A stretch of DNA of 64,000 nucleotides from Gammaproteobacteria bacterium (GTDB lineage: Bacteria > Pseudomonadota > Gammaproteobacteria > Burkholderiales > Burkholderiaceae_C). Both the position numbers and the translations under genes were made by a program. The stretch covers positions 275,034 through 339,033 of the forward strand of contig JAHJWB010000003.1 in assembly GCA_018828125.1 (NCBI GenBank). Direction: 5' to 3'. This document shows, in pieces, positions 1 through 64,000 of the stretch (within the stretch, counting starts at the first letter, position 1; each line of letters begins with the position of its first letter). Below the pieces are notes generated by a model. The model did no database searches. It was not told where the DNA came from and saw only the letters and a program-made list of their open reading frames with translations.

Positions 1-151
1 CGCGCGATCATGTCGGCGCTGCCTCCATCGGGCAGCGCTACCATGACCTTGACGGGGCGGTCTGGGTAGTGCCTTGTGCGAGAGCGATCGTAGTGATGCC
101 CAGCTCGAGCAGGGCGCAGGTGAAGATGAGGACTGAATACGGAAGCTACAT
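1..151 (-). pseudogene. Disrupted 5' end of a Bug/TctC (TTT family) substrate-binding protein gene; runs off the window edge
   Basis: GGGAG RBS, then ATG(151) TAG(148-146) followed by signal-like LPYSVLIFTCALLELGITTIALAQG; a 1-nt frameshift near 70 is needed to reach YPDRPVKVMVALPDGGSADMIAR, the typical Bug N-terminus. Confidence 0.75.
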
Positions 152-316
152 GACAAAAAGCTCCCCAATGGAATGGAACAGGACAAGCGCGATTTTTTGC
201 AAGCCTGCGCCCATCGATTTGCGTACCAGAACCATCACCTGAAGGAGGTATATCGCAGCTCGATGAGCTCGAGCAACTCCTGTACCAACCGGAGGTGGCA
301 GCCGGCACCTCGGCCT

Positions 317-814
317 TCAGTACGGGGTCAGCACCGCATCGATCTCCAGCTCCACCCACACTCCATCGGGCAGGCTGGTCACCCCAAGCGCGCTGCGCGC
401 GGGCAGCGCGTGCTGTGGAAATGCGATGGCCAGCACGCGCGACGCGGCATCGAGCACCTGTGGGTGCGCGCCAAACCCAGGTGCAGAGCGCACAAATCCG
501 CGCATGCGCACCACGTGCTGCACGCGGGCCAGCTCGCCACCACAGGCCATGCGCAGCGCGGCCAGGGTGTTGAGCACGGCCACGGTGGCCGCTTGGCGGG
601 CGGGCTGAAGGTCTGCATCTGATTCGCAGATGCCGGCCAGGGCCTGGCCGTCGATGCGGCTGGTCTGCCCGCTCACCGCCACCCAGCGCTGGCCTGCCAC
701 CTCGTGCACATGGTAGGGTGCATAGCTGCCGCGCGGCTGGGGTGCGGGTGGCAGTACTAAGCTAGCGGCGGTCAGGCGCTCTTCGGGCGTCATGTGCACG
801 GTCTTGTCATTCAT
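317..814 (-). CDS. RidA/YjgF/UK114 family protein
   Basis: P-x-P-x-G-S-Y start, VAVSGQ, ARSALGVTSLP and VELEID motifs; overlaps the upstream PhzF-like gene. Confidence 0.85.
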   Translation of the reverse strand: MNDKTVHMTPEERLTAASLVLPPAPQPRGSYAPYHVHEVAGQRWVAVSGQTSRIDGQALAGICESDADLQPARQAATVAVLNTLAALRMACGGELARVQHVVRMRGFVRSAPGFGAHPQVLDAASRVLAIAFPQHALPARSALGVTSLPDGVWVELEIDAVLTPY

Positions 815-1730
815 GCCGCACCCCGACTACTTCGCCGCTGAGCCAGCAGCCGGCCACCGCACCGTGTGCATCGAAGCGCGGCCGCACCGCAATAGCTGAC
901 GGGCTGCCCATGGCATCACCCTGGCACACGGTGCAGACCACGGGCGCTGCCGCATTGCCCATTTCGATGGTGCCGGAGGCTGCCAAGTGCCCCCAGAGCG
1001 CCGCTGCCGCAATGCCGGTGGCTGCATCTTCCGGGTAGCCGGACTTGCGCGGGAACTGGCGCGCGAAGACGGTGGGCTCTGCCGTCGGCTGCCCGTCGGA
1101 GGCTAGCGCATAGGGGTACAGGCCGGTGGAGGCGATGGCATCGCAAACTGCCTCCATGGCCGCGAAGTCGGGTGCCAGGCCGTTCAGCGCCGCCACATCA
1201 GGCAGAGGCACCAGGGTCTTCACGCGGCTGGTGGCGGCGTTGGTCATGGCGATGGGAGCGGCGGCAGGCAGGCGCAGCGCGCGTGCCACGAGCGCTGCCT
1301 CAGCGCTCTCCAGCACCTCTTCGCGCACGGCGGGCTGCGAGATCCACACCCGCTGGCCTTCTTCATCCCACTCAACGTCCACCAATCCGCTCATCGTCTG
1401 CACGCGCGCGGTGGGCGTGGTCCACACGCCCCAGCGGCGCAGCGCCCACAGGCTGCCTACGGTGGCATGGCCGCACATCTCCATCTCGTGGTTCGGCACA
1501 AAAAAGCGCAGGCGCCAGTCAGCCCCGCGCCCATCCGCCGGCAGCACGAAGGCCGACTCGTGTCCTTGAGCGCGCGCAATCTCCTGCATCTGCGCTGCAT
1601 CCATGCCGCGCGCATCGGCCACCAGCGGCACGGGGTTGCCGCCGCCCGAGCCGTTGACGAACACTCTGATCAGAACGACTTGGCCAGCAGCGGGCAGCGA
1701 GGCGGGAAAGTGAGAGATGTGGTCAGTCAA
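807..1730 (-). CDS. PhzF/YddE family isomerase
   Basis: VFVNGSGGGNPVPLV, HESAFV, EMEMCGHAT and EDAATG motifs; probable TTG start at 1730 overlapping the Bug stop (start uncertain). Confidence 0.85.
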   Translation of the reverse strand: MTDHISHFPASLPAAGQVVLIRVFVNGSGGGNPVPLVADARGMDAAQMQEIARAQGHESAFVLPADGRGADWRLRFFVPNHEMEMCGHATVGSLWALRRWGVWTTPTARVQTMSGLVDVEWDEEGQRVWISQPAVREEVLESAEAALVARALRLPAAAPIAMTNAATSRVKTLVPLPDVAALNGLAPDFAAMEAVCDAIASTGLYPYALASDGQPTAEPTVFARQFPRKSGYPEDAATGIAAAALWGHLAASGTIEMGNAAAPVVCTVCQGDAMGSPSAIAVRPRFDAHGAVAGCWLSGEVVGVRHE

Positions 1731-2718
1731 AGCGGGCTCCCACGGCCTTGGCAATGCGGCCCCAATAGATGGTGTCGCGAGCCACGGCGGCTTTCAGTGC
1801 ATCGGGCGTGCCCGTTGCGGCATTCAAGCCCAGCGCCGCCAACTCCGCGCCCACGGCGCGGTCGGACAACACGGTGTTGAGTGCCTGGTTGAAGCGCTCC
1901 ACCACGGCCTTGGGTGTCTGCGCGGGAAAGACGATGCCGTACCACAGTGACTGGTCGAACCCCGCCATGCCCTGCTGCTGGAAGGTGGGCACGCCGGTGA
2001 GCAGTGCATTTGGCGCTGTGGTGGCCACGGCGTGGATGCGGCCCGCGCGGATGTAGGGCACCAGCCCGGCCGGGTTGTCGAACATCAGCTGCACCTGGCC
2101 CGATATCAGGTCAGTGTAGGCCGGCGCTGCGCCGCGGTAGGGGATGTGCACCAGCGGCACCTTGGCTACGCCCTTGAACTGCTCGCCCAGCAGGTGTGAC
2201 ACCGTGCCCGCGCCCACCGATGCGAAGCTGAAGCCCTCGGGTTTGGCCTTGAGCGCGGCCAGCAGAGCCTTGGTGTCGGGCTTGCCCAAGCCACCGGTGG
2301 TAGCCAGCACATAGGGCGACGTGCCGATGAAGCCGGCGTAGGCGAAGTCCTTAGCCGGGTCGAACGGCAGTTTGGGGAACACGCTGACGCTGACCGCGTG
2401 TGTGCTGGTGGTGGCTACGCCGGCGGTGTAGCCGTCGGGCGTTGCGCGGGCCACCAGCGCAGAGCCCAGCGTACCGCCCGCGCCTGCGCGGTTGTCGATG
2501 ACGAGGGGCTGGCCCAGCTCCTTTTGCAGCCGGGGCTGCAGGGCGCGCACCACCAGGTCGGTGCCGCCGCCGGCCGGGAAAGGCACGACCAGGGTGATGG
2601 GCTTGGAGGGCCATGTGCTCGTCTGCGCGAGCAAGGGGGTGCATATGCCGGCGAGGGCAAGGGCCAGGGCCAGCAGGGCATGTCTGCGGGGATGGGAAAC
2701 GGGGTGCGAGGCGGGCAT
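1723..2718 (-). CDS. Bug/TctC tripartite tricarboxylate transporter substrate-binding protein
   Basis: Signal peptide, WPSKPITLVVPFPAGGGTD, DNRAGAGG and HIPYRG motifs. Confidence 0.93.
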   Translation of the reverse strand: MPASHPVSHPRRHALLALALALAGICTPLLAQTSTWPSKPITLVVPFPAGGGTDLVVRALQPRLQKELGQPLVIDNRAGAGGTLGSALVARATPDGYTAGVATTSTHAVSVSVFPKLPFDPAKDFAYAGFIGTSPYVLATTGGLGKPDTKALLAALKAKPEGFSFASVGAGTVSHLLGEQFKGVAKVPLVHIPYRGAAPAYTDLISGQVQLMFDNPAGLVPYIRAGRIHAVATTAPNALLTGVPTFQQQGMAGFDQSLWYGIVFPAQTPKAVVERFNQALNTVLSDRAVGAELAALGLNAATGTPDALKAAVARDTIYWGRIAKAVGARFD

Positions 2719-2839
2719 GGGAAAAACTCCATCACGAAGGAGTCCTCATGCTAGGAACGGCGCCCCGATCCGGAAAACCAGGATGCGACAGGCCGCGATC
2801 CCATTTGCGACATGCGCCGCAGCAGGCGCGATGGATGGA

Positions 2840-3619
2840 TCAGTGCAGTACCGATTTCAGCAGGCGCGTGAGGTGTCCGCTGGTCGCAAACCCGAGCTGC
2901 ACGCTCACCTGCGCCAGCGACAGGCCGGTGGCCAGCAGCCGGCGCGCATGCGCGGCCAGCATCTGGCGGCGCAGCGCCACGGGGCTCTGGCCCAGTTCAT
3001 CCTGGCATGCGCGCTGCAGCTGGCGCGTGGAGGTGCCCAGTTCGCAGGCGATGGCCTCGATGCCGGGCAGGGGCTCGTTCCATTCCAGCGTCTGGGCAAA
3101 GCGCACCAGCATCTGCCGCGCGGGCGAGCGCGGCCGCGCCACGTCGAGCGGGCGGGCCCGGGCGATCTGGCGCACCACGGCCAGCACCAGTGGCTCGGCC
3201 GCGCGCGGGTCCAGCGCCGGGGCCAGCAGCGCATCGAGCATGGCCAGCGCTGCAGCGTCCAGACGGATGGCACCACGGCCCGTGCAGGTACGCGCGATCT
3301 CGGGCGCTAGGTACAGCTCGCCATGCTCCTGCTGTTGCGTGGCGGACTGGGTGCGGTGCGCCGTGGAGACGGGCAGGATGATGGCCTGGCTGCGTGCCAA
3401 GCGTATCTGGTCAAAGCCGGCGTTGATGGAGTGCGCGCCTTCTGCCTGCCAGGCGCTCTGCAGCGCCCCCTTGCGCGGCCACAGCAGCATGGCGCAGTCG
3501 TGCACATGCCAGTCGAACTCGTAGTGCGGCTGCCGACTGTGGCGCAGCGCAAAGCCCTGGGCCGCCAGTTGGGGCAGCTTGGGCGAGAGCTGGGGCGGGT
3601 GCGGGGTGGCGGGGGTCAT
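2840..3619 (-). CDS. AraC family transcriptional regulator
   Basis: N-terminal cupin-like DWHVHD; C-terminal double HTH (IACELGTSTRQLQR; LAQVSVQLGFATSGHLTR). Confidence 0.9.
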   Translation of the reverse strand: MTPATPHPPQLSPKLPQLAAQGFALRHSRQPHYEFDWHVHDCAMLLWPRKGALQSAWQAEGAHSINAGFDQIRLARSQAIILPVSTAHRTQSATQQQEHGELYLAPEIARTCTGRGAIRLDAAALAMLDALLAPALDPRAAEPLVLAVVRQIARARPLDVARPRSPARQMLVRFAQTLEWNEPLPGIEAIACELGTSTRQLQRACQDELGQSPVALRRQMLAAHARRLLATGLSLAQVSVQLGFATSGHLTRLLKSVLH

Positions 3620-3667
3620 GTCAACACCTGTGCAGGGATCGTGCCAGATGCGCCCGCCACCCGCAAC

Positions 3668-6600
3668 TCAGGCCGCCAGGGGCTGCGGCTGCCCCAGCGA
3701 CCGCAGTATGTCCCGCACCATCTGCGCGCGGTCCTTGGGGTCTTTCAGTTCGCGCTCGATGCGCAGCTTCTCATTGCCCGCCAGCTTGATGTGTTTGTTT
3801 TTCTGGATCAGCTCGATGATGCGCATCGGGTCGATCGGCGGCTGGGGCTTGAAGGTGATGTTGATCACGCCGGGCGCCGCATCGACCTTCATCACGCCGT
3901 AGGGCTGGCTCAGCACGCGCAGGCGGTGCACGTCGATGAGGGTTTGCGCCTGCGGCGGCAGTTTGCCGAAGCGGTCCACGATCTCTTCGAGCAGGCCGTC
4001 GATCTGGTCGGGGTTCTTGGCGGTGGCCAGCTTCTTGTAGAACGACAGGCGCAGGTGCACGTCACCGCAGTAGTCGTCGGGCAGCAGTGCGGGGGCGTGC
4101 AGGTTGATGTCGGTGGTGACGGACAAGGGGCTGAGCAAATCGGGCTCCTTGCCCGCCTTGAGCGCTTTGACAGCTTCGTTCAGCATCTCGTTGTACAGCT
4201 GGAAACCCACCTCCAGCATATTGCCGCTCTGGTTTTCGCCCAGCACCTCGCCCGCCCCTCGAATTTCGAGGTCGTGCATCGCTAGGTAGAAGCCGCTGCC
4301 CAGTTCTTCCATCTGCTGAATGGCGTCGAGCCGCTGCTGGGCGTGTTTGGTCAGGCCTTCAATGTCCGGCACCATCAGATACGCGTACGCTTGGTGGTGG
4401 CTGCGGCCCACCCGCCCGCGCAGCTGGTGCAGCTGCGCCAGGCCAAACTTGTCGGCGCGGCTCATGATGATGGTGTTGGCCGTGGGCACGTCGATGCCGG
4501 TCTCGATGATGGTCGAGCACAAGAGGATGTTGTAGCGCTGGGCCACGAAGTCGCGCATCACGCGCTCGAGCTCGCGCTCGGGCATCTGGCCGTGGGCCAC
4601 GGCGATGCGGGCCTCGGGCAGTATCTCTTCGAGCTTCTGGCGGCGGTTCTCGATGGTCTCCACCTCGTTGTGCAGGAAGTAGACCTGGCCGCCGCGCTTG
4701 AGTTCGCGCAGCACGGCCTCGCGGATCACGCCCGTGCCCTCGTTGCGCACAAAGGTCTTGATCGCCAGGCGCCGCTGCGGCGCGGTGGCGATGACCGAGA
4801 GGTCGCGCAGACCTTCGAGTGCCATGCCCAGCGTGCGCGGGATGGGCGTGGCCGTGAGGGTGAGCACGTCCACCTCAGCGCGCAGGGCCTTCATCTGCTC
4901 CTTGTGGCGCACGCCAAAGCGGTGCTCCTCGTCGATGATCAAGAGGCCCAGGTTGTGGAATTTGGTCGATTCGCTCAATAGCTTGTGCGTGCCCACCACG
5001 ATGTCCACCGTGCCGTCGCCGATGCCCTTGATGGCTGAGGTGATCTCCTTGCCCGAGCGGAAGCGCGACACCTCGGCCACCTTCACCGGCCACTTGCTGA
5101 ATCGGTCCACCAATGTCTGGTAGTGCTGCTCTGCCAGCAGCGTGGTGGGTGCGAGGAAGGCCACCTGCTTGCCGCCTGTGACAGCTACAAAGGCCGCGCG
5201 CAGCGCCACCTCGGTCTTGCCGAAACCCACGTCGCCGCAGACCAGGCGGTCCATGGGGCGGGGGCTGATCATGTCCTGGATCACCGCGTGGATGGCGGCG
5301 TTCTGATCGGCGGTTTCTTCAAAGCCGAAGTCGTTGGCAAAGGTCTCGTAGTCCTGCGGGCTGTAGCGGAAGGCATGGCCTTGGCGCAGCGCGCGGCGGG
5401 CGTAGATGTTGAGCAGCTCGGCCGCACTGTCGCGCACCTGCTCGGCGGCCTTGCGCTTGGCCTTTTCCCACTGCCCGCTGCCCAGCTTGTGCAGCGGCGC
5501 CTCGTCGGCGCTCACGCCGGTGTAGCGGCTGATGAGCTGCAGCTGGCTCACGGGCACATACAGCACGGCCTTGTCGGCATATTCGAGGTGCAGAAACTCC
5601 TGCATGGCGGGCGTGCCGTCGGGGTTCTTGTTGCCCACGTCCATGTTGATCAGGCCGCGGTAGCGGCCGATGCCATGGGCGCTGTGCACCACGGGGTCAC
5701 CCACGTTCAGCTCGGCCAGATCCTTGATCAGCGCCTCGACGTCGCTCACCTGCTCCTGCTTCTTGCGCCGGCGCGTGGTGGGGCCAGCGGCAAACAGCTC
5801 GGTTTCGGTGACGAAGTCGATGCCGTCCTCGACCCAGCTGAAGCCCACGGTGAGGCCGGCGGTGGCAATGCCCACCTTCTCGGCGGGCTCGCCCTGGAAC
5901 TCGGCCAGCGAGTCGAAGGCCGGCGGGTTCACACCGCTGGCGCGCAGAAAGTCGAGCAGGCTTTCGCGCCGGCCATCGCTCTCGGCCAGCAGCAGCACGC
6001 GGTGCTGCGTATTGCGAATGTGGGCGTGCAGGCGGGCCAGCGGGTCTTCGGCACCGCGCACCACCGACAGGTCACCGAGCTTGTGAAAGCTTGGGTTGTC
6101 ATCCACGTCCTGCACGCCGGGGCGCAACGACAACTGGGCGTGCTCCTTGGCACGCGTATAGAACTGGTCGGCCGATAGAAAAAGTGACTCGGGCGGCAGC
6201 GCAGGGCGTTCCGGGTCGCCTTGCACCAGGCGGAACCGGTCTTTGGTGTCCTGCCAGAAGCGCTGGAAGGCGGGTTCGAGGTCGCCGTGCAATACCACCG
6301 TGGCCTCGCCGCCCAGGTAGTCGAAGACGGTGGCCGTCTCGTCGAAGAACAGCGGCAGGTAGTACTCGATGCCGGCGGTGGCCACGCCCGCGCCCATGTC
6401 TTTGTAGATGCGGCTCTTGGTGGGGTCGCCCTCCAGCATCTCGCGCCAGCGGCTTCTGAATTTGGCGCGCGCGTCGTCGTCCATGGGGAACTCGCGGCCG
6501 GGCAGCAGGCGCACCTCGGGCACGGGGTACAGACTGCGCTGGCTGTCGGGGTCGAACGTGCGGATGCTGTCGATCTCGTCGTCGAACAGGTCCACACGGA

Positions 6601-7147
6601 ACGGCACGAGCGAGCCCATCGGAAACAGGTCGATCAGCCCGCCGCGCACTGCGTATTCGCCAGGGCTCACCACTTGGGACACGTGGCTGTATCCGGCCAG
6701 CGTGAGCTGGGCCTTGAACTTGGCCTCGTCGAGCTTTTGCTTGACCTTGAAGTGGAAGGTGTAGCCCGCCAGGAACGAGGGGGGGGCGAGGCGGTACAGC
6801 GCCGTGGTGGCGGGCACCAGCACCACGTCGGCGCCGGTGTCCTTGTCCTTCTGGCTGATGCGCCAGAGCGTGGCCAGACGCTCACTGATCAGGTCCTGGT
6901 GCGGCGAGAACGTGTCGTAGGGGAGCGTTTCCCAGTCCGGGAACAGTGCGCAGCGCAGCGTGGGCGCGAAGAAGGCCATTTCCTCAATGAGCCGCTGCGC
7001 ATCGGTGGCGTCGGCCGTGACGATGGCGGTGGTGCGGCCCGCGGCCTTGTCGCGTTCTGCCAGCCGGGCCAGCAGCAGGGAATCGGCGCTGCCCACAGGG
7101 CGGGGCAGGGTAAAACGTTTTCCGGGGGAGAGTTTGGGCAGTTCCAT
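3668..7147 (-). CDS. mfd: Transcription-repair coupling factor
   Basis: FPDWETLPYD, CGDVGFGKT, DEEHRFG and TRCF C-terminus; start taken at MELPK (7147). Confidence 0.97.
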   Translation of the reverse strand: MELPKLSPGKRFTLPRPVGSADSLLLARLAERDKAAGRTTAIVTADATDAQRLIEEMAFFAPTLRCALFPDWETLPYDTFSPHQDLISERLATLWRISQKDKDTGADVVLVPATTALYRLAPPSFLAGYTFHFKVKQKLDEAKFKAQLTLAGYSHVSQVVSPGEYAVRGGLIDLFPMGSLVPFRVDLFDDEIDSIRTFDPDSQRSLYPVPEVRLLPGREFPMDDDARAKFRSRWREMLEGDPTKSRIYKDMGAGVATAGIEYYLPLFFDETATVFDYLGGEATVVLHGDLEPAFQRFWQDTKDRFRLVQGDPERPALPPESLFLSADQFYTRAKEHAQLSLRPGVQDVDDNPSFHKLGDLSVVRGAEDPLARLHAHIRNTQHRVLLLAESDGRRESLLDFLRASGVNPPAFDSLAEFQGEPAEKVGIATAGLTVGFSWVEDGIDFVTETELFAAGPTTRRRKKQEQVSDVEALIKDLAELNVGDPVVHSAHGIGRYRGLINMDVGNKNPDGTPAMQEFLHLEYADKAVLYVPVSQLQLISRYTGVSADEAPLHKLGSGQWEKAKRKAAEQVRDSAAELLNIYARRALRQGHAFRYSPQDYETFANDFGFEETADQNAAIHAVIQDMISPRPMDRLVCGDVGFGKTEVALRAAFVAVTGGKQVAFLAPTTLLAEQHYQTLVDRFSKWPVKVAEVSRFRSGKEITSAIKGIGDGTVDIVVGTHKLLSESTKFHNLGLLIIDEEHRFGVRHKEQMKALRAEVDVLTLTATPIPRTLGMALEGLRDLSVIATAPQRRLAIKTFVRNEGTGVIREAVLRELKRGGQVYFLHNEVETIENRRQKLEEILPEARIAVAHGQMPERELERVMRDFVAQRYNILLCSTIIETGIDVPTANTIIMSRADKFGLAQLHQLRGRVGRSHHQAYAYLMVPDIEGLTKHAQQRLDAIQQMEELGSGFYLAMHDLEIRGAGEVLGENQSGNMLEVGFQLYNEMLNEAVKALKAGKEPDLLSPLSVTTDINLHAPALLPDDYCGDVHLRLSFYKKLATAKNPDQIDGLLEEIVDRFGKLPPQAQTLIDVHRLRVLSQPYGVMKVDAAPGVINITFKPQPPIDPMRIIELIQKNKHIKLAGNEKLRIERELKDPKDRAQMVRDILRSLGQPQPLAA

Positions 7148-7242
7148 GCGGACGGTGTCGTCTGGGCCCGCCGCATCCCCAGGGGCACAAAACGCGCACG
7201 GGCTGGATGGGGGGCAACGGGAGATTTTAGAATGAGCGACCC

Positions 7243-8181
7243 ATGACTGCTCCGTTGCTGCAACCTCCGCTCGCCCCCTTGTCTGCCCACGGGCGATTTT
7301 GGGCGCTGGTGCCCTGTGCCGGGATCGGCTCCCGAGCCATCGCGGCAGGTGTTGCGGCTCACCCCGTCGCAGGGGGCAGCACCTCGTCCGCTGCAGCATG
7401 CGGTGACTCCTCCAGTGTTTCGACGCTGGCCGCGTTTTCTGCAGCAGACGTTGCGCTTTCTATGCCCGCTGGCCCGTTGCCCAAGCAGTACCACCCGGTG
7501 GCCGGTCATCCGATGGTGTTGCACACACTGGGTGCCTTTGCTGGCGTGGGGCGGTTGCTGGGCACGCTGGTGGCGGTGGCGCCAGGCGATCATTTTCTGG
7601 ACGCCCATGCGCATGCGACTTTTTTTGTGGTCGAGTGCGGAGGCCCCACCCGTGGTGACACCGTGCTGGGGGGGCTCAAGGCACTGCTGGCGCGTGGGGC
7701 GCAGCCAGACGACTGGGTGCTGGTGCATGACGCCGCGCGTTGCCTCATCACTTCAGAGCAGATCGACACCCTCATCGACCAGTGCGCAGGCGACAGCGTG
7801 GGGGGCCTGCTGGCGCACAAGCTGGCCGACACGCTCAAGACCTCCATCGACGGTCCGGGCGGTGTGCGGGTGGCTTCTACGGTGGACCGCAGCAACAAGT
7901 GGTTGGCGCAGACCCCCCAAATGTTCCGCATCGGCCCGTTGATGGATGCGATTGAGAAGGTGGGCTCCAACGTGACCGACGAGGCAAGCGCGATGGAAGC
8001 GATGGGCCTGCACCCCCGTCTGGTGCCGGGCGGGGCGCAAAATTTCAAGGTGACGTATCCGGACGACTTTGCGCTGGCTGCGGCTGTGCTGGCCCAGCGC
8101 GGCTACGGCACCACGCTGGCCCGTTTTGGCGGCGAACGGGGCCAGGTGACCGTGGCCCCAGGCAAAAAGAACCTGTTCTGA
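7243..8181 (+). CDS. ispD: 2-C-methyl-D-erythritol 4-phosphate cytidylyltransferase with a loop insertion
   Basis: AGIGSR...[31 protein letters not shown]. Confidence 0.93.
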
Positions 8182-8264
8182 GCGGTGGCTCGGGCGGCTT
8201 GGTGCAACCGCACAGAGCACACCCCGACCAGCGCCAACCACACACATCAAGACAAGGTCATGGC

Positions 8265-8744
8265 ATGAATTTCAGGATCGGTGAAGGTTGGGACGTGCAT
8301 GCGCTCGTACCAGGTCGCAGATTGGTGATCGGTGGGGTGGACGTTCCCCACACGATGGGCCTGCTGGGGCATTCGGACGCGGATGTGCTGCTGCACGCCA
8401 TCACCGATGCGCTGCTGGGTGCGGCAGCGTTGGGCGATATCGGCAGCCATTTTCCGGACACCGACGCCACCTTTCGCGGCGCGGATTCGGGTGTGCTGCT
8501 GGCCGAGGCGGTGCGCAGGGTGCGCGCTGCAGGCTATGAGATTGGCAACATTGACAGCACGGTGGTCGCGCAGGCGCCGCGTTTGGCAGCGCACATCCCC
8601 GCCATGCGCGCAGCGATTGCGCGCGCCGTGGGAGTGCAAGAGGGCCAGGTCAACGTGAAGGCCAAAACGGCTGAGCGCCTGGGTCCTGTCGGGCAGGGGC
8701 TGGCCATGGAGGCGCGGGCGGCCGCCCTGATCTATCTGAAGTAG
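8265..8744 (+). CDS. ispF: 2-C-methyl-D-erythritol 2,4-cyclodiphosphate synthase
   Basis: [30 protein letters not shown]. Confidence 0.96.
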
Positions 8745-8780
8745 ACCCGCTGGGCCGGGTGCAAGCCGGCCTCACGCGTG

Positions 8781-10310
8781 TCACGCCATCCGGTCTTCGG
8801 CCCGCCGACGCGGCAGCTGCCGTTTGATGGACGGACGCTGCAGGCGCTGTTTGGGGTCTGCACCGTCGGGCAGATCCGTGGCTCGTTGCAATTGCAGGTG
8901 CGCCACCAAGCCGCCCGTGCTGGAGTTGGCCAGCGCAAAGATACCGCCCATGCGCTGCACGGTCTTGTCCACAATGGACAGCCCCAAGCCTGCCCCTGCG
9001 GCTGCCGTGCGTGCGGAGTCGCCCCGAAAGAAGGGCTTGGTCAGGTTGGACAACTGCTCGGGCGGTACTCCCGGGCCATGGTCGCGCAGCTTGACCAACA
9101 CCCAATTTTCGCGGCCCTTGGCCACGACATCGACATTGGTGATGCCGGTGTCGTCTGCCTTGCCATAGCGTCGCGCGTTTTCCAGCAGGTTGGAGATCAC
9201 GCGCGCCAACTCCACCTCATCGGCAAGCACGTTAAGGTCTTCAGGCACGGACATGGTGATCTGCAGCTCGCGGTGGTCTTGCACTGCATACACGCAGGAC
9301 GACACCACGGCAAGCAGGTTGACCGGTGTCAGCGTGACATGGTCCGGCCGCGCATAGTCCAGAAATTTGTCGATGGTGGCATCAAGCTGCACGATGTCGG
9401 CCACCATGTGTTCGCGCGCCACTTCATCGGTCACGCTCATTTCGGTCTCCAGCCGCAGCCGGGCCAGAGGCGTGCGCAGGTCGTGCGAAATACCCGCCAG
9501 CATCACCGCGCGATCTTGTTCCAGCTTGGCCAGTTTCTGGGCCATGCGGTTAAAGCCGATGTTCACCTCGCGGATTTCGCTGGTGACCACTTCTTCATCC
9601 AGGTGGCTGGCAGCAAAGTCACCGTCTTTCACGCGGTTGGCAGCGTACGACAACTGCTTGAGTGGCCGGTTGATCAGCCGCGCAATGGCTGCTGCGCCCG
9701 CCAGCGACAGTGCTGCCGCAGTGATCAACCAGATCAGCCACGTGCGGCCCCCGGCGGGGCTGAAGCGCGAACGGTCCATCAGCAGCCAGTTGGGGTCCCC
9801 GTTGATGTTGAAGCCCACCCACAGGCCGTTTTCTCCGTTCACGCTCTGCGCCACGATGGTGTCAGGCCCAAGGCGCTGGGTAAGCTCGTCGGTCAGGCGG
9901 TTCCCCAGCGCGGTGTTGTCCAGCAGCGCAAACTTGTCCTTGGGCTCGCGCGGGAGGATGCGCACGCCCTCCTGGTCGGCCATGGTCTTGATGAGCGAGA
10001 CGCGCGCAATGGCATCAGAGTGCACCAGCGCGGCACGGCTCAAGTTGACCAGCGACGCAATTTGCTGCGCTGTGTGCAAGGTGCGAGGTTCAAATTCGAG
10101 GGCGCGCAGCGTTTGCAGCCACGCCAGAATGCTGCCGACCAGCAGCAGCGCCAACAGAAAAAACGTGCGCCAGAAAAGATTCAGGCCCACGCGCGCGCGA
10201 TGCTCCCTCGCTTTGCGAAGCGCTTCAAGCGGCGCGGGGCTGGTGGCGTCGGAGGGGGCGGTCACGGACTGCCGAAACGATGATCTCGGCTTGCCGTCGG
10301 TCTTGCGCAT
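8781..10310 (-). CDS. EnvZ/RisS-like sensor histidine kinase
   Basis: Two TM segments, HAMP, ISHDLRTPL H-box, NLLENA, DHGPG, GLGL; directly downstream of ompR. Confidence 0.92.
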   Translation of the reverse strand: MRKTDGKPRSSFRQSVTAPSDATSPAPLEALRKAREHRARVGLNLFWRTFFLLALLLVGSILAWLQTLRALEFEPRTLHTAQQIASLVNLSRAALVHSDAIARVSLIKTMADQEGVRILPREPKDKFALLDNTALGNRLTDELTQRLGPDTIVAQSVNGENGLWVGFNINGDPNWLLMDRSRFSPAGGRTWLIWLITAAALSLAGAAAIARLINRPLKQLSYAANRVKDGDFAASHLDEEVVTSEIREVNIGFNRMAQKLAKLEQDRAVMLAGISHDLRTPLARLRLETEMSVTDEVAREHMVADIVQLDATIDKFLDYARPDHVTLTPVNLLAVVSSCVYAVQDHRELQITMSVPEDLNVLADEVELARVISNLLENARRYGKADDTGITNVDVVAKGRENWVLVKLRDHGPGVPPEQLSNLTKPFFRGDSARTAAAGAGLGLSIVDKTVQRMGGIFALANSSTGGLVAHLQLQRATDLPDGADPKQRLQRPSIKRQLPRRRAEDRMA

Positions 10311-10317
10311 GAAGGGC

Positions 10318-11049
10318 TCAGCTCGTTCCGTCCGGAACAAATACATAGCCTACGCCCCACACGGTCTGGATATAGCGCGGCGCGGCGGCGTCCACTTCGA
10401 CCAGTTTGCGAAGGCGAGACACCTGCACGTCCAGACTGCGGTCAAACGGCTCGAACTCGCGACCGCGGGCCAGCAACGCCAGTTTTTCACGCGACAGAGG
10501 CTGGCGTGGGTGGCGCACCAGAGCCTTCAGCATGGCGAACTCGCCCGTGGTCAAGGGCAGTTCTTCGCCATTGCGCTGCAGCGCACGGGTGCCCAGGTCG
10601 AAGGTAAAGGGGCCAAAAGTGACCACCTCGTTGTCGCCAGAAGGGGCCCCTGGCGCCTCTTGGGCGGGGCGGCGGCGCAAAACGGCGTGGATGCGGGCCA
10701 GCAGCTCGCGGGGATTGAAAGGCTTGCCCAGGTAATCATCGGCGCCTACCTCCAGGCCGACGATGCGGTCCACGTCTTCGCCTTTGGCGGTCAGCATGAT
10801 GATGGGAGTGCGGTCATTGGCGGCGCGCAGACGGCGACAGATCGAGAGGCCATCCTCACCGGGCATCATGAGGTCGAGCACGATGATGTCCACCGTCTCA
10901 CGCAGCAACAGGCGGTTGAGCGCCTTGCCGTCTTCCGCGACCATGACTTCAAAGCCTTCCTGGGTGAGGTAGCGGCGGAGCAGATCGCGAATTCGCGCAT
11001 CGTCGTCCACCACCAGAACTTTGTCGGTGCGATTGGTTGTTGTGGCCAT
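10318..11049 (-). CDS. ompR: Two-component response regulator OmpR
   Basis: VVDDD, LDLMMPGEDG, KPFNPRELLARI, DRSLDVQVSRLR, IQTVWGVGY. Confidence 0.93.
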   Translation of the reverse strand: MATTTNRTDKVLVVDDDARIRDLLRRYLTQEGFEVMVAEDGKALNRLLLRETVDIIVLDLMMPGEDGLSICRRLRAANDRTPIIMLTAKGEDVDRIVGLEVGADDYLGKPFNPRELLARIHAVLRRRPAQEAPGAPSGDNEVVTFGPFTFDLGTRALQRNGEELPLTTGEFAMLKALVRHPRQPLSREKLALLARGREFEPFDRSLDVQVSRLRKLVEVDAAAPRYIQTVWGVGYVFVPDGTS

Positions 11050-11266
11050 ATTGATCTCAAGTCCAATTTGTAACAGAGCCGATTCTGACCAGTTGAAACG
11101 CCGAAGTTCGGCTTTTAAGCCCTGGTTTGACCAACTGTTACAAGTTTTGCGCAGCTTCGCGCTGCGTGTAACGCGGCTTTATCGCCGGGGTCACGCTATG
11201 CCGTTAAGGTGGTGGCCCGCGCTGCCCTGACCCGGGTGGTGCACCGATGCAAAGGACCGATTTCAC

Positions 11267-11980
11267 ATGAAAATTACTCCAAAATTGATAGCTGCTAGCG
11301 CTTTACTGGTGTGCGCTGGAGCCGCTTTTTCTCAAAATTCCGCTGTGACCGAGCCGCGGAACGTGGTGCAGCTGTCGGCCACCGGCACGGTAGAAGTACA
11401 GCAAGACTTGCTGGTGCTGAACCTGTCCACCAACAAAGAAGCGGCCGACGCCGCCACCGTTCAGACCCAGCTCAAGCAAGCGCTGGACGCCGCCCTGACC
11501 GAAGCCAAGCGCAGCGCGCTGCCCGGGCAACTCGACGTGCGCACGGGCCCGTTTGGCCTATACCCACGCTACGGCAAGGACGGCAAGATCAACGGCTGGC
11601 AGGGCCGAGCCGAGCTGGTGCTGGAGGGGCGCGACTTTGCCCGCATCACCACCACCGCCGGCAAGATCCAGACCCTGGCGATCAGCAATGTGGCGTTTGG
11701 CCTGTCGCGCGAAGCGCGTGCCAAGGTCGAGACCGAGGCGCAGACCGAAGCCATTGAACAATTCAAGTCCCGCGCTGCTGAACTGGCCAAGGGTTTTGGC
11801 TTTAGCAACTACAGCCTGCGGGAAGTGGCCGTGAACAGCAATGAAATGGTGCCCGGGCCGCGCCCGCGCATGATGGCGGCGGAAGCCAAGATGGGCTCGT
11901 TCTCTGATTCGGCCGTGCCGGTGGAGGCAGGCAAGGCGCAGGTCATTGTGAACGTGTCGGGATCAGTGCAAATGCGCTGA
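11267..11980 (+). CDS. SIMPL (DUF541) domain periplasmic protein
   Basis: Signal peptide; LSATGTVEVQQD and VPVEAGKAQVIVNVSGSV patterns. Confidence 0.82.
   Translation: MKITPKLIAASALLVCAGAAFSQNSAVTEPRNVVQLSATGTVEVQQDLLVLNLSTNKEAADAATVQTQLKQALDAALTEAKRSALPGQLDVRTGPFGLYPRYGKDGKINGWQGRAELVLEGRDFARITTTAGKIQTLAISNVAFGLSREARAKVETEAQTEAIEQFKSRAAELAKGFGFSNYSLREVAVNSNEMVPGPRPRMMAAEAKMGSFSDSAVPVEAGKAQVIVNVSGSVQMR
11276..11340 (+). repeat. Palindromic repeat copy 1, inside the SIMPL signal peptide
   Basis: aaaattgATAGCTgctAGCGCTTtactggtgtGCGCTggagcc; encodes KLIAASALLVCAGAAF. Confidence 0.75.
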
Positions 11981-11990
11981 TGTATCAGTA

Positions 11991-12040
11991 AAATTAGCAC
12001 CTGGCGCTTACTGGATAGGCGCTAGGTGCTATTGTTTTTC
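11991..12040 (-). repeat. Palindromic repeat copy 2, intergenic between convergent genes
   Basis: Reverse complement atagcacctAGCGCCTatccagtAAGCGCCaggtgct. Confidence 0.8.
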
Positions 12041-12177
12041 ATCTATGACGCTTGGCACTAGTGGGGGCCCTGGCCAGCAAATGCCGCGCTAGGGCCACCT
12101 CCCGCGCAGGCGTCGTCCCCTTCCTGGCGAAACCGAGAGACGGGGAAGGCGGCGCGTAGACGCACTGAGGGTTGTTC

Positions 12178-12960
12178 TTACTGGGCCGCCCAGCCGCCGT
12201 CCATGTTCCACGCCACGCCACGCACGTTGTTGGCGGCAGGTGAACAGAAGAACACGGCCAACTCACCCAATTCTTCAGGCGTCGTGAACTGCATGGATGG
12301 TTCTTTTTCGCCCAGCAGCAGCTTTTTGGCGTCTTCGTTGGACAGGCCGTGCTCTACTGCTTTGGCGTCCACCTGTTTTTGCACCAGTGGCGTCAGCACC
12401 CAGCCTGGGCAGATCGCATTGCAAGTGACGCCCGTGGTGGCGTTCTCCAGGGCCGTGACCTTGGTCAAGCCTACGATGCCGTGTTTGGCGGCGACATAGG
12501 CCGACTTTTGCGCGGAGCCCACGAGGCCATGCACCGACGCCACGTTGATGATGCGGCCCCAGTTGGCGCTCTTCATGGCGGGCAATGCCAGACGGGACGT
12601 GTGGAACGCGCTGGTGAGGTTGATGGCGATCACCGAGTCCCAGCGCTCGACCGGGAAATCTTCGACATTGGCCACGTGCTGGATGCCGGCGTTGTTGACC
12701 AAAATGTCGACGCGGCCAAATTGGCTGGCGCTGTATTTCATCATGTCTTCAATGTCCGCCACACGGCTCATGTCAGCGCCGTGGTAAGCCACTTGGGCGC
12801 CCGCAGATTCACCAGCCGCCAGGACTTCGGCACGGGGACTGTCCACGTCGCCAAAGCCGTTGAGCACGATGTTGACGCCTTGGCGGGCCAGGGCCTTGGC
12901 GATGCCAAGACCAATACCACTGGTGGAGCCGGTGACGAGGGCAGTTTTGCCTTTCAGCAT
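12178..12960 (-). CDS. bdhA: D-3-hydroxybutyrate dehydrogenase (SDR)
   Basis: TGSTSGIG, NNAGIQHV, SVHGLV, YVAAKHG, NAICPGWVLTPLVQKQ, MDGGWAAQ. Confidence 0.93.
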   Translation of the reverse strand: MLKGKTALVTGSTSGIGLGIAKALARQGVNIVLNGFGDVDSPRAEVLAAGESAGAQVAYHGADMSRVADIEDMMKYSASQFGRVDILVNNAGIQHVANVEDFPVERWDSVIAINLTSAFHTSRLALPAMKSANWGRIINVASVHGLVGSAQKSAYVAAKHGIVGLTKVTALENATTGVTCNAICPGWVLTPLVQKQVDAKAVEHGLSNEDAKKLLLGEKEPSMQFTTPEELGELAVFFCSPAANNVRGVAWNMDGGWAAQ

Positions 12961-12985
12961 GAGAGTCTCTCCGAATGAATTACGA

Positions 12986-12994
12986 TGCAACGCA
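12986..12994. promoter_or_regulatory. Candidate PhaR operator between bdhA and the divergent hydrolase
   Basis: TGCAACGCA (TGC-N3-GCA), the same format as the site upstream of phaR; short motif, so a chance match is possible. Confidence 0.4.
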
Positions 12995-13076
12995 AGGAAA
13001 AGTCGGCACGCATGCGTTGGAGATGCGGGCCGACTTTCACAAGCATTATCAAGCGCTGCTCCAGGATTTCGCACCC

Positions 13077-14045
13077 ATGAATGAACCTACGCTGAACTAC
13101 GTACTGTGTCCTGGTTCTGCGGCCCCGTCGCCGCCTGTCGGCGGTGGCCCGGCTTCAACTCCACAGCACCGGATGGCGTACTGGGAATGGAATGCCACCG
13201 GAAACCCGGTGCATCCGCACGTTGTGATCTGCGTCCATGGCCTGTCGCGCCAGGGGCGCGATTTCGACACCTTGGCGCGGGGATTGAGCCAGCATGCGCG
13301 CGTGGTGTGCCCTGATGTGGTTGGGCGCGGCCAAAGCGACTGTCTGGCAGATCCCATGGCTTATCAAATCCCTCAATATGCCGCCGACATGCTGGCGTTG
13401 CTGACGCAATTGCACCAGCAAGGCCCCATCACCACCCTGGATTGGGTGGGAACCAGCATGGGTGGGCTGATCGGCATGGGCATCACAGGGCAGCCAGGGC
13501 TGCCTTTGCCCGTCCCGGTGCGTCGCCTGGTGCTCAATGACGTGGGGCCGGTGATTCAGTGGCTGGCGCTGCAGCGCATCGGCCAATACCTGGGACAGCT
13601 GGCGCGTTATGAATCGGTGCAGCAGGCTGCTGACGCCATGTGGGCCATCTCCACCAGCTTTGGGCCACACACGCCAGAGCAGTGGCTGGAGCTGTCGCGC
13701 GCCATGGTGCGCCCCTTGCCCGATGAGGATGGCGGGGGCATGACCCTGCACTACGATCCCGCCATTGCCGTGCCGTTCAAAGCCATGACGCAAGAGTCTG
13801 CGGCAGCGGGCGAAATGGCGTTGTGGCAGCTGTATGACCACATCACGGCGCAAACGCTGTTGTTGAGGGGCGCGCAGTCGGACCTGCTGTCTTCCGAGAC
13901 CGCCCAGGCCATGGCACAGCGCGGGCCCCGCGCGCGGGTAATCGAATTTGAAGGAGTGGGGCACGCGCCCACATTGGTGGCCGCCGATCAGGTCGCTGCC
14001 GTCACGGACTTTCTGCTGGCCGGGGAAGGTGGTGCGGCCGGATGA
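13077..14045 (+). CDS. Alpha/beta hydrolase, candidate intracellular 3-hydroxybutyrate-oligomer hydrolase (PhaZc/PhaY2-like)
   Basis: CVHGLSR oxyanion segment, GTSMGG nucleophile elbow, GVGHAP; divergent from bdhA, stop overlaps the relA start. Confidence 0.8.
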   Translation: MNEPTLNYVLCPGSAAPSPPVGGGPASTPQHRMAYWEWNATGNPVHPHVVICVHGLSRQGRDFDTLARGLSQHARVVCPDVVGRGQSDCLADPMAYQIPQYAADMLALLTQLHQQGPITTLDWVGTSMGGLIGMGITGQPGLPLPVPVRRLVLNDVGPVIQWLALQRIGQYLGQLARYESVQQAADAMWAISTSFGPHTPEQWLELSRAMVRPLPDEDGGGMTLHYDPAIAVPFKAMTQESAAAGEMALWQLYDHITAQTLLLRGAQSDLLSSETAQAMAQRGPRARVIEFEGVGHAPTLVAADQVAAVTDFLLAGEGGAAG

Positions 14046-16255
14046 AGACGAATCCCGCCGCGCAGGCTTCCTTCACCCCCCAGTCCGACGCTCTTCCACA
14101 GCTCATTGCCGCCACTGCGCACACGTTACCGGAGCAGGTGAACGCGTTGGTGCGGGCTCGCGCTTTTGCCGAGCCGTTGCTGGCCGGCGAAACGTTGACC
14201 TCCGGCGAAAACACGCTGGCCCATGCGGATGCCGTGGCCGCCATTTTGAAAAGTATCGGGGGCTCGGAGGCCATGCAGGCTGCCAGCTACCTGGTGCACG
14301 CCTGCATTCACCTCAACAAACCCGAGGACGTGATTGCCAAGGCCTTTGGCGCCAATTTTGCGGCTCTGGCGGTGGAGACCACCAAGCTCATGCGCGTGCA
14401 GGAGCAGGCCCGCGCCGCCGAGCATCTGGACGACCCGGTCATGCAGACCGAAAACGTGCGCAAGATGCTGCTTGCCTTCTCGCGCGACTTGCGGGTCGTG
14501 ATGCTGCGGTTAGCTTCACGCCTGCAGACACTGCGCTTTCATGCGGCTACCAAGCGGCCTGTGCCGCCCAGTCTGGCGCGCGAATCGCTGCAGGTGTTTG
14601 CGCCGCTGGCCAACCGCCTGGGCATCTGGCAGGTGAAGTGGGAGTTGGAGGACCTGTCTTTTCGATTCCTGGAACCCGAGACCTACAAGGATGTCGCCCG
14701 CTTGCTGGACGAGAAGCGCGGCGAACGCGAGATGTACATGGAGCAACTGCGGGGCCGTCTGGAGTCTGATCTGCGTGCGCGCAGCATCAGCGCCAGCGTG
14801 CAAGGGCGGCCCAAGCACATCTACAGCATTGTCAAAAAGATGCGCGGCAAGTCGCTCAACTTTGACCAAGTGTTCGACATCCGCGCGTTGCGCGTCGTGG
14901 TGCCTTCGGTGAAGGACTGTTATGCCGCCCTGAGCTGGGTGCACGAACAGTTCAAACCCATCGTCGAAGAGTTTGACGACTACATCGCCAAGCCCAAGCC
15001 CAACGGCTACCAATCGCTGCACACCATCGTGCGGGACGACCATGGCAAGCCCATCGAGATTCAGATTCGCACGCAGGCCATGCATGAACATGCCGAGCAT
15101 GGCGTGGCGGCGCACTGGGCCTACAAGGAAGCGGGTGCCAAGGGCTATGCAGGCGTGTCCGCGACAGGCGAATACGACGCCAAGATTGCCGTACTTCGCC
15201 AACTGCTGGCGTGGGAGCGCGACTTGGTGGGCTCGGTGCCCAATCGGGGCCTTTTCGAAGACCGCATTTACGTGTTGACGCCCGATGCTGCGGTGGTGGA
15301 ACTGCCCCAAGGAGCCACCCCCGTTGATTTTGCGTATGCGGTGCACACAAGCCTGGGTCACCGTTGCCGGGGCGCCAAGGTGGATGGCGCCATGGTCACG
15401 CTCAATACGCAACTGCAGAACGGGCAGACAGTGGAGATATCCACCGTCAAGGAGGGGCGCCCGTCGCGCGACTGGCTCAACGCGGATCTGGGCTATCTCA
15501 CCAGCAACCGCGCCAGGGCCAAGGTGCGCGCCTGGTTCAATGCCCAGGCCACGCACGAGACAATAGGACGTGGCCGCGAGGCAGTAGAGAAACTGCTCCA
15601 GCGAGAAGGCAAAACCGCCACCAAGCTCGACGACTTAGCGGTTCAACTGGGCTTCAAGTCTGCCGATGCGCTGTTTGAGGTGGTGGGCAAAGACGAGTTT
15701 TCGCTGCGCAATATCGAAACGGTGCTGCGCCCCCCGGAGCCCGTCATCCAGCCCGACGATTTTCTGCTGCTCAAGAAAACGCGCACGAACACATCTGCTC
15801 CGAAGGGAGGGGTGTTGGTGGTGGGCATCGACTCGCTCATGACGCAATTGGCCAAGTGTTGCAAACCCGCGCCGCCCGACGATATTCGGGGGTTTGTCAC
15901 GCGTGGCAAGGGTGTGAGCGTGCACCGGGCCGATTGCAGCAATTTCCGCGAGATGGCTGCACGCAGCATGGAACGCGTCATCGAGGTGGAGTGGGGCGCT
16001 TCCAAATCAGCGGCGGTGGCCGCCGTTTATCCCGTGGACGTGGCCGTTGAAGCCGCAGACCGCCAGGGCCTGCTGCGCGATATCTCGGAAGTTTTTGCAC
16101 GTGAGAAAACCAATGTCATTGGCGTCCAGACCCAGTCAGTTAAAGGTACCGCCTGGATGACGTTTACGGTGGAGGTGTCCGATTCAGGGCGCCTGAACAA
16201 GGTCTTGGGCATCGTTGCTGGTGTTTCGGGAGTGCGTTCGGCACGCCGCCGTTAA
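14042..16255 (+). CDS. relA: (p)ppGpp synthetase RelA
   Basis: APLANRLGI, GRPKHIYSI, FDIRALR, EFDDYIAKPKPNGYQSLHT, TGS and ACT domains; no HDxxED hydrolase motif. Confidence 0.93.
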   Translation: MKTNPAAQASFTPQSDALPQLIAATAHTLPEQVNALVRARAFAEPLLAGETLTSGENTLAHADAVAAILKSIGGSEAMQAASYLVHACIHLNKPEDVIAKAFGANFAALAVETTKLMRVQEQARAAEHLDDPVMQTENVRKMLLAFSRDLRVVMLRLASRLQTLRFHAATKRPVPPSLARESLQVFAPLANRLGIWQVKWELEDLSFRFLEPETYKDVARLLDEKRGEREMYMEQLRGRLESDLRARSISASVQGRPKHIYSIVKKMRGKSLNFDQVFDIRALRVVVPSVKDCYAALSWVHEQFKPIVEEFDDYIAKPKPNGYQSLHTIVRDDHGKPIEIQIRTQAMHEHAEHGVAAHWAYKEAGAKGYAGVSATGEYDAKIAVLRQLLAWERDLVGSVPNRGLFEDRIYVLTPDAAVVELPQGATPVDFAYAVHTSLGHRCRGAKVDGAMVTLNTQLQNGQTVEISTVKEGRPSRDWLNADLGYLTSNRARAKVRAWFNAQATHETIGRGREAVEKLLQREGKTATKLDDLAVQLGFKSADALFEVVGKDEFSLRNIETVLRPPEPVIQPDDFLLLKKTRTNTSAPKGGVLVVGIDSLMTQLAKCCKPAPPDDIRGFVTRGKGVSVHRADCSNFREMAARSMERVIEVEWGASKSAAVAAVYPVDVAVEAADRQGLLRDISEVFAREKTNVIGVQTQSVKGTAWMTFTVEVSDSGRLNKVLGIVAGVSGVRSARRR

Positions 16256-16343
16256 AGGGCAGAGCATATGCGGCGCACTTTGTTGTGCGCTTTCGCAAAA
16301 GCGCTCTGTTTTTATGGCTATAATCGTAGTCTTGATTAACGAC

Positions 16344-16420
16344 AGGCGCGTAGCTCAGCTGGTTAGAGCACCACCTTGACATGGTGGGGGTCGTTGGTTC
16401 GAGTCCAATCGCGCCTACCA
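16344..16420 (+). tRNA. tRNA-Val(GAC)
   Basis: Acceptor stem AGGCGCG/CGCGCCT, anticodon arm ccacc-tt-GAC-at-ggtgg, GTTCGAG T-loop, encoded CCA; TATAAT at 16319-16324. Confidence 0.97.
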
Positions 16421-16456
16421 AACACCGCAAGCCAAACCAGGGCTTGTAACCGAAAC

Positions 16457-16486
16457 AGCCCGCTTCTTAGCGGGCTTTTTCGTTTT
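16457..16486 (+). terminator. Intrinsic terminator after tRNA-Val
   Basis: agcccgct-tctt-agcgggct followed by a T run. Confidence 0.85.
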
Positions 16487-16684
16487 GCAGCTTTTTTTCT
16501 CCTGATGTCTCTCGGGGTTGAGAGCCATGGCGGCCGCCCTTGCTTTAGACGACGTCTCATCCCTTCTCGTGAGAGTTGTATTCGCCAATCAGATCATCTC
16601 AGGCATGCGCATACGCATTTGTCTGACATGGAAAGGGAAGTCGGGGCGATACCTTGTGGTTCTTCTTCGTAAGGGTCGCACACC

Positions 16685-16840
16685 ATGAACACGTCGCATA
16701 ACGTTTCTCCTCCTCTCAGCGGGCTGACGGCGGACTCCGATCCTGAATTTGGCATGTACGACATCCAAATCTTCTGGCTGGCCGCGTTGGTGGCGGTTGT
16801 GGCTGTGATCGCGGTCGCCTATTTCAAAATGGGCTATTGA
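16685..16840 (+). CDS. Small single-pass membrane protein (51 aa), below the ORF-track cutoff
   Basis: MNTSHNVSPPLSGLTADSDPEFGMYDIQIFWLAALVAVVAVIAVAYFKMGY; AAGGG upstream. Confidence 0.55.
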   Translation: MNTSHNVSPPLSGLTADSDPEFGMYDIQIFWLAALVAVVAVIAVAYFKMGY

Positions 16841-16968
16841 CGATGCCACCTCCGCGCATTCAGAGCATTCGAGCGGTGCTGAATGGCGGCAGATGAGGAA
16901 TCGGCGAAGTCCATCGACCTCGCCACTTTTATTTCAGTGCGTCGTTCAACAAACGCGGATCGCATTGA

Positions 16969-17112
16969 TTAAAAATGCGGTGGTGGGTCTTGCACCGGTG
17001 GGACCCCAGGTTGGGCGGGTGGATCGCCCTGGGGAGGCTCGGGCACCCATGTGGGTGGCGTCTCCACCGGAGGAAATGGCGGTACCGGGGAGGGGGTGGG
17101 TGCTGGCAGCAT
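16969..17112 (-). CDS. Proline-rich small protein (47 aa, 21 Pro)
   Basis: AAAGGA RBS just upstream of ATG 17112; MLPAPTPSPVPPFPPVETPPTWVPEPPQGDPPAQPGVPPVQDPPPHF. Confidence 0.6.
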   Translation of the reverse strand: MLPAPTPSPVPPFPPVETPPTWVPEPPQGDPPAQPGVPPVQDPPPHF

Positions 17113-17246
17113 GGTAGGTCCTTTCAGAGTCGATCAATACAAGCCTGACCTTACCCATCCGCCTGGTTACCTTGTGCCAGTCAACTTCCCGAGTTTCTGT
17201 CGATATTAAGAGTGGCAGATTCCCGCACCGGGGGGGCTCATGCATG

Positions 17247-18344
17247 TCAGGGCGTATTCATGACACGAGCTGCGTGCGGTTCAACTCCGGTCTTCTTCAG
17301 ATCGTCCGGGCCCGCAGGCATCCGAACCTGGGGCAAACAGTCGGGGTATTCACGTTGGATGAACGTGACAAGTGCCTCGCGCACCCGGCAGCGCAGGTCA
17401 AACGCGAGGCCCGACGAGCGTGCCGAGACCAACACCCGGATCTGGATCGTGCGCTCGGTCACGTCGGTCAGTTGCAGCACGCTGACGCGCTTGTCCCACT
17501 CGGGTGCGGTTTCTAGGATGCGCTGAAGTTCTGCGCGCAGAGGGTCCAGCGGCAGGCGGTAGTCTGCAAACAGAAACACCGTGCCCAGAATTTCCGAGCT
17601 TGTGCGTGTCCAGTTCTGAAACGGGTGTTCGATGAACCACTGCAGCGGAATGATGAGACGCCGCTCGTCCCAGATGCGCAGCACCACGTAGGTGCTCGTG
17701 ATCTCTTCCACGCGGCCCCACTCGCCCTCGATGATGAGCACGTCGTCAATGCGGATGGGCTGCGCCAGCGCAATCTGCAGCCCCGCAATGATGTTGCTGA
17801 ACACCGGGCGTGCGGCAATACCTGCCACGATGCCTACCACCCCGGCCGATGCGAGCAGACTGGCCCCCACTTGGCGCGCTCCCGGAAAGGTCATGAGCAT
17901 CAGAGCCAAGCCCGCCATCACGACCCCTGTCATGGCGGTGCGCGACAACACCCGCGCTTGCGTGGCAATGCGCCGGGCGGTCAGGTTGTCTTCTACATCT
18001 GCGGGATGTTGGGCAATGATGCCATTGGCCAGACCCCCGATGGCTGCAATCAGCAACCAACAAGCCCCGGCGATGATGGCCAGCCCATTAATATGGCGGA
18101 TACCACCGATGTAACGCAAGTCATCGCCAGCGGCTTGCCACACCAATTGCAAGGCAATCAGCGGCAAAAAAACTCGCATTACGGGGATACAAGCGAGCAC
18201 AACGGTATTCACCACCGGAAGTGGTGCCGTCGCCCTGCGCAGCAAGATGGCGATGATGCGATGCGCGATGGCTGCCAACGTGATGGCAAACAACGCAGCT
18301 ACAACAGTGGCAAAACCGGGAGAGAGTTCAAAACCTTCGTGCAT
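17247..18344 (-). CDS. MscS family mechanosensitive ion channel
   Basis: TM helices, LLASAGVVGIVAGIAARPVFSN, PIRIDDV, GRVEEI, PFQNW. Confidence 0.92.
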   Translation of the reverse strand: MHEGFELSPGFATVVAALFAITLAAIAHRIIAILLRRATAPLPVVNTVVLACIPVMRVFLPLIALQLVWQAAGDDLRYIGGIRHINGLAIIAGACWLLIAAIGGLANGIIAQHPADVEDNLTARRIATQARVLSRTAMTGVVMAGLALMLMTFPGARQVGASLLASAGVVGIVAGIAARPVFSNIIAGLQIALAQPIRIDDVLIIEGEWGRVEEITSTYVVLRIWDERRLIIPLQWFIEHPFQNWTRTSSEILGTVFLFADYRLPLDPLRAELQRILETAPEWDKRVSVLQLTDVTERTIQIRVLVSARSSGLAFDLRCRVREALVTFIQREYPDCLPQVRMPAGPDDLKKTGVEPHAARVMNTP

Positions 18345-18554
18345 GAGCGGATCAGGTGGGCAAACGGAGACTATCGCACCCCTTCGTCAAGTAGTCTGTC
18401 GGACGTGCCCTGCAGGGTTTTGCGAGGATGATGGGAGGGGCGGGGGCTCAACGGGCAGCGCGGGTGCCGCGGGTCAAGCGTGTCGCCTCCGCGACAGGGT
18501 GATGCGCTCCCTGCATCAGGGTATTCCTTTGCTGGTGGCGGGCCCCCCGGTCCC

Positions 18555-18574
18555 TAGAATGTGTTGCACTGCAA
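18555..18574 (+). promoter_or_regulatory. phaR promoter -10 (TAGAAT) followed by a palindromic operator
   Basis: TTGCA-C-TGCAA inverted repeat at 18564-18574, 3 nt after TAGAAT; PhaR is known to autorepress via TGC-containing sites. Confidence 0.65.
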
Positions 18575-18604
18575 TACATGGGTGTTGAGCCCGAGGAGTT
18601 TGTT

Positions 18605-19138
18605 GTGTCCGAACAGAAAAGTGCCGCTCCCAAGTCGGTGCAACGTGTCATCAAGAAGTATCCCAACCGCCGTCTGTACGACACAGACACCTCCACCTAC
18701 ATCACGCTGGCCGAGGTGCGGCAACTCGTCATGGCGAACCAGCACGTGGTAGTGCGTGACGCTAAAACCGGCGAAGACCTGACGCGCAGTATCTTGCTGC
18801 AGATCATTCTTGAAGAAGAAGCCGGTGGCGCGCCGATGTTTACCGAGGCGGTGCTGGCCAACATCATCCGTTTTTACGGACACGCGATGCAGGGATTCAT
18901 GGGCGCTTATCTAGAGAAGAATGTGCAGGCATTCACCGACGTGCAAGCCAAGCTGGCCGAGCAATCACAAAGCGTGACGCCCGAGATGTGGGCCCAGTTC
19001 ATGAACCTTCAGTCGCCCATGCTCAAGGGCATGGTGGGCAATTACGTGGAGCAGTCCCAGTCCATGTTGACCCAGATGCAGGAGCAGATGCAAAAGCAGA
19101 CCGAGCAGATGCTGGGGGCCTTTGGATTGAAAAGGTGA
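18605..19138 (+). CDS. phaR: Polyhydroxyalkanoate synthesis repressor
   Basis: IKKYPNRRLYDT, DAKTGEDLTRSILLQII, IIRFYG; probable GTG start. Confidence 0.95.
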   Translation: MSEQKSAAPKSVQRVIKKYPNRRLYDTDTSTYITLAEVRQLVMANQHVVVRDAKTGEDLTRSILLQIILEEEAGGAPMFTEAVLANIIRFYGHAMQGFMGAYLEKNVQAFTDVQAKLAEQSQSVTPEMWAQFMNLQSPMLKGMVGNYVEQSQSMLTQMQEQMQKQTEQMLGAFGLKR

Positions 19139-19331
19139 CGACGGCTTGAGACGCTTGCGGTGCTCTGCTCCTTTCTTTATCTAAGGGGGGCGGCGCTTTT
19201 GCGGTGGGCCGGCCGATCCTCGGGGTCCATCGGTCGGATTGCACCGGTTTCACCGGCTGCAGGGCCTGGCAAACGTTTGGAGAATGGGTAAGCCCACCTG
19301 TCCAACGCCGGAACTGGGACAATACGGGGAT

Positions 19332-20723
19332 ATGAGCGAAGTACTGTCCCCCACAAAAACACCCAAAGTCGGATTTGTCAGCCTTGGTTGCCCCAAGGCT
19401 TTGACCGATTCCGAGTTGATCCTCACGCAACTGAGCGCCGAGGGTTACGAAACCTCCAAGACCTTTCAGGGCGCGGACCTGGTCATCGTCAACACGTGCG
19501 GCTTCATCGACGATGCGGTCAAGGAAAGCCTGGACACCATCGGCGAGGCGCTGGCCGAGAACGGCCGGGTCATCGTCACCGGCTGCCTGGGCGCCCGCAC
19601 TGGCGACGATGGCGACAACATGGTGCGCAGAATGCACCCCAGCGTGCTGGCCGTGACGGGCCCGCATGCCACGCAAGAGGTGATGGACGCCGTCCACCTC
19701 AATTTGCCCAAACCACACGACCCTTTTATCGACCTCGTGCCCGGCAGTTTCGGTATTGCGGGCATCAAGCTCACGCCCAAGCACTACGCCTACCTGAAGA
19801 TCAGCGAAGGCTGCAACCACCGCTGCACCTTCTGCATCATCCCGTCGATGCGCGGAGATCTGGTGTCGCGCCCCATCGGCGACGTCCTGAGCGAGGCCAA
19901 GGCCCTGTTCGCTGGCGGCGTCAAAGAACTGCTGGTCATCAGCCAGGACACGTCTGCTTATGGCGTGGACGTGAAATACCGCACCGGCTTCTGGGACGGC
20001 AAACCTGTCAAGACCCGCATGCTGGAGCTGGTGCAGACCCTGGGCGAAATCGCCGAACCCTACGGCGCCTGGGTGCGCTTGCATTATGTGTACCCGTACC
20101 CTAGCGTCGACGAGGTCATCCCCCTCATGGCCACGGGCCGTGTGCTGCCGTACCTCGACGTGCCCTTCCAGCACAGCCACCCCGATGTCCTGAAGCGCAT
20201 GAAGCGCCCCGCCAGTGGCGAGCGCAACCTGGAGCGCATCCAGCGCTGGCGCGAAGCCTGCCCCGAGATCGTGATCCGCAGCACCTTCATCGCAGGCTTC
20301 CCCGGCGAGACGGAAGAAGAGTTCGCACACCTGCTCGACTTTGTGCGAGAGGCTCAGATCGACCGAGCCGGTTGCTTTGCTTACAGCGATGTGACCGGTG
20401 CTGCCGCCAACGCGCTGCCCGGCATGCTGCCGATGGAAGTGCGCGAAGAGCGCCGTGCCCGTTTCATGGCAGTGGCCGAAGAGGTGTCCGTTGCCAAGCT
20501 GCAGCGCCGTGTGGGCGCCACCATGCAGGTGCTGGTTGACTCTGCCCCCGGTTTGGGCCGAAAGGGTGGCGTGGGCCGCACCTATGCCGACGCGCCCGAA
20601 ATCGACGGCACTGTGCAGCTGCTGCCACCCGAGAAAATCAGCAAGACCATGAAGGTGGGCGAATTCACCAAGGCGCGCATCGTGGGCGTGCGAGGGCATG
20701 ATCTGGTCGCGCAGCCTATTTGA
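19332..20723 (+). CDS. rimO: Ribosomal protein S12 methylthiotransferase
   Basis: [26 protein letters not shown] radical-SAM motif, C-terminal TRAM. Confidence 0.96.
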
Positions 20724-20730
20724 GCATCGC

Positions 20731-20822
20731 AAAAATATGAGCTGCTAGCGCTTGAATCCATTGGGTTTCAGGTTGATTTGATATCGAAACCTATGTTTAT
20801 GAAGCGCTACCAGCTCCTATAT
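20731..20822. repeat. Inverted pair of palindromic repeat copies (3 and 4)
   Basis: tatgagctgctagcgctt (20736-20753) matches the reverse complement of 20802-20819 at 16/18 positions. Confidence 0.8.
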
Positions 20823-20922
20823 CCATAGCTGTCACCGCTGCGCCGCAAGGCGATTCCCCTCCGAATTCGGATATGCTTTTGGCGGCGTTCCCCATCCGGG
20901 CCACACATACGAGGAATACATC

Positions 20923-22104
20923 ATGGGTCTCATTCAGGCGGCTGTTGGTTCGATTGGCGGAATGCTTGCCGATCAGTGGAAAGACTTCTACACCGTACCC
21001 GACGGCCTGCCCGCCACGGCAGCTCTGTTTGCCGCGGTACCGCGCGGCACGAACGCCGGGCGGGTTTCGAACACCAGGGGGTCTTCGAACATCATTACCA
21101 ATGGCTCCAAGATCGTCGTGCCTGAGGGCTACGGTCTGCTGCTGTTCCAGGATGGCGCGATCACCGGCTTTGCCGCTGAGCCCGGTGGTTATGAGTGGAA
21201 TTCGAACGATCTCCAGTCGAAGTCGATCTTTACCGGCGGTGGTTTTGTCGAATCGATGGTCCAGCAAAGCTGGGAGCGCTTCAAGTTTGGCGGCCAGCCG
21301 GGCTCCCAGCAGTCTGCGTTCTTTGTTTCGCTCAAAGAACTGCCCGATAACCGGTTTGGCACGCAGTCCGACATTTACTGGGATGACCGCTACCTCAACG
21401 CGCAAGTCGGCGCCATCACCCGCGGCAGCTACACGCTGAAAATTGTCGATCCGATCCTCTTCGTCAAGAGCTTTGTACCGGCCAAGTACCTGCAACCGGG
21501 CCAGGTGTTTGATTTCACCGATCTTGACAATGCAGCGGCCAGCCAGCTTTTCAATGAAGTCGTGGGTTCCCTGGCACCGGCGTTCAGCCTGTACACCAAC
21601 GACCCTGAAAAGGGCAACCGCATCACCAAGATCCAGCAGGACTCGATCGGGTTTGCCAAGAGCCTGTCTGACGCGGTGGAGAGCGCCTACCAGTGGAAAT
21701 CCGACCGCGGTCTTGCCATCGTCAAGACGGCCATCGTCTCGATCGAGTACGACGCCCAGACCAAGGAACTACTCAAGACGGTGCAGCGCGCGGATGCGCT
21801 GCTGGGTGCGCGCGGCAATTCCAATCTGCAGGCCTCAGTGGCAGCGGGCATGCAATCGGCGGGTGAGAACGGCGGCGCCAACGGCATCTTTGGCATGGGC
21901 ATGGCAGCGGGCGTGGCGGGCATCAGTGGGCTGCAGCAGCCAGTGGCACCAGCGGTGCCCGTGTCCTCGGCACCCCCGCCGGCGGCGCCTGTGCCCGCCG
22001 ACGACCCGATTGTCCGGCTGACCAAAGCCAAGCAGATGCTGGACGCGGGACTCATCACGCAGGCCGATTACGATGCGGTGAAGGCCAAGGCGCTGGGCCT
22101 GTAG
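20923..22104 (+). CDS. SPFH/band-7-like protein (YdjI-like) with C-terminal SHOCT domain
   Basis: GAGGA RBS; ITNGSKIVVPEG, KELPDNRFGT, GMGMAAG, Pro/Ala linker, LTKAKQMLDAGLITQADYDAVKAKALG. Confidence 0.82.
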   Translation: MGLIQAAVGSIGGMLADQWKDFYTVPDGLPATAALFAAVPRGTNAGRVSNTRGSSNIITNGSKIVVPEGYGLLLFQDGAITGFAAEPGGYEWNSNDLQSKSIFTGGGFVESMVQQSWERFKFGGQPGSQQSAFFVSLKELPDNRFGTQSDIYWDDRYLNAQVGAITRGSYTLKIVDPILFVKSFVPAKYLQPGQVFDFTDLDNAAASQLFNEVVGSLAPAFSLYTNDPEKGNRITKIQQDSIGFAKSLSDAVESAYQWKSDRGLAIVKTAIVSIEYDAQTKELLKTVQRADALLGARGNSNLQASVAAGMQSAGENGGANGIFGMGMAAGVAGISGLQQPVAPAVPVSSAPPPAAPVPADDPIVRLTKAKQMLDAGLITQADYDAVKAKALGL

Positions 22105-22110
22105 GTTCAC

Positions 22111-23415
22111 ATGACGCAGCCCACGCCTGTGATGCCCACCGGGCCGGGGTCGCCGCAGGATGTGCCGCCTGCGCCAGGGCAGTTTCCGGTAGACCCGGCG
22201 ACGCTGCCTGCGTCGATTCGCGACGAGCTGCAGGCCCCTGACCCGACCGCCATCGACACCTCTGCCACCGAACTGCGCGATGGCGTCAACCGCTGTCCAA
22301 AGTGTGGCTCCACGGAGATCCGGCATCGTGCGGGCTCCGATAAGCTGATCTGCCTGTTTTGCCGCCATGAGTGGGTGGGCACGCGGGTAGAGGACGAATT
22401 CGGTCTTGGCGAGGGCATTGATGACCTGCGCGGAACCGTGATCGCCTCTGGGGCGAAAACCATCCAGGCCGATGTTTCCAGCCTGCGCACCTTCAAGTGC
22501 GGTGGCTGCGGCGCAGAAGTGGTGGTGAACACCGAAACCGCGATGACGGCGCGCTGCCATTGGTGCCGCCACGTCCTGGGCGTCAACGAGCAGATCGACA
22601 ACGGCGCAGTGCCCGATGCCGTATTGCCGTTTCAAATCAAGAAGGACGACGCGGTGGCGCGCATCCGCCAGTTTGTGGGCAAGCGCCAGATGTTTGCGCT
22701 CAAGGCCTTCAAGGAAGAGTTTTCGCCTGAAAACGTGCTTGGCGTGTACCTCCCCTACATGGTGGTGGACGCCAAAGCCAGCGCAGACGTGGCGGGATTT
22801 GGGGAGGTGGAAACGCGCCGCTACACGCGTGGCGAGGGCAAGGACCAGAAGACTTATTACGACGCCGATGTGTACCAGCTGCAGCGGCACGTCGACTTTA
22901 CGGTGGACGACCTGACGATGGAGTCGAGCGCCCAGCGTGGCAATCTGGACACCAAGGCCAACACCAACAACATCATCAACACCATCCTGCCCTTTGACAC
23001 CAAAAACGCAGTGAAGTGGAACGCCTCGTACCTGGCGGGCTACACCTCGGAAAAGCGCGACCGCGATGTCGAGCACTTGAACCCGCAGCTCGAAGACCAG
23101 TTGCTCTCGATTGCGCGCGCGCAGGTGCAGTCGTCAGTGCGCCAGTACGGCCGTGGTGTGCGCTGGGAGCAGGAGCGCATCGATGTGCACGGCACGCGCT
23201 GGGTGGCGATGTACCTGCCGGTGTGGCTGTATTCGTACCACCAGCCAGGCACGGGCCGTGGTGGGAGTGGCGGCATGTTGCACTACATCGCCGTGAACGG
23301 CCGCACCGGCGAGACCATGGGCAGTGTGCCCGTACAGCAGTGGAAGCTGATCACCGCCGCGCTCACCGTGGGCACGTTTGTCGAAGGCGTAGCGCTCTGG
23401 TTGGTGGGGAGATGA
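22111..23415 (+). CDS. Double zinc-ribbon protein with C-terminal TM (YdjG-like)
   Basis: Four CxxC motifs (CPKC, CLFC, CGGC, CHWC); PDAVLPF, GVYLPY, YLPVW, VNGRTGE; hydrophobic C-terminus. Confidence 0.82.
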   Translation: MTQPTPVMPTGPGSPQDVPPAPGQFPVDPATLPASIRDELQAPDPTAIDTSATELRDGVNRCPKCGSTEIRHRAGSDKLICLFCRHEWVGTRVEDEFGLGEGIDDLRGTVIASGAKTIQADVSSLRTFKCGGCGAEVVVNTETAMTARCHWCRHVLGVNEQIDNGAVPDAVLPFQIKKDDAVARIRQFVGKRQMFALKAFKEEFSPENVLGVYLPYMVVDAKASADVAGFGEVETRRYTRGEGKDQKTYYDADVYQLQRHVDFTVDDLTMESSAQRGNLDTKANTNNIINTILPFDTKNAVKWNASYLAGYTSEKRDRDVEHLNPQLEDQLLSIARAQVQSSVRQYGRGVRWEQERIDVHGTRWVAMYLPVWLYSYHQPGTGRGGSGGMLHYIAVNGRTGETMGSVPVQQWKLITAALTVGTFVEGVALWLVGR

Positions 23416-23669
23416 CGATGGACAGTGACGGTATTCTTTTTCTCCTGGCGCTGGGCCCGGCGAGCGCCGCGGGGTTGTACTGGATGTTGTACCGCTACTA
23501 CCGAAATACCGACAAATCGCACCATTTCGAGAGCGAAACCGAGGTCAAGGCCCAGCCAGTTACTGGCGCTGGCGAGGATGTGAAGGTGAACGAAGTCCGG
23601 GGTACGCAGGAGACGCAGATTCGCGGCAACAACGTGGGCGATTTCCGAAGGCGCGTGCAACGCACTTAG
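23412..23669 (+). CDS. Small membrane protein (85 aa), last gene of the SPFH operon
   Basis: ATGA overlap with the upstream stop; N-terminal TM GILFLLALGPASAAGLYWMLY then RYYRNTDK. Confidence 0.75.
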   Translation: MTMDSDGILFLLALGPASAAGLYWMLYRYYRNTDKSHHFESETEVKAQPVTGAGEDVKVNEVRGTQETQIRGNNVGDFRRRVQRT

Positions 23670-23689
23670 TGCACAGACTATGACCCAAC

Positions 23690-23718
23690 AAAAAAGGCTT
23701 CCCGAGGGAAGCCTTTTT
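23690..23718. terminator. Bidirectional intrinsic terminator
   Basis: aaaaaaggcttcc-cgag-ggaagccttttt between convergent genes. Confidence 0.9.
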
Positions 23719-23760
23719 GCTGTGCCTAACGCTGCGAGTCAGCAGCGGGTTGGCAGGTGA

Positions 23761-24315
23761 TTACACGCGCTTGCGGTATTCGCCGGTGCGGGTGTCGATT
23801 TCGATCTTGTCGCCTTGCGAGACAAACAGAGGCACGGGCACTTCAAAGCCGGTGGCGATCTTGGCGGGCTTGAGCACCTTGCCGGATGTGTCGCCCTTGA
23901 CGGCTGGCTCGGTCCAGGTGATTTCGCGTTCAACGCTGGTGGGCAGTTCGACCGAAATAGCCTTGCCGTCGTAGAACACCACTTCCAGCGTCATGCCGTC
24001 TTCCAAGTAGTTCAGTGCGTCGCCCATGTTTTCGGCTTCGACTTCGTACTGGTTGTATTCCGTGTCCATGCAGACATACATGGGATCGGCAAAGTAGGAG
24101 TAGGTGCACTCCTTCTTGTCCAGGATCACGTTGTCGATCTTGTCGTCGGCCTTGAACACGTTTTCGGTGCCGAAGTTGCCGATCAGGCTCTTGAGCTTCA
24201 TGCGCACGGTGGCTGCACCGCGGCCGCCGCGGGCGTATTCGGTCTTCAGGACCACCATGGGGTCCTTGCCGTGCATGATGACGTTGCCGGCGCGGATTTC
24301 TTGAGCGATTTTCAT
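23761..24315 (-). CDS. efp: Elongation factor P, Arg32 type
   Basis: [13 protein letters not shown] with R at position 32; [20 protein letters not shown]. Confidence 0.97.
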
Positions 24316-24465
24316 AGCAGGTTGCTTGGGTTGGGGCCGCTCAACGCGTGGGCTCGTGGTCTTCTGAGAGCAGAAGGCTCGCCTTGCCTATGCATGTTCC
24401 GCGGCGGGACTGCGCGGGTGCTCGACACCGGTGTGCCGTACCTGTTTTGCGCAAAGCCTCGGATT

Positions 24466-25620
24466 TTACCGTTTTTCGGCGGCAAAGCCCAAAAGTTGTG
24501 CGACGAGATCGTCTTGCCCCAAAAGGCGCGCGCGCGCAGCCTGAGTGCAGGCCGTCCATTCGGCCAATGTGGCGTCGTCAGGCAACTGCAGTGGTGCGCT
24601 GTCCAATCCGTTCCAGGTGGCATGAAACGCGCGCAGGGTCGGGGGCGCCTCCAGCCAGTCCAGAAACGCCATCAACTTGGCGTGGTGGGCGTTGTCATCT
24701 TGTGGGTAGATGTGCCAGACCAGCGCCTGTCCGGCCCACAGCGCCCGTACCAACGAATCCTCACCGCGCACGGCGTTGAAATCGCAGGCCCACAGCATCT
24801 CGTCAAATGCAGCTTGTGGGCGGTGGGGTAAATATGAAATTGATAGCTGATTGCGCTTACTGGATAAGCACTGGAAGCCATTTTGACTTGTATTTTCTGC
24901 AAGTGCCGACCGCACGGCGTGCGTGGGGCGGCCCGGAGTGACCAGTAGCTGCGTGGGGAGCGCCTGGCCTTGCTGCAGCAGGTCGGGCAACGCAGCGGGT
25001 TCGTAGCAAAACAGGGACATCCAGCGGTGTCCGGGCTCGACTTCACCCAGCCCGAATGCCGTTGCATGCGTGGCACGCCAGGCTGTCCGATCAAACCCTT
25101 CCCGCCGCGCCATCAGGTCCGGCTCGCGCAGCAATCCACCTGTTGCGGGAGTGAAGCCGGGGTAGAAAAACCAGCGCGTCCAGCCTGCCGCCGGGCCGGA
25201 CATGAGCAGCGAGGGCAGCCGGTGGTTGCGCTCCACGTAGCGCTCTGCCGACAGGTATTCAAGATTGATCCAAAGAGGTTGGAAGCCATTCTTTGGATGT
25301 TTTTGGCCTCTGGCGCTTGATGAATAAGCGCTGTAAGCTATAAATTCAGGAGCAATTTCACACCCGAACGCCTCCACCATCACATCGGGTGCGGGCTCGT
25401 CCGGGCCGGGCGGTGGCGAGCCCCAGGCGCGCAGCTCCACGCCGGGGCAGCCTTCGGGCGCCATCCACGCCAGGGCTGAGGCGTCATCCACCCACAGACG
25501 CACGCGATGGCCCCGGCCGGCCAATTGCGCCACCAGGCGCCAGCACACGCCGATGTCGCCAAAATTGTCGATCACGCGGCAGAAGACATCCCACTGCGAG
25601 GGAGGGACGGTAAGGTTCAT
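24466..25620 (-). CDS. earP: EF-P arginine rhamnosyltransferase
   Basis: FCRVIDNFGDIGVCWRL, WINLEYLSAE, FFYPGFT, VRGEDSLVRA, WHIYPQ. Confidence 0.96.
   Translation of the reverse strand: MNLTVPPSQWDVFCRVIDNFGDIGVCWRLVAQLAGRGHRVRLWVDDASALAWMAPEGCPGVELRAWGSPPPGPDEPAPDVMVEAFGCEIAPEFIAYSAYSSSARGQKHPKNGFQPLWINLEYLSAERYVERNHRLPSLLMSGPAAGWTRWFFYPGFTPATGGLLREPDLMARREGFDRTAWRATHATAFGLGEVEPGHRWMSLFCYEPAALPDLLQQGQALPTQLLVTPGRPTHAVRSALAENTSQNGFQCLSSKRNQLSISYLPHRPQAAFDEMLWACDFNAVRGEDSLVRALWAGQALVWHIYPQDDNAHHAKLMAFLDWLEAPPTLRAFHATWNGLDSAPLQLPDDATLAEWTACTQAARARLLGQDDLVAQLLGFAAEKR
24831..24897 (+). repeat. Palindromic repeat copy 5, inside earP (antisense orientation)
   Basis: gaaattgATAGCTgatTGCGCTTactggatAAGCACtggaagcc; read by earP as ENTSQNGFQCLSSKRNQLSISY. 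Confidence 0.8.
25281..25358 (-). repeat. Palindromic repeat copy 6, inside earP (sense orientation)
   Basis: Reverse complement tgctcctgaatttATAGCTtacAGCGCTTattcatcAAGCGCCagaggcc; encodes APEFIAYSAYSSSARGQK. Confidence 0.82.
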
Positions 25621-26522
25621 CGGGATGGCGTCGTGGTTGCTTGTGCACGCAAATGCTCAACCAGCAGCCGGGCGACGCTGGACAGCGATTCTTCAGACCG
25701 CACGCACAGTGACAGGCGACGCTGTGCCCAGGGTTCATTCAGTGTGACGGTGCGGATGGCGAGCGTGCCCTGGTACAGCGCGGCGCTGCCACGCGGCATC
25801 ACGCCTACGCCCAGCCCGGCGTTCACCATGAGACACAGCGCGTCGTAGCTCGTGACCTGGATACGCAACCGCAGCGGCAGGCCCGTTTCGGCTGCCGCGC
25901 GGGTCAGTTGGTTGTTGATGGCGCTGCCCGGGTGTGCGCCGACAAAGTCGTAGGGCAGGGCGTCTGCCAGCCGCACAGACTTGCGCCGTGCCAGCGCGTG
26001 GCCGGTGGGCACCACCAGCACCAATTCGTCGCTGCGATACGGAATCAGCGTCACGCGCTCGCCGTAAGTACCTTCGTTCAGGATGCCCACGTCGGCCGCG
26101 TTCTCGGCCACCGAGTGGGCGATTGCGCTGCTGATCTGCTCCTGCAGTCGCACATCCACCTGTGGGTGTTGGGCCAGAAAACTTTGCAGCTCGGCCGGCA
26201 GAAACTGTGTGATGGCAGAGATGTTGGCCACCACGCGCACATGGCCGCGCACGCCCGTGCCGTACTCGCGCATCTGCGTGGCAATGCCATCGAGGTCGTT
26301 CAGCACGCCACGCGCCAGGTTGAGCAGCGCAAACGCGGCGGCAGTGGGCTCGGTGCCCTTGTTGCTGCGCGTGAAAAGGGCCACGCGCAACGCGTCTTCC
26401 AGGTCGGCCAGGCGGCGGCTGACGGCCGAGGCGGCGATGTGCTCGCGTGCAGCCGCGGCGGCGATGGTGCTTTCTTCCATCACGGCGACGAACAGGCGCA
26501 GAGAGACGGGGTCGAGTTTCAT
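25617..26522 (-). CDS. LysR family transcriptional regulator
   Basis: MKLDPVSLRLF, HIAASAVSRRLADLE, LFTRSNKGTEPT; stop overlaps the earP ATG. Confidence 0.93.
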   Translation of the reverse strand: MKLDPVSLRLFVAVMEESTIAAAAAREHIAASAVSRRLADLEDALRVALFTRSNKGTEPTAAAFALLNLARGVLNDLDGIATQMREYGTGVRGHVRVVANISAITQFLPAELQSFLAQHPQVDVRLQEQISSAIAHSVAENAADVGILNEGTYGERVTLIPYRSDELVLVVPTGHALARRKSVRLADALPYDFVGAHPGSAINNQLTRAAAETGLPLRLRIQVTSYDALCLMVNAGLGVGVMPRGSAALYQGTLAIRTVTLNEPWAQRRLSLCVRSEESLSSVARLLVEHLRAQATTTPSR

Positions 26523-26668
26523 GAGGGCGTGATGGTAAGCCGTTTGCCAAATGCCATGCCGGTTTGCGATGGCGGCTTGTTGCATCAGCGTTTTGCAGTC
26601 GTGCGGACTGTGCGCATCATTCGCGCCAACAAGCCAAGGGCCCACGCCCGCAAGAGACAAACATTCCC

Positions 26669-27898
26669 ATGGATTCCATCGCCTCTCCCGCCGCGCTGCA
26701 AGGCGTTCGCGTCATCGAAATGGGCCAACTCATCGCCGGGCCGTTCTGCGGCAAGACGCTGGGCGAGTTTGGTGCCGACGTGATCAAGATCGAAGCCCCC
26801 GCGGACCCGAGCCGACCCGGTGCGTCGGGCGGCGACCCGCTGCGCAACTGGCGCCTCATCAAGGAAGGCACCTCCGTCTGGTGGCAGGTGCAGTCGCGCA
26901 ACAAGCGCTCGGTGGCGCTGGACCTGCGCCAGAAGGAAGGCCAGGCCATAGCCCGCCAGCTGATCGCCGAGGCCGATGTACTGGTCGAGAACTTCCGCCC
27001 CGGCACGCTCGAAGGCTGGGGCATGTCGCCCGAAGAACTGCATGCGCTCAACCCCGGCCTGGTGATGCTGCGCATCTCCGGCTACGGCCAGACCGGCCCC
27101 TACCGCGACCTGCCGGGCTTCGGCGCCATTGGTGAGGCCATAGGCGGCCTTCGCCACCTGACGGGCGAGCCGGGCCGCGTGCCGGTGCGCGTGGGGGTGT
27201 CGATTGGCGATACGCTGGCGGCGCTGCACGGCACCATCGGCGTGCTCACCGCGTTGTACCACCGCAAGGTCAACGGTGGCCAAGGACAGGTGATCGACGT
27301 GGCGCTGCACGAGGCGGTGTTCAACGTGATGGAAAGTTTGATCCCCGAATACAGCGCGTTTGGCGCCGTGCGCGAGGCCGCAGGCAGTGCGCTGCCGGGC
27401 ATTGCGCCCTCCAACGCCTACCCATGCACCGACGGCTGGGTGCTGGTGGCAGGCAATGGCGACAGCATCTTCAAGCGGCTGATGGATGCGATTGGCCGTG
27501 CGGACCTGGGGGCTGCCCCCGACCTGGGCGACAACGCAGGCCGCGTAGCGCGCGTGGCAGAAATTGACGCCGCTATTGGCGCGTGGAGCGCACAGCGCAC
27601 CGTGCAGCAGGTGCTGGACGCACTGGGCGCCGCCCGCGTCCCGGCGGGCAAGGTCTACACCGCCAAGGACATTGCTGAAGACCCGCACTACCGCGCCCGC
27701 GACATGCTGCTGACCCAGCAGACGCGCGACGGCTACAGCGTGGAAGTGCCGGGCATCGTGCCCAAGCTCTCGGCCACGCCGGGCACCATCCGCAGCAGCG
27801 CGCCGCACCTGGGCGATGACACCGATGCGGTTCTGGCCGAGGCCGGCTTGACTGTCGAACAGATCGCGCTGCTGCGCAGCAAGGGGGTGATTCAATGA
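26669..27898 (+). CDS. CaiB/BaiF family (class III) CoA transferase
   Basis: LIAGPFCG, RNKRSVALDL, ENFRPG, ISGYGQTGPY. Confidence 0.93.
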   Translation: MDSIASPAALQGVRVIEMGQLIAGPFCGKTLGEFGADVIKIEAPADPSRPGASGGDPLRNWRLIKEGTSVWWQVQSRNKRSVALDLRQKEGQAIARQLIAEADVLVENFRPGTLEGWGMSPEELHALNPGLVMLRISGYGQTGPYRDLPGFGAIGEAIGGLRHLTGEPGRVPVRVGVSIGDTLAALHGTIGVLTALYHRKVNGGQGQVIDVALHEAVFNVMESLIPEYSAFGAVREAAGSALPGIAPSNAYPCTDGWVLVAGNGDSIFKRLMDAIGRADLGAAPDLGDNAGRVARVAEIDAAIGAWSAQRTVQQVLDALGAARVPAGKVYTAKDIAEDPHYRARDMLLTQQTRDGYSVEVPGIVPKLSATPGTIRSSAPHLGDDTDAVLAEAGLTVEQIALLRSKGVIQ

Positions 27899-28878
27899 GT
27901 GCATCCAACTCGTTGTGGCAAGGGGCAAACCGCCGCATCCACATGCAGGAGGTCGGCCTGCGCGACGGCCTGCAGATGGAAAAGGCCTTTGTGCCCACGG
28001 CCGACAAGATCGCGCTGTGCAATGCGTTGTCGGCTGCCGGACTGTCCAAGATCGAGGTGACCTCGTTCACATCGCCCACGGCCATCCCTGCGCTCAAGGA
28101 TGCCGAAGTCGTGATGCGCGAGATCACGCGCCGCCCCGGCACCGTCTACACCGCGCTGGTGCCCAACCTGCGCGGGGCAGAGCGCGCCATCGAGTCGCGC
28201 ACGGACGAGCTGAACCTGGTGATGTCCGTCAGCGCCACACACAACCTTGCCAACCTGCGCATGACGCAGGAACAGTCGTTTGCGGCGCTGGCGCAGGTGG
28301 TGGCGCTGTCGCAGGGCGCCAATGTGGCGGTGAATGTGTCGCTGTCGTGCGTATTCGGATGCCCCATGGAAGGCGATGTGCCAGAGGCCGATGTGTTTGG
28401 ATGGGTGCAGCGTTTTGTGGATCGGGGCGTGCGCGGCATTGCGCTGTGTGACACCACGGGCATGGCCTATCCGACCCAAGTGCACCAGCTAACGTCCGTG
28501 GCCCGCGCACGCTGGCCGGGTGTGGAATTCACCCTGCATTTCCACAACACGCGCGGCATGGGGCTGGCCAATGTGCTGGCCGCCATCGACGGGGGAGCTG
28601 ACCGGTTCGATGCCTCGCTGGGCGGGCTGGGCGGCTGTCCGTATGCGCCGGGTGCCAGCGGCAATGTGTGCAGTGAGGAGGTCGTGCATGCGCTGGGGCT
28701 GATGGGATATGACACGGGCGTGGACCTGGACCAACTCGTGGCGGCGGCGCAGCTACTGCCTGCCTTCATCGGCCACGACATCCCGAGCCAGATTGCCAAG
28801 GCCGGTCCGCGCCTGGCGCTGCATCCGGTACCAGCCGATTTCGACGCGATCCGCGAGCGGGCGCTTGCGCGGCCCTGA
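27895..28878 (+). CDS. Hydroxymethylglutaryl-CoA lyase family protein
   Basis: EVGLRDGLQ, LCDTTG, HFHNTRG, GGLGGCPYAPGASGN. Confidence 0.92.
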   Translation: MSASNSLWQGANRRIHMQEVGLRDGLQMEKAFVPTADKIALCNALSAAGLSKIEVTSFTSPTAIPALKDAEVVMREITRRPGTVYTALVPNLRGAERAIESRTDELNLVMSVSATHNLANLRMTQEQSFAALAQVVALSQGANVAVNVSLSCVFGCPMEGDVPEADVFGWVQRFVDRGVRGIALCDTTGMAYPTQVHQLTSVARARWPGVEFTLHFHNTRGMGLANVLAAIDGGADRFDASLGGLGGCPYAPGASGNVCSEEVVHALGLMGYDTGVDLDQLVAAAQLLPAFIGHDIPSQIAKAGPRLALHPVPADFDAIRERALARP

Positions 28879-28912
28879 CGTTTTTATTCAGCAACAAAAA
28901 GGAGACAGAGAG

Positions 28913-29896
28913 ATGAATATCACCCGCAAACAATTCACTACCACCCTGATGCTCGGGGCATTGGCCGCCGCTGTGTCTACCGGAGCCTGGGCCCAAGGCT
29001 CCTACCCGACCAAAAATGTGACCATGGTGGTGCCCACCGCCGCAGGCGGCACCACCGACCTGTCGGCCCGTATGCTGGCCCAGGCGCTGGCTCCGGTGCT
29101 GGGCCAGTCGGTCATCGTGGACAACAAGGGCGGCGGCAACGGCAACATTGCCGCCAGCATCGTCAAACGCGCCGAGCCTGATGGCTACACCGTGTTCATG
29201 CAGTACTCGGGCTACCACGTCATCTCGCCCCACATCACCAAGCAAAAGCAGTGGGATCAGGCGGACTTTCAGCCGGTGGCCAATGTGATCTCGGCCCCGC
29301 AGATCATCGTGGTGCGCAACGACCTGCCCGTGAAAACGCTGGCCAAGCTGATCGCCTACGCCAAGGCCAACCCCGGCAAGCTCAACTACGCCTCGTCGGG
29401 CAATGGCTCGCTGCAGCATGTGACCGGTGCCATGCTGGAACAGCAAGGCGGTATCAAGATGGTGCACGTGCCCTACAAAGGCACCGGGCCCGCGCTCCAG
29501 GACCTGCTGGGCGGCCAGGTGGATCTGACCTTTGGTACGGCGCCGCCGTTCATGCCCCACATCGCCAGCGGCAAGCTGCGCGTGCTGGCGGTGACGGGCA
29601 AAGAGCGCTTGCCAAGCCTGCCCGACGTGCCTACCACCGCCGAGGCGGGCTACCCCAAGGTCGATGCGACGTCGTGGTTTGCGTTGTTTGTGCCCGCAGC
29701 GGTGCCCAAGCCGGTGGTGGATAAGCTCACGGCCGACATCCGTACCGTGGTGCAAAGTGCCGCGTTCAAGCAGAAGGCGTTGGAGCAGGGCGCCACGGCC
29801 GACTACCAGACCCCGGCGCAGCTGGGCGACAAGGTCAAGGCGGACCTTTCCAACTGGGCGTCGGTGGTGAAAAGCTCGAAGATCGAAGCAGAATAG
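28913..29896 (+). CDS. Bug/TctC substrate-binding protein
   Basis: GGAG RBS; signal peptide, VPTAAGGTTD, DNKGGGNG, HVPYKG. Confidence 0.93.
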   Translation: MNITRKQFTTTLMLGALAAAVSTGAWAQGSYPTKNVTMVVPTAAGGTTDLSARMLAQALAPVLGQSVIVDNKGGGNGNIAASIVKRAEPDGYTVFMQYSGYHVISPHITKQKQWDQADFQPVANVISAPQIIVVRNDLPVKTLAKLIAYAKANPGKLNYASSGNGSLQHVTGAMLEQQGGIKMVHVPYKGTGPALQDLLGGQVDLTFGTAPPFMPHIASGKLRVLAVTGKERLPSLPDVPTTAEAGYPKVDATSWFALFVPAAVPKPVVDKLTADIRTVVQSAAFKQKALEQGATADYQTPAQLGDKVKADLSNWASVVKSSKIEAE

Positions 29897-29898
29897 TG

Positions 29899-29956
29899 GT
29901 CAAACTGGCCGCCAGCGCTTTATGGATAAGCGCTGGTAGCTATTGTTTTGATAGTT
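29899..29956 (-). repeat. Palindromic repeat copy 7, intergenic
   Basis: Reverse complement ctatcaaaacaATAGCTaccAGCGCTTatccataAAGCGCTggcggcc. Confidence 0.85.
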
Positions 29957-29993
29957 TTCGTGCCTCGCAAGACATGGCGCCACAATACGCGCC

Positions 29994-32000
29994 ATGTCTA
30001 ACGTGCATTCCGAAGAACTGCTGGCGCAAGTGGCTGCGCTGCCCGCGCTGCCTGGTGTCTACCGCTATTTCGACGCCCAGGGCGCACTGCTGTATGTGGG
30101 CAAGGCGCGGCACCTGAAACGTCGCGTTTCGAGCTATTTCACCAAAAACCATGGCGGCACGCGCATCGGCCACATGGTCAGCAAGATCGTGCGCATGGAG
30201 ACCACGGTGGTGCGGTCCGAGGCCGAGGCGCTGCTGCTCGAAAACAACCTCATCAAGTCGCTGAACCCCAAGTTCAACATCCTGTTCAGGGACGACAAGA
30301 GCTACCCCTATCTCAAGATCACGGGCACACCCGCAGCCACAGGCGATGCGCCGGGCGTGGTCTACCCGCGCATGGCGTATTACCGGGGTTCGGTGGACAA
30401 GCGCCATCGGTACTTTGGCCCGTACCCCAGCGCCTGGGCGGTCAAGGAAACCATCCAGCTGCTGCAAAAGGTGTTTCGCCTGCGCACGTGTGAAGACACT
30501 GTGTTTGCCAACCGCACGCGGCCGTGCCTGCTGTTTCAGATCAAGCGTTGCACCGGCCCATGTGTGAACCTGATTTCGCCCGAGGCCTACGCCGCCGATG
30601 TCTCGCATGCCGAGGCGCTGCTGCGCGGCGAAACCCAAGAGGTGCTGCAGGCCATGGAGGCGCGGATGATGGCCCATTCCGACAGGCTTGAATTTGAGCA
30701 GGCGGCCGAGGTGCGCAACCAGATCCAGGCGCTGTCACGTGTGCTGCACCAGCAATCCATCGAGATTGCGGACGACAAGGACGTGGACATCCTGGCGGTG
30801 CGCGTGCAAGGTGGCCGCGCCTGCGTGAACCTGGCCATGGTGCGGGGTGGGCGGCATCTGGGTGACCGTCCGTACTTTCCGGTGCATGTGGAAGACGCTG
30901 CCGCCATTTTTGAGGAAGAGGGCGGCGAAGGCGCTGACGACATCGCTCCGGCCAGGCCTGTTCGCCGTGTCGAGGTGTTGGTGCTGGAAGCCTTCATCGC
31001 GCAGCACTACATCGGCGTGCCGGTGCCCCCGGTGCTCGTCACCAGCGAACCCGTGGACAAGGCGCTGCTCGAGGCGCTGGGCGACCAAAGTGGTGTGCGC
31101 GTGACAGCCATCCACCAGCCGCGCGAACAGCGTCGGGCCTGGCTGGACATGGCGCAGAAAAATGCCGACCTGCAACTGGCCCGCCTGCTGGCGGAAGAAG
31201 GCTCGCAACAGGCCCGCACGCGCGCGCTGGCCGACGCGCTGGACCTGCCGCCCGAAGACCTGGAGCAACTCACCATCGAGTGTTTCGACATCTCGCACAC
31301 CGCGGGCGAATCCACCCAGGCGTCGTGTGTGGTGTTCCACCACCACAAGATGCAGAGCAGTGAGTACCGCCGCTACAAGATCGAGGGCATCACTGGCGGG
31401 GACGACTATGCCGCCATGCGCCAGGTGCTGACCCGCCGCTACAGCAAGGTGGCCGAAGCCGCGCGCGAGGCAGGGGGCATCGACTTTGCGGCCGCACCGC
31501 CGCCGGACACATCCAACACCGATGGCGCGGTCAAGCCCAAGGGCGTGGCACGGTTGCCCGACCTGGTGCTCATCGACGGCGGCAAGGGCCAGGTCGGTGT
31601 GGCGCGTGAGGTGTTCACCGCGCTGGGTCTGGACCTGACGCGCATCGTCGGCGTGGAGAAGGGCGAGGGCCGCAAGGTGGGCTTGGAAGAGCTGGTGTTT
31701 GCCGACGGGCGCGAGAAGGTTTACCTGGGCAAGGACTCGGCCGCGCTCATGCTGGTGGCGCAGATCCGTGACGAGGCCCACCGCTTTGCCATCACCGGCA
31801 TGCGCGCAGCACGCGCGAAGGTACGCGTGGGCGGTGGCCAGCTCGAAGAGATTGCCGGCGTAGGCCCCAAGAAACGAGCGCGGTTGCTGCAGCGGTTTGG
31901 CGGCGTGCGCGGGGTGGCATCGGCCAGTGTGGAAGACCTGATCACCGTGGATGGCATTTCGCGCGAACTGGCAGAAGAGATTTACAGGGCGTTGCGTTGA
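29994..32000 (+). CDS. uvrC: Excinuclease ABC subunit C
   Basis: GIY-YIG (PGVY...LYVGKA), [23 protein letters not shown], HhH GVGPK. Confidence 0.97.
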
Positions 32001-32070
32001 GCGCCTGATGCGCCATGGCTAATATCGCACACCCCGCAATTCGCCGTGTTGCCATGACACAATCGCCGCC

Positions 32071-32637
32071 ATGTTCTGGACTATCCCCACCTTGATGACC
32101 TGGACGCGCATCGTCGCGATACCTTTGATCGTGGGTGTGTTCTACGCGCCGCTGGACCCCTCCATGCGCAACCTGATTGCCACGGTCATGTTTGTGGTGT
32201 TCGCCGCCACCGACTGGTTGGACGGCTACCTGGCCCGCAAGCTGAACCAGACGTCGTCATTTGGCGCCTTTCTGGACCCGGTGGCCGACAAGTTTCTGGT
32301 GTGTGCATCGCTTCTGGTGCTGGTGCACCTTCAGCGCGCCGATGTGTTTGTAGCCCTCATCATCATCGGGCGCGAAATCGCCATCTCTGCCCTGCGCGAA
32401 TGGATGGCGCAGATCGGTGCCAGCAAGAGCGTGGCGGTGCACATGATCGGCAAGGTTAAGACCACTGTACAGATGGTGGCCATCCCGTTTTTGCTGTACG
32501 ACGCGCGCCTTTTCGGCGTGATCGACACCGGCGTGTGGGGCACCTGGCTGATCTGGGCGTCGGCCGTGCTCACGGTCTGGTCCATGGTGTATTACCTGCA
32601 GAAGGCGCTCCCTGAAATACGGGCTCGCGTCAAGTAA
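32071..32637 (+). CDS. pgsA: Phosphatidylglycerophosphate synthase
   Basis: TDWLDGYLAR...FGAFLDPVADK CDP-alcohol phosphotransferase motif; follows uvrC. Confidence 0.95.
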   Translation: MFWTIPTLMTWTRIVAIPLIVGVFYAPLDPSMRNLIATVMFVVFAATDWLDGYLARKLNQTSSFGAFLDPVADKFLVCASLLVLVHLQRADVFVALIIIGREIAISALREWMAQIGASKSVAVHMIGKVKTTVQMVAIPFLLYDARLFGVIDTGVWGTWLIWASAVLTVWSMVYYLQKALPEIRARVK

Positions 32638-32640
32638 ATT

Positions 32641-32703
32641 CCAAGTCTTTTGTGTCGCTAGCGCTTGCTGGATAAGCGCTGGCAGCTATCTCTTCAGGAG
32701 CAT
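32641..32703 (-). repeat. Palindromic repeat copy 8; its end contains the RBS of the next gene
   Basis: Reverse complement tgctcctgaagagATAGCTgccAGCGCTTatccagcAAGCGCTagcg. Confidence 0.85.
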
Positions 32704-32706
32704 TCT

Positions 32707-33807
32707 ATGGCGAAGCATCGCATTGCAGTCATTGCCGGCGACGGCATTGGCAAGGAAGTCATGCCCGAGGGCCTGCGCGTGATGGACGCCGCTGCGCGCA
32801 AGTTTGGTATCGACCTGCAGTTTGACCATTTCGACTTTTCGAGCTGGGACTACTACGAGAAGCATGGCAAGATGCTGCCGGACAACTGGAAAGACCAGAT
32901 CGGCGGTCACGAAGCCATTTATTTCGGCGCGGTGGGCTGGCCGGAGAAGATTGCGGACCACGTCTCATTGTGGGGCTCGCTGCTCTTGTTTCGCCGCGAG
33001 TTTGACCAGTACATCAACCTGCGCCCCGCGCGCCTGATGCCGGGCGTGATCGCCCCCGTGGTGCGGCGCGATGGCTCACCCCGTTTGCCCGGTGAAATCG
33101 ACATGTTCATCGTGCGCGAGAACACCGAAGGCGAATACTCCAGCATCGGTGGCCGCATGTACGAAGGCACCCCACGCGAAATCGTGATGCAGGAGACCGT
33201 GATGTCACGCCACGGAGTGGATCGCGTGCTCAAATTTGCTTTTGAACTGGCGCAGTCCCGCCCCAAGAAGCACCTGACCAGCGCCACCAAATCCAATGGC
33301 ATCGCCATCACGATGCCCTACTGGGATGAGCGTGTGGCCGAGATGGCCAAGTCGTATCCGGATGTGAAGGTCGACAAGTTCCACATCGACATCCTCACGG
33401 CGCATTTTGTGCAGCGTCCCGACTTCTTTGATGTGGTGGTGGCCAGTAACCTGTTCGGCGACATCCTCAGCGACTTGGGCCCGGCCTGCACCGGCACCAT
33501 CGGCATCGCGCCGAGCGCCAACCTGAACCCTACCCGCACCATGCCCTCGTTGTTCGAGCCGGTGCATGGCTCCGCGCCCGACATTGCCGGGCAGGGCATC
33601 GCCAATCCCATCGGGCAGATCTGGTGCGGCGCGATGATGCTGGATTTCTTGGGCTATCGCGCTGCACATGATGCTGTTTTGGCCGCCACTGAGTCCGTGC
33701 TCGACCCCAAGAGCGGAGGTCCGCGCACGGCAGATCTTGGTGGCACCGCCCGTACGCAAGACGTTGGCAAGGCCATTGCCGAGGCTTTGTCGGGCTTTGG
33801 GGGTTGA
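32707..33807 (+). CDS. Tartrate dehydrogenase / D-malate dehydrogenase (decarboxylating)
   Basis: IAGDGIGKEV, RENTEGEYS, TKSNGI, YWDE, NLFGDILSD, FEPVHGSAPDI. Confidence 0.9.
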   Translation: MAKHRIAVIAGDGIGKEVMPEGLRVMDAAARKFGIDLQFDHFDFSSWDYYEKHGKMLPDNWKDQIGGHEAIYFGAVGWPEKIADHVSLWGSLLLFRREFDQYINLRPARLMPGVIAPVVRRDGSPRLPGEIDMFIVRENTEGEYSSIGGRMYEGTPREIVMQETVMSRHGVDRVLKFAFELAQSRPKKHLTSATKSNGIAITMPYWDERVAEMAKSYPDVKVDKFHIDILTAHFVQRPDFFDVVVASNLFGDILSDLGPACTGTIGIAPSANLNPTRTMPSLFEPVHGSAPDIAGQGIANPIGQIWCGAMMLDFLGYRAAHDAVLAATESVLDPKSGGPRTADLGGTARTQDVGKAIAEALSGFGG

Positions 33808-34103
33808 TGACGCTGAGGTGTCAATACGGAATGCTGCCCATACGGCGTGTTTGAGACAAAAACAGCCTGCAAGCCCTGTCGCAGCGTGAAATGCGACTAG
33901 AATTCATCCCAACGCTGTCGCAAAACAGCGTGTTGTATTGACACCCGGAAACTCGATGGCTTTAATCTGATGCAGCAGCACCTGCTGTGTATGCCAGTCA
34001 TTCCCCCGTCCAATCACCACCAGCCCCAAGGGCTGTGCTTTTTGACGTGTGAAGACCAGATATCCGCGAGACATTCCATCAACTCTTTTCCGAGAGGCTT
34101 CTT

Positions 34104-34376
34104 GTGAACAAAACCGAACTGATTGAGCACATCGCTACCAACGCCGACATCTCCAAGGCCGCTGCGGCACGTGCTTTGGAATCCACGATCGAGGCAGTCA
34201 AGAAGACTCTGAAGAAGGGCGGCACCGTATCGCTCGTCGGTTTCGGCACTTTCGCAGTCGGCAAGCGTGCTGCTCGCACAGGTCGCAATCCCCGTACTGG
34301 CGATACGATTAAAATCAAAGCTGCTAAAGTTCCTAAGTTTCGTCCTGGCAAGGCATTGAAAGATGCCTTGAACTGA
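34104..34376 (+). CDS. hupB: DNA-binding protein HU
   Basis: [36 protein letters not shown]; GTG start. Confidence 0.95.
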
Positions 34377-34391
34377 GGATCAGTTTAGGTG

Positions 34392-34467
34392 GGGTCCTTA
34401 GCTCAGTTGGTAGAGCGGCTCCTTTACACGGAGTAGGTCGGCGGTTCGAGACCGTCAGGACCCACCA
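34392..34467 (+). tRNA. tRNA-Val(TAC)
   Basis: GGGTCCT/AGGACCC acceptor, gctcc-tt-TAC-ac-ggagt arm, CCA. Confidence 0.97.
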
Positions 34468-34476
34468 CCACCGAAC

Positions 34477-34509
34477 AAAGGCGAACGTAAGTTCGCCTTT
34501 TGTTTTTTT
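34477..34509 (+). terminator. Intrinsic terminator after tRNA-Val
   Basis: aaaggcgaac-gtaa-gttcgccttt plus a T run. Confidence 0.85.
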
Positions 34510-34528
34510 GCCTTCTGAAAGATCGACC

Positions 34529-36460
34529 ATGTTTGAATCCATCCGCAAGCACTCCAAGATCGTGATGATCTTATTGTTCTTGCTGATCATTCCTTCGTTT
34601 GTGCTGGTAGGCATCGACAGCAACTACTTCTCCGAAAAGAGTCCGGTGGTGGCACGTGTTGATGGCCACAACATCAACCAGACGGACTGGGACAATGCCC
34701 ACCGCGTGGAGTCAGACCGCATGCGTGCGCAGTCTCCTTCGGTCGATCCGAAGCTGCTGGATTCGCCGCAAGCACGCTACGCTACCTTGGAGCGTTTGGT
34801 GCGAGATCGGGTGTTGGCTGCAGCGGCGCAAAAAATGCATCTGGTGACCACCGATGCCCGCTTGGCCCGCAGCCTGCAAGAGATTCCAGCGATTGCAGGC
34901 CTCAAGCGCGCCGATGGCACGCTGGATGCGGAGGCTTACAGGGCATTGGTCGGCAGCCAGGGCTTGACGCCCGAAGGCTTTGAAGCCAACGTGCGTCGAG
35001 ATCTTTCGGTCAACCAAGTCATGGGCGGCGTGATGAGCACGGTGTTCGGCACCGACGCGCAGATCAAACTGGCCCTCGATCCGCTTTATCAGCGCCGTGA
35101 AATCCAGGTTGCGCGCTTCAATCAGTCAGACTTTGCATCGAAAGTGTCGCCGACGGACGCCGACCTTGAAGCCTATTACAAAGCGCATCCGGCCCAGTTC
35201 CAGCAACTGGAACAAGCCGCGATTGAATATTTGGTCCTTGATGTCGATAGCGTGCGTGCAGGCATCACGCTTAACGAAGATGATTTGCGGACTTACTACA
35301 AAGAAAACGTAGAGCGTCTGGCTGGCAAAGAAGAGCGCCGTGCGAGCCACATTCTGATCAATGCCCCAAAAGATGCCCCAGCGGCAGACCGTGAAAAGGC
35401 CAAGGCCCGCGCCACACAATTGCTGGAGCAGGTACGCAAGTCCCCCGCCAGCTTCGGAGATGTCGCCAAGAAATCTTCTGACGACACGGGCTCGGCGTCC
35501 ATGGGGGGTGACCTGAACTTTTTCGGCCGTGGTGCCATGGTCAAGCCGTTCGAAGATGCTGCTTTTGCATTGAAGAAGGGTGAGATCAGTGATGTGGTCG
35601 AATCCGACTTTGGCTTCCATATCATTCAACTTACTGACATCAAGACGCCCCGTCAGCCAACTTTCGAAGAGCTGCGTCCGTCGATGGAAACCGAGCTGAA
35701 ACAGCAGCAAGCCCAGCGCAAATTTGCCGAAGTGGCCGAGACATTTACCAATGGCGTATATGAGCAGGCCGATAGCCTGCAGCCTGTTGCTGAAAAGCTC
35801 AAGCTCAAGATCCAGACAGCAACAGGCGTCACCCGCACCCCCGCTCCAGACGCTGTGGGCCCGTTGGCCAACAGCAAGTTTCTGGAAGCCCTGTTTTCTT
35901 CAGACTCGTTACAGAACAAGCGCAATACCGAGGCTGTAGAAGTGGGACCTAGCCAAATGGTGTCCGGTCGAGTAACTACTTACACCCCTGCCCGCACGTT
36001 GCCGTTGGAAGAAGTACGTGCCCGTGTTCGAAGCTTGTACGTTGCAGAGAAGGCGGCCGAACTGGCGCGGGCTGAAGGCGAAGCTAAGCTGACCGCTTGG
36101 AAGGCCGCCCCCGCATCGGCCGCAGGTTTGGCCGCGGCAGTGGAGATATCGCGTGAGCAGCCCCAGAACCTCCCCCGCCCGGTGATTGACGCCGCAATGC
36201 GCGCGCCTGCTGATGCGCTGCCCGGATGGATGGGTGTGGACCTGGGTGCCCAAGGTTATGCCGTCGTCAAGGTCAACCGTGTGGTTCCTCGCCAGGCACC
36301 GGATGCAGCGCGCGCGCAGCAAGAGCGCCAACAGTACCTGCAATGGTGGACCACAGCGGAAGGCATGGCCTACTATGAGTTGCTCAAGCAACGTTTCAAG
36401 GTCCAGATCAAGGCACCACGACCCACCAGCGCAACAGTGCAGGCAGCGCTAGAAAATTGA
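34529..36460 (+). CDS. ppiD: PpiD-like periplasmic chaperone (SurA_N + parvulin)
   Basis: N-terminal TM anchor, RRASHILI, GGDLNFF, MVKPFEDAAF, SDFGFHII. Confidence 0.88.
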   Translation: MFESIRKHSKIVMILLFLLIIPSFVLVGIDSNYFSEKSPVVARVDGHNINQTDWDNAHRVESDRMRAQSPSVDPKLLDSPQARYATLERLVRDRVLAAAAQKMHLVTTDARLARSLQEIPAIAGLKRADGTLDAEAYRALVGSQGLTPEGFEANVRRDLSVNQVMGGVMSTVFGTDAQIKLALDPLYQRREIQVARFNQSDFASKVSPTDADLEAYYKAHPAQFQQLEQAAIEYLVLDVDSVRAGITLNEDDLRTYYKENVERLAGKEERRASHILINAPKDAPAADREKAKARATQLLEQVRKSPASFGDVAKKSSDDTGSASMGGDLNFFGRGAMVKPFEDAAFALKKGEISDVVESDFGFHIIQLTDIKTPRQPTFEELRPSMETELKQQQAQRKFAEVAETFTNGVYEQADSLQPVAEKLKLKIQTATGVTRTPAPDAVGPLANSKFLEALFSSDSLQNKRNTEAVEVGPSQMVSGRVTTYTPARTLPLEEVRARVRSLYVAEKAAELARAEGEAKLTAWKAAPASAAGLAAAVEISREQPQNLPRPVIDAAMRAPADALPGWMGVDLGAQGYAVVKVNRVVPRQAPDAARAQQERQQYLQWWTTAEGMAYYELLKQRFKVQIKAPRPTSATVQAALEN

Positions 36461-36508
36461 ACGTTTTGGCCTTGGAGTGAAAATCCCGGGCTATAATACA
36501 AAGCTACG

Positions 36509-36584
36509 GTGGCTGTAGCTCAGTTGGTAGAGTCCAGGATTGTGATTCCTGTTGTCGTGGGTTCGAGCCCCATCAGCCACCCCA
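36509..36584 (+). tRNA. tRNA-His(GTG)
   Basis: GTGGCTG/CAGCCAC acceptor, C discriminator with an encoded G-1 at 36508, anticodon GTG, CCA. Confidence 0.97.
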
Positions 36585-36591
36585 AATATGT

Positions 36592-36627
36592 AAAAGCCTT
36601 GCAACGTTCTGCGTTGCAAGGCTTTTT
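36592..36627 (+). terminator. Intrinsic terminator after tRNA-His
   Basis: aaaagccttgcaacg-ttctg-cgttgcaaggcttttt. Confidence 0.9.
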
Positions 36628-36756
36628 GCTTTTAGCCGACTGGAAATTCCCTGAACTTGAGTTCGCTCAGGTTTGTTGGTGACCAATTTCAAGGGTGTGG
36701 TCTTCACACGGCACGGCGCACCGCATACTGCATGCCCTACCTTTCAGGAGTTTCCG

Positions 36757-36960
36757 ATGAGCCTTGTGATTCGCGATGCGTCGCCCAGTGAAAAACGTGG
36801 TAACGCCATGTCCGCAGCCCTTGCCAAGGAGCAACTGGAATATGCGGTCCAGATCGTGCAGGAGGTTCTGCCCAAAAGCGCTGGGGATGGTGCTTTGATA
36901 GGTGCTGTGATGCAGGCGATCGCGATGAACTACGCCGCCGTTCCCCAGCCGAACCGTTAA
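36757..36960 (+). CDS. Small hypothetical protein (67 aa)
   Basis: CAGGAG RBS; helical-looking EQLEYAVQIVQEVL...LIGAVMQAIAMNYAA. Confidence 0.6.
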   Translation: MSLVIRDASPSEKRGNAMSAALAKEQLEYAVQIVQEVLPKSAGDGALIGAVMQAIAMNYAAVPQPNR

Positions 36961-37107
36961 CAGAGCGGAAGAGGCGAGGCCTCGGCGTCAATTTGAAGGA
37001 CCCTTGGTCGCTCTGAGCACTGCTACCGCAGTGTGACAAGGGCGATTTGTGTTGGATGCCGCAAGGAATTTAATGGTGCCTATGGAGCCAGCGCACAGAA
37101 ATGTGCT

Positions 37108-37184
37108 TGGCCTGCCCGGAGGGACTCGAACCCCCGACCTATAGCTTAGAAGGCTATTGCTCTATCCAGTTGAGCTACGGGCAG
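37108..37184 (-). tRNA. tRNA-Arg(TCT)
   Basis: CTGCCCG/CGGGCAG acceptor, atagc-ct-TCT-aa-gctat arm, CCA. Confidence 0.97.
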
Positions 37185-37371
37185 ATGGGCTTTCGGCTTT
37201 GGTGCCTACTCGCGGTGCGAAATATGACTTCCGCCGCTGCGTTGGGCGCAGTGCTGGGATCATACCCGGCCTGCGGTGCCGATCCTTCTGCTGCCGGCAC
37301 GATTTTGTAGTGGTGCGGGACTTGAGGTTATAACGGGAGCGCGCATCCGCGTATCCCTACTGTCCACTTCC

Positions 37372-39105
37372 ATGCCCCACAGCGTCGCACTCATCCACAC
37401 CATCGCCGCGGCGCTGGGACTGGCGCTTGCGTTGGGGTTTATTGCTACGCGCTTGCGGCTTCCGGCGTTGGTGGGCTACCTTTTGGCGGGAGTGGTGCTA
37501 GGGCCGTTCACTCCTGGTTTTGTGGCCGACGCTGCAATGGCGAGCCAGCTGGCGGAGATAGGGGTCATGCTGCTGATGTTCGGCGTTGGCCTGCATTTCT
37601 CGCTGGGTGACCTGTTGGCGGTGCGCAAGATCGCGGTTCCCGGAGCGGTTGTCCAGATGATGGTAGCAACGGCATTGGGAATGTCGCTGGCCACCTGGTG
37701 GGGATGGGGCTTGGGTGGCGCGCTGGTGTTCGGTCTTGCGCTTTCTGTGGCCAGCACGGTGGTGCTGTTGAGAGCGTTGGAGACGCTGGGTATTCTCGAT
37801 ACCCATACCGGCCGCATTGCTGTGGGATGGCTGGTGGTGGAAGACCTTGCCATGGTCTTGGTCCTGGTGTTGTTGCCGCCGCTGGCGGGCTGGCTGGGCG
37901 GCACCACTGCGGAGGTGGATGGCGCGACGCTTTGGCAGACCCTGGGTTGGACCTTGCTTCAGGTTGGCGGGTTTGTAGCGCTGATGCTTTTGGTGGGGCG
38001 TCGTTTATTCCCTTGGGTTCTTTGGCAGGTTGCGCGCACAGGATCGCGTGAGTTGTTCACATTGTGCGTGGTGGCTGCGGCCGTAGGCATCGCTTTTGGG
38101 TCTGCAGCATTGTTTGGCGTGTCGTTCGCTTTGGGCGCATTTTTTGCGGGCATGGTGATGCGCGAGTCGGAGTTCAGCCACCGCGCAGCCCAGGAGTCGC
38201 TTCCGTTGCGAGACGCTTTTGCCGTACTTTTTTTCGTGTCGGTCGGCATGTTGTTCAACCCTGCCGTGCTGTGGGACCGCCCCCTTCAAGTGATCGCGGT
38301 GGGGGCGATCATCATGGTGGGAAAGACATTGGCTGCCGCGGCACTGGTACTGGCGTTTCGATACCCCCTCAACACCGCACTCACCGTATCTGCCAGCCTG
38401 GCGCAGATCGGTGAGTTTTCGTTCATTCTGGTGGCGCTTGGGTCTTCACTGGGGTTGCTCCCGCCCGAAGGGGCAAGCCTGGTATTGGCCGGGGCGCTGT
38501 TTTCCATGGCGCTCAATCCCTTGCTTTTCCATGCCATTGCCCCGTTGCAGGCCTGGTTGCTCGCGCGGTCAGCTTTGGCCCGTCGGCTGGAGCAGCGCGA
38601 TGATCCGTTGGCGGAGTTGCCGATGAGCACGGATTCACGTTATCTCGCGCGGCAGGTGGTCTTGGTGGGGTATGGCCGGGTGGGGCGTCGTGTGGCGAGC
38701 ACGTTGGCGGCAAGCGACATTCCATTTGTGGTCGCTGAGCAAAACCGCGAACTGGTAGAAACATTGCGCGCTGCTGGTATTGCAGCTGTATTCGGCGATG
38801 CCACCGATCCAGCGGTGTTGATCCAGGCCCATATCGCACGGGCGGCCATGCTGGTGATCGCGACTCCGGACACCCTGAATGTGCGGCAGATCATTGAAAC
38901 TGCCAGAACGCTGAACCCCGCCGTTGAAACGGTGGTCCGCAGCCAGGGTGAGGCAGAAGCCCGTGTTTTGCGGCAGGATTGGGACAGCACCGTTTTTGTC
39001 GCCGACGAAGCGCTGGCGCAAGCGATGTCAAGGCATGTGTTGGAGCGGACGGAGTCGCGCTTGGCGCGACACACCTCACCAGCACCGCTGCACGAGCGGG
39101 GATGA
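37372..39105 (+). CDS. CPA2 family cation:proton antiporter with C-terminal TrkA_N domain (YbaL/Kef-like)
   Basis: LVGYLLAGVVLGP, EIGVMLLMFGVGL, WLVVEDL, QIGEFSF, GYGRVG. Confidence 0.9.
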   Translation: MPHSVALIHTIAAALGLALALGFIATRLRLPALVGYLLAGVVLGPFTPGFVADAAMASQLAEIGVMLLMFGVGLHFSLGDLLAVRKIAVPGAVVQMMVATALGMSLATWWGWGLGGALVFGLALSVASTVVLLRALETLGILDTHTGRIAVGWLVVEDLAMVLVLVLLPPLAGWLGGTTAEVDGATLWQTLGWTLLQVGGFVALMLLVGRRLFPWVLWQVARTGSRELFTLCVVAAAVGIAFGSAALFGVSFALGAFFAGMVMRESEFSHRAAQESLPLRDAFAVLFFVSVGMLFNPAVLWDRPLQVIAVGAIIMVGKTLAAAALVLAFRYPLNTALTVSASLAQIGEFSFILVALGSSLGLLPPEGASLVLAGALFSMALNPLLFHAIAPLQAWLLARSALARRLEQRDDPLAELPMSTDSRYLARQVVLVGYGRVGRRVASTLAASDIPFVVAEQNRELVETLRAAGIAAVFGDATDPAVLIQAHIARAAMLVIATPDTLNVRQIIETARTLNPAVETVVRSQGEAEARVLRQDWDSTVFVADEALAQAMSRHVLERTESRLARHTSPAPLHERG

Positions 39106-39172
39106 AAAAACATATCAAAATGGGCTGTGGCGCTTTATAGATAAGCGCTAACAGCTATCAATTTGATAGTTT
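39103..39172 (-). repeat. Palindromic repeat copy 9, between convergent genes
   Basis: Reverse complement ctatcaaattgATAGCTgttAGCGCTTatctataAAGCGCCacagccc. Confidence 0.85.
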
Positions 39173-39389
39173 TTCGACTTATGTAGGTTTACCGTGACTG
39201 TTGCTTGGTGGTGGGCACGCCGTCTGCAGCCCCACCGAACGAGACCTTGTTTGCTCGTTGGTGATTGCTTGTCGCGGCTATTTCTTCAATGCCAACTGTT
39301 GCTGCGCCGCAGGCGGCGCCTTCCTTGCAGAGTGCAGTCTCCCGCGGAAGGCCAGCAAGCGCCATGCGCTCACCGGGCCATGGCAAAAC

Positions 39390-41178
39390 TTATTCGTTTT
39401 CTTCAAACACCAGAGAGGGGGTAGACATGACCCGTGCTGTTTGTCCCAGGTCTTCGATCAAGCGATTGGCAAAGTAGCTGTTCTGTGTGTCTGGTTCCAG
39501 CGCGGCGACGGCCAAGTTGGCGCGCGGCTGGTTCAGCGGCACATAAAAACTACCTGCGGGAACGTCGATGGCGCTGCGGACCGGCGACACCTGTACACGC
39601 ACAATATCTGAACTCCCGGCAATCGTGCCGATCACGTCTTGCCGGTCGCCCGATTCGCGTGCAGTCTCGCGGTAGGTGTCAGCGAGTACCGAGCCAGACT
39701 CTGCGATGCGCAGCACCTGCAGTCCGAGCAGCCTGAGGCGTTCGACCACGTCCGTGGAACTTGCCGCCAACCAGTAGCCGCAGGGGCGCGCGCGCGTTTT
39801 CGTGGGTCTTAGGGTCAAGGATGAATTCCATTCCACACGAATGGGCTTGTCCGCTCCAGTTTCGGGGTCTAGAAAGTCCAGATCGCGTTGGGTGGGCGTG
39901 GCTGCAGCTTCGACCACCACTTGATCGCGACACGCCTGAGCGCTGATGTCGCGCACCACGAAGGACCGCACCTGCTCCAAGTTGGCCGCCCGGTCCGCCG
40001 TGCTGCGCAGTGCGCTGGTGATGGCTGTGACCTGCGCATGCACGCGCCGCTGAATGTGCATGCGACCGATGCCTACACCCCGCGTTTCGATCAGAAGGCT
40101 CACGGTGTTTTTGAGGCCGTTGACATTGCGCCCGGTGTCGGGTTGCGTACCACCCATCGAAATACGTTTGTCATCCGGGTTGGTCGACGTGGTGTAGTAC
40201 CAGTCGCTGGTGAGACCCTGGCCCTTGAGCGCTGCCACCATGGGTTGGTGGTACCACTCCTGGGAGGCCTTGGTCAGAAACTCTGGGTAGTTGGCGGTGG
40301 TGGTGTACTGCAGCAACGCGTCATAACGCTGAATAGCGTTGAATTTCTGCAGGTAACGGCCCACCACGGTGTATTCATGGGCGTCGACGACCAGGATGGG
40401 GCGGTAGTCGTTGACCACCTGGGCCAAGGCCCGGGCTTCGGGGGTGTTCAGCAGCAGATGATCGCGGTTCATATCCACGCCATTGGCGGTGACTCGCGTG
40501 TTGGCTGCCGCACCATCCGGGTTGGCGCGGGGCACCACGACGACATTGATCCGGTCGAGTAGTGGCTCCAGCAGACCTTGCGTGAGCTCACGACTGACCA
40601 CCAGCAGCGCCTCACCGCCTGCCGGTTCATTGCCATGCTGTTGGCCTATCAGCACCACGGTCGGACGACCGCTGGATTCCAGTGTTGCAGGGTCGGTGTT
40701 CGTCGCGCGTGTGGCTACGACACCGAGAATAGGTTCGCCGCGTTGCGACATCCCCAGATTGAGCAACTTGGTACGCGTGGGGCCGGAGGGAGTGGAGGCG
40801 GTCAGTGAGCGCAGCCATTGGCCCAACTCGGCATTGGTAGTGAAGGCCCGGCGGTCTTGCCCCAGACCCGGTGTGCTATAGGCCATCGAAGGATCTGGGA
40901 ACCGTGCTGCCACCGCTGCGCCGTAGGGGGGCGCCATCGGCCCTTCGTTTTGCACCAACAATGGCGCTGGAGGGGGCAGGGGGCTGGCTACAACTGCAGG
41001 CTGCTGCGGCTGCTGGCCGAGGGGTGTTGGTACCACCGTACCCTGCTGCACGCGTGGCACCGGCGCTGGGGCCGTTGGCCGCTGGGTGGTTGGTGAGGAT
41101 GGCCAGGGCGGGAGTGGGGTGCTCGAACAAGCTGTCAGCAGCACCGCTATCAGGACCGCGGTTGCTTTCCAGGGCATG
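39390..41178 (-). CDS. M14 family zinc carboxypeptidase-like lipoprotein
   Basis: Lipobox LLTAC, Pro-rich linker, QHGNEP, NPDG, DMNRDH, DAHE; start could be at 41255. Confidence 0.85.
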
Positions 41179-41418
41179 GGCCGTGATGGCGTGCGTGTTG
41201 CAGCCGAGGCTGGGAAGTCTGAAGGCCTGCGGCCAATAATGGTTTGCATGGTCATGGTAGTTTCTGCCGATGGATGCCACGCGGGGCGGCGTTTGTTACG
41301 GGGATGTTACCTGCGTGAGCCCCTTTCGCCGTGTCAGCGTACATCCCGTTGCAAACAGGCAGTTGACAGACTTTGTGCTCGCTTTCCGAGCTGTTTGGAC
41401 CGAGGGAAGGGGCCTGGG

Positions 41419-42474
41419 TTACAACGCACCCGGAACGGGCGTGGGCTGGGGCTGCATCTGTAGGCGCAGCAATGCGCGGACGAACCCGTGGTCCGAGCGC
41501 GTGCGGTCGCGACCTTCGTGCAGGTGGTCGTTGAAATAGTCCACTCGGCGCACATCGCCCACGCTGTTGCGCCCTTGGGGCAAAAACTCTTCACTCACCA
41601 GGATCTGATCCAGCACGTAGGGCGCGCCCTGGTGAATGTGGGAGTAAGCCACGTCTTTCTTCAGCGCCATTTCGCCCTGAAGGTCGTAAGCGTTGAACAG
41701 CGCCACGTCGCGGGCTGAGCGGTCGTACGCGATCTCCGTGGTTGCACAGATGAGCTGTGTGGTGACACTGTCAGGCGTGTCGTTGAAGTCCCCCATCACC
41801 ACCAGCGGCACGCTGGTGCGCTCCAGCAAGTCGATCACCAGATAGCGCAAGGCCATAGCCTCGGCGCCACGCATCACCAGCGAACGCAGCGATGCAAGGG
41901 CTGCTACCTTGCGATCATCCTTGTCCTCCAGCGGTTGGCCTTGGGCGTCTTGCAAAAACTTTGGGCGTTTGGATTTGAGGTGGGCGGTGAGCACGTTCAC
42001 TGGCTGACCGTGCTTCATGCGCAGTGTGGCCACCATGGGTGGACGTTCGAAGCGCGTGTGCATCCCCAGACCTGGGACTTCTACCTGAAAGGAGGGCGGA
42101 AAGTCGACAAACGACTGCACGGCCTCTACTTTGAGCCGTGTGGCCAAGCCTACGCGCGGAGTGCCTTGGGCGCCGCGGTGTGTGGCATCGTTTTCGGCAC
42201 CTGGCACGGATACGAAGTCATACCGAAGACCACCTCGTGAGAGTGCCTCCTTGAAGGCCGCCTCATCCCACACCTCCTGCACGGCCAGGACATCGGCGTT
42301 CAGCATCCGAAACCGGCTACCGAGCCACTCCACCTTGCGCTCGTATTCCGCGCGGGTGTATGCATCCTGGTTGGGATAGAACATGCGCCCCGGGTTGGCC
42401 AGGTTCAGGACGTTACAGGTGGCCATCATCAAGGTGGCCAGTGGCAGACGGGTGTCAGAAGGGTTGGGGCGCAT
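41419..42474 (-). CDS. Endonuclease/exonuclease/phosphatase family protein
   Basis: TCNVLNL, VQEV, HLKSK, GDFND, LDQI, SDHG. Confidence 0.88.
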   Translation of the reverse strand: MRPNPSDTRLPLATLMMATCNVLNLANPGRMFYPNQDAYTRAEYERKVEWLGSRFRMLNADVLAVQEVWDEAAFKEALSRGGLRYDFVSVPGAENDATHRGAQGTPRVGLATRLKVEAVQSFVDFPPSFQVEVPGLGMHTRFERPPMVATLRMKHGQPVNVLTAHLKSKRPKFLQDAQGQPLEDKDDRKVAALASLRSLVMRGAEAMALRYLVIDLLERTSVPLVVMGDFNDTPDSVTTQLICATTEIAYDRSARDVALFNAYDLQGEMALKKDVAYSHIHQGAPYVLDQILVSEEFLPQGRNSVGDVRRVDYFNDHLHEGRDRTRSDHGFVRALLRLQMQPQPTPVPGAL

Positions 42475-42587
42475 GGGATGGGCGAAGAGCCACGGTGCGG
42501 GCAGTGGCGGAAGAAAGGGCCATCCTAGCGGCTTTGTGTTGGATGCCGTGTGACCCCGCAATCAAGCCCTTTGAGGTGTGACGACGG

Positions 42588-43337
42588 TTACGCCTTCAGC
42601 GCGTCACCCTTCAGTATCTGAACCTTGGGCGTCCCCTGCGTCTGTCCGGCCAGTACGGCTCGCACCAGAGCCCGCGCCACGTCTGCGCCCGGTCTGGCAC
42701 GGTAGTTCGCCGGGATCACGGGGGCTAGCCACTGAAACGCCTTGATGGACAGCGACTCGGCCGGGCGCGCCGGTTGGCCCAGGGTGTGGCGTTCACCCAG
42801 AAGCAGTGAGGGACGCGCAATCACCAGCGTGGCAAAGCCCATTTCTTGAAGCGCCTTCTCGACTTCGCCCTTGACGCGGTTATAGAAGATTTGGGAATGG
42901 GCGTTGGCGCCCATGGCGGTGACCACGCCGCAGCGGGTAGCGCCAGCGGCACGCGCTGCTCGCGCCGTGGTCAGAACGGCATCGTGGTCCACGGCCCGAA
43001 ACGCTTGCTGACTGCCCGCGACTGCGATGGTGGTGCCGAGCGTAATGATCACGTCGTCCACACGGGGCAGGGCGGGAATGTGGGGATTCGCAGCCAAGGC
43101 TGCGAAATCCACGGCATGCAGATGCAGCCGTGGGTGTGTGATGATCGGCACACGCCGACCCTGGACATGCAATGCATGCACCTCGGGAGGTAGCGCCACT
43201 TCGGGCGCCATCTTTGCTGACGTTGGATTGGCTGTCGCTTTTGTTGCTGACGAATCAGCGGCCAAAAGAGCCGCGAGAACCGCCTGGCCCACGAGGCCCG
43301 TTGCCCCGGCCACCAGAACCACCCGTGCCTCCGCCAT
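42588..43337 (-). CDS. NAD(P)-binding Rossmann protein (YraR/TIP30-like atypical SDR)
   Basis: [41 protein letters not shown]. Confidence 0.85.
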
Positions 43338-45069
43338 AGCCACCACCTCCCGAGTTGCCGCGATAACCGCCACCGCCACGGCGACCACCGCCGCTCATGC
43401 TGTCAACGCTGGTGCGCATCGGATCTGGTTGGCCGCCAGCTGCATGGCCGGAAGCGCGGTTACCAGGGTTGCTGTGACCCGATTGTGTGCCCAGATGGGC
43501 GTTCATGCGAGGCGGCTGGGAGTCGTCATAGCGATTGCCGCCACCTCCACCGTCATAACCGCCGCCACCGCCGCCGGAACGGCCGCGTGCAGGCGCTTGA
43601 CCACCCGAGCGTGTGCCGACGCCCTGACCACCGGCACGGCCGCCACGCGGGCCATTGCCGCCGCCACCGCCAGCGCTTGCTCCACCACCGGCACGTCCGC
43701 CACGGGCGCTGCCGCCACCGCCATTGCCGCCGCCTGCACGGGGGGCGCGTTCACCGCCGCCACCACCGCTAGCCCCTTGGCCGGCTTTGTTGGTGCGGAT
43801 ACGGTCCATCATTTCGCTGCGGGCGGCCTTGGCGGCGGCCTGCATTACGTCACGGCTTGGAGGCTTGCCGGCGCCGCCCCAGATGGTCTGGCGGCCCATT
43901 GCGATGGGCTCGGCCTTCTCACCGGCTTCGGGGCCGAATCCTTCGATGATCTGGACCGGAATCTGCTGCTTGGTGAAGCGCTCGATGTCCATCATGAAGC
44001 CTTCTTCGTCCATGCAGACCAGGCTCACCGCTTCACCCGTCGCACCAGCACGGCCCGTGCGGCCAATGCGGTGCACATAGTCTTCTGAGACGTTGGGGAT
44101 TTCATAGTTGACGACATGTGGAAGGTCGTCAATATCGATACCGCGCGCTGCGATGTCGGTGGCCACGAGGGCGCGAATGTCGCCACTCTTGAAGCCCGCC
44201 AGCGCTTGTGTGCGGGCGCTTTGGCTCTTGTTGCCATGCAGCGCCATGGCTTGCACGCCATTCTTGGTCAGAAATTCGGCCACATTGTTGGCGCCGAACT
44301 TGGTGCGTGTGAACACCAGCACTTGGCTCCAGTTGTGTTGCTGGATGATGTGCAGCAACACCTGCTTCTTCTTGCCACGGCCCACGGGGTGAATCACCTG
44401 GGTGATGCGCTGCACGGTGGTGTTGCTGGGTGTCACCTGAATGCTCTGTGGGTTTTTGAGCAGCGTGTTGGCCAAGTCGCGGATTTCGTCGCTAAAGGTG
44501 GCCGAGAAAAGCAGGCTCTGCTTTTCGCGCGGCACCAGGGCCAACACCTTCTTCACGTCGTGGATGAAACCCATGTCCAACATGCGGTCGGCTTCGTCGA
44601 GCACGAGCACCTGCACGGTGGACAGGTCCAGGAAACCTTGCTGCTGCAGGTCCAACAGGCGGCCGGGGGTGGCCACCAGAATGTCCACGCCGCGCTTGAC
44701 GCGATCAATCTGTGGGTTCATGCCAACACCGCCGAACACGACAGTGGAGTTGATGTCGAGGTACTTGCCGTATTCGCGTACGGATTCTTCTACCTGAGCG
44801 GCCAGCTCACGGGTGGGAGTCAGCACCAGCGCGCGGATGCCCTTGCCGCCAAACTTGTTCTTGGGAGCAGCGCTTTGCGACAGGCGGTGCAGCATGGGCA
44901 GGGTGAATGCGGCGGTCTTGCCGGTCCCGGTCTGCGCGCCAGCCAGCAGGTCATGGCCTGCCAGCACGGCGGGAATGGCTTGTGCCTGAATGGGTGTAGG
45001 TGTTTCGTAGCCCGTTTCGTGCACGGCCTTCAGGATGGCAGGAGCCAGATTCAGTTCGTCAAATGTCAT
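43255..45069 (-). CDS. rhlE: DEAD-box RNA helicase with a long Gly/Arg-rich tail
   Basis: Q motif [40 protein letters not shown]. Confidence 0.93.
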
Positions 45070-45318
45070 GTCGTTGGATGCGTCCGTCCGGGACGCTGGG
45101 TATCGGCCTGTCGTAGCAACCGGTAGGTTGCCGAGCCAGTCTAAGGCTGATGAGGTTCAAAGGTGGGAGCCCGGAATTTGCTTCCTTCGTCCCCAGCAGT
45201 GTGCTGATGTGACGGGCAACTGGAGCCCGCAACGAGGGATATTGTCGCATGGCCCGATAATCACGGTTTGCGCGCAGAATTTCTTCTGCCCACTTTCGCA
45301 GGTTTAAGACACAAGCAA

Positions 45319-46980
45319 ATGGCTCAATACGTATTTTCCATGAACCGCGTCGGCAAGATCGTGCCGCCCAAGCGCCAGATTCTTAAAGACATTTCCCTGA
45401 GTTTCTTCCCCGGCGCCAAGATCGGCGTGCTGGGCACGAACGGCTCCGGCAAGTCCACCTTGCTCAAGATCATGGCCGGCGTGGACAAGGAAATTGAAGG
45501 CGAAGCGATCCCGATGGCAGGCCTGAACATCGGGTACCTGCCCCAGGAACCCCAACTCGACCCTGAACAGACCGTACGGGAAAGCGTGGAAGCAGCCATG
45601 GGTCGCGTTTTCACCGCCAAGGCCCGCCTGGAAGAGGTGTACACCGCCTACGGTGCGGAAGATGCCGATTTTGACGCCCTGGCAGCGGAGCAGGCCGAGC
45701 TGGAAGCCATCATTGCAACCGCCGGCACTGACTCTGAGCACCAGCTCGAAATCGCGGCCGATGCCCTGCGCCTGCCGCCGTGGGATGCCAAGGTGGGTTT
45801 GTTGTCTGGCGGTGAAAAGCGCCGTGTGGCTCTGTGCCGCCTGCTGTTGTCCAAGCCCGACATGTTGCTGCTTGACGAACCCACCAACCACTTGGACGCC
45901 GAATCCGTGGACTGGCTGGAGCAATTTTTGCAGCGCTACTCGGGCACTGTGGTGGCCATTACCCATGACCGCTACTTCCTCGATAACGCCGCAGAGTGGA
46001 TTTTGGAGCTGGACCGTGGCTCCGGTATCCCCTACAAGGGCAACTACAGCGACTGGCTGACCCAGAAGCAGGCCCGCCTGGAGCAAGAGCAAAAGGGTGA
46101 GGAGTCGCGCGCCAAAGCCCTGAAGAAGGAGCTCGAATGGTCGCGCCAAAACCCCAAAGCTCGCCAGGCCAAGAGCAAGGCCCGTCTGGCCCGCTTCGAG
46201 GAGCTGTCGGACTTCGAGTACCAAAAACGCAACGAAACTAACGAAATTTTCATTCCCGTGGCCGACCGCCTGGGTCATGAAGTGATTGAGTTCGAAAACG
46301 TCACCAAGTCCTTTGGCGACCGCGTGCTTATCGACAACTTGAGCTTCAAGGTGCCCGCAGGCGCCATCGTCGGCATCATCGGCCCCAACGGTGCCGGTAA
46401 ATCCACCCTGTTCCGCATGATCGCCGGCAAACAGGCGCCCGACAGCGGCACTGTCAAGATCGGCTCGACCGTAAAGATGGCGTTTGTGGACCAGACCCGT
46501 GACGATCTCTCGGACGAAAAGACTGTTTGGGAAGACGTCTCTGGCGGCCTCGATATTCTCAACGTCGGCAAGTTCCAAATGGCCAGTCGCGCTTATTGCG
46601 GCCGTTTCAACTTCAATGGTGGGGACCAGCAAAAGAAGGTCGGCATGCTGTCGGGGGGGGAGCGTGGGCGTCTGCACTTGGCTAAAACCCTGATTGCGGG
46701 CGGCAACGTCCTGATGCTTGATGAGCCATCCAACGATCTGGATGTGGAAACCTTGCGTGCGCTCGAAGATGCGCTGCTCGAATTCGCTGGCTCCATCATG
46801 GTCATCAGCCATGATCGCTGGTTCCTGGATCGCATCGCCACGCATATCCTGGCCTGCGAAGGCGACAGCCAATGGACGTTTTTCGACGGTAACTACCAGG
46901 AATACGAAGCGGACAAGAAAAAGCGTCTGGGTGAAGAGGGCGCTAAACCCAAGCGGATGCGTTTCAAGGCACTCAAATAA
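45319..46980 (+). CDS. ettA: Energy-dependent translational throttle ABC-F ATPase
   Basis: MAQYVFSMNRV, two ABC cassettes (GSGKST/LSGGE/LDEPTN and GAGKST/LSGGE/LDEPSN), RQAKSKARL linker. Confidence 0.96.
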   Translation: MAQYVFSMNRVGKIVPPKRQILKDISLSFFPGAKIGVLGTNGSGKSTLLKIMAGVDKEIEGEAIPMAGLNIGYLPQEPQLDPEQTVRESVEAAMGRVFTAKARLEEVYTAYGAEDADFDALAAEQAELEAIIATAGTDSEHQLEIAADALRLPPWDAKVGLLSGGEKRRVALCRLLLSKPDMLLLDEPTNHLDAESVDWLEQFLQRYSGTVVAITHDRYFLDNAAEWILELDRGSGIPYKGNYSDWLTQKQARLEQEQKGEESRAKALKKELEWSRQNPKARQAKSKARLARFEELSDFEYQKRNETNEIFIPVADRLGHEVIEFENVTKSFGDRVLIDNLSFKVPAGAIVGIIGPNGAGKSTLFRMIAGKQAPDSGTVKIGSTVKMAFVDQTRDDLSDEKTVWEDVSGGLDILNVGKFQMASRAYCGRFNFNGGDQQKKVGMLSGGERGRLHLAKTLIAGGNVLMLDEPSNDLDVETLRALEDALLEFAGSIMVISHDRWFLDRIATHILACEGDSQWTFFDGNYQEYEADKKKRLGEEGAKPKRMRFKALK

Positions 46981-47033
46981 GGCGCTAGGTCAAGTAGCAT
47001 TGCAGCTGGAATTTTTTTCCGTCTTATCCCACC

Positions 47034-49625
47034 ATGTCCCAGACAGCGTCCAGTCCGAAAGCCGTTTTCCGCGCATGTGTTGTCAACGCCGTGCGTGGGG
47101 GCGAGGCGCTGATGGGGCAACTGGTCAAGGTCACGCAAGGGGCTCTGACGGAGGAAGAGTCCAGCAATCGCAATATCCAGCAACGCAACCTGATCAGCGA
47201 CAGCTTGCGTTTTCTTAACCAGCACGAGGCGGCGCTGGTCAAGGGCTACCCCATGGCACTGCTGGAGATCTTTGCGGAGGGGCCCGCTGCGTCCAAAGGG
47301 CGGACGGCTGATGACACCGGGATGGATTTTGGCGAACTCTCCCTCATGGATGAGAGCGAGATGCAGGCCCAGGTGGAGCTTTCCAAAGCCCAGCAGTCAG
47401 CCTTGCATGCCACCGATGCGGTGTTGGCAGAACTCAACACGCTGGTGAGTGCCGCCCAGGGCTTGCGCAGTGTGCAACCCGAGCGCAATCCCTTGCGCCC
47501 CGAAAGTTACATCCGCGCATTGCAGCAGGTTGTGGGCGAAACCGGTGTGTCGCCCGAGGTGCGCCAGCTATGGATGCAGCACATGCGCGATCTGCTGGGC
47601 AAGCTGTTGGTCGAGGAGTACAAAAAAACCGCTGCCAGCTTGCGTGAACATGGCATTCAGCCTGTGGGATACGCCGTGCTGGGCACCCCTGCGGGGGCGA
47701 GTGGCGGCGGGCGTGGCGGGCAAGGCACTGGATACGGCGGCACGGGATACGGCGGAGGCTATGGTGGCCCCAGCGGCCCAGGCACTGGTTATGGAGGCGG
47801 TTACTCCGGCTACGGCCCATCGATGAACACGCCGATGGGCGACTATGGCAATACCGGCTATGGGCGCAGCGGGATGGGCCCTGGAACCGGTTGGCATGGA
47901 GATTCCCAACAGGGTGCTATCGCTCCCGCTGCGGAGGAAGCCTTGCTCACCGTCGGTATCCTGCGCCAGATGTTGGCCGGAGGGGATCCGTTTGATCCAA
48001 GGGCCTATGGCGCAATGCCGGCCGGGGTCATGCCTGTGCAATACGCGGCAGTGCCAGTTGGCGCCGCGCAGCCCGGCGTGGACCCTCGGGCTGGTGCGGC
48101 CAGTGCCCAGTCGGGGCTTGGCAGTGGATATTATCCTGGCGGTGCGGCTGCAGAAGCCATCGAAGACATGGCGCAGCTGGAGCGACTGGTAGGGCGGCTT
48201 GCCAGTGGCGGCACAGTCAGCCAGCCGGGATCCTTGCCCGTGCCGTTGTCGGGCAGGCGCGGCCTCCCGGGCATGGCCCCCGTCGTGTATGCGACCATGC
48301 CGATGGAGACGGCTGCCCAATCTACGGCCATGGCGATGGAAGTCGTGGGCCGCATGATGTTCAATATTGCCCAGGACGGGCGTCTGCTTCCTCCTGTGCA
48401 AAAGGCCGTTAAGAGCTTGGAGCCCGCGCTCAAGCAACTGGTGCAGCACGACGGCCGGTTTTTTACCGATGGCGCCCACCCTGCCAGGCGCCTGCTGGAT
48501 GAACTGACCCAGCGCAGTCTTGCCTTTACGGCAGAGACAGCGCCAGGCTTCAGCGGTTTCATGCGGCTGGTCACGGGGGCTGTGGACCATCTCGCCGCCA
48601 ACGAGATCAAGGACGCTGGCCCTTTTGATACCGTGCTCAAGGCCCTGCAGTCCGCCTGGGACACGCAGGAGCAAAAGCTGAAGGCCCACCAAGAGGCACA
48701 GCAAAAAGCCCTTTTGCAGGCAGAACAACGCGAGATGTTGGCTGAAAAAATCGCTGCTGACATCCGCAAGCTGCCTGACGTGGGCAAGGTGCCGGCCGAT
48801 ATCCTGGATTTTGCTGCCGGTCCCTGGGCGGATGTGGTGGCTTTGGCCCAGGTGATGAAAGCACCTGATTCGACTGACGACGACCCTGGCGGTTTTCTGG
48901 CGCTGGTGCCGGTGTTGTTATGGAGTTCCCAGCCCGACTTGACCCGGCAGGAGCCTGAGCGCCTCAACGAGTCGATTCCAGGCCTGCTGGCCAAGCTGCG
49001 CAAGGGCTTGAAGACGGTCAATTACCCCGCGACGCAAACCAGCGCTCTGCTGCAGAGGTTGGTGGGCTTGCACCAGGCGGCTTTTGAAAAGCCCGCCCCC
49101 GCACCAGGGGTTGGCGTGGCGCCCGACCCAGAGCCCGCCGCAGTGGTTGTTCCCGAGCCGGTGGCGGTCGACGAAAGTGCTCAGTCGGTTGCAGCAGTGC
49201 CTGAAGAAGTTGCCCCGACCCCCGCAGAGGTTGCGCCAGATCCCTACGCTGATTTTGTGATTGGCGCGTGGGTGGAACTGGTGACGAGCGGGCGCGTCGT
49301 GCGTACCCAGCTGACGTGGGCCAGCCCGCATGGCACGTTGTTTTTGTTCACCGCGCCCGATGCTAGTACCCAGTCCATGACTCGTCGCATGCGTGACAAA
49401 CTCGCCGCTGAAGGTGCTTTGCGTGTGGTTCCGGCTGCCAAACCGGTGGTGGCGCGTACGCTGGATGTGGTGACCGCAGTGCCGGGTCGCAAAAACCAAG
49501 AGGGCAAGTCCCCCGGCGCTAAACCGTCAAGTTCCAAGATGGCGCCCTTGTCCCGCTCAGCGCCACTGTCGAAGTCAGCACCGCTGACATCGCCATCAGC
49601 CTCCAAGATATCCAAAAACCGCTGA
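47034..49625 (+). CDS. DUF1631 family protein with a Gly/Tyr-rich insert
   Basis: NPLRPE, HPARRLLDELT, LLWS, GAWVEL...QLTWASPHGTLFLFT patterns; family call from memory. Confidence 0.7.
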   Translation: MSQTASSPKAVFRACVVNAVRGGEALMGQLVKVTQGALTEEESSNRNIQQRNLISDSLRFLNQHEAALVKGYPMALLEIFAEGPAASKGRTADDTGMDFGELSLMDESEMQAQVELSKAQQSALHATDAVLAELNTLVSAAQGLRSVQPERNPLRPESYIRALQQVVGETGVSPEVRQLWMQHMRDLLGKLLVEEYKKTAASLREHGIQPVGYAVLGTPAGASGGGRGGQGTGYGGTGYGGGYGGPSGPGTGYGGGYSGYGPSMNTPMGDYGNTGYGRSGMGPGTGWHGDSQQGAIAPAAEEALLTVGILRQMLAGGDPFDPRAYGAMPAGVMPVQYAAVPVGAAQPGVDPRAGAASAQSGLGSGYYPGGAAAEAIEDMAQLERLVGRLASGGTVSQPGSLPVPLSGRRGLPGMAPVVYATMPMETAAQSTAMAMEVVGRMMFNIAQDGRLLPPVQKAVKSLEPALKQLVQHDGRFFTDGAHPARRLLDELTQRSLAFTAETAPGFSGFMRLVTGAVDHLAANEIKDAGPFDTVLKALQSAWDTQEQKLKAHQEAQQKALLQAEQREMLAEKIAADIRKLPDVGKVPADILDFAAGPWADVVALAQVMKAPDSTDDDPGGFLALVPVLLWSSQPDLTRQEPERLNESIPGLLAKLRKGLKTVNYPATQTSALLQRLVGLHQAAFEKPAPAPGVGVAPDPEPAAVVVPEPVAVDESAQSVAAVPEEVAPTPAEVAPDPYADFVIGAWVELVTSGRVVRTQLTWASPHGTLFLFTAPDASTQSMTRRMRDKLAAEGALRVVPAAKPVVARTLDVVTAVPGRKNQEGKSPGAKPSSSKMAPLSRSAPLSKSAPLTSPSASKISKNR

Positions 49626-49749
49626 CCTAAGCCCGTCCTGCCCATGGCAAATCGGGCGGTAGTCGGCTGGTGTTTTGGCCAGTTCATGGCCAAAGAATCT
49701 CTGACAGTTGTGTTGGTGGCCAGGGCGATCGGCTGTGCACGCGTCAGGT

Positions 49750-51081
49750 TCAAGGCCGGAGCAACTTTTTGCGCACCAAATGGATGTGGTTGCGCAGCGC
49801 ATACAGTTCATCGGCGTATGACAACGGGACGCTGACCTTTTCGGCTTGCGTCTCCAGAGCGTCAAGCGCTTTGAGCAGGTCGGTCGACTCGACTTTGCCC
49901 CCTTCCATGTCGTTTTCAATTTCTCGCAAGCGGCCGTACCAGCGGAACACCCGGGAGCGCACGCGGAACTGGTACAGCGGCGGCACGATGCGCGACAGAG
50001 GCAGCATCACAGCCAGCAAGATGCCCAGTACCAGCCACATCCGCTCTATCAGGTTGGCAATCCAGAATGGCAGGTAGCGCTGCATCAGGGGCACGGTTTC
50101 ATTGATGGCGCGTTCGCCTTCTTTGGCGATGGGCAGTTCGCTGTGGCGGGTGCTGGGAAACTCCCTGGCCCGGTTGAACCAGCCTGCTCCGTTGTGCAGC
50201 CGCTGCGCGTTTTGCGCAAACAAGGTCAAAAGGGCGGGGTGCGTTCCTTCTCGCGCCAGCAGCGAGGTGGTGGAGGCGACCAGCCGCACGTCCTTCGCGG
50301 GCACATTGGCTGCCAGGTCAACGACGCCGCGCGGCAGCGTGGCAGGGGTCAGAAACGGAAATCGGCGCGCGTAGGCCTCGTGCTGGGCAAAGTCCATCAA
50401 TTGGACCCCGGGTGTTTGCAGCAGCATCTGCACCATCAGCGACTCGGGGGCCGAGGCAAACACCAGGGCGTCCAGTTTGCCCGCCAGAAACTCTACCGTC
50501 GCAGGTGTCTGCTCCAGACGCGACAGGGTGACATCCCCGGGCTCAATGCGATTGGCCTCCAGCAACCGGTCCATCAGAGTGGGGACGCCACTGCCAGCTG
50601 TTCCCACGTTGACGCGCAGGCCCTTGAGCTGTGGCAATCCATCGAGTTGGCCCTTTTGTTCGTTGGAGCCGCGCTTTTTAATCGCATCCGTCCGGTAAAA
50701 AAGCCATACCGGCTCCACAAACAAACTGCCCAGCGACACCAGTTCGTCCGCATCATCGGGCCGCAGCTCCGCGGTGCCCCCTTGCACAAACGCGACATCG
50801 GCCTTGCCGTCGCGCAGCAATCGCAGGTTGTGCGATGAACCCTCACTGGGCAGCAGTACGACATCGATGCCATCCACTTCCAGCGCTTTCTGATAGCGCT
50901 TGCCGAACTCTTCATACGCACTTTGCGCGGGGCCGGTCGCGAGTGTCACCGTTTTGGGTGGGTTGGGGTTGAGCCACCAGTACGCGAGCACCAGCAGCCC
51001 CACCCCTAAAAATGCAAATGGCCCCGCAGATGCGAGCAGATCGCGCAGGGAAAGCAGGGTGTTGCGAAATACCTGGGGCAT
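49750..51081 (-). CDS. TAXI-type solute-binding protein with N- and C-terminal TM segments
   Basis: LATGPAQSAY, SEGSSHNL, FVQGG, EPVWLFYR, GTAGSG; C-terminal WLVLGILLAVMLPL then RSRVFRWY. Confidence 0.8.
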   Translation of the reverse strand: MPQVFRNTLLSLRDLLASAGPFAFLGVGLLVLAYWWLNPNPPKTVTLATGPAQSAYEEFGKRYQKALEVDGIDVVLLPSEGSSHNLRLLRDGKADVAFVQGGTAELRPDDADELVSLGSLFVEPVWLFYRTDAIKKRGSNEQKGQLDGLPQLKGLRVNVGTAGSGVPTLMDRLLEANRIEPGDVTLSRLEQTPATVEFLAGKLDALVFASAPESLMVQMLLQTPGVQLMDFAQHEAYARRFPFLTPATLPRGVVDLAANVPAKDVRLVASTTSLLAREGTHPALLTLFAQNAQRLHNGAGWFNRAREFPSTRHSELPIAKEGERAINETVPLMQRYLPFWIANLIERMWLVLGILLAVMLPLSRIVPPLYQFRVRSRVFRWYGRLREIENDMEGGKVESTDLLKALDALETQAEKVSVPLSYADELYALRNHIHLVRKKLLRP

Positions 51082-51266
51082 GGGATGACTGTCATGGGAA
51101 ATAGGGCCGCACACAAAGTCCTGCGACATGTGTGCGGGGGGGGGGTGCGAAAGTTTTTTTCCACAAGTGTGCTCACACCGTGGCGCCGCTAGTTTGCGGC
51201 AGGCTTCAGGAAGCCCCTCTCCTTAAATTCGAGCAGCGAGTGGCAAGTTGCTCGAATTCATTTGGT

Positions 51267-51803
51267 TCAAGGCTTGCTACTGCGCCGCTGGCGTTCGTGG
51301 GCCACGCATTCATTGATCGACAACTGGTCATTCTTGTCTGCATCCGCAGCGTCGAAATAGGCCATGCGAGTTTCTACCACTTCCTTGAACGACAACTTTC
51401 CGTCCCCGTCCTTGTCAATGGCGGCAAGCCTTTTTAGCCGACCTTTGCCCATGCCTGGCACCTTGGCCAAGTCTGCCAGCTGAACGTACCCCGTTCCGTC
51501 GGGAGAGATGTTGTGCCAGCTTTGCACGATGTTCTCGTGAAACTCGTCCAACGAAACACTGCCATCGTGGTTCAGATCGGCCGATGAACATATGGCCTGG
51601 AGTCGCTCCGTCAACGGCTTTCGCGCCGATTTGTGCGCTTTGTGAGGGGCTGTTTTGACAGGTGATGTTGGGGAAGGCACAGAAGCTGTGGGTGTTCCCT
51701 GGGCCAAGACGGGGAGTGCAAATAAAAGTGCGCTTGCTATGGCGACAGCAGCCAGCAGATGCGTGGCACGAAAGGCATGGTTATTAGAAGTTTTGATGAT
51801 CAT
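51267..51803 (-). CDS. Secreted EF-hand protein
   Basis: AAGGAG RBS; signal peptide; loops DLNHDGSVSLDE, DKDGDGKLSFKE, DADKNDQLSINE and a degenerate SPDGTGYVQLAD. Confidence 0.82.
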   Translation of the reverse strand: MIIKTSNNHAFRATHLLAAVAIASALLFALPVLAQGTPTASVPSPTSPVKTAPHKAHKSARKPLTERLQAICSSADLNHDGSVSLDEFHENIVQSWHNISPDGTGYVQLADLAKVPGMGKGRLKRLAAIDKDGDGKLSFKEVVETRMAYFDAADADKNDQLSINECVAHERQRRSSKP

Positions 51804-51813
51804 CGGGAACTCC

Positions 51814-52617
51814 TTACCACCACCAGCGCTGGCTGGAGCTGCGATTGCAAGACCACACCATGGTGGGAGTCCCTTGGCGGACCCGGCCGTTCTCCACATC
51901 CAGGCATTTGCCATTCAGCTGGCTCACGATCTGTCCGCCACGTGTTGACCAGCGCTGACTACGCGACCCCGAGCACGACCATAGGACCACTCGCGCGCCA
52001 TCGCGAGGGTCGCCACGTTCCACGTCTACACACAGATCACGTACGCGTATCTCGCCACCGCGGCCAACCACGAAGCGCTGTGACGCGGTGCCATTGCAGT
52101 CATACACCTGCAAAGCTGTGCCTGGCCGGATGTTGCCTTTGGTCACGTCTAAGCACAAGCGGCCATCCACCTTGATTTCTCCACCTCGTCCGCCGCCACC
52201 CGCAGGGTAGTCCGGGTAGTCAGGCCTGCGGTCGTTTTCGTGGCGGTTATGGTTGGCCAGCAACGCAAGACCCGCTATGGCCGCTACTGCTGCCACCGCA
52301 GCACCCGCATTAGAGCCATTGTCGTTACTTGATGCATAGCTGCGCGTGATCTTGAATCGGCCGCCGCAACCTCCATTGGTCCACAGCTCACTGTTTGTTA
52401 GGTCATATCCCCAGGTGCGATTGAATCGGCACTGGCCCTGTGTTTGTTCAGTCAGGTCCACCTGTGTTGTGTCGTCAGGTAAACGGTATGACATGTAACC
52501 GCCTGGCGACTGAAGTTCTACAAACTGGTCTTGGGTTTGCGCCTTCGCGGCTTGGACATTCATCAGCAAAGGTAGGCAAACCAGCCAAAAATTGCGTAGA
52601 CGTTTTGGGTCTTTCAT
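51814..52617 (-). CDS. Secreted ricin-type beta-trefoil lectin with an N-terminal DUF3011-like domain
   Basis: Signal peptide; C..WG...LW..GGC.G.F domain; three repeats CxDV...C...SQR(F/W). Confidence 0.8.
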   Translation of the reverse strand: MKDPKRLRNFWLVCLPLLMNVQAAKAQTQDQFVELQSPGGYMSYRLPDDTTQVDLTEQTQGQCRFNRTWGYDLTNSELWTNGGCGGRFKITRSYASSNDNGSNAGAAVAAVAAIAGLALLANHNRHENDRRPDYPDYPAGGGGRGGEIKVDGRLCLDVTKGNIRPGTALQVYDCNGTASQRFVVGRGGEIRVRDLCVDVERGDPRDGARVVLWSCSGSRSQRWSTRGGQIVSQLNGKCLDVENGRVRQGTPTMVWSCNRSSSQRWWW

Positions 52618-52752
52618 GGTGCACTCATCATTCTTTTGCAATTGTTGAACAGGGTCGTGGCAAGCTCCGTGTCAGTCTGCCTTTCTCATGTCTGCGGCCT
52701 GACAGGCTATGTCGGTCCAAGTCTAGAAAGCATCTGGGCCACACACTCATTT

Positions 52753-54339
52753 TTACAGCGCTATAGTCCGCCCGGAATTTTCAAGTCGGAAAATTGCCAC
52801 CGCACTTACGAGGTCTTCGGCCTGTCCCTGCAAGCTGGATGCGGCCGCCGCCATCTCTTCCACCAACGCGGCATTTTGCTGCGTTGCCTGATCCATCAAC
52901 ATGACCGCCTCGCCCACCTGCGACACACCTGAACTTTGCTCCGAACTAGCGCCGCTGATCTCCCCCATGATCTGAGTCACGTTGCTGATGCTTGCAACCA
53001 CCTCATCCATCGTGTTCCCAGCTCTGTCGACCAACGCAGTTCCTTGTTCCACGCGGCCGCCACTTTCCGTGATCAGTTGTTTGATTTCTTTCGCAGCTGC
53101 AGCGCTGCGCTGCGCGAGGCTGCGCACTTCACTGGCCACAACCGCAAATCCGCGGCCTTGATCTCCTGCGCGGGCGGCCTCTACGGCCGCGTTCAGAGCC
53201 AAAATGTTGGTCTGAAACGCAATACCATCAATCACGCTGATGATGTCGTTGATCTTGCGGCTGGAGTCGTTGATGTCCTTCATCGTTGCAACCACCATGG
53301 CCACCACCTCACCGCCCTGTTGCGCAATCTTCGAGGCCGAATGTGCCAATTTGTTGGCGTTGACGGCGTAATCTGCGTTCTGCTTCACAGTAGATCCCAG
53401 CTGCTCCATGGACGCAGCGGTCTGCTCCAGTGCACTTGCTTGCTGCTCGGTACGCATGGAAAGGTTGTGGTTGCCCTGCGCAATCTCCGAACTGGCTGCA
53501 GACACACTCTCCGATCCCTGGCGTACCCCGGCAACTAGGGTGGATAGGCTCTTTCGCATGGATTCCATCGAGGCGACCACCGTGGCTATTTCGTCCTTGC
53601 CGCGCGCCACCAGCGGGCTTGCCAGATTTCCTGCTGCAAACTCGCGTGTAGCCCGGCTCGCTTCGTCCAGCGGCTTGGTAATGGACCGCGTAGTTGCCAC
53701 GCCCAGCACACAGGCAAATATCACCATCACAACGCTCAGCGCGATGAGTTGTACCCGTAGGGCTTCTATTTGGCGCATAGACTGCTCACTTCCACGTTTC
53801 CCGATAGCGTCGCTTTCTGCCAGAAATGCGTCGATGTTTCCCACCAATTTGGTCAGAAGGGGGCGACATTCTTCATTGATTTTCTTGATTGCGAGATCTT
53901 TTTCGCCCAAACCACCCAGGCGGGTGATCTCCAAAGCGATAGGTCCATAGGCCGCCTCGGTGTTCTTTATCTGCGCCAAGAGGTTGTGGAGCGGAGCCGT
54001 TTCTGGCGGTGCATTTTTGAGGGCTTCTTCTACACTCTTAAGCGCGCGTCCCACGCCTTCATGTGCTATCACGATGCGTTTGGTTTCAGACTCGGCGTCT
54101 TCCTTCGAGCTTGAGATCACCAAATTGCGTGCGGAAACTGCACGTGCGTTAGCGGCATCAAGTACGTTATTACCCAGGCCCTTGATGACGTTGAGGTGGT
54201 TCACCTGATTGTCCAGGCTCTCACGTGTAACGGTTTCTCCGCGGATGCCCATGGCCGCCACCAGAATAAGTGCGCAGGTCAAGACAACATATCCGATACC
54301 AAGACGCGACTTGATGCTCAGGTTCTGCAGGACATTCAT
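52753..54339 (-). CDS. Methyl-accepting chemotaxis protein (four-helix-bundle sensor, HAMP)
   Basis: Two TMs, [43 protein letters not shown]. Confidence 0.95.
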
Positions 54340-54719
54340 GAGTGGCCCCCCCCGATTTGTTACATAGATGATGCGCGGTTTCGATGTAAAAGGCACGGAG
54401 CAAAACCCGTATTGGCTAAGAGCAACATACAACGAGAATTGCAGTGGACTGGTGTGCGACAAGGCACGAACCGCCGAATCACAGGTTTAGTAAAGACGAT
54501 AAACGGGTGCAGTATGGTGTGCAATTGAAGTCCGTCAATACGTTTTTGACGGCCCATCGATTTTTTCTGCCAAGCGCTCACGTGGGCTGGGAGAGGCGGG
54601 GATTGGCTTTCTTCTCCATGCGGTCCTCAGAGTGAAGTGTCTTTTGCGCCTGCAGCCTTGGGGGGGCCAATTAGCATTTCAGCCGCGCCGGCATGGAACG
54701 CCGCGCTGTAGCCCCGGTC

Positions 54720-55733
54720 TTACCTATTGGCCAACTCGCCCGCCCATGGCAGATAAAGCCCCTCCGCAGTCGTGATTGAGCGTGCAGCTCTGGCGGCACG
54801 TGCGGTGGCGATCGCAGTGGCTTCTGCGGCCATCGTCGCCAGCACCATCATGCCCAGCGTTTTTTTGGCACAGCCTGTGCCCAGGCTGAAAAGGGTGTCG
54901 CCATCGGACATGGTATGCACCGGGTTGATGCTGCGGGCCAGGCCATCGTGCGCGGCAACGGCCAAGCGGTGGGCCTGCACCTTGGTGATGATCGCATCGG
55001 TTGCCACCACGCCGATGGTGGTGTTGGTGCCCGCCAGCAAAGGCTGTGGCGGGTCGCCGCGAAGCAGGGCGCGGCGGGTGTCGCGCAAACGCAGGCCGTC
55101 GTCGGTGCGGGCTCCGGCAATCACCTGGGCGGTGTCTGGGTCGATCACATCGCCCAGGGCATTGCAGGCGATCAGCGCGCCCACCGTGACGCCATCCACT
55201 GTGACGGAAGCGGTGCCGATGCCACCCTTCATCGCGCGCTGGATGCCGAAGATCTTGCCCAGCGCTGCACCCGTGCCCGCGCCCACATTGCCTTCGGCCG
55301 GGTCGGCGGTGGATGCCGCATCGCATGCCGCGTATCCCGCCGCAGCGTCGGGGCGGATGCGCATGTCGCCGACCAGAAGGTCAAACAGCACGGCGGCGGG
55401 GACGATCGGCAGGCGGCCCACGGCCACGTCAAAGCCGATGTCGCGTTCTTCCAGCCAGCGCACGGCGCCGGTGGCGGCGTCCAGCCCCCAGGCGCTGCCC
55501 CCGGCCAGCATGATGGCGTGCACCTTGTCCACCAGGTTGGAGGGGTGGAGCAGATCGGTCTCGCGTGTGCCCGGCGCTGCGCCGCGCACATCCACACCAG
55601 CCACGGCGCCATCGCGGGTGATGATGACGGTGCAGCCCGTGGGGCGGCGGGTTTCGGTGAAGTGGCCTACCTCGATGCCCGCCACGCGGGTGATGCTGCC
55701 AGCGCTGCCGGCCAGAACGTGTTGAGAACTCAT
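54720..55733 (-). CDS. P1/DmpA family peptidase (Ntn-like)
   Basis: TGCTV, RGAAPGTRETD, GNVGAGTG, NTTIG, HTMSDGD. Confidence 0.88.
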   Translation of the reverse strand: MSSQHVLAGSAGSITRVAGIEVGHFTETRRPTGCTVIITRDGAVAGVDVRGAAPGTRETDLLHPSNLVDKVHAIMLAGGSAWGLDAATGAVRWLEERDIGFDVAVGRLPIVPAAVLFDLLVGDMRIRPDAAAGYAACDAASTADPAEGNVGAGTGAALGKIFGIQRAMKGGIGTASVTVDGVTVGALIACNALGDVIDPDTAQVIAGARTDDGLRLRDTRRALLRGDPPQPLLAGTNTTIGVVATDAIITKVQAHRLAVAAHDGLARSINPVHTMSDGDTLFSLGTGCAKKTLGMMVLATMAAEATAIATARAARAARSITTAEGLYLPWAGELANR

Positions 55734-55799
55734 GGCCGCCGATTATGGTGCCCGGGCGCACGAGCTGGTTTGTGCGACGTCAGTCAGCCGGCAGGGGGC

Positions 55800-56156
55800 T
55801 CACGGGGCCTTTTCGATCTGCTTGACGTGGTAAGCGCCATTGACCTGCTCGGCCCGAAAGCGCACCTTGTCACCCTGGTTCAAGTCACCCACCACGCTGG
55901 CGTCCGCCACGCGAAAGACCATGGTCATGGGCGGCATTTCCAGGTTCTTGATCTCGCCGTGTCTCAGGGTGAGGCGCAGTGTGCGCGGGTCCCAGCGGGT
56001 GATCTCGCCTTCGCTCATTTCCACCTGCGCCGCCGACGGGGCCGGATTGTGGCTGTTGTGGCTATCGGAGGCTGCAGGGGTGGGGGCTTGCGCCAGAGCG
56101 GGCCCTGCGCCCAGGAGAAGCAGGCTGGCGACCAGTGGGATGGACAGGATTTTCAT
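55800..56156 (-). CDS. CusF-like periplasmic copper-binding protein
   Basis: Signal peptide; TLRHGEIKNLEMPPMTMVF. Confidence 0.9.
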   Translation of the reverse strand: MKILSIPLVASLLLLGAGPALAQAPTPAASDSHNSHNPAPSAAQVEMSEGEITRWDPRTLRLTLRHGEIKNLEMPPMTMVFRVADASVVGDLNQGDKVRFRAEQVNGAYHVKQIEKAP

Positions 56157-56692
56157 GTCGATGCCTTCTTGTTGTAGCTTTTGAAAACACGGGCGCTGCC
56201 GTCGCGCGCCACCAGCAGCACGTCGTACGGGTCACGCCGGTCGCCATAAGCAGGGCCGTCCATGCCCGGCGAGCCCACGGGCATGCCAGGCACGGCCAGG
56301 CCCAGGGCCTTCGGCTTTTGCTGCAGCAGGGTGCGCACATCGCTGGCGGGCACGTGGCCTTCCACCACATAGCCGCCGACGAGGGCGGTGTGGCACGAGC
56401 CCAGCTTTTGCGGCAGACCCAGGCGCGCGCGCACCGCGTTGTTGCCGGTGTCGTGCACCTTCACGGCAAAGCCGTTGGCCTGCATGTGGTCCACCCAGTC
56501 TTGGCAGCAGCCGCAGTTGGGGTCTTTCCACACCTCCAGCGGCGTGGGGGTGTTGGTGGCTGCGCGGGTCATGCTTGGCAGCAGTGCGGCGGCTACACCC
56601 GCGCCCAGCAAAGGCAGGGTGGTGCTGAGCCATTGGCGGCGGGCAGGGTGGGCTGCGGTGGATGCGGAGCGTGAATTGCGTGAGTTGGTCAT
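56153..56692 (-). CDS. DUF411 / CopG-like metal-binding protein
   Basis: Twin-Arg-like RRQWL leader, KDPNCGCC, SCHTA, EGHVP, LAVPGMPVGSPGM. Confidence 0.88.
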   Translation of the reverse strand: MTNSRNSRSASTAAHPARRQWLSTTLPLLGAGVAAALLPSMTRAATNTPTPLEVWKDPNCGCCQDWVDHMQANGFAVKVHDTGNNAVRARLGLPQKLGSCHTALVGGYVVEGHVPASDVRTLLQQKPKALGLAVPGMPVGSPGMDGPAYGDRRDPYDVLLVARDGSARVFKSYNKKAST

Positions 56693-56710
56693 GGCGTGTC
56701 TCTCCTGGAG

Positions 56711-57208
56711 TTATTGGTTACGGGGCAGCACGGTGATGGTTCCTGTCATGCCGGCCTGGTAGTGGCCAGGGATCAGGCAGGCAAAGTCAAATTTCCCGGC
56801 GCGGTTGAAGTGCCACACGATGTCGCCGGTCTTGGCCGCCGCCACGTGGGCCATGTAGGGCTCGTCATGTTCCATGCCGGGGTGCTTTTTCATCATCTCG
56901 GCGTGCTGGTCCAGCTCGGCCTTGGTGCCGATCACGATCTCGTGCAACACTTTGCCTTTGTTCTCTACAAGCAGCCGTACGGTGTCGCCCTCGCGCACTT
57001 CGATGTGATTCGGCGCAAAGCGCATGTCATCGCTCATGCGGACGGTGATGGTGCGGCGCACGGCCTTGGCGTCGCCTGCGATGCCCCAGTCCTTTTGCTC
57101 CTTGACCACCGGGCTGTTCGATGCGGTGTGGTGGGCGTTTTCATGGCCAAAAGAGGTGATGGCGCTTATCCACAAAGCGCAAGCAGCTATCAATTTAATA
57201 GTATTCAT
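56711..57208 (-). CDS. Cupredoxin (CopI-like)
   Basis: DDMRF, HEIVIG, His/Met-rich loop, FACLIPGHYQAGM. Confidence 0.88.
   Translation of the reverse strand: MNTIKLIAACALWISAITSFGHENAHHTASNSPVVKEQKDWGIAGDAKAVRRTITVRMSDDMRFAPNHIEVREGDTVRLLVENKGKVLHEIVIGTKAELDQHAEMMKKHPGMEHDEPYMAHVAAAKTGDIVWHFNRAGKFDFACLIPGHYQAGMTGTITVLPRNQ
57140..57208 (-). repeat. Palindromic repeat copy 10, forming the cupredoxin signal peptide
   Basis: ATGaatactattaaattgATAGCTgctTGCGCTTtgtggatAAGCGCCatc; encodes MNTIKLIAACALWISAIT. Confidence 0.82.
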
Positions 57209-57229
57209 GGTGTGTGCTGATGGGGAGGT

Positions 57230-58612
57230 TCAGTGCTGGTGGCCGCTGGCAGCGGGCTTGCGTGCGCTGGCTGCGCCGGGCGCAGTGCCGGGGGCGTCTG
57301 CGCGGGCGGGGCGGGGTGTGCTGGCGCGCGCGCCCTGCCATTCGTAGGCCACCGTGCCCGCAGGTTGCGCAAAGTCACCCGGGTCGCGGTAGTCGCCCGC
57401 AGGCTGGTCGGCGCGCACCTTGAGCGTGGTGAACATGCCGCCCATCTCCAGCGGGCCAAAGGGGCCCGTGCCGGTCATCATCGGAAAGGTGTTGTCGGGC
57501 AGCGGCATTTCCATGGCACCCATGTCGGCCATGCCGCGCTCGCCCATCACCATGTAGTCGGGCACGATCTTCTGGATCTTGCCCACCAGACCCCGGTGGT
57601 CCACGCCGATCATGGTGGGCACGTCGTGCCCCATGGCGCCCATGGTGTGGTGGCTTTTGTGGCAGTGCAGGGCCCAGTCGCCAGGTTCGTCGGCAACCAG
57701 CTCGACCTGCCGCATCTGGCCCACGGCCACGTCGGTGGTCACCTCGGGCGAGCGCGCGCTTTTGGGTACGGGGCCGCCGTCAGTGCCGGTCACTTCAAAC
57801 TCGTGCCCATGCAGGTGGATAGGGTGGTTGGTCATGGTGAGGTTGCCCACGCGCATGCGCACGCGCTCACCCTGGCGCGCCACCAGCGGGCTGATGGCGG
57901 GGAACACGCGACTGTTCCAGCACCAGATGTTGTGGTCCAGCATGGTGTTGACCTTGGGGGTCATGCTGCCAGGCTCAACGTCAAAAGCGTTGAGCAGGAA
58001 GGCGTAGTCGCGCTGCACCTTGGCGATGTGCGGGTGCGCAGCCTTCGGGTGGGTGATCCACAGGCCCATCATGCCCATTGCCATCTGCACCATCTCATCG
58101 GCATGCGGGTGGTACATAAAGGTGCCGGGGCGGCGCGCCACAAACTCGTACACAAAGGTCTTGCCCGGCTGGATGGCGGGCTGGGTGAGCCCGCCCACGC
58201 CGTCCATGCCGTTGGGCAGGCGCTGGCCGTGCCAGTGGATGGTGGTGTGCTCGGGCAGACGGTTGGTGACGAAGATGCGCACGCGGTCGCCTTCAACCAC
58301 CTCGATGGTGGGGCCCGGGCTTTGGCCGTTGTAGCCCCACATGTTGACCATGAAGCCGGGCGCCACCTCGCGCACCACGGGCTCGGCCACCAGGTGGAAC
58401 TCCTTGACGCCCGCGTTCATGCGCCAGGGTGCGGTCCAGCCATTCAAAGTGACCACCGGGTTGTAGGGGCGGCCCGTGGGCGGTTGCAGCGGCGGCGCGG
58501 TGTCGGCGCTGGTCTGCATGGCGGGTTCGGGCAGCGCGGCCAGGGCCACGCGGCTGACGGAGGCTGCGGCCACTGCCGTGGCGGCGCCGGAGAAGAAATT
58601 GCGGCGGTTCAT
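57230..58612 (-). CDS. Tat-exported two-domain multicopper oxidase with a Met-rich tail
   Basis: MNRRNFF; IHWHG, YHPH, HPIHLHG, HCHKSHHTMGAM. Confidence 0.92.
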   Translation of the reverse strand: MNRRNFFSGAATAVAAASVSRVALAALPEPAMQTSADTAPPLQPPTGRPYNPVVTLNGWTAPWRMNAGVKEFHLVAEPVVREVAPGFMVNMWGYNGQSPGPTIEVVEGDRVRIFVTNRLPEHTTIHWHGQRLPNGMDGVGGLTQPAIQPGKTFVYEFVARRPGTFMYHPHADEMVQMAMGMMGLWITHPKAAHPHIAKVQRDYAFLLNAFDVEPGSMTPKVNTMLDHNIWCWNSRVFPAISPLVARQGERVRMRVGNLTMTNHPIHLHGHEFEVTGTDGGPVPKSARSPEVTTDVAVGQMRQVELVADEPGDWALHCHKSHHTMGAMGHDVPTMIGVDHRGLVGKIQKIVPDYMVMGERGMADMGAMEMPLPDNTFPMMTGTGPFGPLEMGGMFTTLKVRADQPAGDYRDPGDFAQPAGTVAYEWQGARASTPRPARADAPGTAPGAASARKPAASGHQH

Positions 58613-58613
58613 G

Positions 58614-60038
58614 TCAGTGGCCTTGTGGGGTGGTGGAGGCTGCGGCGCCGGATGTGAGGCCCTGCAGGGCGCCTGGCGATGTGCCGGTGAGTGCGAGCTG
58701 CAGATCGGTCTCGGCCAGCCAGAAGTCGCGCTGTGCTTCTATGGCGTTGGCCACGGCCTGGGTGCTGTTGCGCGCTTCGGCCAGCATGTCCCACACACTG
58801 GCCAGCATGCCGTTGTAGCGCAGGGTGGTTTCATCGCTGATGAGTTGGCGCAGGGGTACGACCTCGGCCTGCTGCTGGCGCGCCAGGTCGAGTGCGGTAT
58901 GGTAGGTGAGCCAGGCGGCGCGCACCTCGCTGCGGGCGCGCACGGCGGTGTCTTGCAGCTGGGCGGCGCTTTGTTCCACCTCGGCTTGCGCGCGGGTGCG
59001 TGCTGCGCCGCCCCAGTCGAACAGGGGCAGGGGCAGTTCGATCTCCCAGCCGCGTGTGATCTCGCGGTGACCACCATCGCGCTCCGTCGCCGTGTTGCGG
59101 CTGTAGGCCAGGCCGATGTCGCCAAACACAGCGCCCGCACGGCTCCAGCCCTGCCGGGTGGCTTGGGTGTCGAGCTGGCGACGGGCCACCTGTACATCGA
59201 GCCGTTCGCGCAGCGCGGTGGTTTCGATGCCGTCTGCGGGCAAGGCGGTGGCGGGCAGGGGCGGCAGGCGGTTGGCCAGCTGGTACTGCGTCTGCAGCCC
59301 CCACACACCGATGCGGCGGTTGAGCTGTTCGCGTTCGGTGGCTGCGGCCAGACGGGCACGGGCGCTTTGGCGGGTGGCCTCTTGCAGCACGGCCTGCTCG
59401 CGGGCCTGCTGCAGGCGGCTCCAGTTGCCCACCTGCACCATGCGGCGGGCCAGCTCGGCCCCGGCCTCGGCCGCCTCGACCATGCGGTCGTGGGTGGCGG
59501 CTATTTGCTCCGCAGCCACAGCACGCAGCCAGGCGCGGCGGGTATCGGCGGCAAGCGTCACCACGTCCTGCGCTGCTTGCAGCGTCGCGATCTGCAGGCG
59601 CTCGGCCTGGCGCGCGGTGCGCCAGGGCAGGGTGATGAGGTCCAGCAGGCTGAAGGCCAGGGTGCGCTCGATTTCGCGCTCGTGGCTGTTGGTGAATCGC
59701 CCGAGGGCCAAGTGTGGGTTGGGCAAAGTGATGGCCTGGACGCGCTCGGCATCGGCCACGCCCAGTGCGGCCAAGCGTGCTTGCAGACCGGGGTTGTGGA
59801 GCAGGGCGATGCGAACGGCGGCGTCTTGCGTGAGGGGATGGGCGAGCCATTCCTGAATGGATTTCTGCGCCGTTGCGCGGGCGAACGGGTCGGCGGCTGG
59901 CAGGGGCGCGTTCACACCGCCCGTGCGGCCTGCCGTGAGCGCTGCGACGTCGCCGCGCAGACCATCCGGCGAGACGCTGGCGCAGCCGGCCAATGCCGTC
60001 GCAGCCACCAGAACCGAGAGGCGATGCAACTTGCTCAT
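58614..60038 (-). CDS. TolC/OEP family outer-membrane lipoprotein
   Basis: Lipobox LAGC, ALLHNPGL, LPLPLFDWG, YNGMLASVWDML. Confidence 0.9.
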   Translation of the reverse strand: MSKLHRLSVLVAATALAGCASVSPDGLRGDVAALTAGRTGGVNAPLPAADPFARATAQKSIQEWLAHPLTQDAAVRIALLHNPGLQARLAALGVADAERVQAITLPNPHLALGRFTNSHEREIERTLAFSLLDLITLPWRTARQAERLQIATLQAAQDVVTLAADTRRAWLRAVAAEQIAATHDRMVEAAEAGAELARRMVQVGNWSRLQQAREQAVLQEATRQSARARLAAATEREQLNRRIGVWGLQTQYQLANRLPPLPATALPADGIETTALRERLDVQVARRQLDTQATRQGWSRAGAVFGDIGLAYSRNTATERDGGHREITRGWEIELPLPLFDWGGAARTRAQAEVEQSAAQLQDTAVRARSEVRAAWLTYHTALDLARQQQAEVVPLRQLISDETTLRYNGMLASVWDMLAEARNSTQAVANAIEAQRDFWLAETDLQLALTGTSPGALQGLTSGAAASTTPQGH

Positions 60039-60469
60039 GGCTTGCCTCCATGTGGAGGGGGGTGACGGTGTATAGGCGGCGTGCTGCGGTGGCGGCCCGG
60101 GTGCATCTCGTGGTGGGGCGGGGCTTGGAGATGGGACGAAGTAGGCGTCGCACCCAGGTTCGGTTTTTGGGCTTTTTGTTGTTGCGCTTCCCACACCACG
60201 ATGTCGGCATGCCCACGCGGAAAGGCGCTGACAGCCGCATGCCCATCGCGCCAGGTTTGTGGCGATGGCGTTGCGTCGGCGAGCGGGGGCTGCAACGGCA
60301 GGCTTTGGTGAATGAGCGGAGCAGTGGCCGCATTCGGGTGTGCTGCATCGCCAGTGGCGCTGGCTTGGGCCAGCGAGAGCAGCGGCGACCACAGGGCAAG
60401 GTAAACGAGGCGCCTTGGCCTCAGAAGCCAGAGCGAAGAGGGAAACGGAAGGGAAGCAGGGGCGCGCAT
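60035..60469 (-). CDS. Secreted hypothetical protein with a His/Pro-rich tail
   Basis: Signal ending in AQA; WRDGHAAVSAFPRGHADIVVWE; stop overlaps the TolC ATG. Confidence 0.65.
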   Translation of the reverse strand: MRAPASLPFPSSLWLLRPRRLVYLALWSPLLSLAQASATGDAAHPNAATAPLIHQSLPLQPPLADATPSPQTWRDGHAAVSAFPRGHADIVVWEAQQQKAQKPNLGATPTSSHLQAPPHHEMHPGRHRSTPPIHRHPPPHGGKP

Positions 60470-60574
60470 GGCGATCTCCAGGCAACGAACGAACAAGGCA
60501 TTGCGCTGCCGCCCGAGGACCGCTGCAGTCAGCGGACATTCAGGCAATGGCAGACGCACTTCGGGCGTCGGAGA

Positions 60575-61003
60575 TCAGGCGATGGGGGGTTTGATGGCCA
60601 GCGCTGCGGGGGCGCTGTCAAAACGGTCTGCGGTCGGCGGTAGCGTGTTGCCGGGTTGTGAGGGCGTCAGCCTCGACTGGTCTGGTGTATCCAGCATGGC
60701 CGAATGGCAGATTTCGCAGGCGGAACAGGTGGCGGAGTGGTGGGCGTGGGAGTCGCAGTCGGGGCTCTCACCTTCGCAGAGGGCATCTATTGCCTGCAAA
60801 TCGTGATGGCTGGCGTGGTCGGCTCCCGCTTCGGCGGCGGCCACCTTTTCATCATGGTGGTGTTGATGTTGTGGCAGCGACTGCTGCTGCGGGGCCATGC
60901 CACTGGTCAGCAGCGGCGGCAATACCCCTGCCGCCATGGCGGTGCCCGTGAGTCCCCGAAGAACCACAACCACCATCAAGACGAAATAGAGCCCGCGACG
61001 CAT
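60575..61003 (-). CDS. His/Cys-rich leader gene of the copper operon (DUF2946/CopL-like)
   Basis: N-terminal TM, HQHHH, CxxC pairs (CSACEICH), C-terminal KPPIA. Confidence 0.65.
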   Translation of the reverse strand: MRRGLYFVLMVVVVLRGLTGTAMAAGVLPPLLTSGMAPQQQSLPQHQHHHDEKVAAAEAGADHASHHDLQAIDALCEGESPDCDSHAHHSATCSACEICHSAMLDTPDQSRLTPSQPGNTLPPTADRFDSAPAALAIKPPIA

Positions 61004-61220
61004 CGGTGAATGATAAGGCGGCACCGGCAAGGTTCCCGTACGGTCACAGATTCATGAGAGACGCGTTGCTGCGTGAGGGCAAACCCGTGCAAAAAAGCTT
61101 GGCGTGCAAACGTTTGGGAGCGCTACCATGCGATGAAGCGGGCTGGCACGTTTGGGTCAGATGCGTGCGTGGTGCTGCCTTTTTAAGCGCTGAGTGCCCG
61201 TGTTTGCTGGAAAAGTCCGT

Positions 61221-64000
61221 ATGCCGCCATGGTTTGCAGGAGCTTGGAGCACCTTGTCTGCCCGTATCCGGTGGCTGGTGCTGATTGCGACCCTGCCTGC
61301 CGTGCTGCTGGTGGTGTACCAGGCCCGTGCGCACCGGATGGACGCGATAGCGGCGGCTGAAGACCGGGCTCAGCATACCCTTCAGTCGGTAGCGGGTAGC
61401 CAGCGGCGCCTGATTGAAAACACCCGCCAGTTTTTGCAGCAGCTTGCCGCCATGCCGCAGGTACACCAGCCAGAACTGGCGCGATGTGGGCGCTATCTGG
61501 CCGAAGTGCTGTCCCTGAACGCGAGTTACGTCAACATTGGAGTGCCGAGCGTTAATGGGGACCTGCTGTGCAATGCCCTTCCACTGAAGTCATCGGTGAA
61601 CGTTGCAAACCGGCCCTATTTTCAGCAAGCGATCACGGCACGAGAGTTTTCGGTGGGCAGCTTTCAAATTGACCGCGCAGCGCAGGTGGCCAGCGTCAAT
61701 TTTGCCTATCCGGTGGTCCCGCCGGGTAGTCAGGCGGTGGCGGGAGCGGCAGTGGCCGTGGTGTCACTGGAGTGGTGGAGTCTTCGGCTCACGGACCTGG
61801 GCCTTCCGGAAGGCGCCGTTGCAAGGGTCTCAGACCCGGATGGGCGCGTGATAGCGCGGTATCCGCCTGATGTGCGCGAGCTGGGTGCCCCGTTTGCGGA
61901 TGCAGATTTTCTTGCGCTGTCGATGGCAACGCCGCAGGGGCAGCGCCAGCGCACCGGCCCCGACGGCACTTCCGAGTTGATCGTGTTCCAGCCGCTGATC
62001 GAAGCGGGGGGCAAGCCCGTCGCCACGATGAGCCTCACCGTCCCCTTGGGGAGTCTGTATGCGGCAGCCAATCGGCGGATGTGGACCGACATCGCAATTT
62101 TGCTGGTCGGCCTGATGGCATCGTTTGCGCTCGCGCATGAAGGCCTGCGGCGCGGGGTGGTAGGGCCCATCCAGCGCTTGCTGCGCGCCACGGACGAATT
62201 GGCTGAGGGGCGTTATGTCTCTGGAATGCCGGCCACCGGGTTGCAGGAGTTGACGGAACTGGGCCGTCGGTTTGATCGCATGGCGTTAACCCGCCAGACG
62301 GCCGAAACCCAGCTGCGACAGAGCGAAGAAAACCTTGCGATCACCCTGCATTCCATAGGTGACGCTGTAGTAGCCACCGACGCGCATGGGTATGTCAGCC
62401 GTATGAACCCCGTTGCAGAGCGCTTGACGGGTTGGAGCATTGATGTGGCACGGGGCAGGCCGCTGGCAGAGGTGTTCCGCATCGTCAACTCCAGTACGCG
62501 CGAGCCGCAGGTAGACCCGGTGCAACAGGTGATGGCCCAGGGTCAGGTGGTGGCCCTGAGCAATCACACCACCCTGTTGGCCCGCGATGGGAGCGAGTAT
62601 CAGATTGCCGACAGCGCCGCGCCGATTCGCAATTCGCACGGCATCATCGTAGGCGTGGTGCTCGTGTTCAGTGATGTCTCTGGTGCTTATCGCGTGCGCA
62701 AACAGCTGGAGGACAACGAGGCGCGATTTCGGACCTTGGCAGCTCTGTCGTCTGACTGGTACTGGGAGCAAGATGCGCAGTTTCGGCTGGTCCATGTTGA
62801 TGGCAGCACCGAGGACGGATTGGTCAAAGAGGCGGCTCTTCATATGGGGAAAACGCGCTGGGAGTTGGCGGCGCCCGGTATCAGCGACGAGTGGTGGAAA
62901 GATCACCGCGCTTTGCTGGAGCAACACGGTGAGTTTCGCGATTTCGAGTTCCAGCGCCACGACAGGTCGGGGGCGCCATACTGGGTCTCCATCAGCGGTA
63001 CGCCAATGTTTGATGAGAAGGGGGTTTTTTGCGGCTACCGGGGTGTGGGCAAAGACATCACTGCACGCAAAAACGACGAAAACGAGCTGCGCATCGCCGC
63101 CATCGCATTTGAATCGCAGGAGGGCATGATCGTGACCGATCACGATACCGTCATCCTTCGCACCAATCGGGCGTTCGCCAAGATCACCGGCTACAGCGGC
63201 GAAGAAGCGGTGGGAAGACGGTCGAACCTGCTGGCCTCGGGGCATCACGACAAGGCGTTTTTTGATGCAATGTGGACCAGTCTGCGCACGCATGGCGAGT
63301 GGAAGGGCGAGATATGGAACCGCTGCAAGAGTGGCGAGGTGAGCCTGCATTTCATGGCCATTACTGCGGTGAAAGACGCGCAAGGGGCCCTCACCCACTA
63401 CGTGGCCACTCTCAGCGACATCACGCAGCGGGCGCAGGCTGCGCGTGAGATCGAAACCCTCGCGTTCTACGACCCCCTTACCCATCTGCCCAACCGCAGG
63501 TTGATGATGGACCGGTTGCAGCAGGCTTTTGCCACCAGCGCACGCACCGGTTTGCAGGGGGCCTTGTTGTGCCTGGACCTGGACCACTTCAAGAATCTGA
63601 ACGACACCCTCGGCCACGACATGGGGGATGTGCTGCTGCAGCAAGTGGGGCAGCGACTGTCGGCTTGTGTGCGGGAGGGTGACACGGTGGCGCGGCTCGG
63701 AGGGGACGAGTTTCTGGTGCTGCTGGAAGATTTGGGTGCATTGGCCACCGATGCTGCCGAGCAGTCACAAGACGTGGGCGAAAAAATTCTGGCCGCGCTC
63801 AATCGACCCTATCAGTTGGCATCTCACCATGTGCACAGCACCACCAGTGTGGGCGCCGTGTTGTTCAGCGGTCAGAGCCAGACCGTGGAAGATCTGGTCA
63901 AGCACGCCGACCTGGCGATGTACGCAGCGAAGACGGCGGGGCGCAACAGCATCCGGTTTTTTGACCCCATGATGCAAGCCGCCGTCACGGCCCGAGCCGC
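61221..64000 (+). CDS. Membrane diguanylate cyclase/phosphodiesterase (Cache-like, HAMP, 3 PAS, GGDEF); truncated by the window end
   Basis: Traced by hand from ATG 61221 through TM, sensor, HAMP and the first PAS; later FYDPLTHLPNR, DLDHFK, REGD I-site, ARLGGDEF; absent from the ORF track, consistent with no in-window stop. Confidence 0.9.
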   Translation, partial: MPPWFAGAWSTLSARIRWLVLIATLPAVLLVVYQARAHRMDAIAAAEDRAQHTLQSVAGSQRRLIENTRQFLQQLAAMPQVHQPELARCGRYLAEVLSLNASYVNIGVPSVNGDLLCNALPLKSSVNVANRPYFQQAITAREFSVGSFQIDRAAQVASVNFAYPVVPPGSQAVAGAAVAVVSLEWWSLRLTDLGLPEGAVARVSDPDGRVIARYPPDVRELGAPFADADFLALSMATPQGQRQRTGPDGTSELIVFQPLIEAGGKPVATMSLTVPLGSLYAAANRRMWTDIAILLVGLMASFALAHEGLRRGVVGPIQRLLRATDELAEGRYVSGMPATGLQELTELGRRFDRMALTRQTAETQLRQSEENLAITLHSIGDAVVATDAHGYVSRMNPVAERLTGWSIDVARGRPLAEVFRIVNSSTREPQVDPVQQVMAQGQVVALSNHTTLLARDGSEYQIADSAAPIRNSHGIIVGVVLVFSDVSGAYRVRKQLEDNEARFRTLAALSSDWYWEQDAQFRLVHVDGSTEDGLVKEAALHMGKTRWELAAPGISDEWWKDHRALLEQHGEFRDFEFQRHDRSGAPYWVSISGTPMFDEKGVFCGYRGVGKDITARKNDENELRIAAIAFESQEGMIVTDHDTVILRTNRAFAKITGYSGEEAVGRRSNLLASGHHDKAFFDAMWTSLRTHGEWKGEIWNRCKSGEVSLHFMAITAVKDAQGALTHYVATLSDITQRAQAAREIETLAFYDPLTHLPNRRLMMDRLQQAFATSARTGLQGALLCLDLDHFKNLNDTLGHDMGDVLLQQVGQRLSACVREGDTVARLGGDEFLVLLEDLGALATDAAEQSQDVGEKILAALNRPYQLASHHVHSTTSVGAVLFSGQSQTVEDLVKHADLAMYAAKTAGRNSIRFFDPMMQAAVTARA

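Follow-up and report, generated by a model that had tools for sequence, protein, structure and literature searches.

Short palindromic repeats are known from several groups of bacteria. The REP and REPIN elements of E. coli, Pseudomonas and Stenotrophomonas are short imperfect palindromes found in hundreds of copies after genes, in convergent and co-oriented ORF contexts, without target duplications and with some intragenic copies, notably in replication and repair genes, all of which also applies to the repeat described in this work; their definition further includes a conserved GTAG or CGTC end tetranucleotide (PMC3733652). The palindromic elements of Rickettsia and Wolbachia resemble our repeat in lying in frame within functional genes, including their N-termini, and in using stop-free frames only. 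Those of Rickettsia measure 100-150 bp, add 30-50 residues as clear insertions and are found in obligate intracellular bacteria, whose genomes are reduced and AT-rich, while the repeat described here, of unrelated sequence, has 45-70 nt and adds 0-7 residues in most of the copies compared. DNA uptake sequences (the DUS of Neisseria and the USS of Pasteurellaceae) are comparable as genome-wide motifs present also in coding DNA, where they leave the length unchanged and occupy weakly constrained protein segments, as well as in their terminator-like inverted pairs at gene ends and their more even than random spacing. They are, however, single motifs of 9-12 nt occurring about once per kb, whereas our repeat is a long palindrome occurring about once per 8 kb, the half-sites of which are almost never found alone.

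Among anonymous spaced motifs reported previously, GCTTAT(N)5AAGCG of Acidovorax ebreus TPSY agrees with our repeat in core and spacing and, like it, is commoner in convergent than in divergent contexts (44 versus 4, with 59 co-oriented), and ATAGCT(N)22CAAAAG of Polaromonas naphthalenivorans CJ2, with 14% of its copies in genes, shares the ATAGCT (PMC5217627). That work lists unexplained motif pairs only, with no full element, family definition or analysis of translated copies, age or orthology. The betaproteobacterial repeat element (BRE), present in Bordetella and Comamonadaceae and likewise with some copies in coding sequence, is a different element of about 90 bp and 69% GC, often in tandem and of low copy number (PMC3110155).

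The window analysed here is a stretch of 64,000 nt from a 5.18 Mb Acidovorax genome. An iterated profile detected 645 distinct repeat loci in this genome and none in a genome simulated with a 3rd-order Markov model, and the repeat has a GC content of 42.5% as compared to 63.3% for the genome, so that the dispersed, AT-rich, REP-like palindromic family proposed earlier from the letters of the window (the sequence-only reading) is real. The expected excess over shuffled sequence was also present: with up to 2 mismatches the core pattern ATAGCT-N3-WGCGCTT-N7-AAGCGC gave 9 matches at 8 loci of the window, one locus (24843/24853) matching on both strands, and 0 in 100 shuffles. Of the ten copies at nine loci counted by that reading, the eight core loci and a composite copy at 20732 stand, while the two copies placed at 20731 are this one composite, in which an inner hairpin of 46 nt takes the place of the 7-nt loop between the arms. 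The four copies said to lie in frame within genes (11282, 24837, 25304 and 57152) all do so. The features of the window are the following.

11282..11323, plus strand: signal-peptide copy (MKITPKLIAASALLVCAGAAFSQN) in the gene of a periplasmic SIMPL/DUF541 protein (CDS 11267-11980, plus strand); nhmmer 31.5 bits.
11991..12038, minus strand: extragenic copy where the SIMPL gene (stop at 11980) and a short-chain dehydrogenase gene (12178-12960, minus strand) converge with their 3' ends; nhmmer matches on both strands.
20732..20815, plus strand: composite long-loop copy between tandem genes, made of left arm, 46-nt inner hairpin (GGGTTTCAGG...CGAAACC) and right arm.
24466..25620, minus strand: gene for EarP (EF-P arginine rhamnosyltransferase) with two copies inside; Pfam PF10093, E 1.9e-115, profile positions 1-371 of 372.
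24837..24884, plus strand: EarP site 2 copy, residues ~245-262, SQNGFQCLSSKRNQLSISY; 38.3 bits.
25304..25347, minus strand: EarP site 1 copy, residues ~94-107, IAYSAYSSSARGQK; 41.0 bits.
29906..29949, minus strand: extragenic copy 10 nt past the stop of a TctC-family gene (28913-29896, plus strand), with the next gene 45 nt on; 40.1 bits.
32656..32691, minus strand: extragenic copy between tandem genes, with a stop at 32637 and an isopropylmalate/isocitrate dehydrogenase-family gene from 32707; 35.0 bits.
39118..39164, minus strand: extragenic copy between convergent genes, 13 nt past the stop of a Na+/H+ exchanger/TrkA-N gene (ending at 39105); 41.9 bits.
57152..57196, minus strand: signal-peptide copy (MNTIKLIAACALWISAITSFG) in a cupredoxin gene (CDS 56711-57208, minus strand); 35.2 bits.

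The unit of the family is the entire imperfect palindrome, composed of AT-rich outer arms, ATAGCT-N3-WGCGCTT, a 7-nt loop and AAGCGCW-N3-GGCY. Conservation spans about 70 nt and the size can be given as about 60-70 nt (45-70 nt in places). The core GCGCTT-N7-AAGCGC is fixed: its spacing is kept in 430 of 431 copies with exact arms and its stem is paired in 96-98%. The rigid loop prefers GATGGAT (n = 221) or the complement ATCCATC (n = 151), which gives two mirror classes. The consensus has GATAGCT as its head, CTAGCGC within the stem and AAATTG/CAATTT as outer arms. Solo half-sites are scarce (18 weak ones out of 757 half-site matches), which fits the REP/REPIN doublet as the replicating unit with its rare singlets. 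The supposed second palindrome ctatcaa-w-ttgatag is just the left AT-rich arm of the element, and TGCTCCTGA, which had been taken as part of the repeat, represents ancestral EarP codons (IAPE) at 25304 and, at 32656, the opposite strand of the ribosome-binding site AGGAG, which precedes the ATG at 32707 by 7 nt. Mean pairwise identity of the copies is 63%. Paralogs covary little in the outer stem, and conservation extends to many unpaired positions, which argues for sequence recognition by a putative factor and not for a hairpin alone. In Rfam 15 only tRNA matches were found (gathering threshold for the whole window; E<=1 over 24000-40000).

The long-loop composite is one of about 18 genome-wide which share the same inner hairpin and are all intergenic. 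In its inner helix both-side changes are seen in 7 of 12 pairs, and 75% of it is paired as compared to about 34% in slid controls. The copy at 20732..20815 is kept in the relative G038.

Intergenic copies account for 73% of the family and lie at a median of 33 nt downstream of a stop codon; a copy is present in 30% of the spacers between convergent genes, in 11% of those between tandem genes and in 6% of those between divergent ones. Copies are single and unclustered, with a density of one per 7.6 kb. The extragenic ones give stable folds on both strands, from -21 to -31 kcal/mol, as exemplified by 11991..12038 (-31.4 and -23.5 kcal/mol, z about -5), 29906..29949 (-26.9 and -20.8 kcal/mol, terminator-like by a simple scan) and 39118..39164 (-28.2 and -26.3 kcal/mol, z -6.8 and -5.8). 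Such a stable hairpin near a stop codon with A- and T-tract flanks, in the consensus AAAAT before and ATTTT after the stem, has the form of an intrinsic, bidirectional terminator. The T-run is short and set apart from the stem, and the simple terminator scan flags some copies only. From their position and shape, we infer that the extragenic copies are hairpins which work in both directions at gene ends, to terminate transcription, to protect 3' ends, or both.

A family copy is found downstream of the SIMPL stop in relatives as well, at a variable distance, and three species have, after this stop, a GC-rich terminator of the classical type with its T-run in place of the repeat of the other species. 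The site orthologous to 29906 is occupied in 26 of 26 aligned congeners, with compensatory stem changes (CCAG/CTGG, CTAG/CTAG, TGCAG/CTGCA, CTTG/CAAG). The hairpins of coding copies are as strong as intergenic ones at equal profile score, and selection for termination does not explain why the motif is retained in coding copies.

The extent of translation is far larger than the window suggested. The gene finder places 111 copies within predicted genes, about one in six (~17% of the family), which is unusually high compared to REPs, and for 70 of these 111 there is coding signal on both sides. Hosts identified by Pfam and NCBIfam include many housekeeping and repair genes, such as EarP (two copies), MutS, MutL, PurL, UvrA, a DnaE-like protein, HrpA, PepN, ComEC and a UvrD-like helicase, and about 18 coding copies are signal-peptide-like N-termini. 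The three reading frames are used 49, 54 and 8 times, which tracks the stop count per frame of the consensus. Translated copies supply loops, linkers and, repeatedly, signal peptides, in any frame without stop codons.

A full-length in-frame insertion would be expected to add 15-22 residues. The net change was about 0 for the MutS copy (compared with Neisseria MutS), +7 for PurL (compared with Salmonella, with 69 nt throughout 15 congeners), +7 for PepN, 0 for the SIMPL leader, about 0-4 for EarP site 1 and +12-20 for EarP site 2. Most of the coding copies compared are length-neutral or nearly so, in distinction to REPs. The SIMPL signal peptide, which precedes a Pfam SIMPL domain starting at residue 34, is equal in length and residue-for-residue homologous throughout the genus, measures about 29-30 aa in the majority of 29 further genera, and is spelled by GC-rich codons in repeat-poor genomes. 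In the cupredoxin the Pfam copper-binding domain begins at residue 47-59, which makes the N-terminus a leader; 13 congeners have a repeat-like leader, and the repeat-poor congeners G009 and G002 have different, GC-rich ones. The MutL motif is common to the G002 and G009 orthologs. The same peptide in orthologs without the family, an outcome which the sequence-only reading had set against its proposal, was found at equal length for several copies (SIMPL leader, MutL, MutS), the orthologs coming from repeat-poor or seemingly repeat-free genomes. Since genera were called repeat-free by a strict pattern and the SIMPL leaders of some zero-match genera still contain AAAnTnATAGCTGC, absence of the repeat may be overstated.

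The EarP gene, which adjoins efp (23761-24315, minus strand), carries two copies, and its Pfam match is unbroken across residues 10-380. The site 1 segment is co-linear and of near-equal length in orthologs which lack a profile match there, e.g. IAPDFAASIAHSTIAAGRK, and its rare codons are kept across species (ATA 0.03, GCT 0.08, AGA 0.01). At site 2, orthologs in Paracidovorax and others lack 12-20 residues, and the peptide is retained in Diaphorobacter, Simplicispira, Comamonas granuli and Alicycliphilus. Among the copies compared, site 2 is the only one which looks like a plain insertion; its length gain is genuine, so that insertion does occur at least sometimes.

Conservation acts on the nucleotides themselves. 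Where residues are identical, the same codon is retained at 0.70-0.74 inside the repeat and at 0.61 in the remaining gene; codon retention is thus higher in the repeat even though its mean relative codon frequency is lower (0.24-0.34 versus 0.43-0.50).

The family is old. All eight window loci are kept in G038 at ~90% identity (about 10% diverged), with no presence/absence polymorphism among them; in contrast, another, GC-rich element is present or absent between these two genomes. No target-site duplications were found, flank matches of 3-8 nt being no commoner than in permuted flanks, and there are no near-identical copies, no pair exceeding 92% identity. A MITE, for which the outer AAATTG/CAATTT arms could speak, is rejected for want of target-site duplications and of presence/absence polymorphism against relatives. 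REPINs are long-lived and vertically inherited, and our repeat is like them in this respect. Judged from alignments of orthologs, the coding copies are ancient, shared across genera and not recent insertions. Recruitment of the element as protein, as proposed by the sequence-only reading, holds as far as the copies are translated; recruitment by insertion is not supported, the copies being old, vertically inherited and without target duplications.

A mobile REP/REPIN- or MITE-like element, inserted into genes by a transposase, of the Y1 (RAYT) type or another, and then recruited as protein as in Rickettsia, would account for the palindromic REPIN-like architecture with its rare solo halves, for the same inner hairpin at about 18 composite loci, which implies copying of a unit, and for the length gain at EarP site 2; the absence of target-site duplications fits Y1 enzymes of the IS200/IS605 type, and repair genes, towards which intragenic REPs are biased in other genomes (PMC3733652), are found among the hosts (MutS, MutL, UvrA, the DnaE-like protein and the UvrD-like helicase). 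The window contains no mobilising transposase, as noted earlier, and the genome has one RAYT-like Y1 gene (PF01797), which scores 74.7 bits on NF047646 'REP-associated tyrosine transposase' (cut-off 80) and has a repeat copy directly after its stop codon. However, this gene has no repeat copy on its 5' side, and 140 of the 151 family genomes possess the gene irrespective of the repeat, most of these genomes being without pattern match; a RAYT gene flanked on both sides and co-occurring with the repeat was not found at family level (151 genomes). The consensus also has no conserved GTAG or CGTC tetranucleotide at its end, and the copies, AT-rich in a GC-rich genome, are single and not arranged in clusters or BIMEs. 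With no gain or loss at eight loci at about 10% divergence and tested coding copies mostly at +0-7 residues, we hold a mobile element to be unlikely. An ordinary transcription-factor site of a large regulon, the alternative named by the sequence-only reading, or a by-product of restriction-modification at AGCGCT, is very improbable: the core does consist of inverted arms at a rigid spacing, each containing this 6-bp palindrome, but there are 645 sites, divergent, promoter-bearing spacers carry it in 6% of cases and convergent ones in 30%, about 17% of copies are inside genes, and conservation over about 70 nt goes beyond any operator.

The repeat might also be a genome-wide DNA signal written length-neutrally into permissive positions by a directional process, either short-patch conversion templated by other copies or an uptake-like drive, without selfish insertion; gene ends, loops, linkers and leaders would then just be the places that tolerate it. 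The co-linear, length-neutral coding copies, the same peptide in GC-rich codons in repeat-poor relatives, the conserved rare codons and the drop of copy number by in-place decay and not by excision are all in line with this, as are a spacing more even than random (CV 0.84 versus 0.96-1.00, sd 0.04, with few close pairs) and the lack of any orientation bias of the copies with respect to transcription or GC skew. The hosts include repair genes, which is reportedly also true of the uptake sequences of Neisseria in the work of Davidsen et al. of 2004. On the other hand, the unit is a 45-70 nt palindrome at a density far below that of known uptake signals, a motif of ~35-40 bits is difficult to build via point mutation, no converting enzyme was identified, and events of copying or insertion do take place, as seen from EarP site 2 and the composite subfamily. 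No link to competence genes was found with ComEC as proxy, which is intact in 19 of 19 congeners, repeat-rich or repeat-poor. As a whole, such a signal is unlikely. In a broader form, the family would be a long palindromic genome signal and not a selfish insert, imposed on existing DNA without change of length by a sequence-directed process and decaying in place where this process is lost. Candidates for the process are a targeted conversion of short patches and an uptake-like drive that recognises dimeric or hairpin sites, and codons of housekeeping genes would be rewritten as rare synonymous or conservative ones; we consider this rather unlikely.

The reading which we favour, and which is on balance probable, is a clade-restricted family of 60-70 nt AT-rich hairpins, REP/REPIN-like and not a MITE, old, vertically inherited and kept by selection at the nucleotide level, with extragenic copies as gene-end hairpins and ancient coding copies. 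Lone extragenic copies tens of bases past stop codons, chiefly of convergent genes, would work in both directions, while within genes the repeat is read in stop-free frames and yields loops, linkers and signal peptides, most of the coding copies compared overlying, codon for codon, segments of near-equal length in repeat-less relatives. A factor or process recognising the repeat sequence is likely to exist. The copies may first have originated by insertion and trimming or by short-patch templated conversion. In lineages no longer maintaining the family, the coding copies decay in place to GC-rich codons while the peptide is retained. Low-copy species are nested among repeat-rich ones, and in G002 the 29906 site persists only as a decayed, GC-richer hairpin.

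The AT-rich repeat is best read as a REP/REPIN-like family of hairpins that is old, passed on by vertical descent and kept by selection on its sequence. An nhmmer profile, seeded with the window copies and then iterated on the genome (a 5.18 Mb draft of 63.3% GC in 23 contigs), gave 1,223 strand-hits corresponding to 645 distinct loci; a simulated genome drawn from a third-order Markov model gave 0 matches with the same profile. Within the window, the core pattern proposed by the sequence-only reading is real, with 9 matches at 8 loci when up to 2 mismatches are allowed and 0 in 100 shuffles. The two copies which that reading had placed at 20731 are one composite element, the arms of which lie a 46-nt inner hairpin apart, and what it took for a repeat end, TGCTCCTGA (window 32692-32707), complements the ribosome-binding site AGGAG of a dehydrogenase gene whose start is at 32707, so that the repeat borders directly on a translation start region. 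No Rfam family matches the repeat, and its identification with BRE of Bordetella and Comamonadaceae was rejected, BRE being a different, GC-rich element. The loci are:

Window 11282, 11991, 24837, 25304, 29906, 32656, 39118 and 57152: repeat loci detected by the nhmmer profile.
Window 20732-20815, and also C6:489417, C12:194053 and C18:156192 elsewhere in the genome: composite long-loop element, with a second hairpin in place of the 7-nt loop.

About 70 nt of the repeat have an information content above background. The consensus is AATTACTACTAAATTGATAGCTGCTAGCGCTT-N7-AAGCGCTAGAGGCCAATTTGACTCAAAATTT, with 42.5% GC. The inner stem GCGCTT/AAGCGC pairs in 96-98% of copies, the outer one with less regularity; a T.G position is part of the outer stem in 84%. 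The 7-nt spacing of the arms is rigid (430/431 copies with exact arms), and since solitary half-sites are very rare (18 of 757 half-site matches, all of them weak), the unit is the whole palindrome. One loop sequence is preferred, and it can face either way with respect to the asymmetric outer arms (GATGGAT, n=221; ATCCATC, n=151), a flip/flop that suggests that the loop becomes inverted between them. This pattern is found genome-wide; examples in the window are copies 24837, 29906 and 39118. Pairwise identity among copies has a mean of 63%, with a median of 82% to the nearest neighbour and a maximum of 92%. Target-site duplications were looked for at the repeat flanks and none were found. A search for subfamily linkage by mutual information was uninformative, because the signal came mostly from adjacent columns and the loop flip. 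The composite subfamily comprises about 18 genome loci, all of them intergenic; its inner hairpin, GGnTTCAGAT...ATCTGAAnCC, is enclosed by both repeat arms, and 7 of the 12 pairs of its helix have changes on both sides.

With a dicodon gene finder written for this genome, 4,517 genes were predicted, which take up 87.5% of it; relative to these genes, 472 loci are intergenic, 62 lie across a gene end and 111 are within predicted genes. Of the convergent spacers 30% contain a copy, as do 11% of the tandem and 6% of the divergent ones, nearly always singly; the median distance is 33 nt after the stop codon. Folding energies of the extragenic copies are -21 to -31 kcal/mol for both strands. Downstream of the stop codon of the SIMPL-domain gene a family copy is found in about 20 species, and in three species a textbook GC-rich hairpin followed by a T-run replaces it. 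Twenty-six congeners have copy 29906 at the orthologous position, and its stem shows compensatory substitutions among them; in the repeat-poor congener G002, which has 0 pattern matches genome-wide, this site carries a GC-richer hairpin. Independently, a published motif survey gives GCTTAT(N)5AAGCG for A. ebreus TPSY, the contexts being 44 convergent, 4 divergent and 59 co-oriented; there it is one of a selection of potential novel motifs and is not characterised as a repeat family (PMC5217627). Together these results are consistent with the extragenic copies being putative two-way gene-end hairpins. There is no bias of orientation with respect to transcription (156 vs 137) or to GC skew (274/554). 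The genomic spacing of copies is somewhat more even than random (CV 0.84 vs 0.96-1.00).

Seventy of the 111 internal copies have a positive coding score on both sides. EarP hosts two internal copies, and further named hosts are HrpA, PurL, a DnaE-like polymerase, PepN, MutS, MutL, a UvrD-like helicase, a formate-dehydrogenase/NuoG-like protein, a DUF3683 FAD-oxidase, a 2-oxoacid dehydrogenase E1 and the two genes listed here:

C1:42118-48066: double-length UvrA host (locus L092), 1,982 aa, matched by the UvrA model in four stretches.
C11:277402-280053: ComEC/Rec2 competence gene, with its coding copy at C11:278742-278783, within the PF03772 match.

The UvrA copy lies at about residue 1022, close to the junction of the two halves. 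In other bacteria, intragenic REPs with a repair-gene bias have been described (PMC3733652). Coding copies are read in both orientations, and the use of the three frames tracks the number of consensus stop codons in each:

Reading frame 1: IAxSAYxSSARGQ, 49 copies.
Reading frame 2: PLALDGKALxAI, 54 copies.
Reading frame 3: LQRLxDKRxQLSISY, 8 copies.

Signal-peptide-like N-termini, basic at the start and hydrophobic in the core, are encoded by about 18 copies, among them those of the SIMPL and cupredoxin genes in the window; one such leader contains a lipobox-like LFSAC. The stem of coding copies is not significantly weaker once profile score is controlled for. Where species share a residue, they also share its codon at a rate of 0.70-0.74 in the repeat vs 0.61 elsewhere, even though the codons of the repeat are rare ones (for example ATA 0.03, GCT 0.08, TTA 0.01, AGA 0.01), with a mean relative codon frequency of 0.24-0.34 vs 0.43-0.50. 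Inside genes, constraint acts on the nucleotide sequence of the repeat itself.

Insertion of a whole element into a gene is expected to add 15-22 residues. Length was compared singly for six coding cases out of the 70 internal copies, and these copies are mostly not simple insertions. The gain expected of an insertion is approached at EarP site 2 (24837), which is lacking in Paracidovorax and some others, where the proteins are 12-20 residues shorter; the site is common to Diaphorobacter, Simplicispira, Alicycliphilus and Comamonas granuli. At EarP site 1 (25304), orthologs without a profile match have a co-linear segment of nearly equal length. The SIMPL leader has one length across all congeners and about 29-30 residues in most of 29 other genera; its codons are TTG ATA GCT GCT AGC GCT TTA CTG, and in repeat-poor genomes CTG ATC GCC ACC GCC GCC CTG CTG. 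In PurL the distance from anchor to anchor is exactly 69 nt in 15 congeners, 57 nt in G009 (another repeat-poor congener) and 81 nt in G002, and the loop is only 7 residues longer than in Salmonella PurL. The MutS copy brings no net change in length relative to Neisseria MutS, the PepN copy brings +7, and the MutL copy overlies a W.AQAAIKFEE motif which is also present in G002 and G009. The copies that are neutral in length and match codon for codon speak for replacement or "writing"; the composite subfamily and EarP site 2 indicate that copying or insertion of units can occur as well. If the length-neutral copies were written and not inserted, this would be a new route for the spread of a repeat through coding DNA.

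Two candidate agents were considered and rejected. The genome contains a single gene resembling a REP-associated tyrosine transposase (RAYT):

C22:47845-48543: RAYT-like Y1 gene (PF01797), 232 aa.

It reaches 74.7 bits on NF047646, the NCBIfam model for REP-associated tyrosine transposase, for which the cut-off is 80; a repeat follows its stop codon and none precedes the gene. The gene is found in 140/151 genomes of the family, usually as a single copy, with or without the repeat, and looks like a domesticated, vertically inherited transposase. Its role as mobiliser was rejected on these grounds: one gene, flanked on one side, below cut-off and near-universal regardless of the repeat. A function as uptake signal was equally rejected, given that half-sites hardly ever stand on their own and that all 19 congeners tested have an intact ComEC.

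The age of the family is apparent from a relative (G038) about 90% identical over 60 kb, in which 8/8 window loci and the composite are at the same places. An unrelated, GC-rich hairpin element in the same stretch is present in this relative and absent here:

G038 contig C6, about 45516-45626: 107-nt GC-rich element; the empty site is at window about 26645, in the spacer between genes 25617-26522 (reverse strand) and 26669-27898 (forward strand).

The element forms a very stable hairpin (-60 kcal/mol for a 125-nt stretch that includes it). It is a different repeat whose presence or absence is genuinely polymorphic, and real insertion polymorphism can therefore be seen at the divergence of this pair. 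The GC-rich element is also at the same place in another congener, G032. Pattern counts across congeners range from 0 to about 500. In a tree of the PurL locus the low-copy species (G015, G018 and G006) are nested among rich ones, and low counts are therefore decay in place. The use of G002 and G009 as empty-site controls was rejected, since they look like lineages with decayed sites and not like lineages which never had the repeat. At least 10 pattern matches are found in about 20 of 150 genera of the GTDB family, and none in about 116; SIMPL leaders in some of these zero-hit genera still contain AAAnTnATAGCTGC, and absence of the repeat may therefore be overstated.

On the preferred reading of a hairpin family kept by selection, extragenic copies would serve gene ends in both directions; coding copies would be either tolerated or put to use in loops, linkers and leaders. 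The kind of element is known, because intragenic REPs and Rickettsia palindromic elements have already been described. In distinction to these, the Acidovorax repeat has no GTAG or CGTC tag and no demonstrable RAYT linkage, is AT-rich in a GC-rich genome, occurs as single units and not in clusters, and has a high coding fraction with recurrent signal peptides, and its coding copies are mostly length-neutral and are conserved at the nucleotide level. For annotation, it defines an abundant and hitherto uncharacterised family of repeats, present in Acidovorax and in related Comamonadaceae, which both marks gene ends and shapes protein sequence, one DNA element spelling some 18 secretion leaders in one genome. 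In several housekeeping and repair genes rare codons are conserved for reasons other than the protein, and such overlapping constraints bear on codon-usage models, dN/dS scans and the coexistence of DNA- and protein-level constraint. The range from almost no copies to hundreds among congeners, with decay in place, is a natural experiment in which a maintaining factor may be searched for. The most AT-rich part of the window is at 34-37 kb (55% GC), and four tRNA genes are present in the window:

Window 16344-16417: tRNA gene.
Window 34392-34464: tRNA gene.
Window 36509-36581: tRNA gene.
Window 37111-37184: tRNA gene.

Follow-up and report, generated by a model that had tools for sequence, protein, structure and literature searches.

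The organisation of membranes by SPFH proteins is common to all domains of life. To our knowledge, SamGHI of Bacillus subtilis is the one system that has shown how bacterial SPFH proteins without an anchor of their own arrive at the membrane, and in it the picture is complicated by PspA and the TPM sensor. The SPFH protein of that system, YdjI/SamI, has no membrane helix and depends on YdjG/H for its membrane localisation (PMC8581546, PMC13713150), and its partner YdjG is described as having two zinc ribbons in its N-terminal part, then a conserved core and, at the C-terminus, a membrane helix (PMC11237479). Proteins joining a Band_7_1 and a SHOCT domain represent the commonest SHOCT combination; the study concerned describes the single protein and no conserved anchor genes, and its sole experiment did not support oligomerisation by SHOCT (Eberhardt 2013, PMC3581485).

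Here we describe three genes from an Acidovorax genome, located in a stretch of 64,000 nucleotides (hereafter the window). Based on sequence comparisons, the trio is best read as a PspA-independent, TPM-less variant of the known SamGHI scaffold system. A relation to YdjGHI had been put forward in the initial annotation, and it could be substantiated through an Enterococcus gallinarum SPFH-G-TPM operon, whose three proteins have the architectures described in the literature for YdjI, YdjG and YdjH (PMC11237479, PMC8581546) and which recurs in DNA of E. faecalis and in a Firmicute from the gut. Gene 1 shares 33% identity over 337 aa (E 2e-51) with the Band_7_1 SPFH protein of this operon, a relative that scores 49.9 bits to Band_7_1. 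Moreover, the gene-2 family profile aligned with the middle gene, placed between SPFH and TPM, at an hhalign probability of 100% (E 2.6e-41, 345 columns), the alignment running from the two ribbons through the core to the membrane helix. The tie to B. subtilis YdjG runs through the Enterococcus operon, and a genome-contig search started from an 8-sequence alignment returned only relatives of 73-95% identity.

Organisation and insertion site of the locus

Table 1. Positions of the genes and other features at the rimO-efp locus, numbered from the first nucleotide of the window
Feature	Position	Strand	Description
rimO	ends at 20723		upstream flank
REP-like hairpin element	20739..20816		inverted arms GAGCTGCTAGCGCTT / AAGCGCTACCAGCTC; between rimO and the cassette
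Leader	20866..20922	+	conserved TTCGGATATGCTTTTGG; possible -10 box TATGCT (20872-20877); RBS GAGGAA (20911-20916)
Trio	20923..23669	+	three co-directional genes
Gene 1	20923..22104	+	393 aa; SPFH (Band_7_1) protein, predicted to be soluble; putative SHOCT tail at aa 365-391 (nt 22015-22095)
Gene 2	22111..23415	+	434 aa; YdjG/SamG-type anchor with zinc ribbon 1 (aa 62-84, nt 22294-22362), zinc ribbon 2 (aa 130-152, nt 22498-22566) and membrane helix (aa 413-432, nt 23347-23406)
Gene 3	23412..23669	+	85 aa; second membrane helix and tail (tail side probably cytoplasmic), with motif YRYYRNTDKSHHFESET (aa 27-43, nt 23490-23540)
Bidirectional intrinsic terminator	23690..23718		hairpin AAAAAAGGCTTCCC-GAG-GGAAGCCTTTTT; common to cassette and efp
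efp	23761..24315	-	downstream flank

The three genes are as tightly linked as first described, with a 6-nt gap followed by an ATGA overlap: the gene 1 stop (TAG) is separated by 6 nt from the start of gene 2, whose TGA overlaps the ATG of gene 3, and GGGGAG lies upstream of gene 3. The ribosome-binding site attributed to the trio and its placement between rimO and efp were likewise recovered (Table 1). The bidirectional terminator that had been assigned to the trio as its own is present as a hairpin, but it does not belong to the cassette, because this hairpin is also found between rimO and efp in eight Acidovorax genomes that lack the trio. The cassette now makes use of what is the resident terminator of rimO/efp, and the locus in the Acidovorax genome clearly exemplifies the insertion of three genes into the region of that terminator.

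As to signs of a mobile element, neither direct nor inverted repeats on the flanks were found in the window. The only insertion trace that we observed comes from a related locus (L020), where the terminator hairpin is duplicated, with one copy on each side of the cassette. The REP-like hairpin element is context and lies outside the cassette, the rimO-efp spacer of genomes without the trio being filled by similar elements.

The leader, on the other side, travels with the cassette, and every copy in Comamonadaceae keeps its motif ahead of gene 1. Since a consensus sigma-70 scan gave no promoter, the TATGCT hexamer is given here as a possible -10 box, inferred from its sequence. A leader RNA was sought by an Rfam scan of positions 20500-23900, which returned nothing near the gathering score. 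In the Lysobacterales copies, the conserved leader has a TGTATAGT box and an inverted repeat.

The SPFH protein and its two-part anchor

The gene 1 product has a conserved N-terminal helix (MGLIQA..GG.LADQWKDF) and an SPFH core at about aa 55-290, followed by a Gly/Met-rich patch (aa 317-337), a Pro/Ala linker and the putative SHOCT tail. Its own Pfam scores fall below the cut-offs, just under for Band_7_1 (PF13421; 23.8 bits, cut-off 24) and at 23.7 bits for SHOCT (PF09851; cut-off 27), both families being among the precomputed Pfam domains of close homologues (PF09851 in several). When the AlphaFold model of gene 1 was compared with the PDB by Foldseek, the 33 matches at E <=0.001 were all SPFH proteins or major vault protein (probability 0.99-1.00; best E 1.3e-6); stomatin, HflK/C, erlin, prohibitin and flotillin were among the neighbours, and the top 30 matches were all ring- or cage-forming SPFH proteins. 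Based on this model, which is moderately confident (pLDDT 61.7, 70-85 in the core) and ends in two C-terminal helices in the SHOCT region (362-374 and 380-390), gene 1 is predicted to have an SPFH fold; the SPFH assignment of the initial annotation thus held through the PF13421 domain of the homologues and the Foldseek matches. No membrane helix was found in gene 1, the highest hydropathy being 1.27. Sequence searches of the PDB returned no relatives of gene 1 or gene 2.

Gene 2 was initially described as carrying four CxxC motifs and a C-terminal transmembrane segment, and both were found. The four Cys pairs (C62/65, C81/84, C130/133 and C149/152) make up two zinc ribbons that follow a variable, Pro-rich N-terminus, and the eight Cys residues are invariant in alignments of 28 and of 56 sequences. 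A conserved alpha/beta core (about aa 165-405) leads to the C-terminal membrane helix (Kyte-Doolittle 1.77; helix 410-433 in the AlphaFold model). These features agree with the YdjG/SamG-type architecture, and the homologues of gene 2 amount to 3,289 clusters at 50% identity. Some anchor homologues have PF27618 among their precomputed Pfam domains.

In the gene-2 model (pLDDT 80.6, pTM 0.71; about 90 in the core), the core shows very long strands (209-240, 247-271 and 350-378) against which helices are packed. An NTF2-like, YpeB-related fold was proposed by Ravi et al. for the YdjG-type core (PMC11237479). Our Foldseek search of the PDB gave no match below E 0.04 for the gene-2 model, and YpeB and PepSY were absent from the top 50, which speaks neither for nor against that proposal. 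As modelled, the core appears to be a fold without a solved relative.

The gene 3 product is the single-pass protein that was expected, with one hydrophobic helix (aa 7-27, Kyte-Doolittle 1.78) flanked by acidic residues before and positive residues after, a tail in which the conserved motif (Table 1) precedes an I.G.N motif, and no ectodomain. It had been taken for a different third subunit, a view that did not hold: in many Firmicutes, a gene-3-like helix with a YRN..H.E.ET tail is fused to the end of gene-2 homologues (e.g. P0251 and P0256). The helix and tail also occur as a separate gene in three further loci (L112, L114 and L116). Judged by these sequences, gene 3 is a part of the anchor family, its second helix and tail, that has become a gene of its own. 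It may also correspond to the helix-plus-tail part of YdjH; to the helix and tail of the TPM protein it shows a weak similarity (probability 11%, with an hhalign score of 24 where shuffled sequences reached at most 16.2).

Linkage, fusions and distribution

Gene 3 is present in all 80 related loci, and the order of genes 1, 2 and 3 is kept in every one of them (80/80). The SPFH gene adjoins the anchor gene even in homologues that share 22-32% identity and come from Actinobacteria-like, Firmicutes and Comamonas sources. Moreover, one homologue, P0368, found on four contigs, is a natural single-chain fusion of SPFH protein and anchor (hhalign 99.95% for the SPFH part, E 9e-38). The N-terminal extensions of two other anchor homologues (P0292 and P0276) are not SPFH.

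Neither pspA nor a TPM gene was found in the cassette at any of the 80 loci, in agreement with the initial description of the trio. The only PspA of the genome is encoded by an unlinked YjfJ-type gene beside DUF2170, and its two TPM genes sit on another contig. We also considered PspA as a hidden partner encoded elsewhere and rejected it on co-occurrence, PspA being present in three of six carriers and in 7/19 non-carriers. Because the other three trio-carrying Acidovorax genomes have no PspA_IM30 match, PspA is not required.

The trio was found in 6 of 25 genomes of the same genus, in only 2 of the 151 genera of the host family and in 20/121 genomes of the Stenotrophomonas family, a distribution that does not correspond to vertical conservation across the family. 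The trio proteins are 76-80% identical to the Lysobacterales copies, whereas RimO is 61% identical, and this closer similarity indicates transfer. The horizontal acquisition suggested at the outset is therefore supported by sequence comparison, the trio being probably a patchy, horizontally spread cassette.

Proposed role and comparison with known systems

The reading that we consider probable is that the trio encodes a sub-membrane scaffold related to SamGHI, without a linked PspA or a TPM ectodomain. The proteins of genes 2 and 3 would contribute one membrane helix each, paired as a helical hairpin, and all soluble parts, that is, the two zinc ribbons, the beta-rich core and the charged tail of gene 3, would be cytoplasmic. 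This anchor would bind the soluble SPFH-SHOCT protein and keep it at the inner face of the inner membrane, where gene 1 may oligomerise, forming a ring or cage of the kind known from solved SPFH proteins. Such an assembly could then organise or stabilise a membrane patch, serving fluidity or envelope-stress homeostasis, or control a client protein.

A rival reading, in which an SPFH cage regulates an unlinked membrane protease or other client, as in HflK/C-FtsH or stomatin with its partner protease, and genes 2 and 3 act as adaptor, seems to us unlikely. It agrees with the presence of HflK/C-FtsH, prohibitin and erlin assemblies, all of which gate clients, among the structural neighbours of gene 1, and with the restraint of SamH activity by SamI in B. 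subtilis (PMC13713150). Nevertheless, a protease or NfeD-like gene was linked at none of the loci examined, and only three genes move between orders, so that any client must be widely conserved.

The patchy, accessory occurrence of a compact cassette transferred between orders would also fit an anti-phage or conflict module, in which the complex would detect, at the membrane, an infection or damage to the membrane and abort the infection, for example by disturbing the membrane; the weak Foldseek matches of the gene-2 model to long beta-hairpin pore and secretin proteins point the same way but are not significant (E >=0.04, TM-scores <0.1). We consider this quite improbable. The defence role suggested initially found no counterpart in PADLOC-DB 2.0, where genes 1 and 3 had no match and gene 2 reached only 11.8 bits to PDC-S64 through its zinc ribbon, and the trio contains no recognisable effector domain. 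At the loci examined, the neighbouring genes have housekeeping or metabolic functions and do not belong to defence islands or mobile elements, and the family is rare on phages (8/50,697 records) and plasmids (11/72,556). A full-text literature search gave no SPFH defence system of such kind. PHROGs and NCBIfam yielded no informative match for the trio.

A membrane-tethered regulator, whose TFIIB-type ribbons in gene 2 would bind DNA or RNA and be released or sequestered by the SPFH protein, is very improbable, for although TF_Zn_Ribbon domains are known to bind DNA (Popp et al., 10.1101/2021.02.15.431232), the Pfam and NCBIfam matches of gene 2 (TFIIB, RpoP and S27e types) are weak, generic and all below cut-off, the invariant residues other than Cys ligands sit mostly in the core or close to the membrane helix and not in the ribbons, and no site-1/site-2 protease or sigma factor is linked.

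Returning to the sub-membrane scaffold, a wider reading is possible, if doubtful. The homologues form a graded series, from a TPM ectodomain (Enterococcus) through a short ecto-segment (L112 and L116) and none (gene 3) to full anchor fusion (many Firmicutes). On this reading, which the series supports, Band_7_1 SPFH proteins without an anchor of their own might find their general receptor at the membrane, throughout bacteria, in the anchor of genes 2 and 3. The very long beta-hairpins of the core might form a ring serving as template for the SPFH cage, YdjH/SamH might be the same helix-plus-tail subunit with an added ectodomain, and the cassette might represent the minimal, PspA-independent core of the whole SamGHI-type system. 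Apart from this wider reading, the cassette, cut down to three small genes, would offer a simple model for the SPFH-anchor pair alone, the value of which lies in host genomes devoid of PspA, in natural fusions indicating which parts touch and in the large number of gene-2 homologue clusters.

Compared with PspA-SamGHI of B. subtilis (PMC8581546, PMC13713150, PMC11237479), the trio has in common a soluble SPFH protein of the Band_7_1 type, which is devoid of a membrane helix like YdjI/SamI and in which a low-complexity linker leads to a small domain at the C-terminus, and an adjacent gene for a partner that joins two zinc ribbons to a conserved core and closes with a membrane helix. It differs in the lack of pspA in the operon, and of any PspA in half of the six carrier genomes, and in having the 85-aa helix-plus-tail protein instead of a TPM ectodomain protein. 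Additionally, its SPFH protein probably ends in SHOCT and that of B. subtilis in a zinc finger, the SPFH gene comes first, and the host is a proteobacterium, to which sigma-W is not applicable. Judged by the domains of its homologues, gene 1 appears to have exactly the architecture of the Band_7_1 and SHOCT proteins (PF13421 and PF09851). With HflK/C, stomatin, flotillin, prohibitin and erlin (PDB 7vhq, 9oh9, 9bq2, 8rrh), it shares, at 9-16% identity, an SPFH fold followed by a helical region, and it would be expected to act likewise through rings or cages assembled on a membrane. These proteins carry membrane anchors of their own, whereas gene 1 lacks one, so that its anchoring appears to be left to separate proteins.

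Architecture of the locus and its proteins

The best-supported reading of the trio is that of a minimal, PspA-independent and TPM-less variant of the scaffold of SamGHI type, that is, the YdjGHI envelope-stress complex of B. subtilis. The initial annotation had described three tightly linked genes between rimO and efp, and the ORF list and the sequence agree with it: the stop codon of gene 1 and the start of gene 2 are 6 nt apart, the start codon of gene 3 overlaps the stop codon of gene 2 (ATGA), and ribosome-binding sites are found at gene 1 (GAGGAA) and gene 3 (GGGGAG). A bidirectional terminator had been assigned to the trio as well; the hairpin does exist, but the same terminator is present in empty rimO-efp sites and is therefore not the trio's own. 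Elements akin to the REP-like hairpin upstream of the cassette fill the rimO-efp spacer in Acidovorax genomes devoid of the trio.

Features of the rimO-efp region in the window
Feature	Coordinates	Strand	Product	Remarks
rimO	ends 20723			flank of the trio
REP-like hairpin element	20739-20816			between rimO and the cassette; arms GAGCTGCTAGCGCTT / AAGCGCTACCAGCTC
Leader motif	20866-20882			TTCGGATATGCTTTTGG
Gene 1 (SPFH-SHOCT protein)	20923-22104	+	393 aa	ORF list and sequence
Gene 2 (Zn-ribbon anchor)	22111-23415	+	434 aa	ORF list and sequence
Gene 3 (small membrane protein)	23412-23669	+	85 aa	ORF list and sequence
Terminator hairpin	23690-23718			A and T runs at its sides
efp	23761-24315	-		other flank of the trio

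Gene 1 scored slightly below the Pfam cut-offs (Band_7_1, 23.8 against 24; SHOCT, 23.7 against 27), and both families are among the precomputed domains of its close homologues. Its AlphaFold model (pLDDT 61.7 overall, 70-85 in the core, with a disordered linker) retrieved 33 PDB matches at E <=0.001, every one of them an SPFH protein (stomatin, HflK/C, erlin, prohibitin, flotillin) or the major vault protein, which upholds the SPFH part of the assignment made from the sequence. After a conserved N-terminal helix come the SPFH core and a helical region, then a patch rich in Gly and Met, a Pro/Ala linker and a putative SHOCT tail; no membrane helix was found by hydropathy.

Gene 2 has the four CxxC pairs and the C-terminal membrane helix previously noticed. 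All eight cysteines are invariant in homologues of 28-50% identity and in a 56-sequence alignment, and the single helix (aa 413-432, at the extreme C-terminus) is indicated by both hydropathy and the AlphaFold model. Above cut-off, gene 2 matched no family of Pfam or NCBIfam, with generic zinc-ribbon matches only, and sequence comparison with the PDB revealed no relative. The family is large, with 3,289 clusters at 50% identity (E <=0.001), and has members in Proteobacteria, Actinobacteria-like contigs, Lachnospiraceae, Mogibacterium, Tannerella, Enterococcus and Listeria. Some Firmicute homologues (proteins P0417, P0426, P0496 and P0504) carry the precomputed domain PF27618, possibly one that Pfam has defined in a recent release. 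The model is confident (pLDDT 80.6, pTM 0.71, core about 90), with helices lying against strands of unusual length (209-240, 247-271 and 350-378), and Foldseek found nothing in the PDB below E 0.04. In BFVD, the model (window 22111-23412) matched two giant-virus proteins (E 1e-9 to 4e-9, 255-298 columns), from Yasminevirus (A0A5K0UBJ7) and Edafosvirus (A0A3G4ZSZ8), annotated as 'DnaJ-like subfamily C member 3'.

Gene 3 and the kinship with SamGHI

In many gene-2 homologues (P0251, P0256 and P0282 among them), the chain does not end with the first membrane helix but goes on into a second one and a tail marked by YRN..[RK]H.[HY]E.ET and, further on, I.G.N. Gene 3 has a single membrane helix near its N-terminus (aa 7-27, by hydropathy), and in the alignments it carries the sequence of the fused tails (YRYYRNTDKSHHFESET ... 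IRGNN). Because helix and tail motif are fused to so many gene-2 homologues, gene 3 is, judging from these alignments, the split-off end of the anchor and not an unrelated subunit; the 'different' third subunit of the initial annotation was not borne out. Three other loci encode this piece on its own: L112 on a Firmicute-like contig, L114 on an Actinobacteria-like contig, and L116. The proteins of L112 and L116 have a signal peptide and a short ecto-segment. The helix of gene 3 is preceded by acidic and followed by basic residues. This charge pattern would fit a helical hairpin, with the gene-2 helix running from in to out and the gene-3 helix from out to in, and the soluble parts of both proteins would all be cytoplasmic.

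The proposed kinship with YdjGHI found support through Enterococcus, in which a tblastn search of phage and plasmid records detected distant gene-2 homologues. The E. gallinarum genes are annotated, in this order, as SPFH protein, hypothetical protein and TPM-domain protein. The middle protein consists of two Zn ribbons and a core, with a helix at its C-terminus (TF_Zn_Ribbon, 29.9 bits), and the third combines a signal peptide and a TPM domain with a membrane helix and a Gly-rich tail. These architectures match those published for YdjI, YdjG and YdjH (PMC8581546; PMC11237479; 10.1101/2021.02.15.431232), and the likeness to B. subtilis is one of published architecture. The gene-2 family profile matched the middle protein with an hhalign probability of 100% (E 2.6e-41, 345 columns) and the SPFH protein shares 33% identity with gene 1 over 337 aa; these two matches tie the window to the Enterococcus operon. 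E. faecalis DNA and a gut Firmicute likewise carry the operon. On the 'plasmid' pK205-4a-A of E. gallinarum (NZ_CP116511.1), it is surrounded by dnaX, recR, tmk and genes for ribosomal proteins, and the same operon is in the UNVERIFIED_ORG 'Enterococcus phage Efs 1-1-1' record (OR846590.1); both look like chromosomal DNA under another label.

In Enterococcus, the anchor gene and the TPM gene share an ATGA overlap, and in the window this second position is occupied by gene 3. The gene-3/tail profile aligned in the expected register to the helix and juxtamembrane tail of TPM proteins, with a score of only 24 (40 column shuffles reached 16.2 at most) and a probability of 11%. This alignment is suggestive of a relationship between gene 3 and that part of the TPM proteins, without establishing it.

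Distribution and origin of the cassette

Close gene-2 homologues were present in 6 of 25 genomes of the same genus, 2/151 genera of the family, 2/401 members of an even sample of the class (with distant homologues in 14 more) and 20/121 in the Stenotrophomonas family. The first two counts rule out vertical conservation at this locus across the family. The trio lies between rimO and efp in all seven copies mapped (the window, five other carriers of the genus and L003, from another genus of the family), and rimO adjoins efp in eight same-genus genomes. These empty spacers contain REP-like hairpins and the terminator, between which the cassette and a conserved leader of about 60 nt sit in carriers. 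In L020 (G163:C6), the terminator hairpin (AAAAAAAGGCTTCC...GAAGCC) occurs twice, ahead of gene 1 and again after gene 3, and could be a target duplication left by insertion. In another Acidovorax copy (L022, G158:C108), the spacers are much larger (2071 nt between rimO and gene 1, 561 nt between gene 3 and efp) and appear to carry extra opposite-strand coding sequence; therefore, further insertions were apparently taken up at the site.

Thermomonas, Ottowia, Paenacidovorax and others have the trio in unrelated contexts. A tree of genes 1 and 2 has two clades, one of 14 Burkholderiales members and one of 60 members, mostly Lysobacterales, within which Hydrogenophaga is nested; only about 0.12 substitutions per site separate the two. 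With RimO identity to the window as the yardstick of divergence, Stenotrophomonas (RimO 61%, gene 2 76%, gene 1 79%) and Panacagrimonas (62%, 78% and 80%) may be compared with Ottowia (85%, 84% and 84%) and Rubrivivax (81%, 74% and 81%). The cassette has diverged at least as much as RimO within the order and much less between orders. Such a pattern in the sequence comparisons is what a cassette would leave that was transferred between Lysobacterales and Burkholderiales and then inherited vertically in an Acidovorax sub-lineage; together with the patchy carriers, it supports the suspected horizontal acquisition.

The Lysobacterales copies (L040-L111, e.g. L094 and L082) have a -10-like box (TGTATAGT) about 60 nt upstream of gene 1, followed, just before the ribosome-binding site, by an inverted repeat (GGCGGGCAC-GG-TGCCCGGCC) with compensating changes, such as CAGGCA/TGCCTG in S. 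maltophilia. The repeat might serve as an operator for a repressor or form a hairpin in the 5'-UTR. The leader motif of the window is different.

PspA independence and a proposed tethering model

As had been claimed, the trio itself includes neither PspA nor TPM. The sole PspA/IM30 gene of the genome (L001, G000:C1:335034-338714) is on another contig, unlinked to the trio and directly downstream of a DUF2170 gene (YjfI/YjfJ type), a pairing that corresponds to the CesT/Tir-PspA dyad of Ravi et al. (PMC11237479); two TPM genes are on yet another contig. Within the genus, PspA is present in 3/6 carriers and 7/19 non-carriers. The three carriers without it are 96-100% complete, and PspA is therefore not an obligatory partner.

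The order of the three genes was identical in 80/80 loci returned from species-representative genomes, and an SPFH gene also adjoins gene-2 homologues of 22-32% identity. In the P0368 cluster (682 aa, four metagenome contigs), SPFH domain and Zn-ribbon anchor form one chain, whose SPFH part matched gene 1 (hhalign 99.95%, E 9e-38). The P0368 gene (L122-L124, 263-2311) is convergent with a gene for a class A penicillin-binding protein.

Beyond the homologies, linkage, fusions, distribution and PspA independence demonstrated here, the topology, binding, oligomerisation and physiological role of the trio are inferred: genes 2 and 3, as an anchor split into two single-helix proteins, would hold the soluble gene-1 protein under the inner membrane, where it would probably make a ring or cage. 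To our knowledge, all solved SPFH proteins form one or the other. Tethering is supported by the gene order, the SPFH adjacency and the P0368 fusion, and by the recruitment of SamI to the membrane by SamG/H in B. subtilis (PMC8581546, PMC13713150).

As less likely alternatives, the trio might control a client encoded elsewhere, for instance a protease, or the ribbons of gene 2 might bind nucleic acid. A defence module is a further such alternative, and the PADLOC check proposed in the initial annotation gave no match for the trio, a full-text literature search found no described defence system of its composition, the family is seldom on phage and plasmid records (several of which look chromosomal), and ordinary genes surround the trio and its relatives in the loci examined.

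Under the tethering model, the main value of the module would be as a simple model for the membrane tethering of anchor-less SPFH proteins, and gene 2 also offers an anchor core without a solved structural relative. The combination of Band_7_1 and SHOCT has been on record since 2013 (PMC3581485), and the SamGHI-type scaffold is likewise known; in the best-supported reading, what is new is the variant without PspA and TPM.

Follow-up and report, generated by a model that had tools for sequence, protein, structure and literature searches.

In the Acidovorax genome analyzed here, a 69-nucleotide (nt) palindromic repeat has very probably become, independently, the leader of at least 10 genes, as a Sec signal peptide or, in SCO1, as a lipoprotein leader, replacing the old leader and being tuned by substitutions. 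We observed homology between leader and element DNA, restriction of the element-type leaders to lineages that bear the element, unrelated leaders in outgroups, a leader swap in a CopI-like cupredoxin gene, and biased residue changes.

A cupredoxin and a SIMPL protein begin with copies of one repeat

The genome, which belongs to an Acidovorax near A. radicis and A. facilis (5.18 Mb, 23 contigs), was scanned as a whole; the window referred to below is the 64,000-nt stretch C6:275034-339033. Gene calls were home-made and are approximate (3835 genes, 80% coding). The CopI-like cupredoxin gene (56711..57208, minus strand; Pfam Copper-bind, 2.9e-9, and Cupredoxin_1, 7.7e-7) has a multicopper oxidase, DUF411, CusF, and OEP as neighbors. 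Its open reading frame (ORF) begins MNTIKLIAACALWISAITSFGHEN, and the N-terminus reads MNTIKLIAACALWISAITSFG|HEN. CopI is periplasmic, and its features have been described (PMC13308877). A Sec signal peptide is predicted from the sequence and the −3/−1 rule at M1-G21 (57146..57208, minus strand), with predicted cleavage before His22 (S-F-G|H); outgroup cupredoxin leaders likewise end just before His (..WA|HGD, ..LA|HGD).

The SIMPL/DUF541 gene (11267..11980, plus strand; 237 amino acids; Pfam PF04402, 1.3e-34) begins MKITPKLIAASALLVCAGAAFSQNS and has the N-terminus MKITPKLIAASALLVCAGAAFS|QNS. An AAGGA Shine-Dalgarno sequence lies 10 nt upstream of the ATG, and the Pfam SIMPL domain begins at residue 34. 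Its predicted Sec signal peptide spans M1-S22 (11267..11332, plus strand), with predicted cleavage at A-F-S|Q, and the orthologues read AFA|QN or AFS|QN at this place.

The two N-termini share the string AAATTGATAGCTGCT[T/A]GCGCTTT, and a shared 23-mer, AAATTGATAGCTGCTWGCGCTTT, occurs 4 times in the window at ≤3 mismatches versus 0 times in 100 shuffles. When the four copies were aligned, the similarity extended over ∼50 to 70 nt and included an internal hairpin. The first-pass annotation had noted a common repeat frame of eight residues (K-L-I-A-A-x-A-L) in the two leaders; the similarity is longer than that and spans a 69-nt element, of which each leader is a full copy, matching the whole profile with both hairpin arms. 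The copy in the cupredoxin gene (57137..57205, minus strand; nhmmer 48.4 bits, genome-wide E value of 1.8e-12) forms codons 2 to 24 (NTIKLIAACALWISAITSFG|HEN), its final ∼10 nt having diverged from the consensus, and that in the SIMPL gene (11273..11341, plus strand; 49.7 bits, E value of 7.7e-13, profile positions 5 to 77) forms codons 3 to 25 (ITPKLIAASALLVCAGAAFS|QNS). With a GC content of 0.41 to 0.44, these two leaders fall in the lowest 1 to 2% of all gene 5′ ends. The annotation was also right that the proteins are otherwise unrelated: BLASTP gave no alignment between the mature cupredoxin and the SIMPL protein at an E value of ≤100, and they belong to different Pfam families (Copper-bind/Cupredoxin_1 and SIMPL).

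The element is an abundant, REP-like repeat

A profile built from 153 seed copies and run over the whole genome with nhmmer gave 864 hits, which correspond to 657 loci (∼1 per 8 kb) after double-strand hits were merged; being partly palindromic, the element was matched on both strands at 187 loci. A unit of 69 nt, equal to 23 codons, is conserved. Relative to the ATA anchor in ..TTGATAGCTG.., the information content climbs sharply at −15, drops at +53, and is flat outside this span, and the spacing of the two hairpin arms, fixed in 490 of 492 copies, gives the same unit length. The consensus, ATTGCTACTAAATTGATAGCTGCTAGCGCTTAATGGATAAGCGCTAGAGGCCAATTTGACTCAAAATTT, is AT-rich (about 40% GC, in a genome of ∼62% GC), and its hairpin stem is CTAGCGCTTAT/ATAAGCGCTAG. 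A check for MITE-type ends found AAATTG/CAATTT, that is, AAATTG at both termini, the whole unit being an imperfect palindrome. At the gathering threshold, Rfam matched four tRNAs in the window and 0 of the 8 element copies that nhmmer finds there, and a known RNA family was therefore rejected as the identity of the element.

By the approximate gene calls, 444 of the 657 loci are intergenic. These show a twofold excess between convergent genes (150 observed versus 76 expected) and are almost threefold depleted in divergent promoter regions (33 observed versus 91 expected), and they lie at a median of 40 nt from a gene 3′ end; the distribution is REP-like. The genome has a single Y1_Tnp gene (RAYT type, PF01797; C22:47839-48543), with an element adjoining its stop codon and none within 3 kb upstream. 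A link between element orientation and replication direction, prompted by a run of plus-strand hits in genome G047, was dropped, as no association with GC skew was found here (Fisher P = 0.36).

The element is patchy yet abundant across several Comamonadaceae genera. Its core is present in 23 of 120 sampled genera of the family, about eight of which have 80 to >300 core matches, and within the genus it occurs in 21 of 24 congeners, with 0 copies in the other three (G002, G009, and G019).

Besides the two leaders, the window holds a weaker copy directly 3′ of the SIMPL stop codon, the kind of 3′ position that is typical of REP-like elements (11979..12047, minus strand; 26.7 bits, E value of 1.1e-5), and three copies at gene borders or between genes: 29890..29958 (minus strand; 49.6 bits), which is intergenic; 32636..32704 (minus strand; 45.3 bits), between the genes at 32071..32637 and 32665..33807 and overlapping the predicted start of the latter in antisense; and 39105..39173 (minus strand; 53.9 bits), which is intergenic and adjoins the stop codon of the gene ending at 39105. 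The remaining two are in frame within the EarP gene (identified by Pfam, 386 bits) and were supported by orthologue alignment. One is antisense (24828..24896, plus strand; 54.6 bits) and is translated as ..QNGFQCLSSKRNQLSISY..; the other is sense (25288..25356, minus strand; 47.7 bits), in the K-L-I-A-A frame, and reads ..PEFIAYSAYSSSARGQKHPKN... No empty site from which a target duplication could be read was found for the EarP copies or for the 39105..39173 copy. These copies are old and are orthologous genus-wide (the latter has orthologous loci across most of the genus).

About 120 of the 657 loci are wholly intragenic; for most of these, the frame is one of the two that tend to be open, sense f0 (45 loci) or antisense f1 (44 loci). 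Frame f0, which reads K-L-I-A-A-S-A-Y-W-I-S-A-R-G-Q-F-D-S, is open in 354 of the 657 loci (54%). Internal copies in cytoplasmic proteins keep the polar version of this peptide (..SAYPSSARGQFDS..); EarP, which is cytoplasmic, is an example, and its sense copy retains the Arg.

Ten normally exported proteins have element-derived leaders

To list leaders, we took f0 copies near the starts of long, coding-like ORFs and set aside over-extended ORFs (ParA, UppP, and others). Ten normally exported proteins have an f0 leader: SIMPL, CopI, a second cupredoxin, an M16 peptidase, YcnI/DUF1775, SCO1/SenC, GspD, HupE/UreJ, DsbD, and Chalcone_3. Their copies score 32 to 57 bits in nhmmer, and for 8 of the 10 the leader GC content lies in the lowest 0 to 2% of gene 5′ ends. 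Counted back from the Ile anchor, the start codons are 3, 6, 6, 7, 7, 8, 9, 12, 15, and 15 codons upstream; the ATG of Chalcone_3 falls within the element itself. Identity between leaders (0.61) equals that between background copies (0.60), so the copying of one leader from gene to gene was rejected; together with the varied start offsets, this identity indicates independent co-options. Separately, two further proteins appear to use the antisense frame (..PLALVHKALVAI..) as a leader in the same way.

The enrichment at the N-termini of secreted proteins that the first-pass annotation had asked about was found genome-wide. Among the 12 N-terminal f0 copies that are necessarily translated, 10 belong to exported proteins, versus 31% of the proteome as judged by a home-made signal-peptide heuristic (P = 3e-4) and versus 13 of the 82 hosts of internal copies (16%; P = 6e-6), the classification not being blind in either comparison. 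The two nonexported hosts are CysN and an ABC ATPase. In a crude frame test normalized for openness the N-terminal enrichment was modest, and it became clear after translated leaders had been split from over-extended ORFs.

All ten leaders have a Lys or Arg before the core (MNTIK in CopI, MKITPK in SIMPL), and all pass a home-made heuristic for the hydrophobic h-region, the cores being LIAACALWISAIT in CopI and LIAASALLVCAGAA in SIMPL. Small residues stand at −3/−1 (S-F-G|H in CopI, A-F-S|Q in SIMPL, A-S-A|H in YcnI), at positions that match the cleavage contexts of the outgroups. SCO1, which lies outside the window, is the sole lipoprotein (SPase II) host, with the lipobox ..ATGLFSA|C, where its orthologues have L-[LF]-[GST]-A-C. 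In the YcnI host, the element is followed directly by the DUF1775 domain, which starts at ASA|H. Proteins of the YcnI family bind copper with the free amino group and the side chain of an N-terminal His that is exposed by signal-peptide cleavage (PMC8424229), so that cleavage is functionally required there. From sequence and family biology, we infer that the ten proteins are exported and cleaved by means of their element leaders, which would be translated from the upstream ATG.

The repeat frame is probably tuned into a signal peptide

The annotation had called one frame of the repeat a ready-made Sec signal, which is an overstatement. The consensus peptide has an Arg at core position 12 and a Tyr at position 7, and it fails a simple signal-peptide heuristic because of Arg12. 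All ten leaders have lost this charge: Arg or Lys stands at position 12 in 0 of 10 leaders, whereas it is present in 306 of the 443 intergenic copies (P = 1e-5) and, among internal f0 copies, in 13 of 27 (P = 0.007). At position 7, where 20% of copies have a stop codon, a hydrophobic residue is found in all 10 leaders, as compared with 160 of the 443 intergenic copies (P = 5e-5). The leaders have a mean hydropathy of 1.61; the values are 0.71 and 0.41 for intergenic and internal copies, respectively. A core that is both open and uncharged occurs in only 36 of the 443 intergenic copies (8%); a liberal heuristic is passed, given a start, by 104 of 444 (23%).

The leaders are less similar to the consensus (identity of 0.655) than intergenic copies are (0.712). 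A weaker hairpin in the leader copies was considered and rejected, the difference in mean minimum free energy (−14.2 versus −16.2 kcal/mol) being not significant (P = 0.13).

Orthologues outside the element-bearing lineages have other leaders

Orthologue leaders were compared for five of the hosts, CopI, SIMPL, YcnI, SCO1, and Chalcone_3. In all five, outgroups already had a leader, and it was unrelated to the element. Orthologues outside element-bearing lineages carry unrelated, GC-rich leaders, except that the SIMPL and SCO1 leaders of element-free congeners are homologous as peptides. The element-free congeners G002, G009, and G019 are the genomes with unrelated or GC-ameliorated leaders. 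YcnI, SCO1, and Chalcone_3 have element leaders genus-wide in Acidovorax and unrelated leaders in distant orthologues; in the element-free G009, SCO1 has a homologous leader peptide that is GC-rich. No orthologue checked has the frame interrupted within the element, and differences in leader length are whole numbers of codons.

An exchange of leaders is seen in CopI. The motif MNTIK[LF]IAA.AL.. is common to about 19 orthologues from congeners; at the DNA level, these fit the element profile starting with the ATG, with E values down to 4e-18. The orthologues L019, L021, and L022 (from element-free genomes) and L023 (from another genus), as well as the paralogues L029 and L030, have GC-rich leaders with no profile match. 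At the junction, the copA stop codon, a spacer of ∼20 nt ending in ..cacacc, the ATGAA, and the CATG of the mature His1 are all conserved, and the segment between them has been swapped, being 87 nt of GC-rich leader in L019 versus ∼57 nt of element in this genome. By this comparison, CopI is a case of leader replacement between the conserved ATGAA and the mature His1, not one of creation. The suggestion that an insertion near a start codon could create or replace an export signal is thus borne out for replacement, with the CopI swap between conserved anchors; creation is not, since an outgroup leader exists in every family tested.

In SIMPL, the element-type leader is found in the same register across Acidovorax and in Polaromonas, Xenophilus, and Alicycliphilus, and the leaders of orthologues at ∼30% identity are unrelated to it. 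Within Acidovorax, one nested clade has retained the peptide pattern (MKITTRLIATAALLACAG..), encoded there by GC-rich codons that give no DNA match. In a tree built from the mature domain, sequences with the element state form a paraphyletic group, at least 10 state changes are needed, and leader state is strongly homoplastic: the element-type pair L103 and L105 is nested in the GC-rich clade. This pattern fits a leader that was acquired long ago and then ameliorated repeatedly, to which some allelic recombination may have contributed. For both SIMPL and SCO1, amelioration after loss of the repeat family must be assumed, because the leader peptides of element-free genomes are homologous to the element type.

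How an element copy may become a leader

The route that we consider very probable would begin with the entry of an element copy into the 5′ end of the coding sequence of an exported protein. Since the element is 23 codons long, the reading frame would be kept. Its A-rich 5′ end would give a Lys-containing n-region, the two hairpin arms and the loop an Ala/Leu/Ile h-region, and the 3′ tail a c-region with small residues. The copy would thus offer a second, near-adequate n/h/c arrangement, the old h-region, now redundant, would be deleted, and one or a few substitutions (Arg12 to Ser, Gly, or Thr; Tyr7 to Leu or Cys) would tune the new leader. We infer this order, insertion and then deletion of the old leader.

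A simple +69-nt insertion does not describe the leader swaps, and therefore further steps or another mechanism are needed. One such mechanism is templated overwriting, by gene conversion or template switching, in which an element copy replaces the sequence of a leader that already reads K-x-I-A-A-x-A-L-L. It would account for the CopI swap, which lies exactly between conserved anchors with no net gain of 69 nt; for the EarP sites, where the element adds 7 to 11 residues only and where, at site 1, the peptides of outgroups (..F[VI]IAMA..) are already similar to the element frame; and for the homoplasy of the SIMPL leader, with L103 and L105 nested in the GC-rich clade. However, exact matches between the GC-rich leaders and the element, as judged by eye, are short and insufficient for RecA-type conversion, and the nested pair can be explained by allelic recombination between strains. 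Moreover, four-fold synonymous identity is no higher in the leaders (0.58 to 0.75) than in the mature domains (0.59 to 0.71), so there is no sign of ongoing homogenization, and extra nucleotide-level constraint or gene conversion acting on the leaders was rejected. We consider overwriting unlikely.

A different objection concerns the start codons. If the element lay in the 5′ untranslated region and the true starts were downstream, the leaders would be artifacts of calling the longest ORF. This does happen in the genome, as the longest ORFs of ParA, UppP, and several other genes run into an upstream element despite a better start, and SIMPL has in-frame GTG codons at positions 32 and 33, just before its domain. 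For the leaders listed here, several observations make it very improbable. CopI has no in-frame ATG between the element and the domain, the next one being codon 58, within the domain, and YcnI needs its cleaved N-terminal His. The frames of the orthologues are all open through the element, versus 54% of copies at large. Shine-Dalgarno sequences precede the proposed starts: AAGGA in SIMPL and, at the right distance from the same start in the CopI orthologues, AAGGAGAGG, GGAG, or GAGGAG. Finally, the host families need a leader because all of them are normally exported.

Marginally less probable still is the reverse direction, in which a secreted-protein gene would have given rise to the element family from its 5′ end, some of the leaders being the source. 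In favor of it, the element is as long as a typical signal peptide, 54% of copies have the frame open, and in 42 intergenic copies an open f0 frame is accompanied by an in-frame ATG no more than 8 codons upstream. Against it, the outgroup orthologues of the five tested genes have unrelated leaders, the intergenic copies lie at gene 3′ ends in the REP-like manner given above, the consensus has an Arg in its core and a fifth of the copies a stop at position 7, and the leaders are farther from the consensus than the intergenic copies are.

The notion that Ala/Leu/Ile-rich signal peptides merely resemble the translated repeat, by chance or convergence, can be set aside almost entirely: the peptide motif is indeed common, as the paralogous cupredoxins L029 and L030 read ..SLIAASALVAL.. 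from DNA unrelated to the element, but chance is excluded by the whole-element DNA match (E values of about 1e-12 genome-wide, over both arms and the tail, with 0 matches in shuffles) and by the leader GC content in the lowest 1 to 2% of 5′ ends, the leaders being written in rare AT-rich codons (GC3 of 0.36 to 0.40 versus 0.84 to 0.87 in the rest of the same genes).

Taking the proposed insertion, deletion, and tuning as the preferred reading, we think it somewhat probable that the REP-like repeat serves more broadly as a reusable proto-signal-peptide cassette and an undescribed source of leader turnover, with leaders replaced in at least 10 genes, the SIMPL case extending across several Comamonadaceae genera, and in-frame inserts in ∼80 other proteins. 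Such a cassette would be a counterpart, in free-living, GC-rich Betaproteobacteria, of the Rickettsia palindromic elements.

Discussion

Signal peptides are fast-evolving, and it is seldom possible to trace where they came from; in the present case, the source is visible in the DNA, is recurrent, and can be dated by genome comparison. The untouched element, the tuned leader, and the GC-ameliorated leader form a natural series, from which the minimal changes that make a near-signal work can be read. For annotators and start-codon predictors, who meet the element at hundreds of Comamonadaceae gene boundaries, the behavior of the frame helps in telling true leaders from over-extended ORFs. Non-optimal codons in signal sequences have been proposed to aid export, and the AT-rich, rare-codon leaders (GC3 of about 0.38 versus 0.86) provide a test bed for this idea.

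REPs and REPINs are repetitive extragenic palindromes mobilized by RAYT transposases. The element is like them in having hundreds of copies, an imperfect hairpin, an excess between convergent genes and a depletion between divergent ones, and orthologous copies that are stable within the genus. It differs in being longer than the classic REPs of 20 to 40 nt, in being AT-rich where REPs are GC-rich, and in showing no replichore orientation bias; in place of the pair of inverted repeats that typically flanks a RAYT gene, there is only the copy 3′ of the Y1_Tnp gene. The published BRE (Hot et al. 2011) resembles the element in occurring in Comamonadaceae (Polaromonas, Delftia, and Acidovorax) and in sometimes overlapping or lying inside ORFs (PMC3110155). 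It was rejected as the identity of the element, since BRE copies are 75 to 91 bp long, have 69% GC, are arranged in a tandem, VNTR-like fashion, and number ≤29 per genome (PMC3110155), whereas the element is 69 nt long with ∼40% GC and occurs as hundreds of dispersed single copies.

Repeats within genes are known from enterobacteria, where Delihas 2007 (PMC2759123) and 2011 (PMC3184786) treat intragenic small mobile sequences and ERIC/RU elements carrying ORFs. As far as their titles and abstracts go, these papers share with the present case the idea that small intergenic repeats may contribute peptide segments to proteins, and those titles and abstracts hold no signal-peptide role, no recurrent co-option for a single function, and no comparative evidence of leader replacement. 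In the literature searched, we found in-frame intragenic repeats (RPEs, ERIC/RU, and Coxiella QMITEs) and no dispersed bacterial repeat serving as a signal peptide, which does not prove the absence of a precedent; the words "signal peptide" do not occur in a 2024 review of MITEs (PMC10969869), and no report of Rickettsia palindromic elements (RPEs) as signal peptides was found.

The colonization of genes by in-frame palindromic repeats is best known in the obligate intracellular Rickettsia; here it is seen, on a large scale, in a genus of free-living soil and water bacteria. The RPEs were reportedly treated by Ogata et al. in 2000. They are in-frame palindromic repeats inside protein genes, as summarized in the MITE review (PMC10969869), and like the element they are short, lie in frame within many unrelated genes, and are translated with the host protein. 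The resemblance is functional, and the two are set apart by taxon, length, and composition. RPEs are ∼100 to 150 nt long versus 69 nt for the element, whose host is a free-living, GC-rich betaproteobacterium. RPEs are described as inserts within proteins; most copies of the element are extragenic, at gene 3′ ends.

Genes next to and overlapping the element

The copper-resistance cluster of the window (54720-60539, reverse strand) encodes an outer-membrane efflux protein (OEP), a multicopper oxidase, the CopI-like cupredoxin, a DUF411 protein and a CusF-like protein, among which the cupredoxin alone has an element-type leader. A second, weaker copy of the element (11979-12047, reverse strand) lies immediately 3' of the SIMPL stop codon, and the element therefore brackets the SIMPL gene at both ends.

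The antisense frame of the element reads ..W/P-L-A-L-[IV]-H-K-A-L-V-A-I.., and two or three more proteins of the same genome apparently derive their hydrophobic N-terminal leader from it: an amidohydrolase (contig C9, 88612..), a BepA-like M48 protein of 515 amino acids (contig C19) and a 414-amino-acid protein (contig C10, 177608).

Distribution, orientation and a possible second repeat family

At the loci orthologous to window positions ∼39105-39180, where most congeners have the element, three genomes (L261 in G018, L263 in G022, and L266 in G021) carry another AT-rich hairpin repeat (..TTGCTATTAAATATATAGCAA..), which may belong to a separate family of repeats or to a highly divergent subfamily that occupies the same site. 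In G047, a single-contig genome from another genus, the first ∼35 of the matches listed (one mismatch), reaching as far as 1.84 Mb, all lie on the plus strand, which hints at an orientation bias with replichore; a search for such a bias in the genome of the window found none. The sole Y1_Tnp (IS200/RAYT-type) gene of the latter genome (contig C22, 47839-48543) has an element copy adjoining its stop codon, and the closest upstream copy is 3 kb away.

The window contains four tRNA genes (16344-16417, 34392-34464, 36509-36581 [+], and 37111-37184 [-]). Three of them cluster at 34.4 to 37.2 kb, in the part of the window with the lowest GC content (0.553 in the bin 34001-36000; 0.595 to 0.597 in the flanking bins).

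In-frame copies within proteins

About 120 of the 657 element loci are wholly intragenic with respect to the predicted genes of the genome, mainly in two open frames. The orthologue check of intragenic copies covered EarP, the EF-P rhamnosyltransferase (24466-25620, reverse strand; Pfam, 386 bits), whose gene contains two in-frame copies (24828-24896 and 25288-25356), one in sense and the other in antisense orientation. Every element-bearing congener has both copies, which are still discernible as GC-rich remnants in two element-free congeners (G009 and G019); in other genera, they are shorter or absent. The colonization of proteins by the element in this free-living betaproteobacterium resembles that by Rickettsia palindromic elements.
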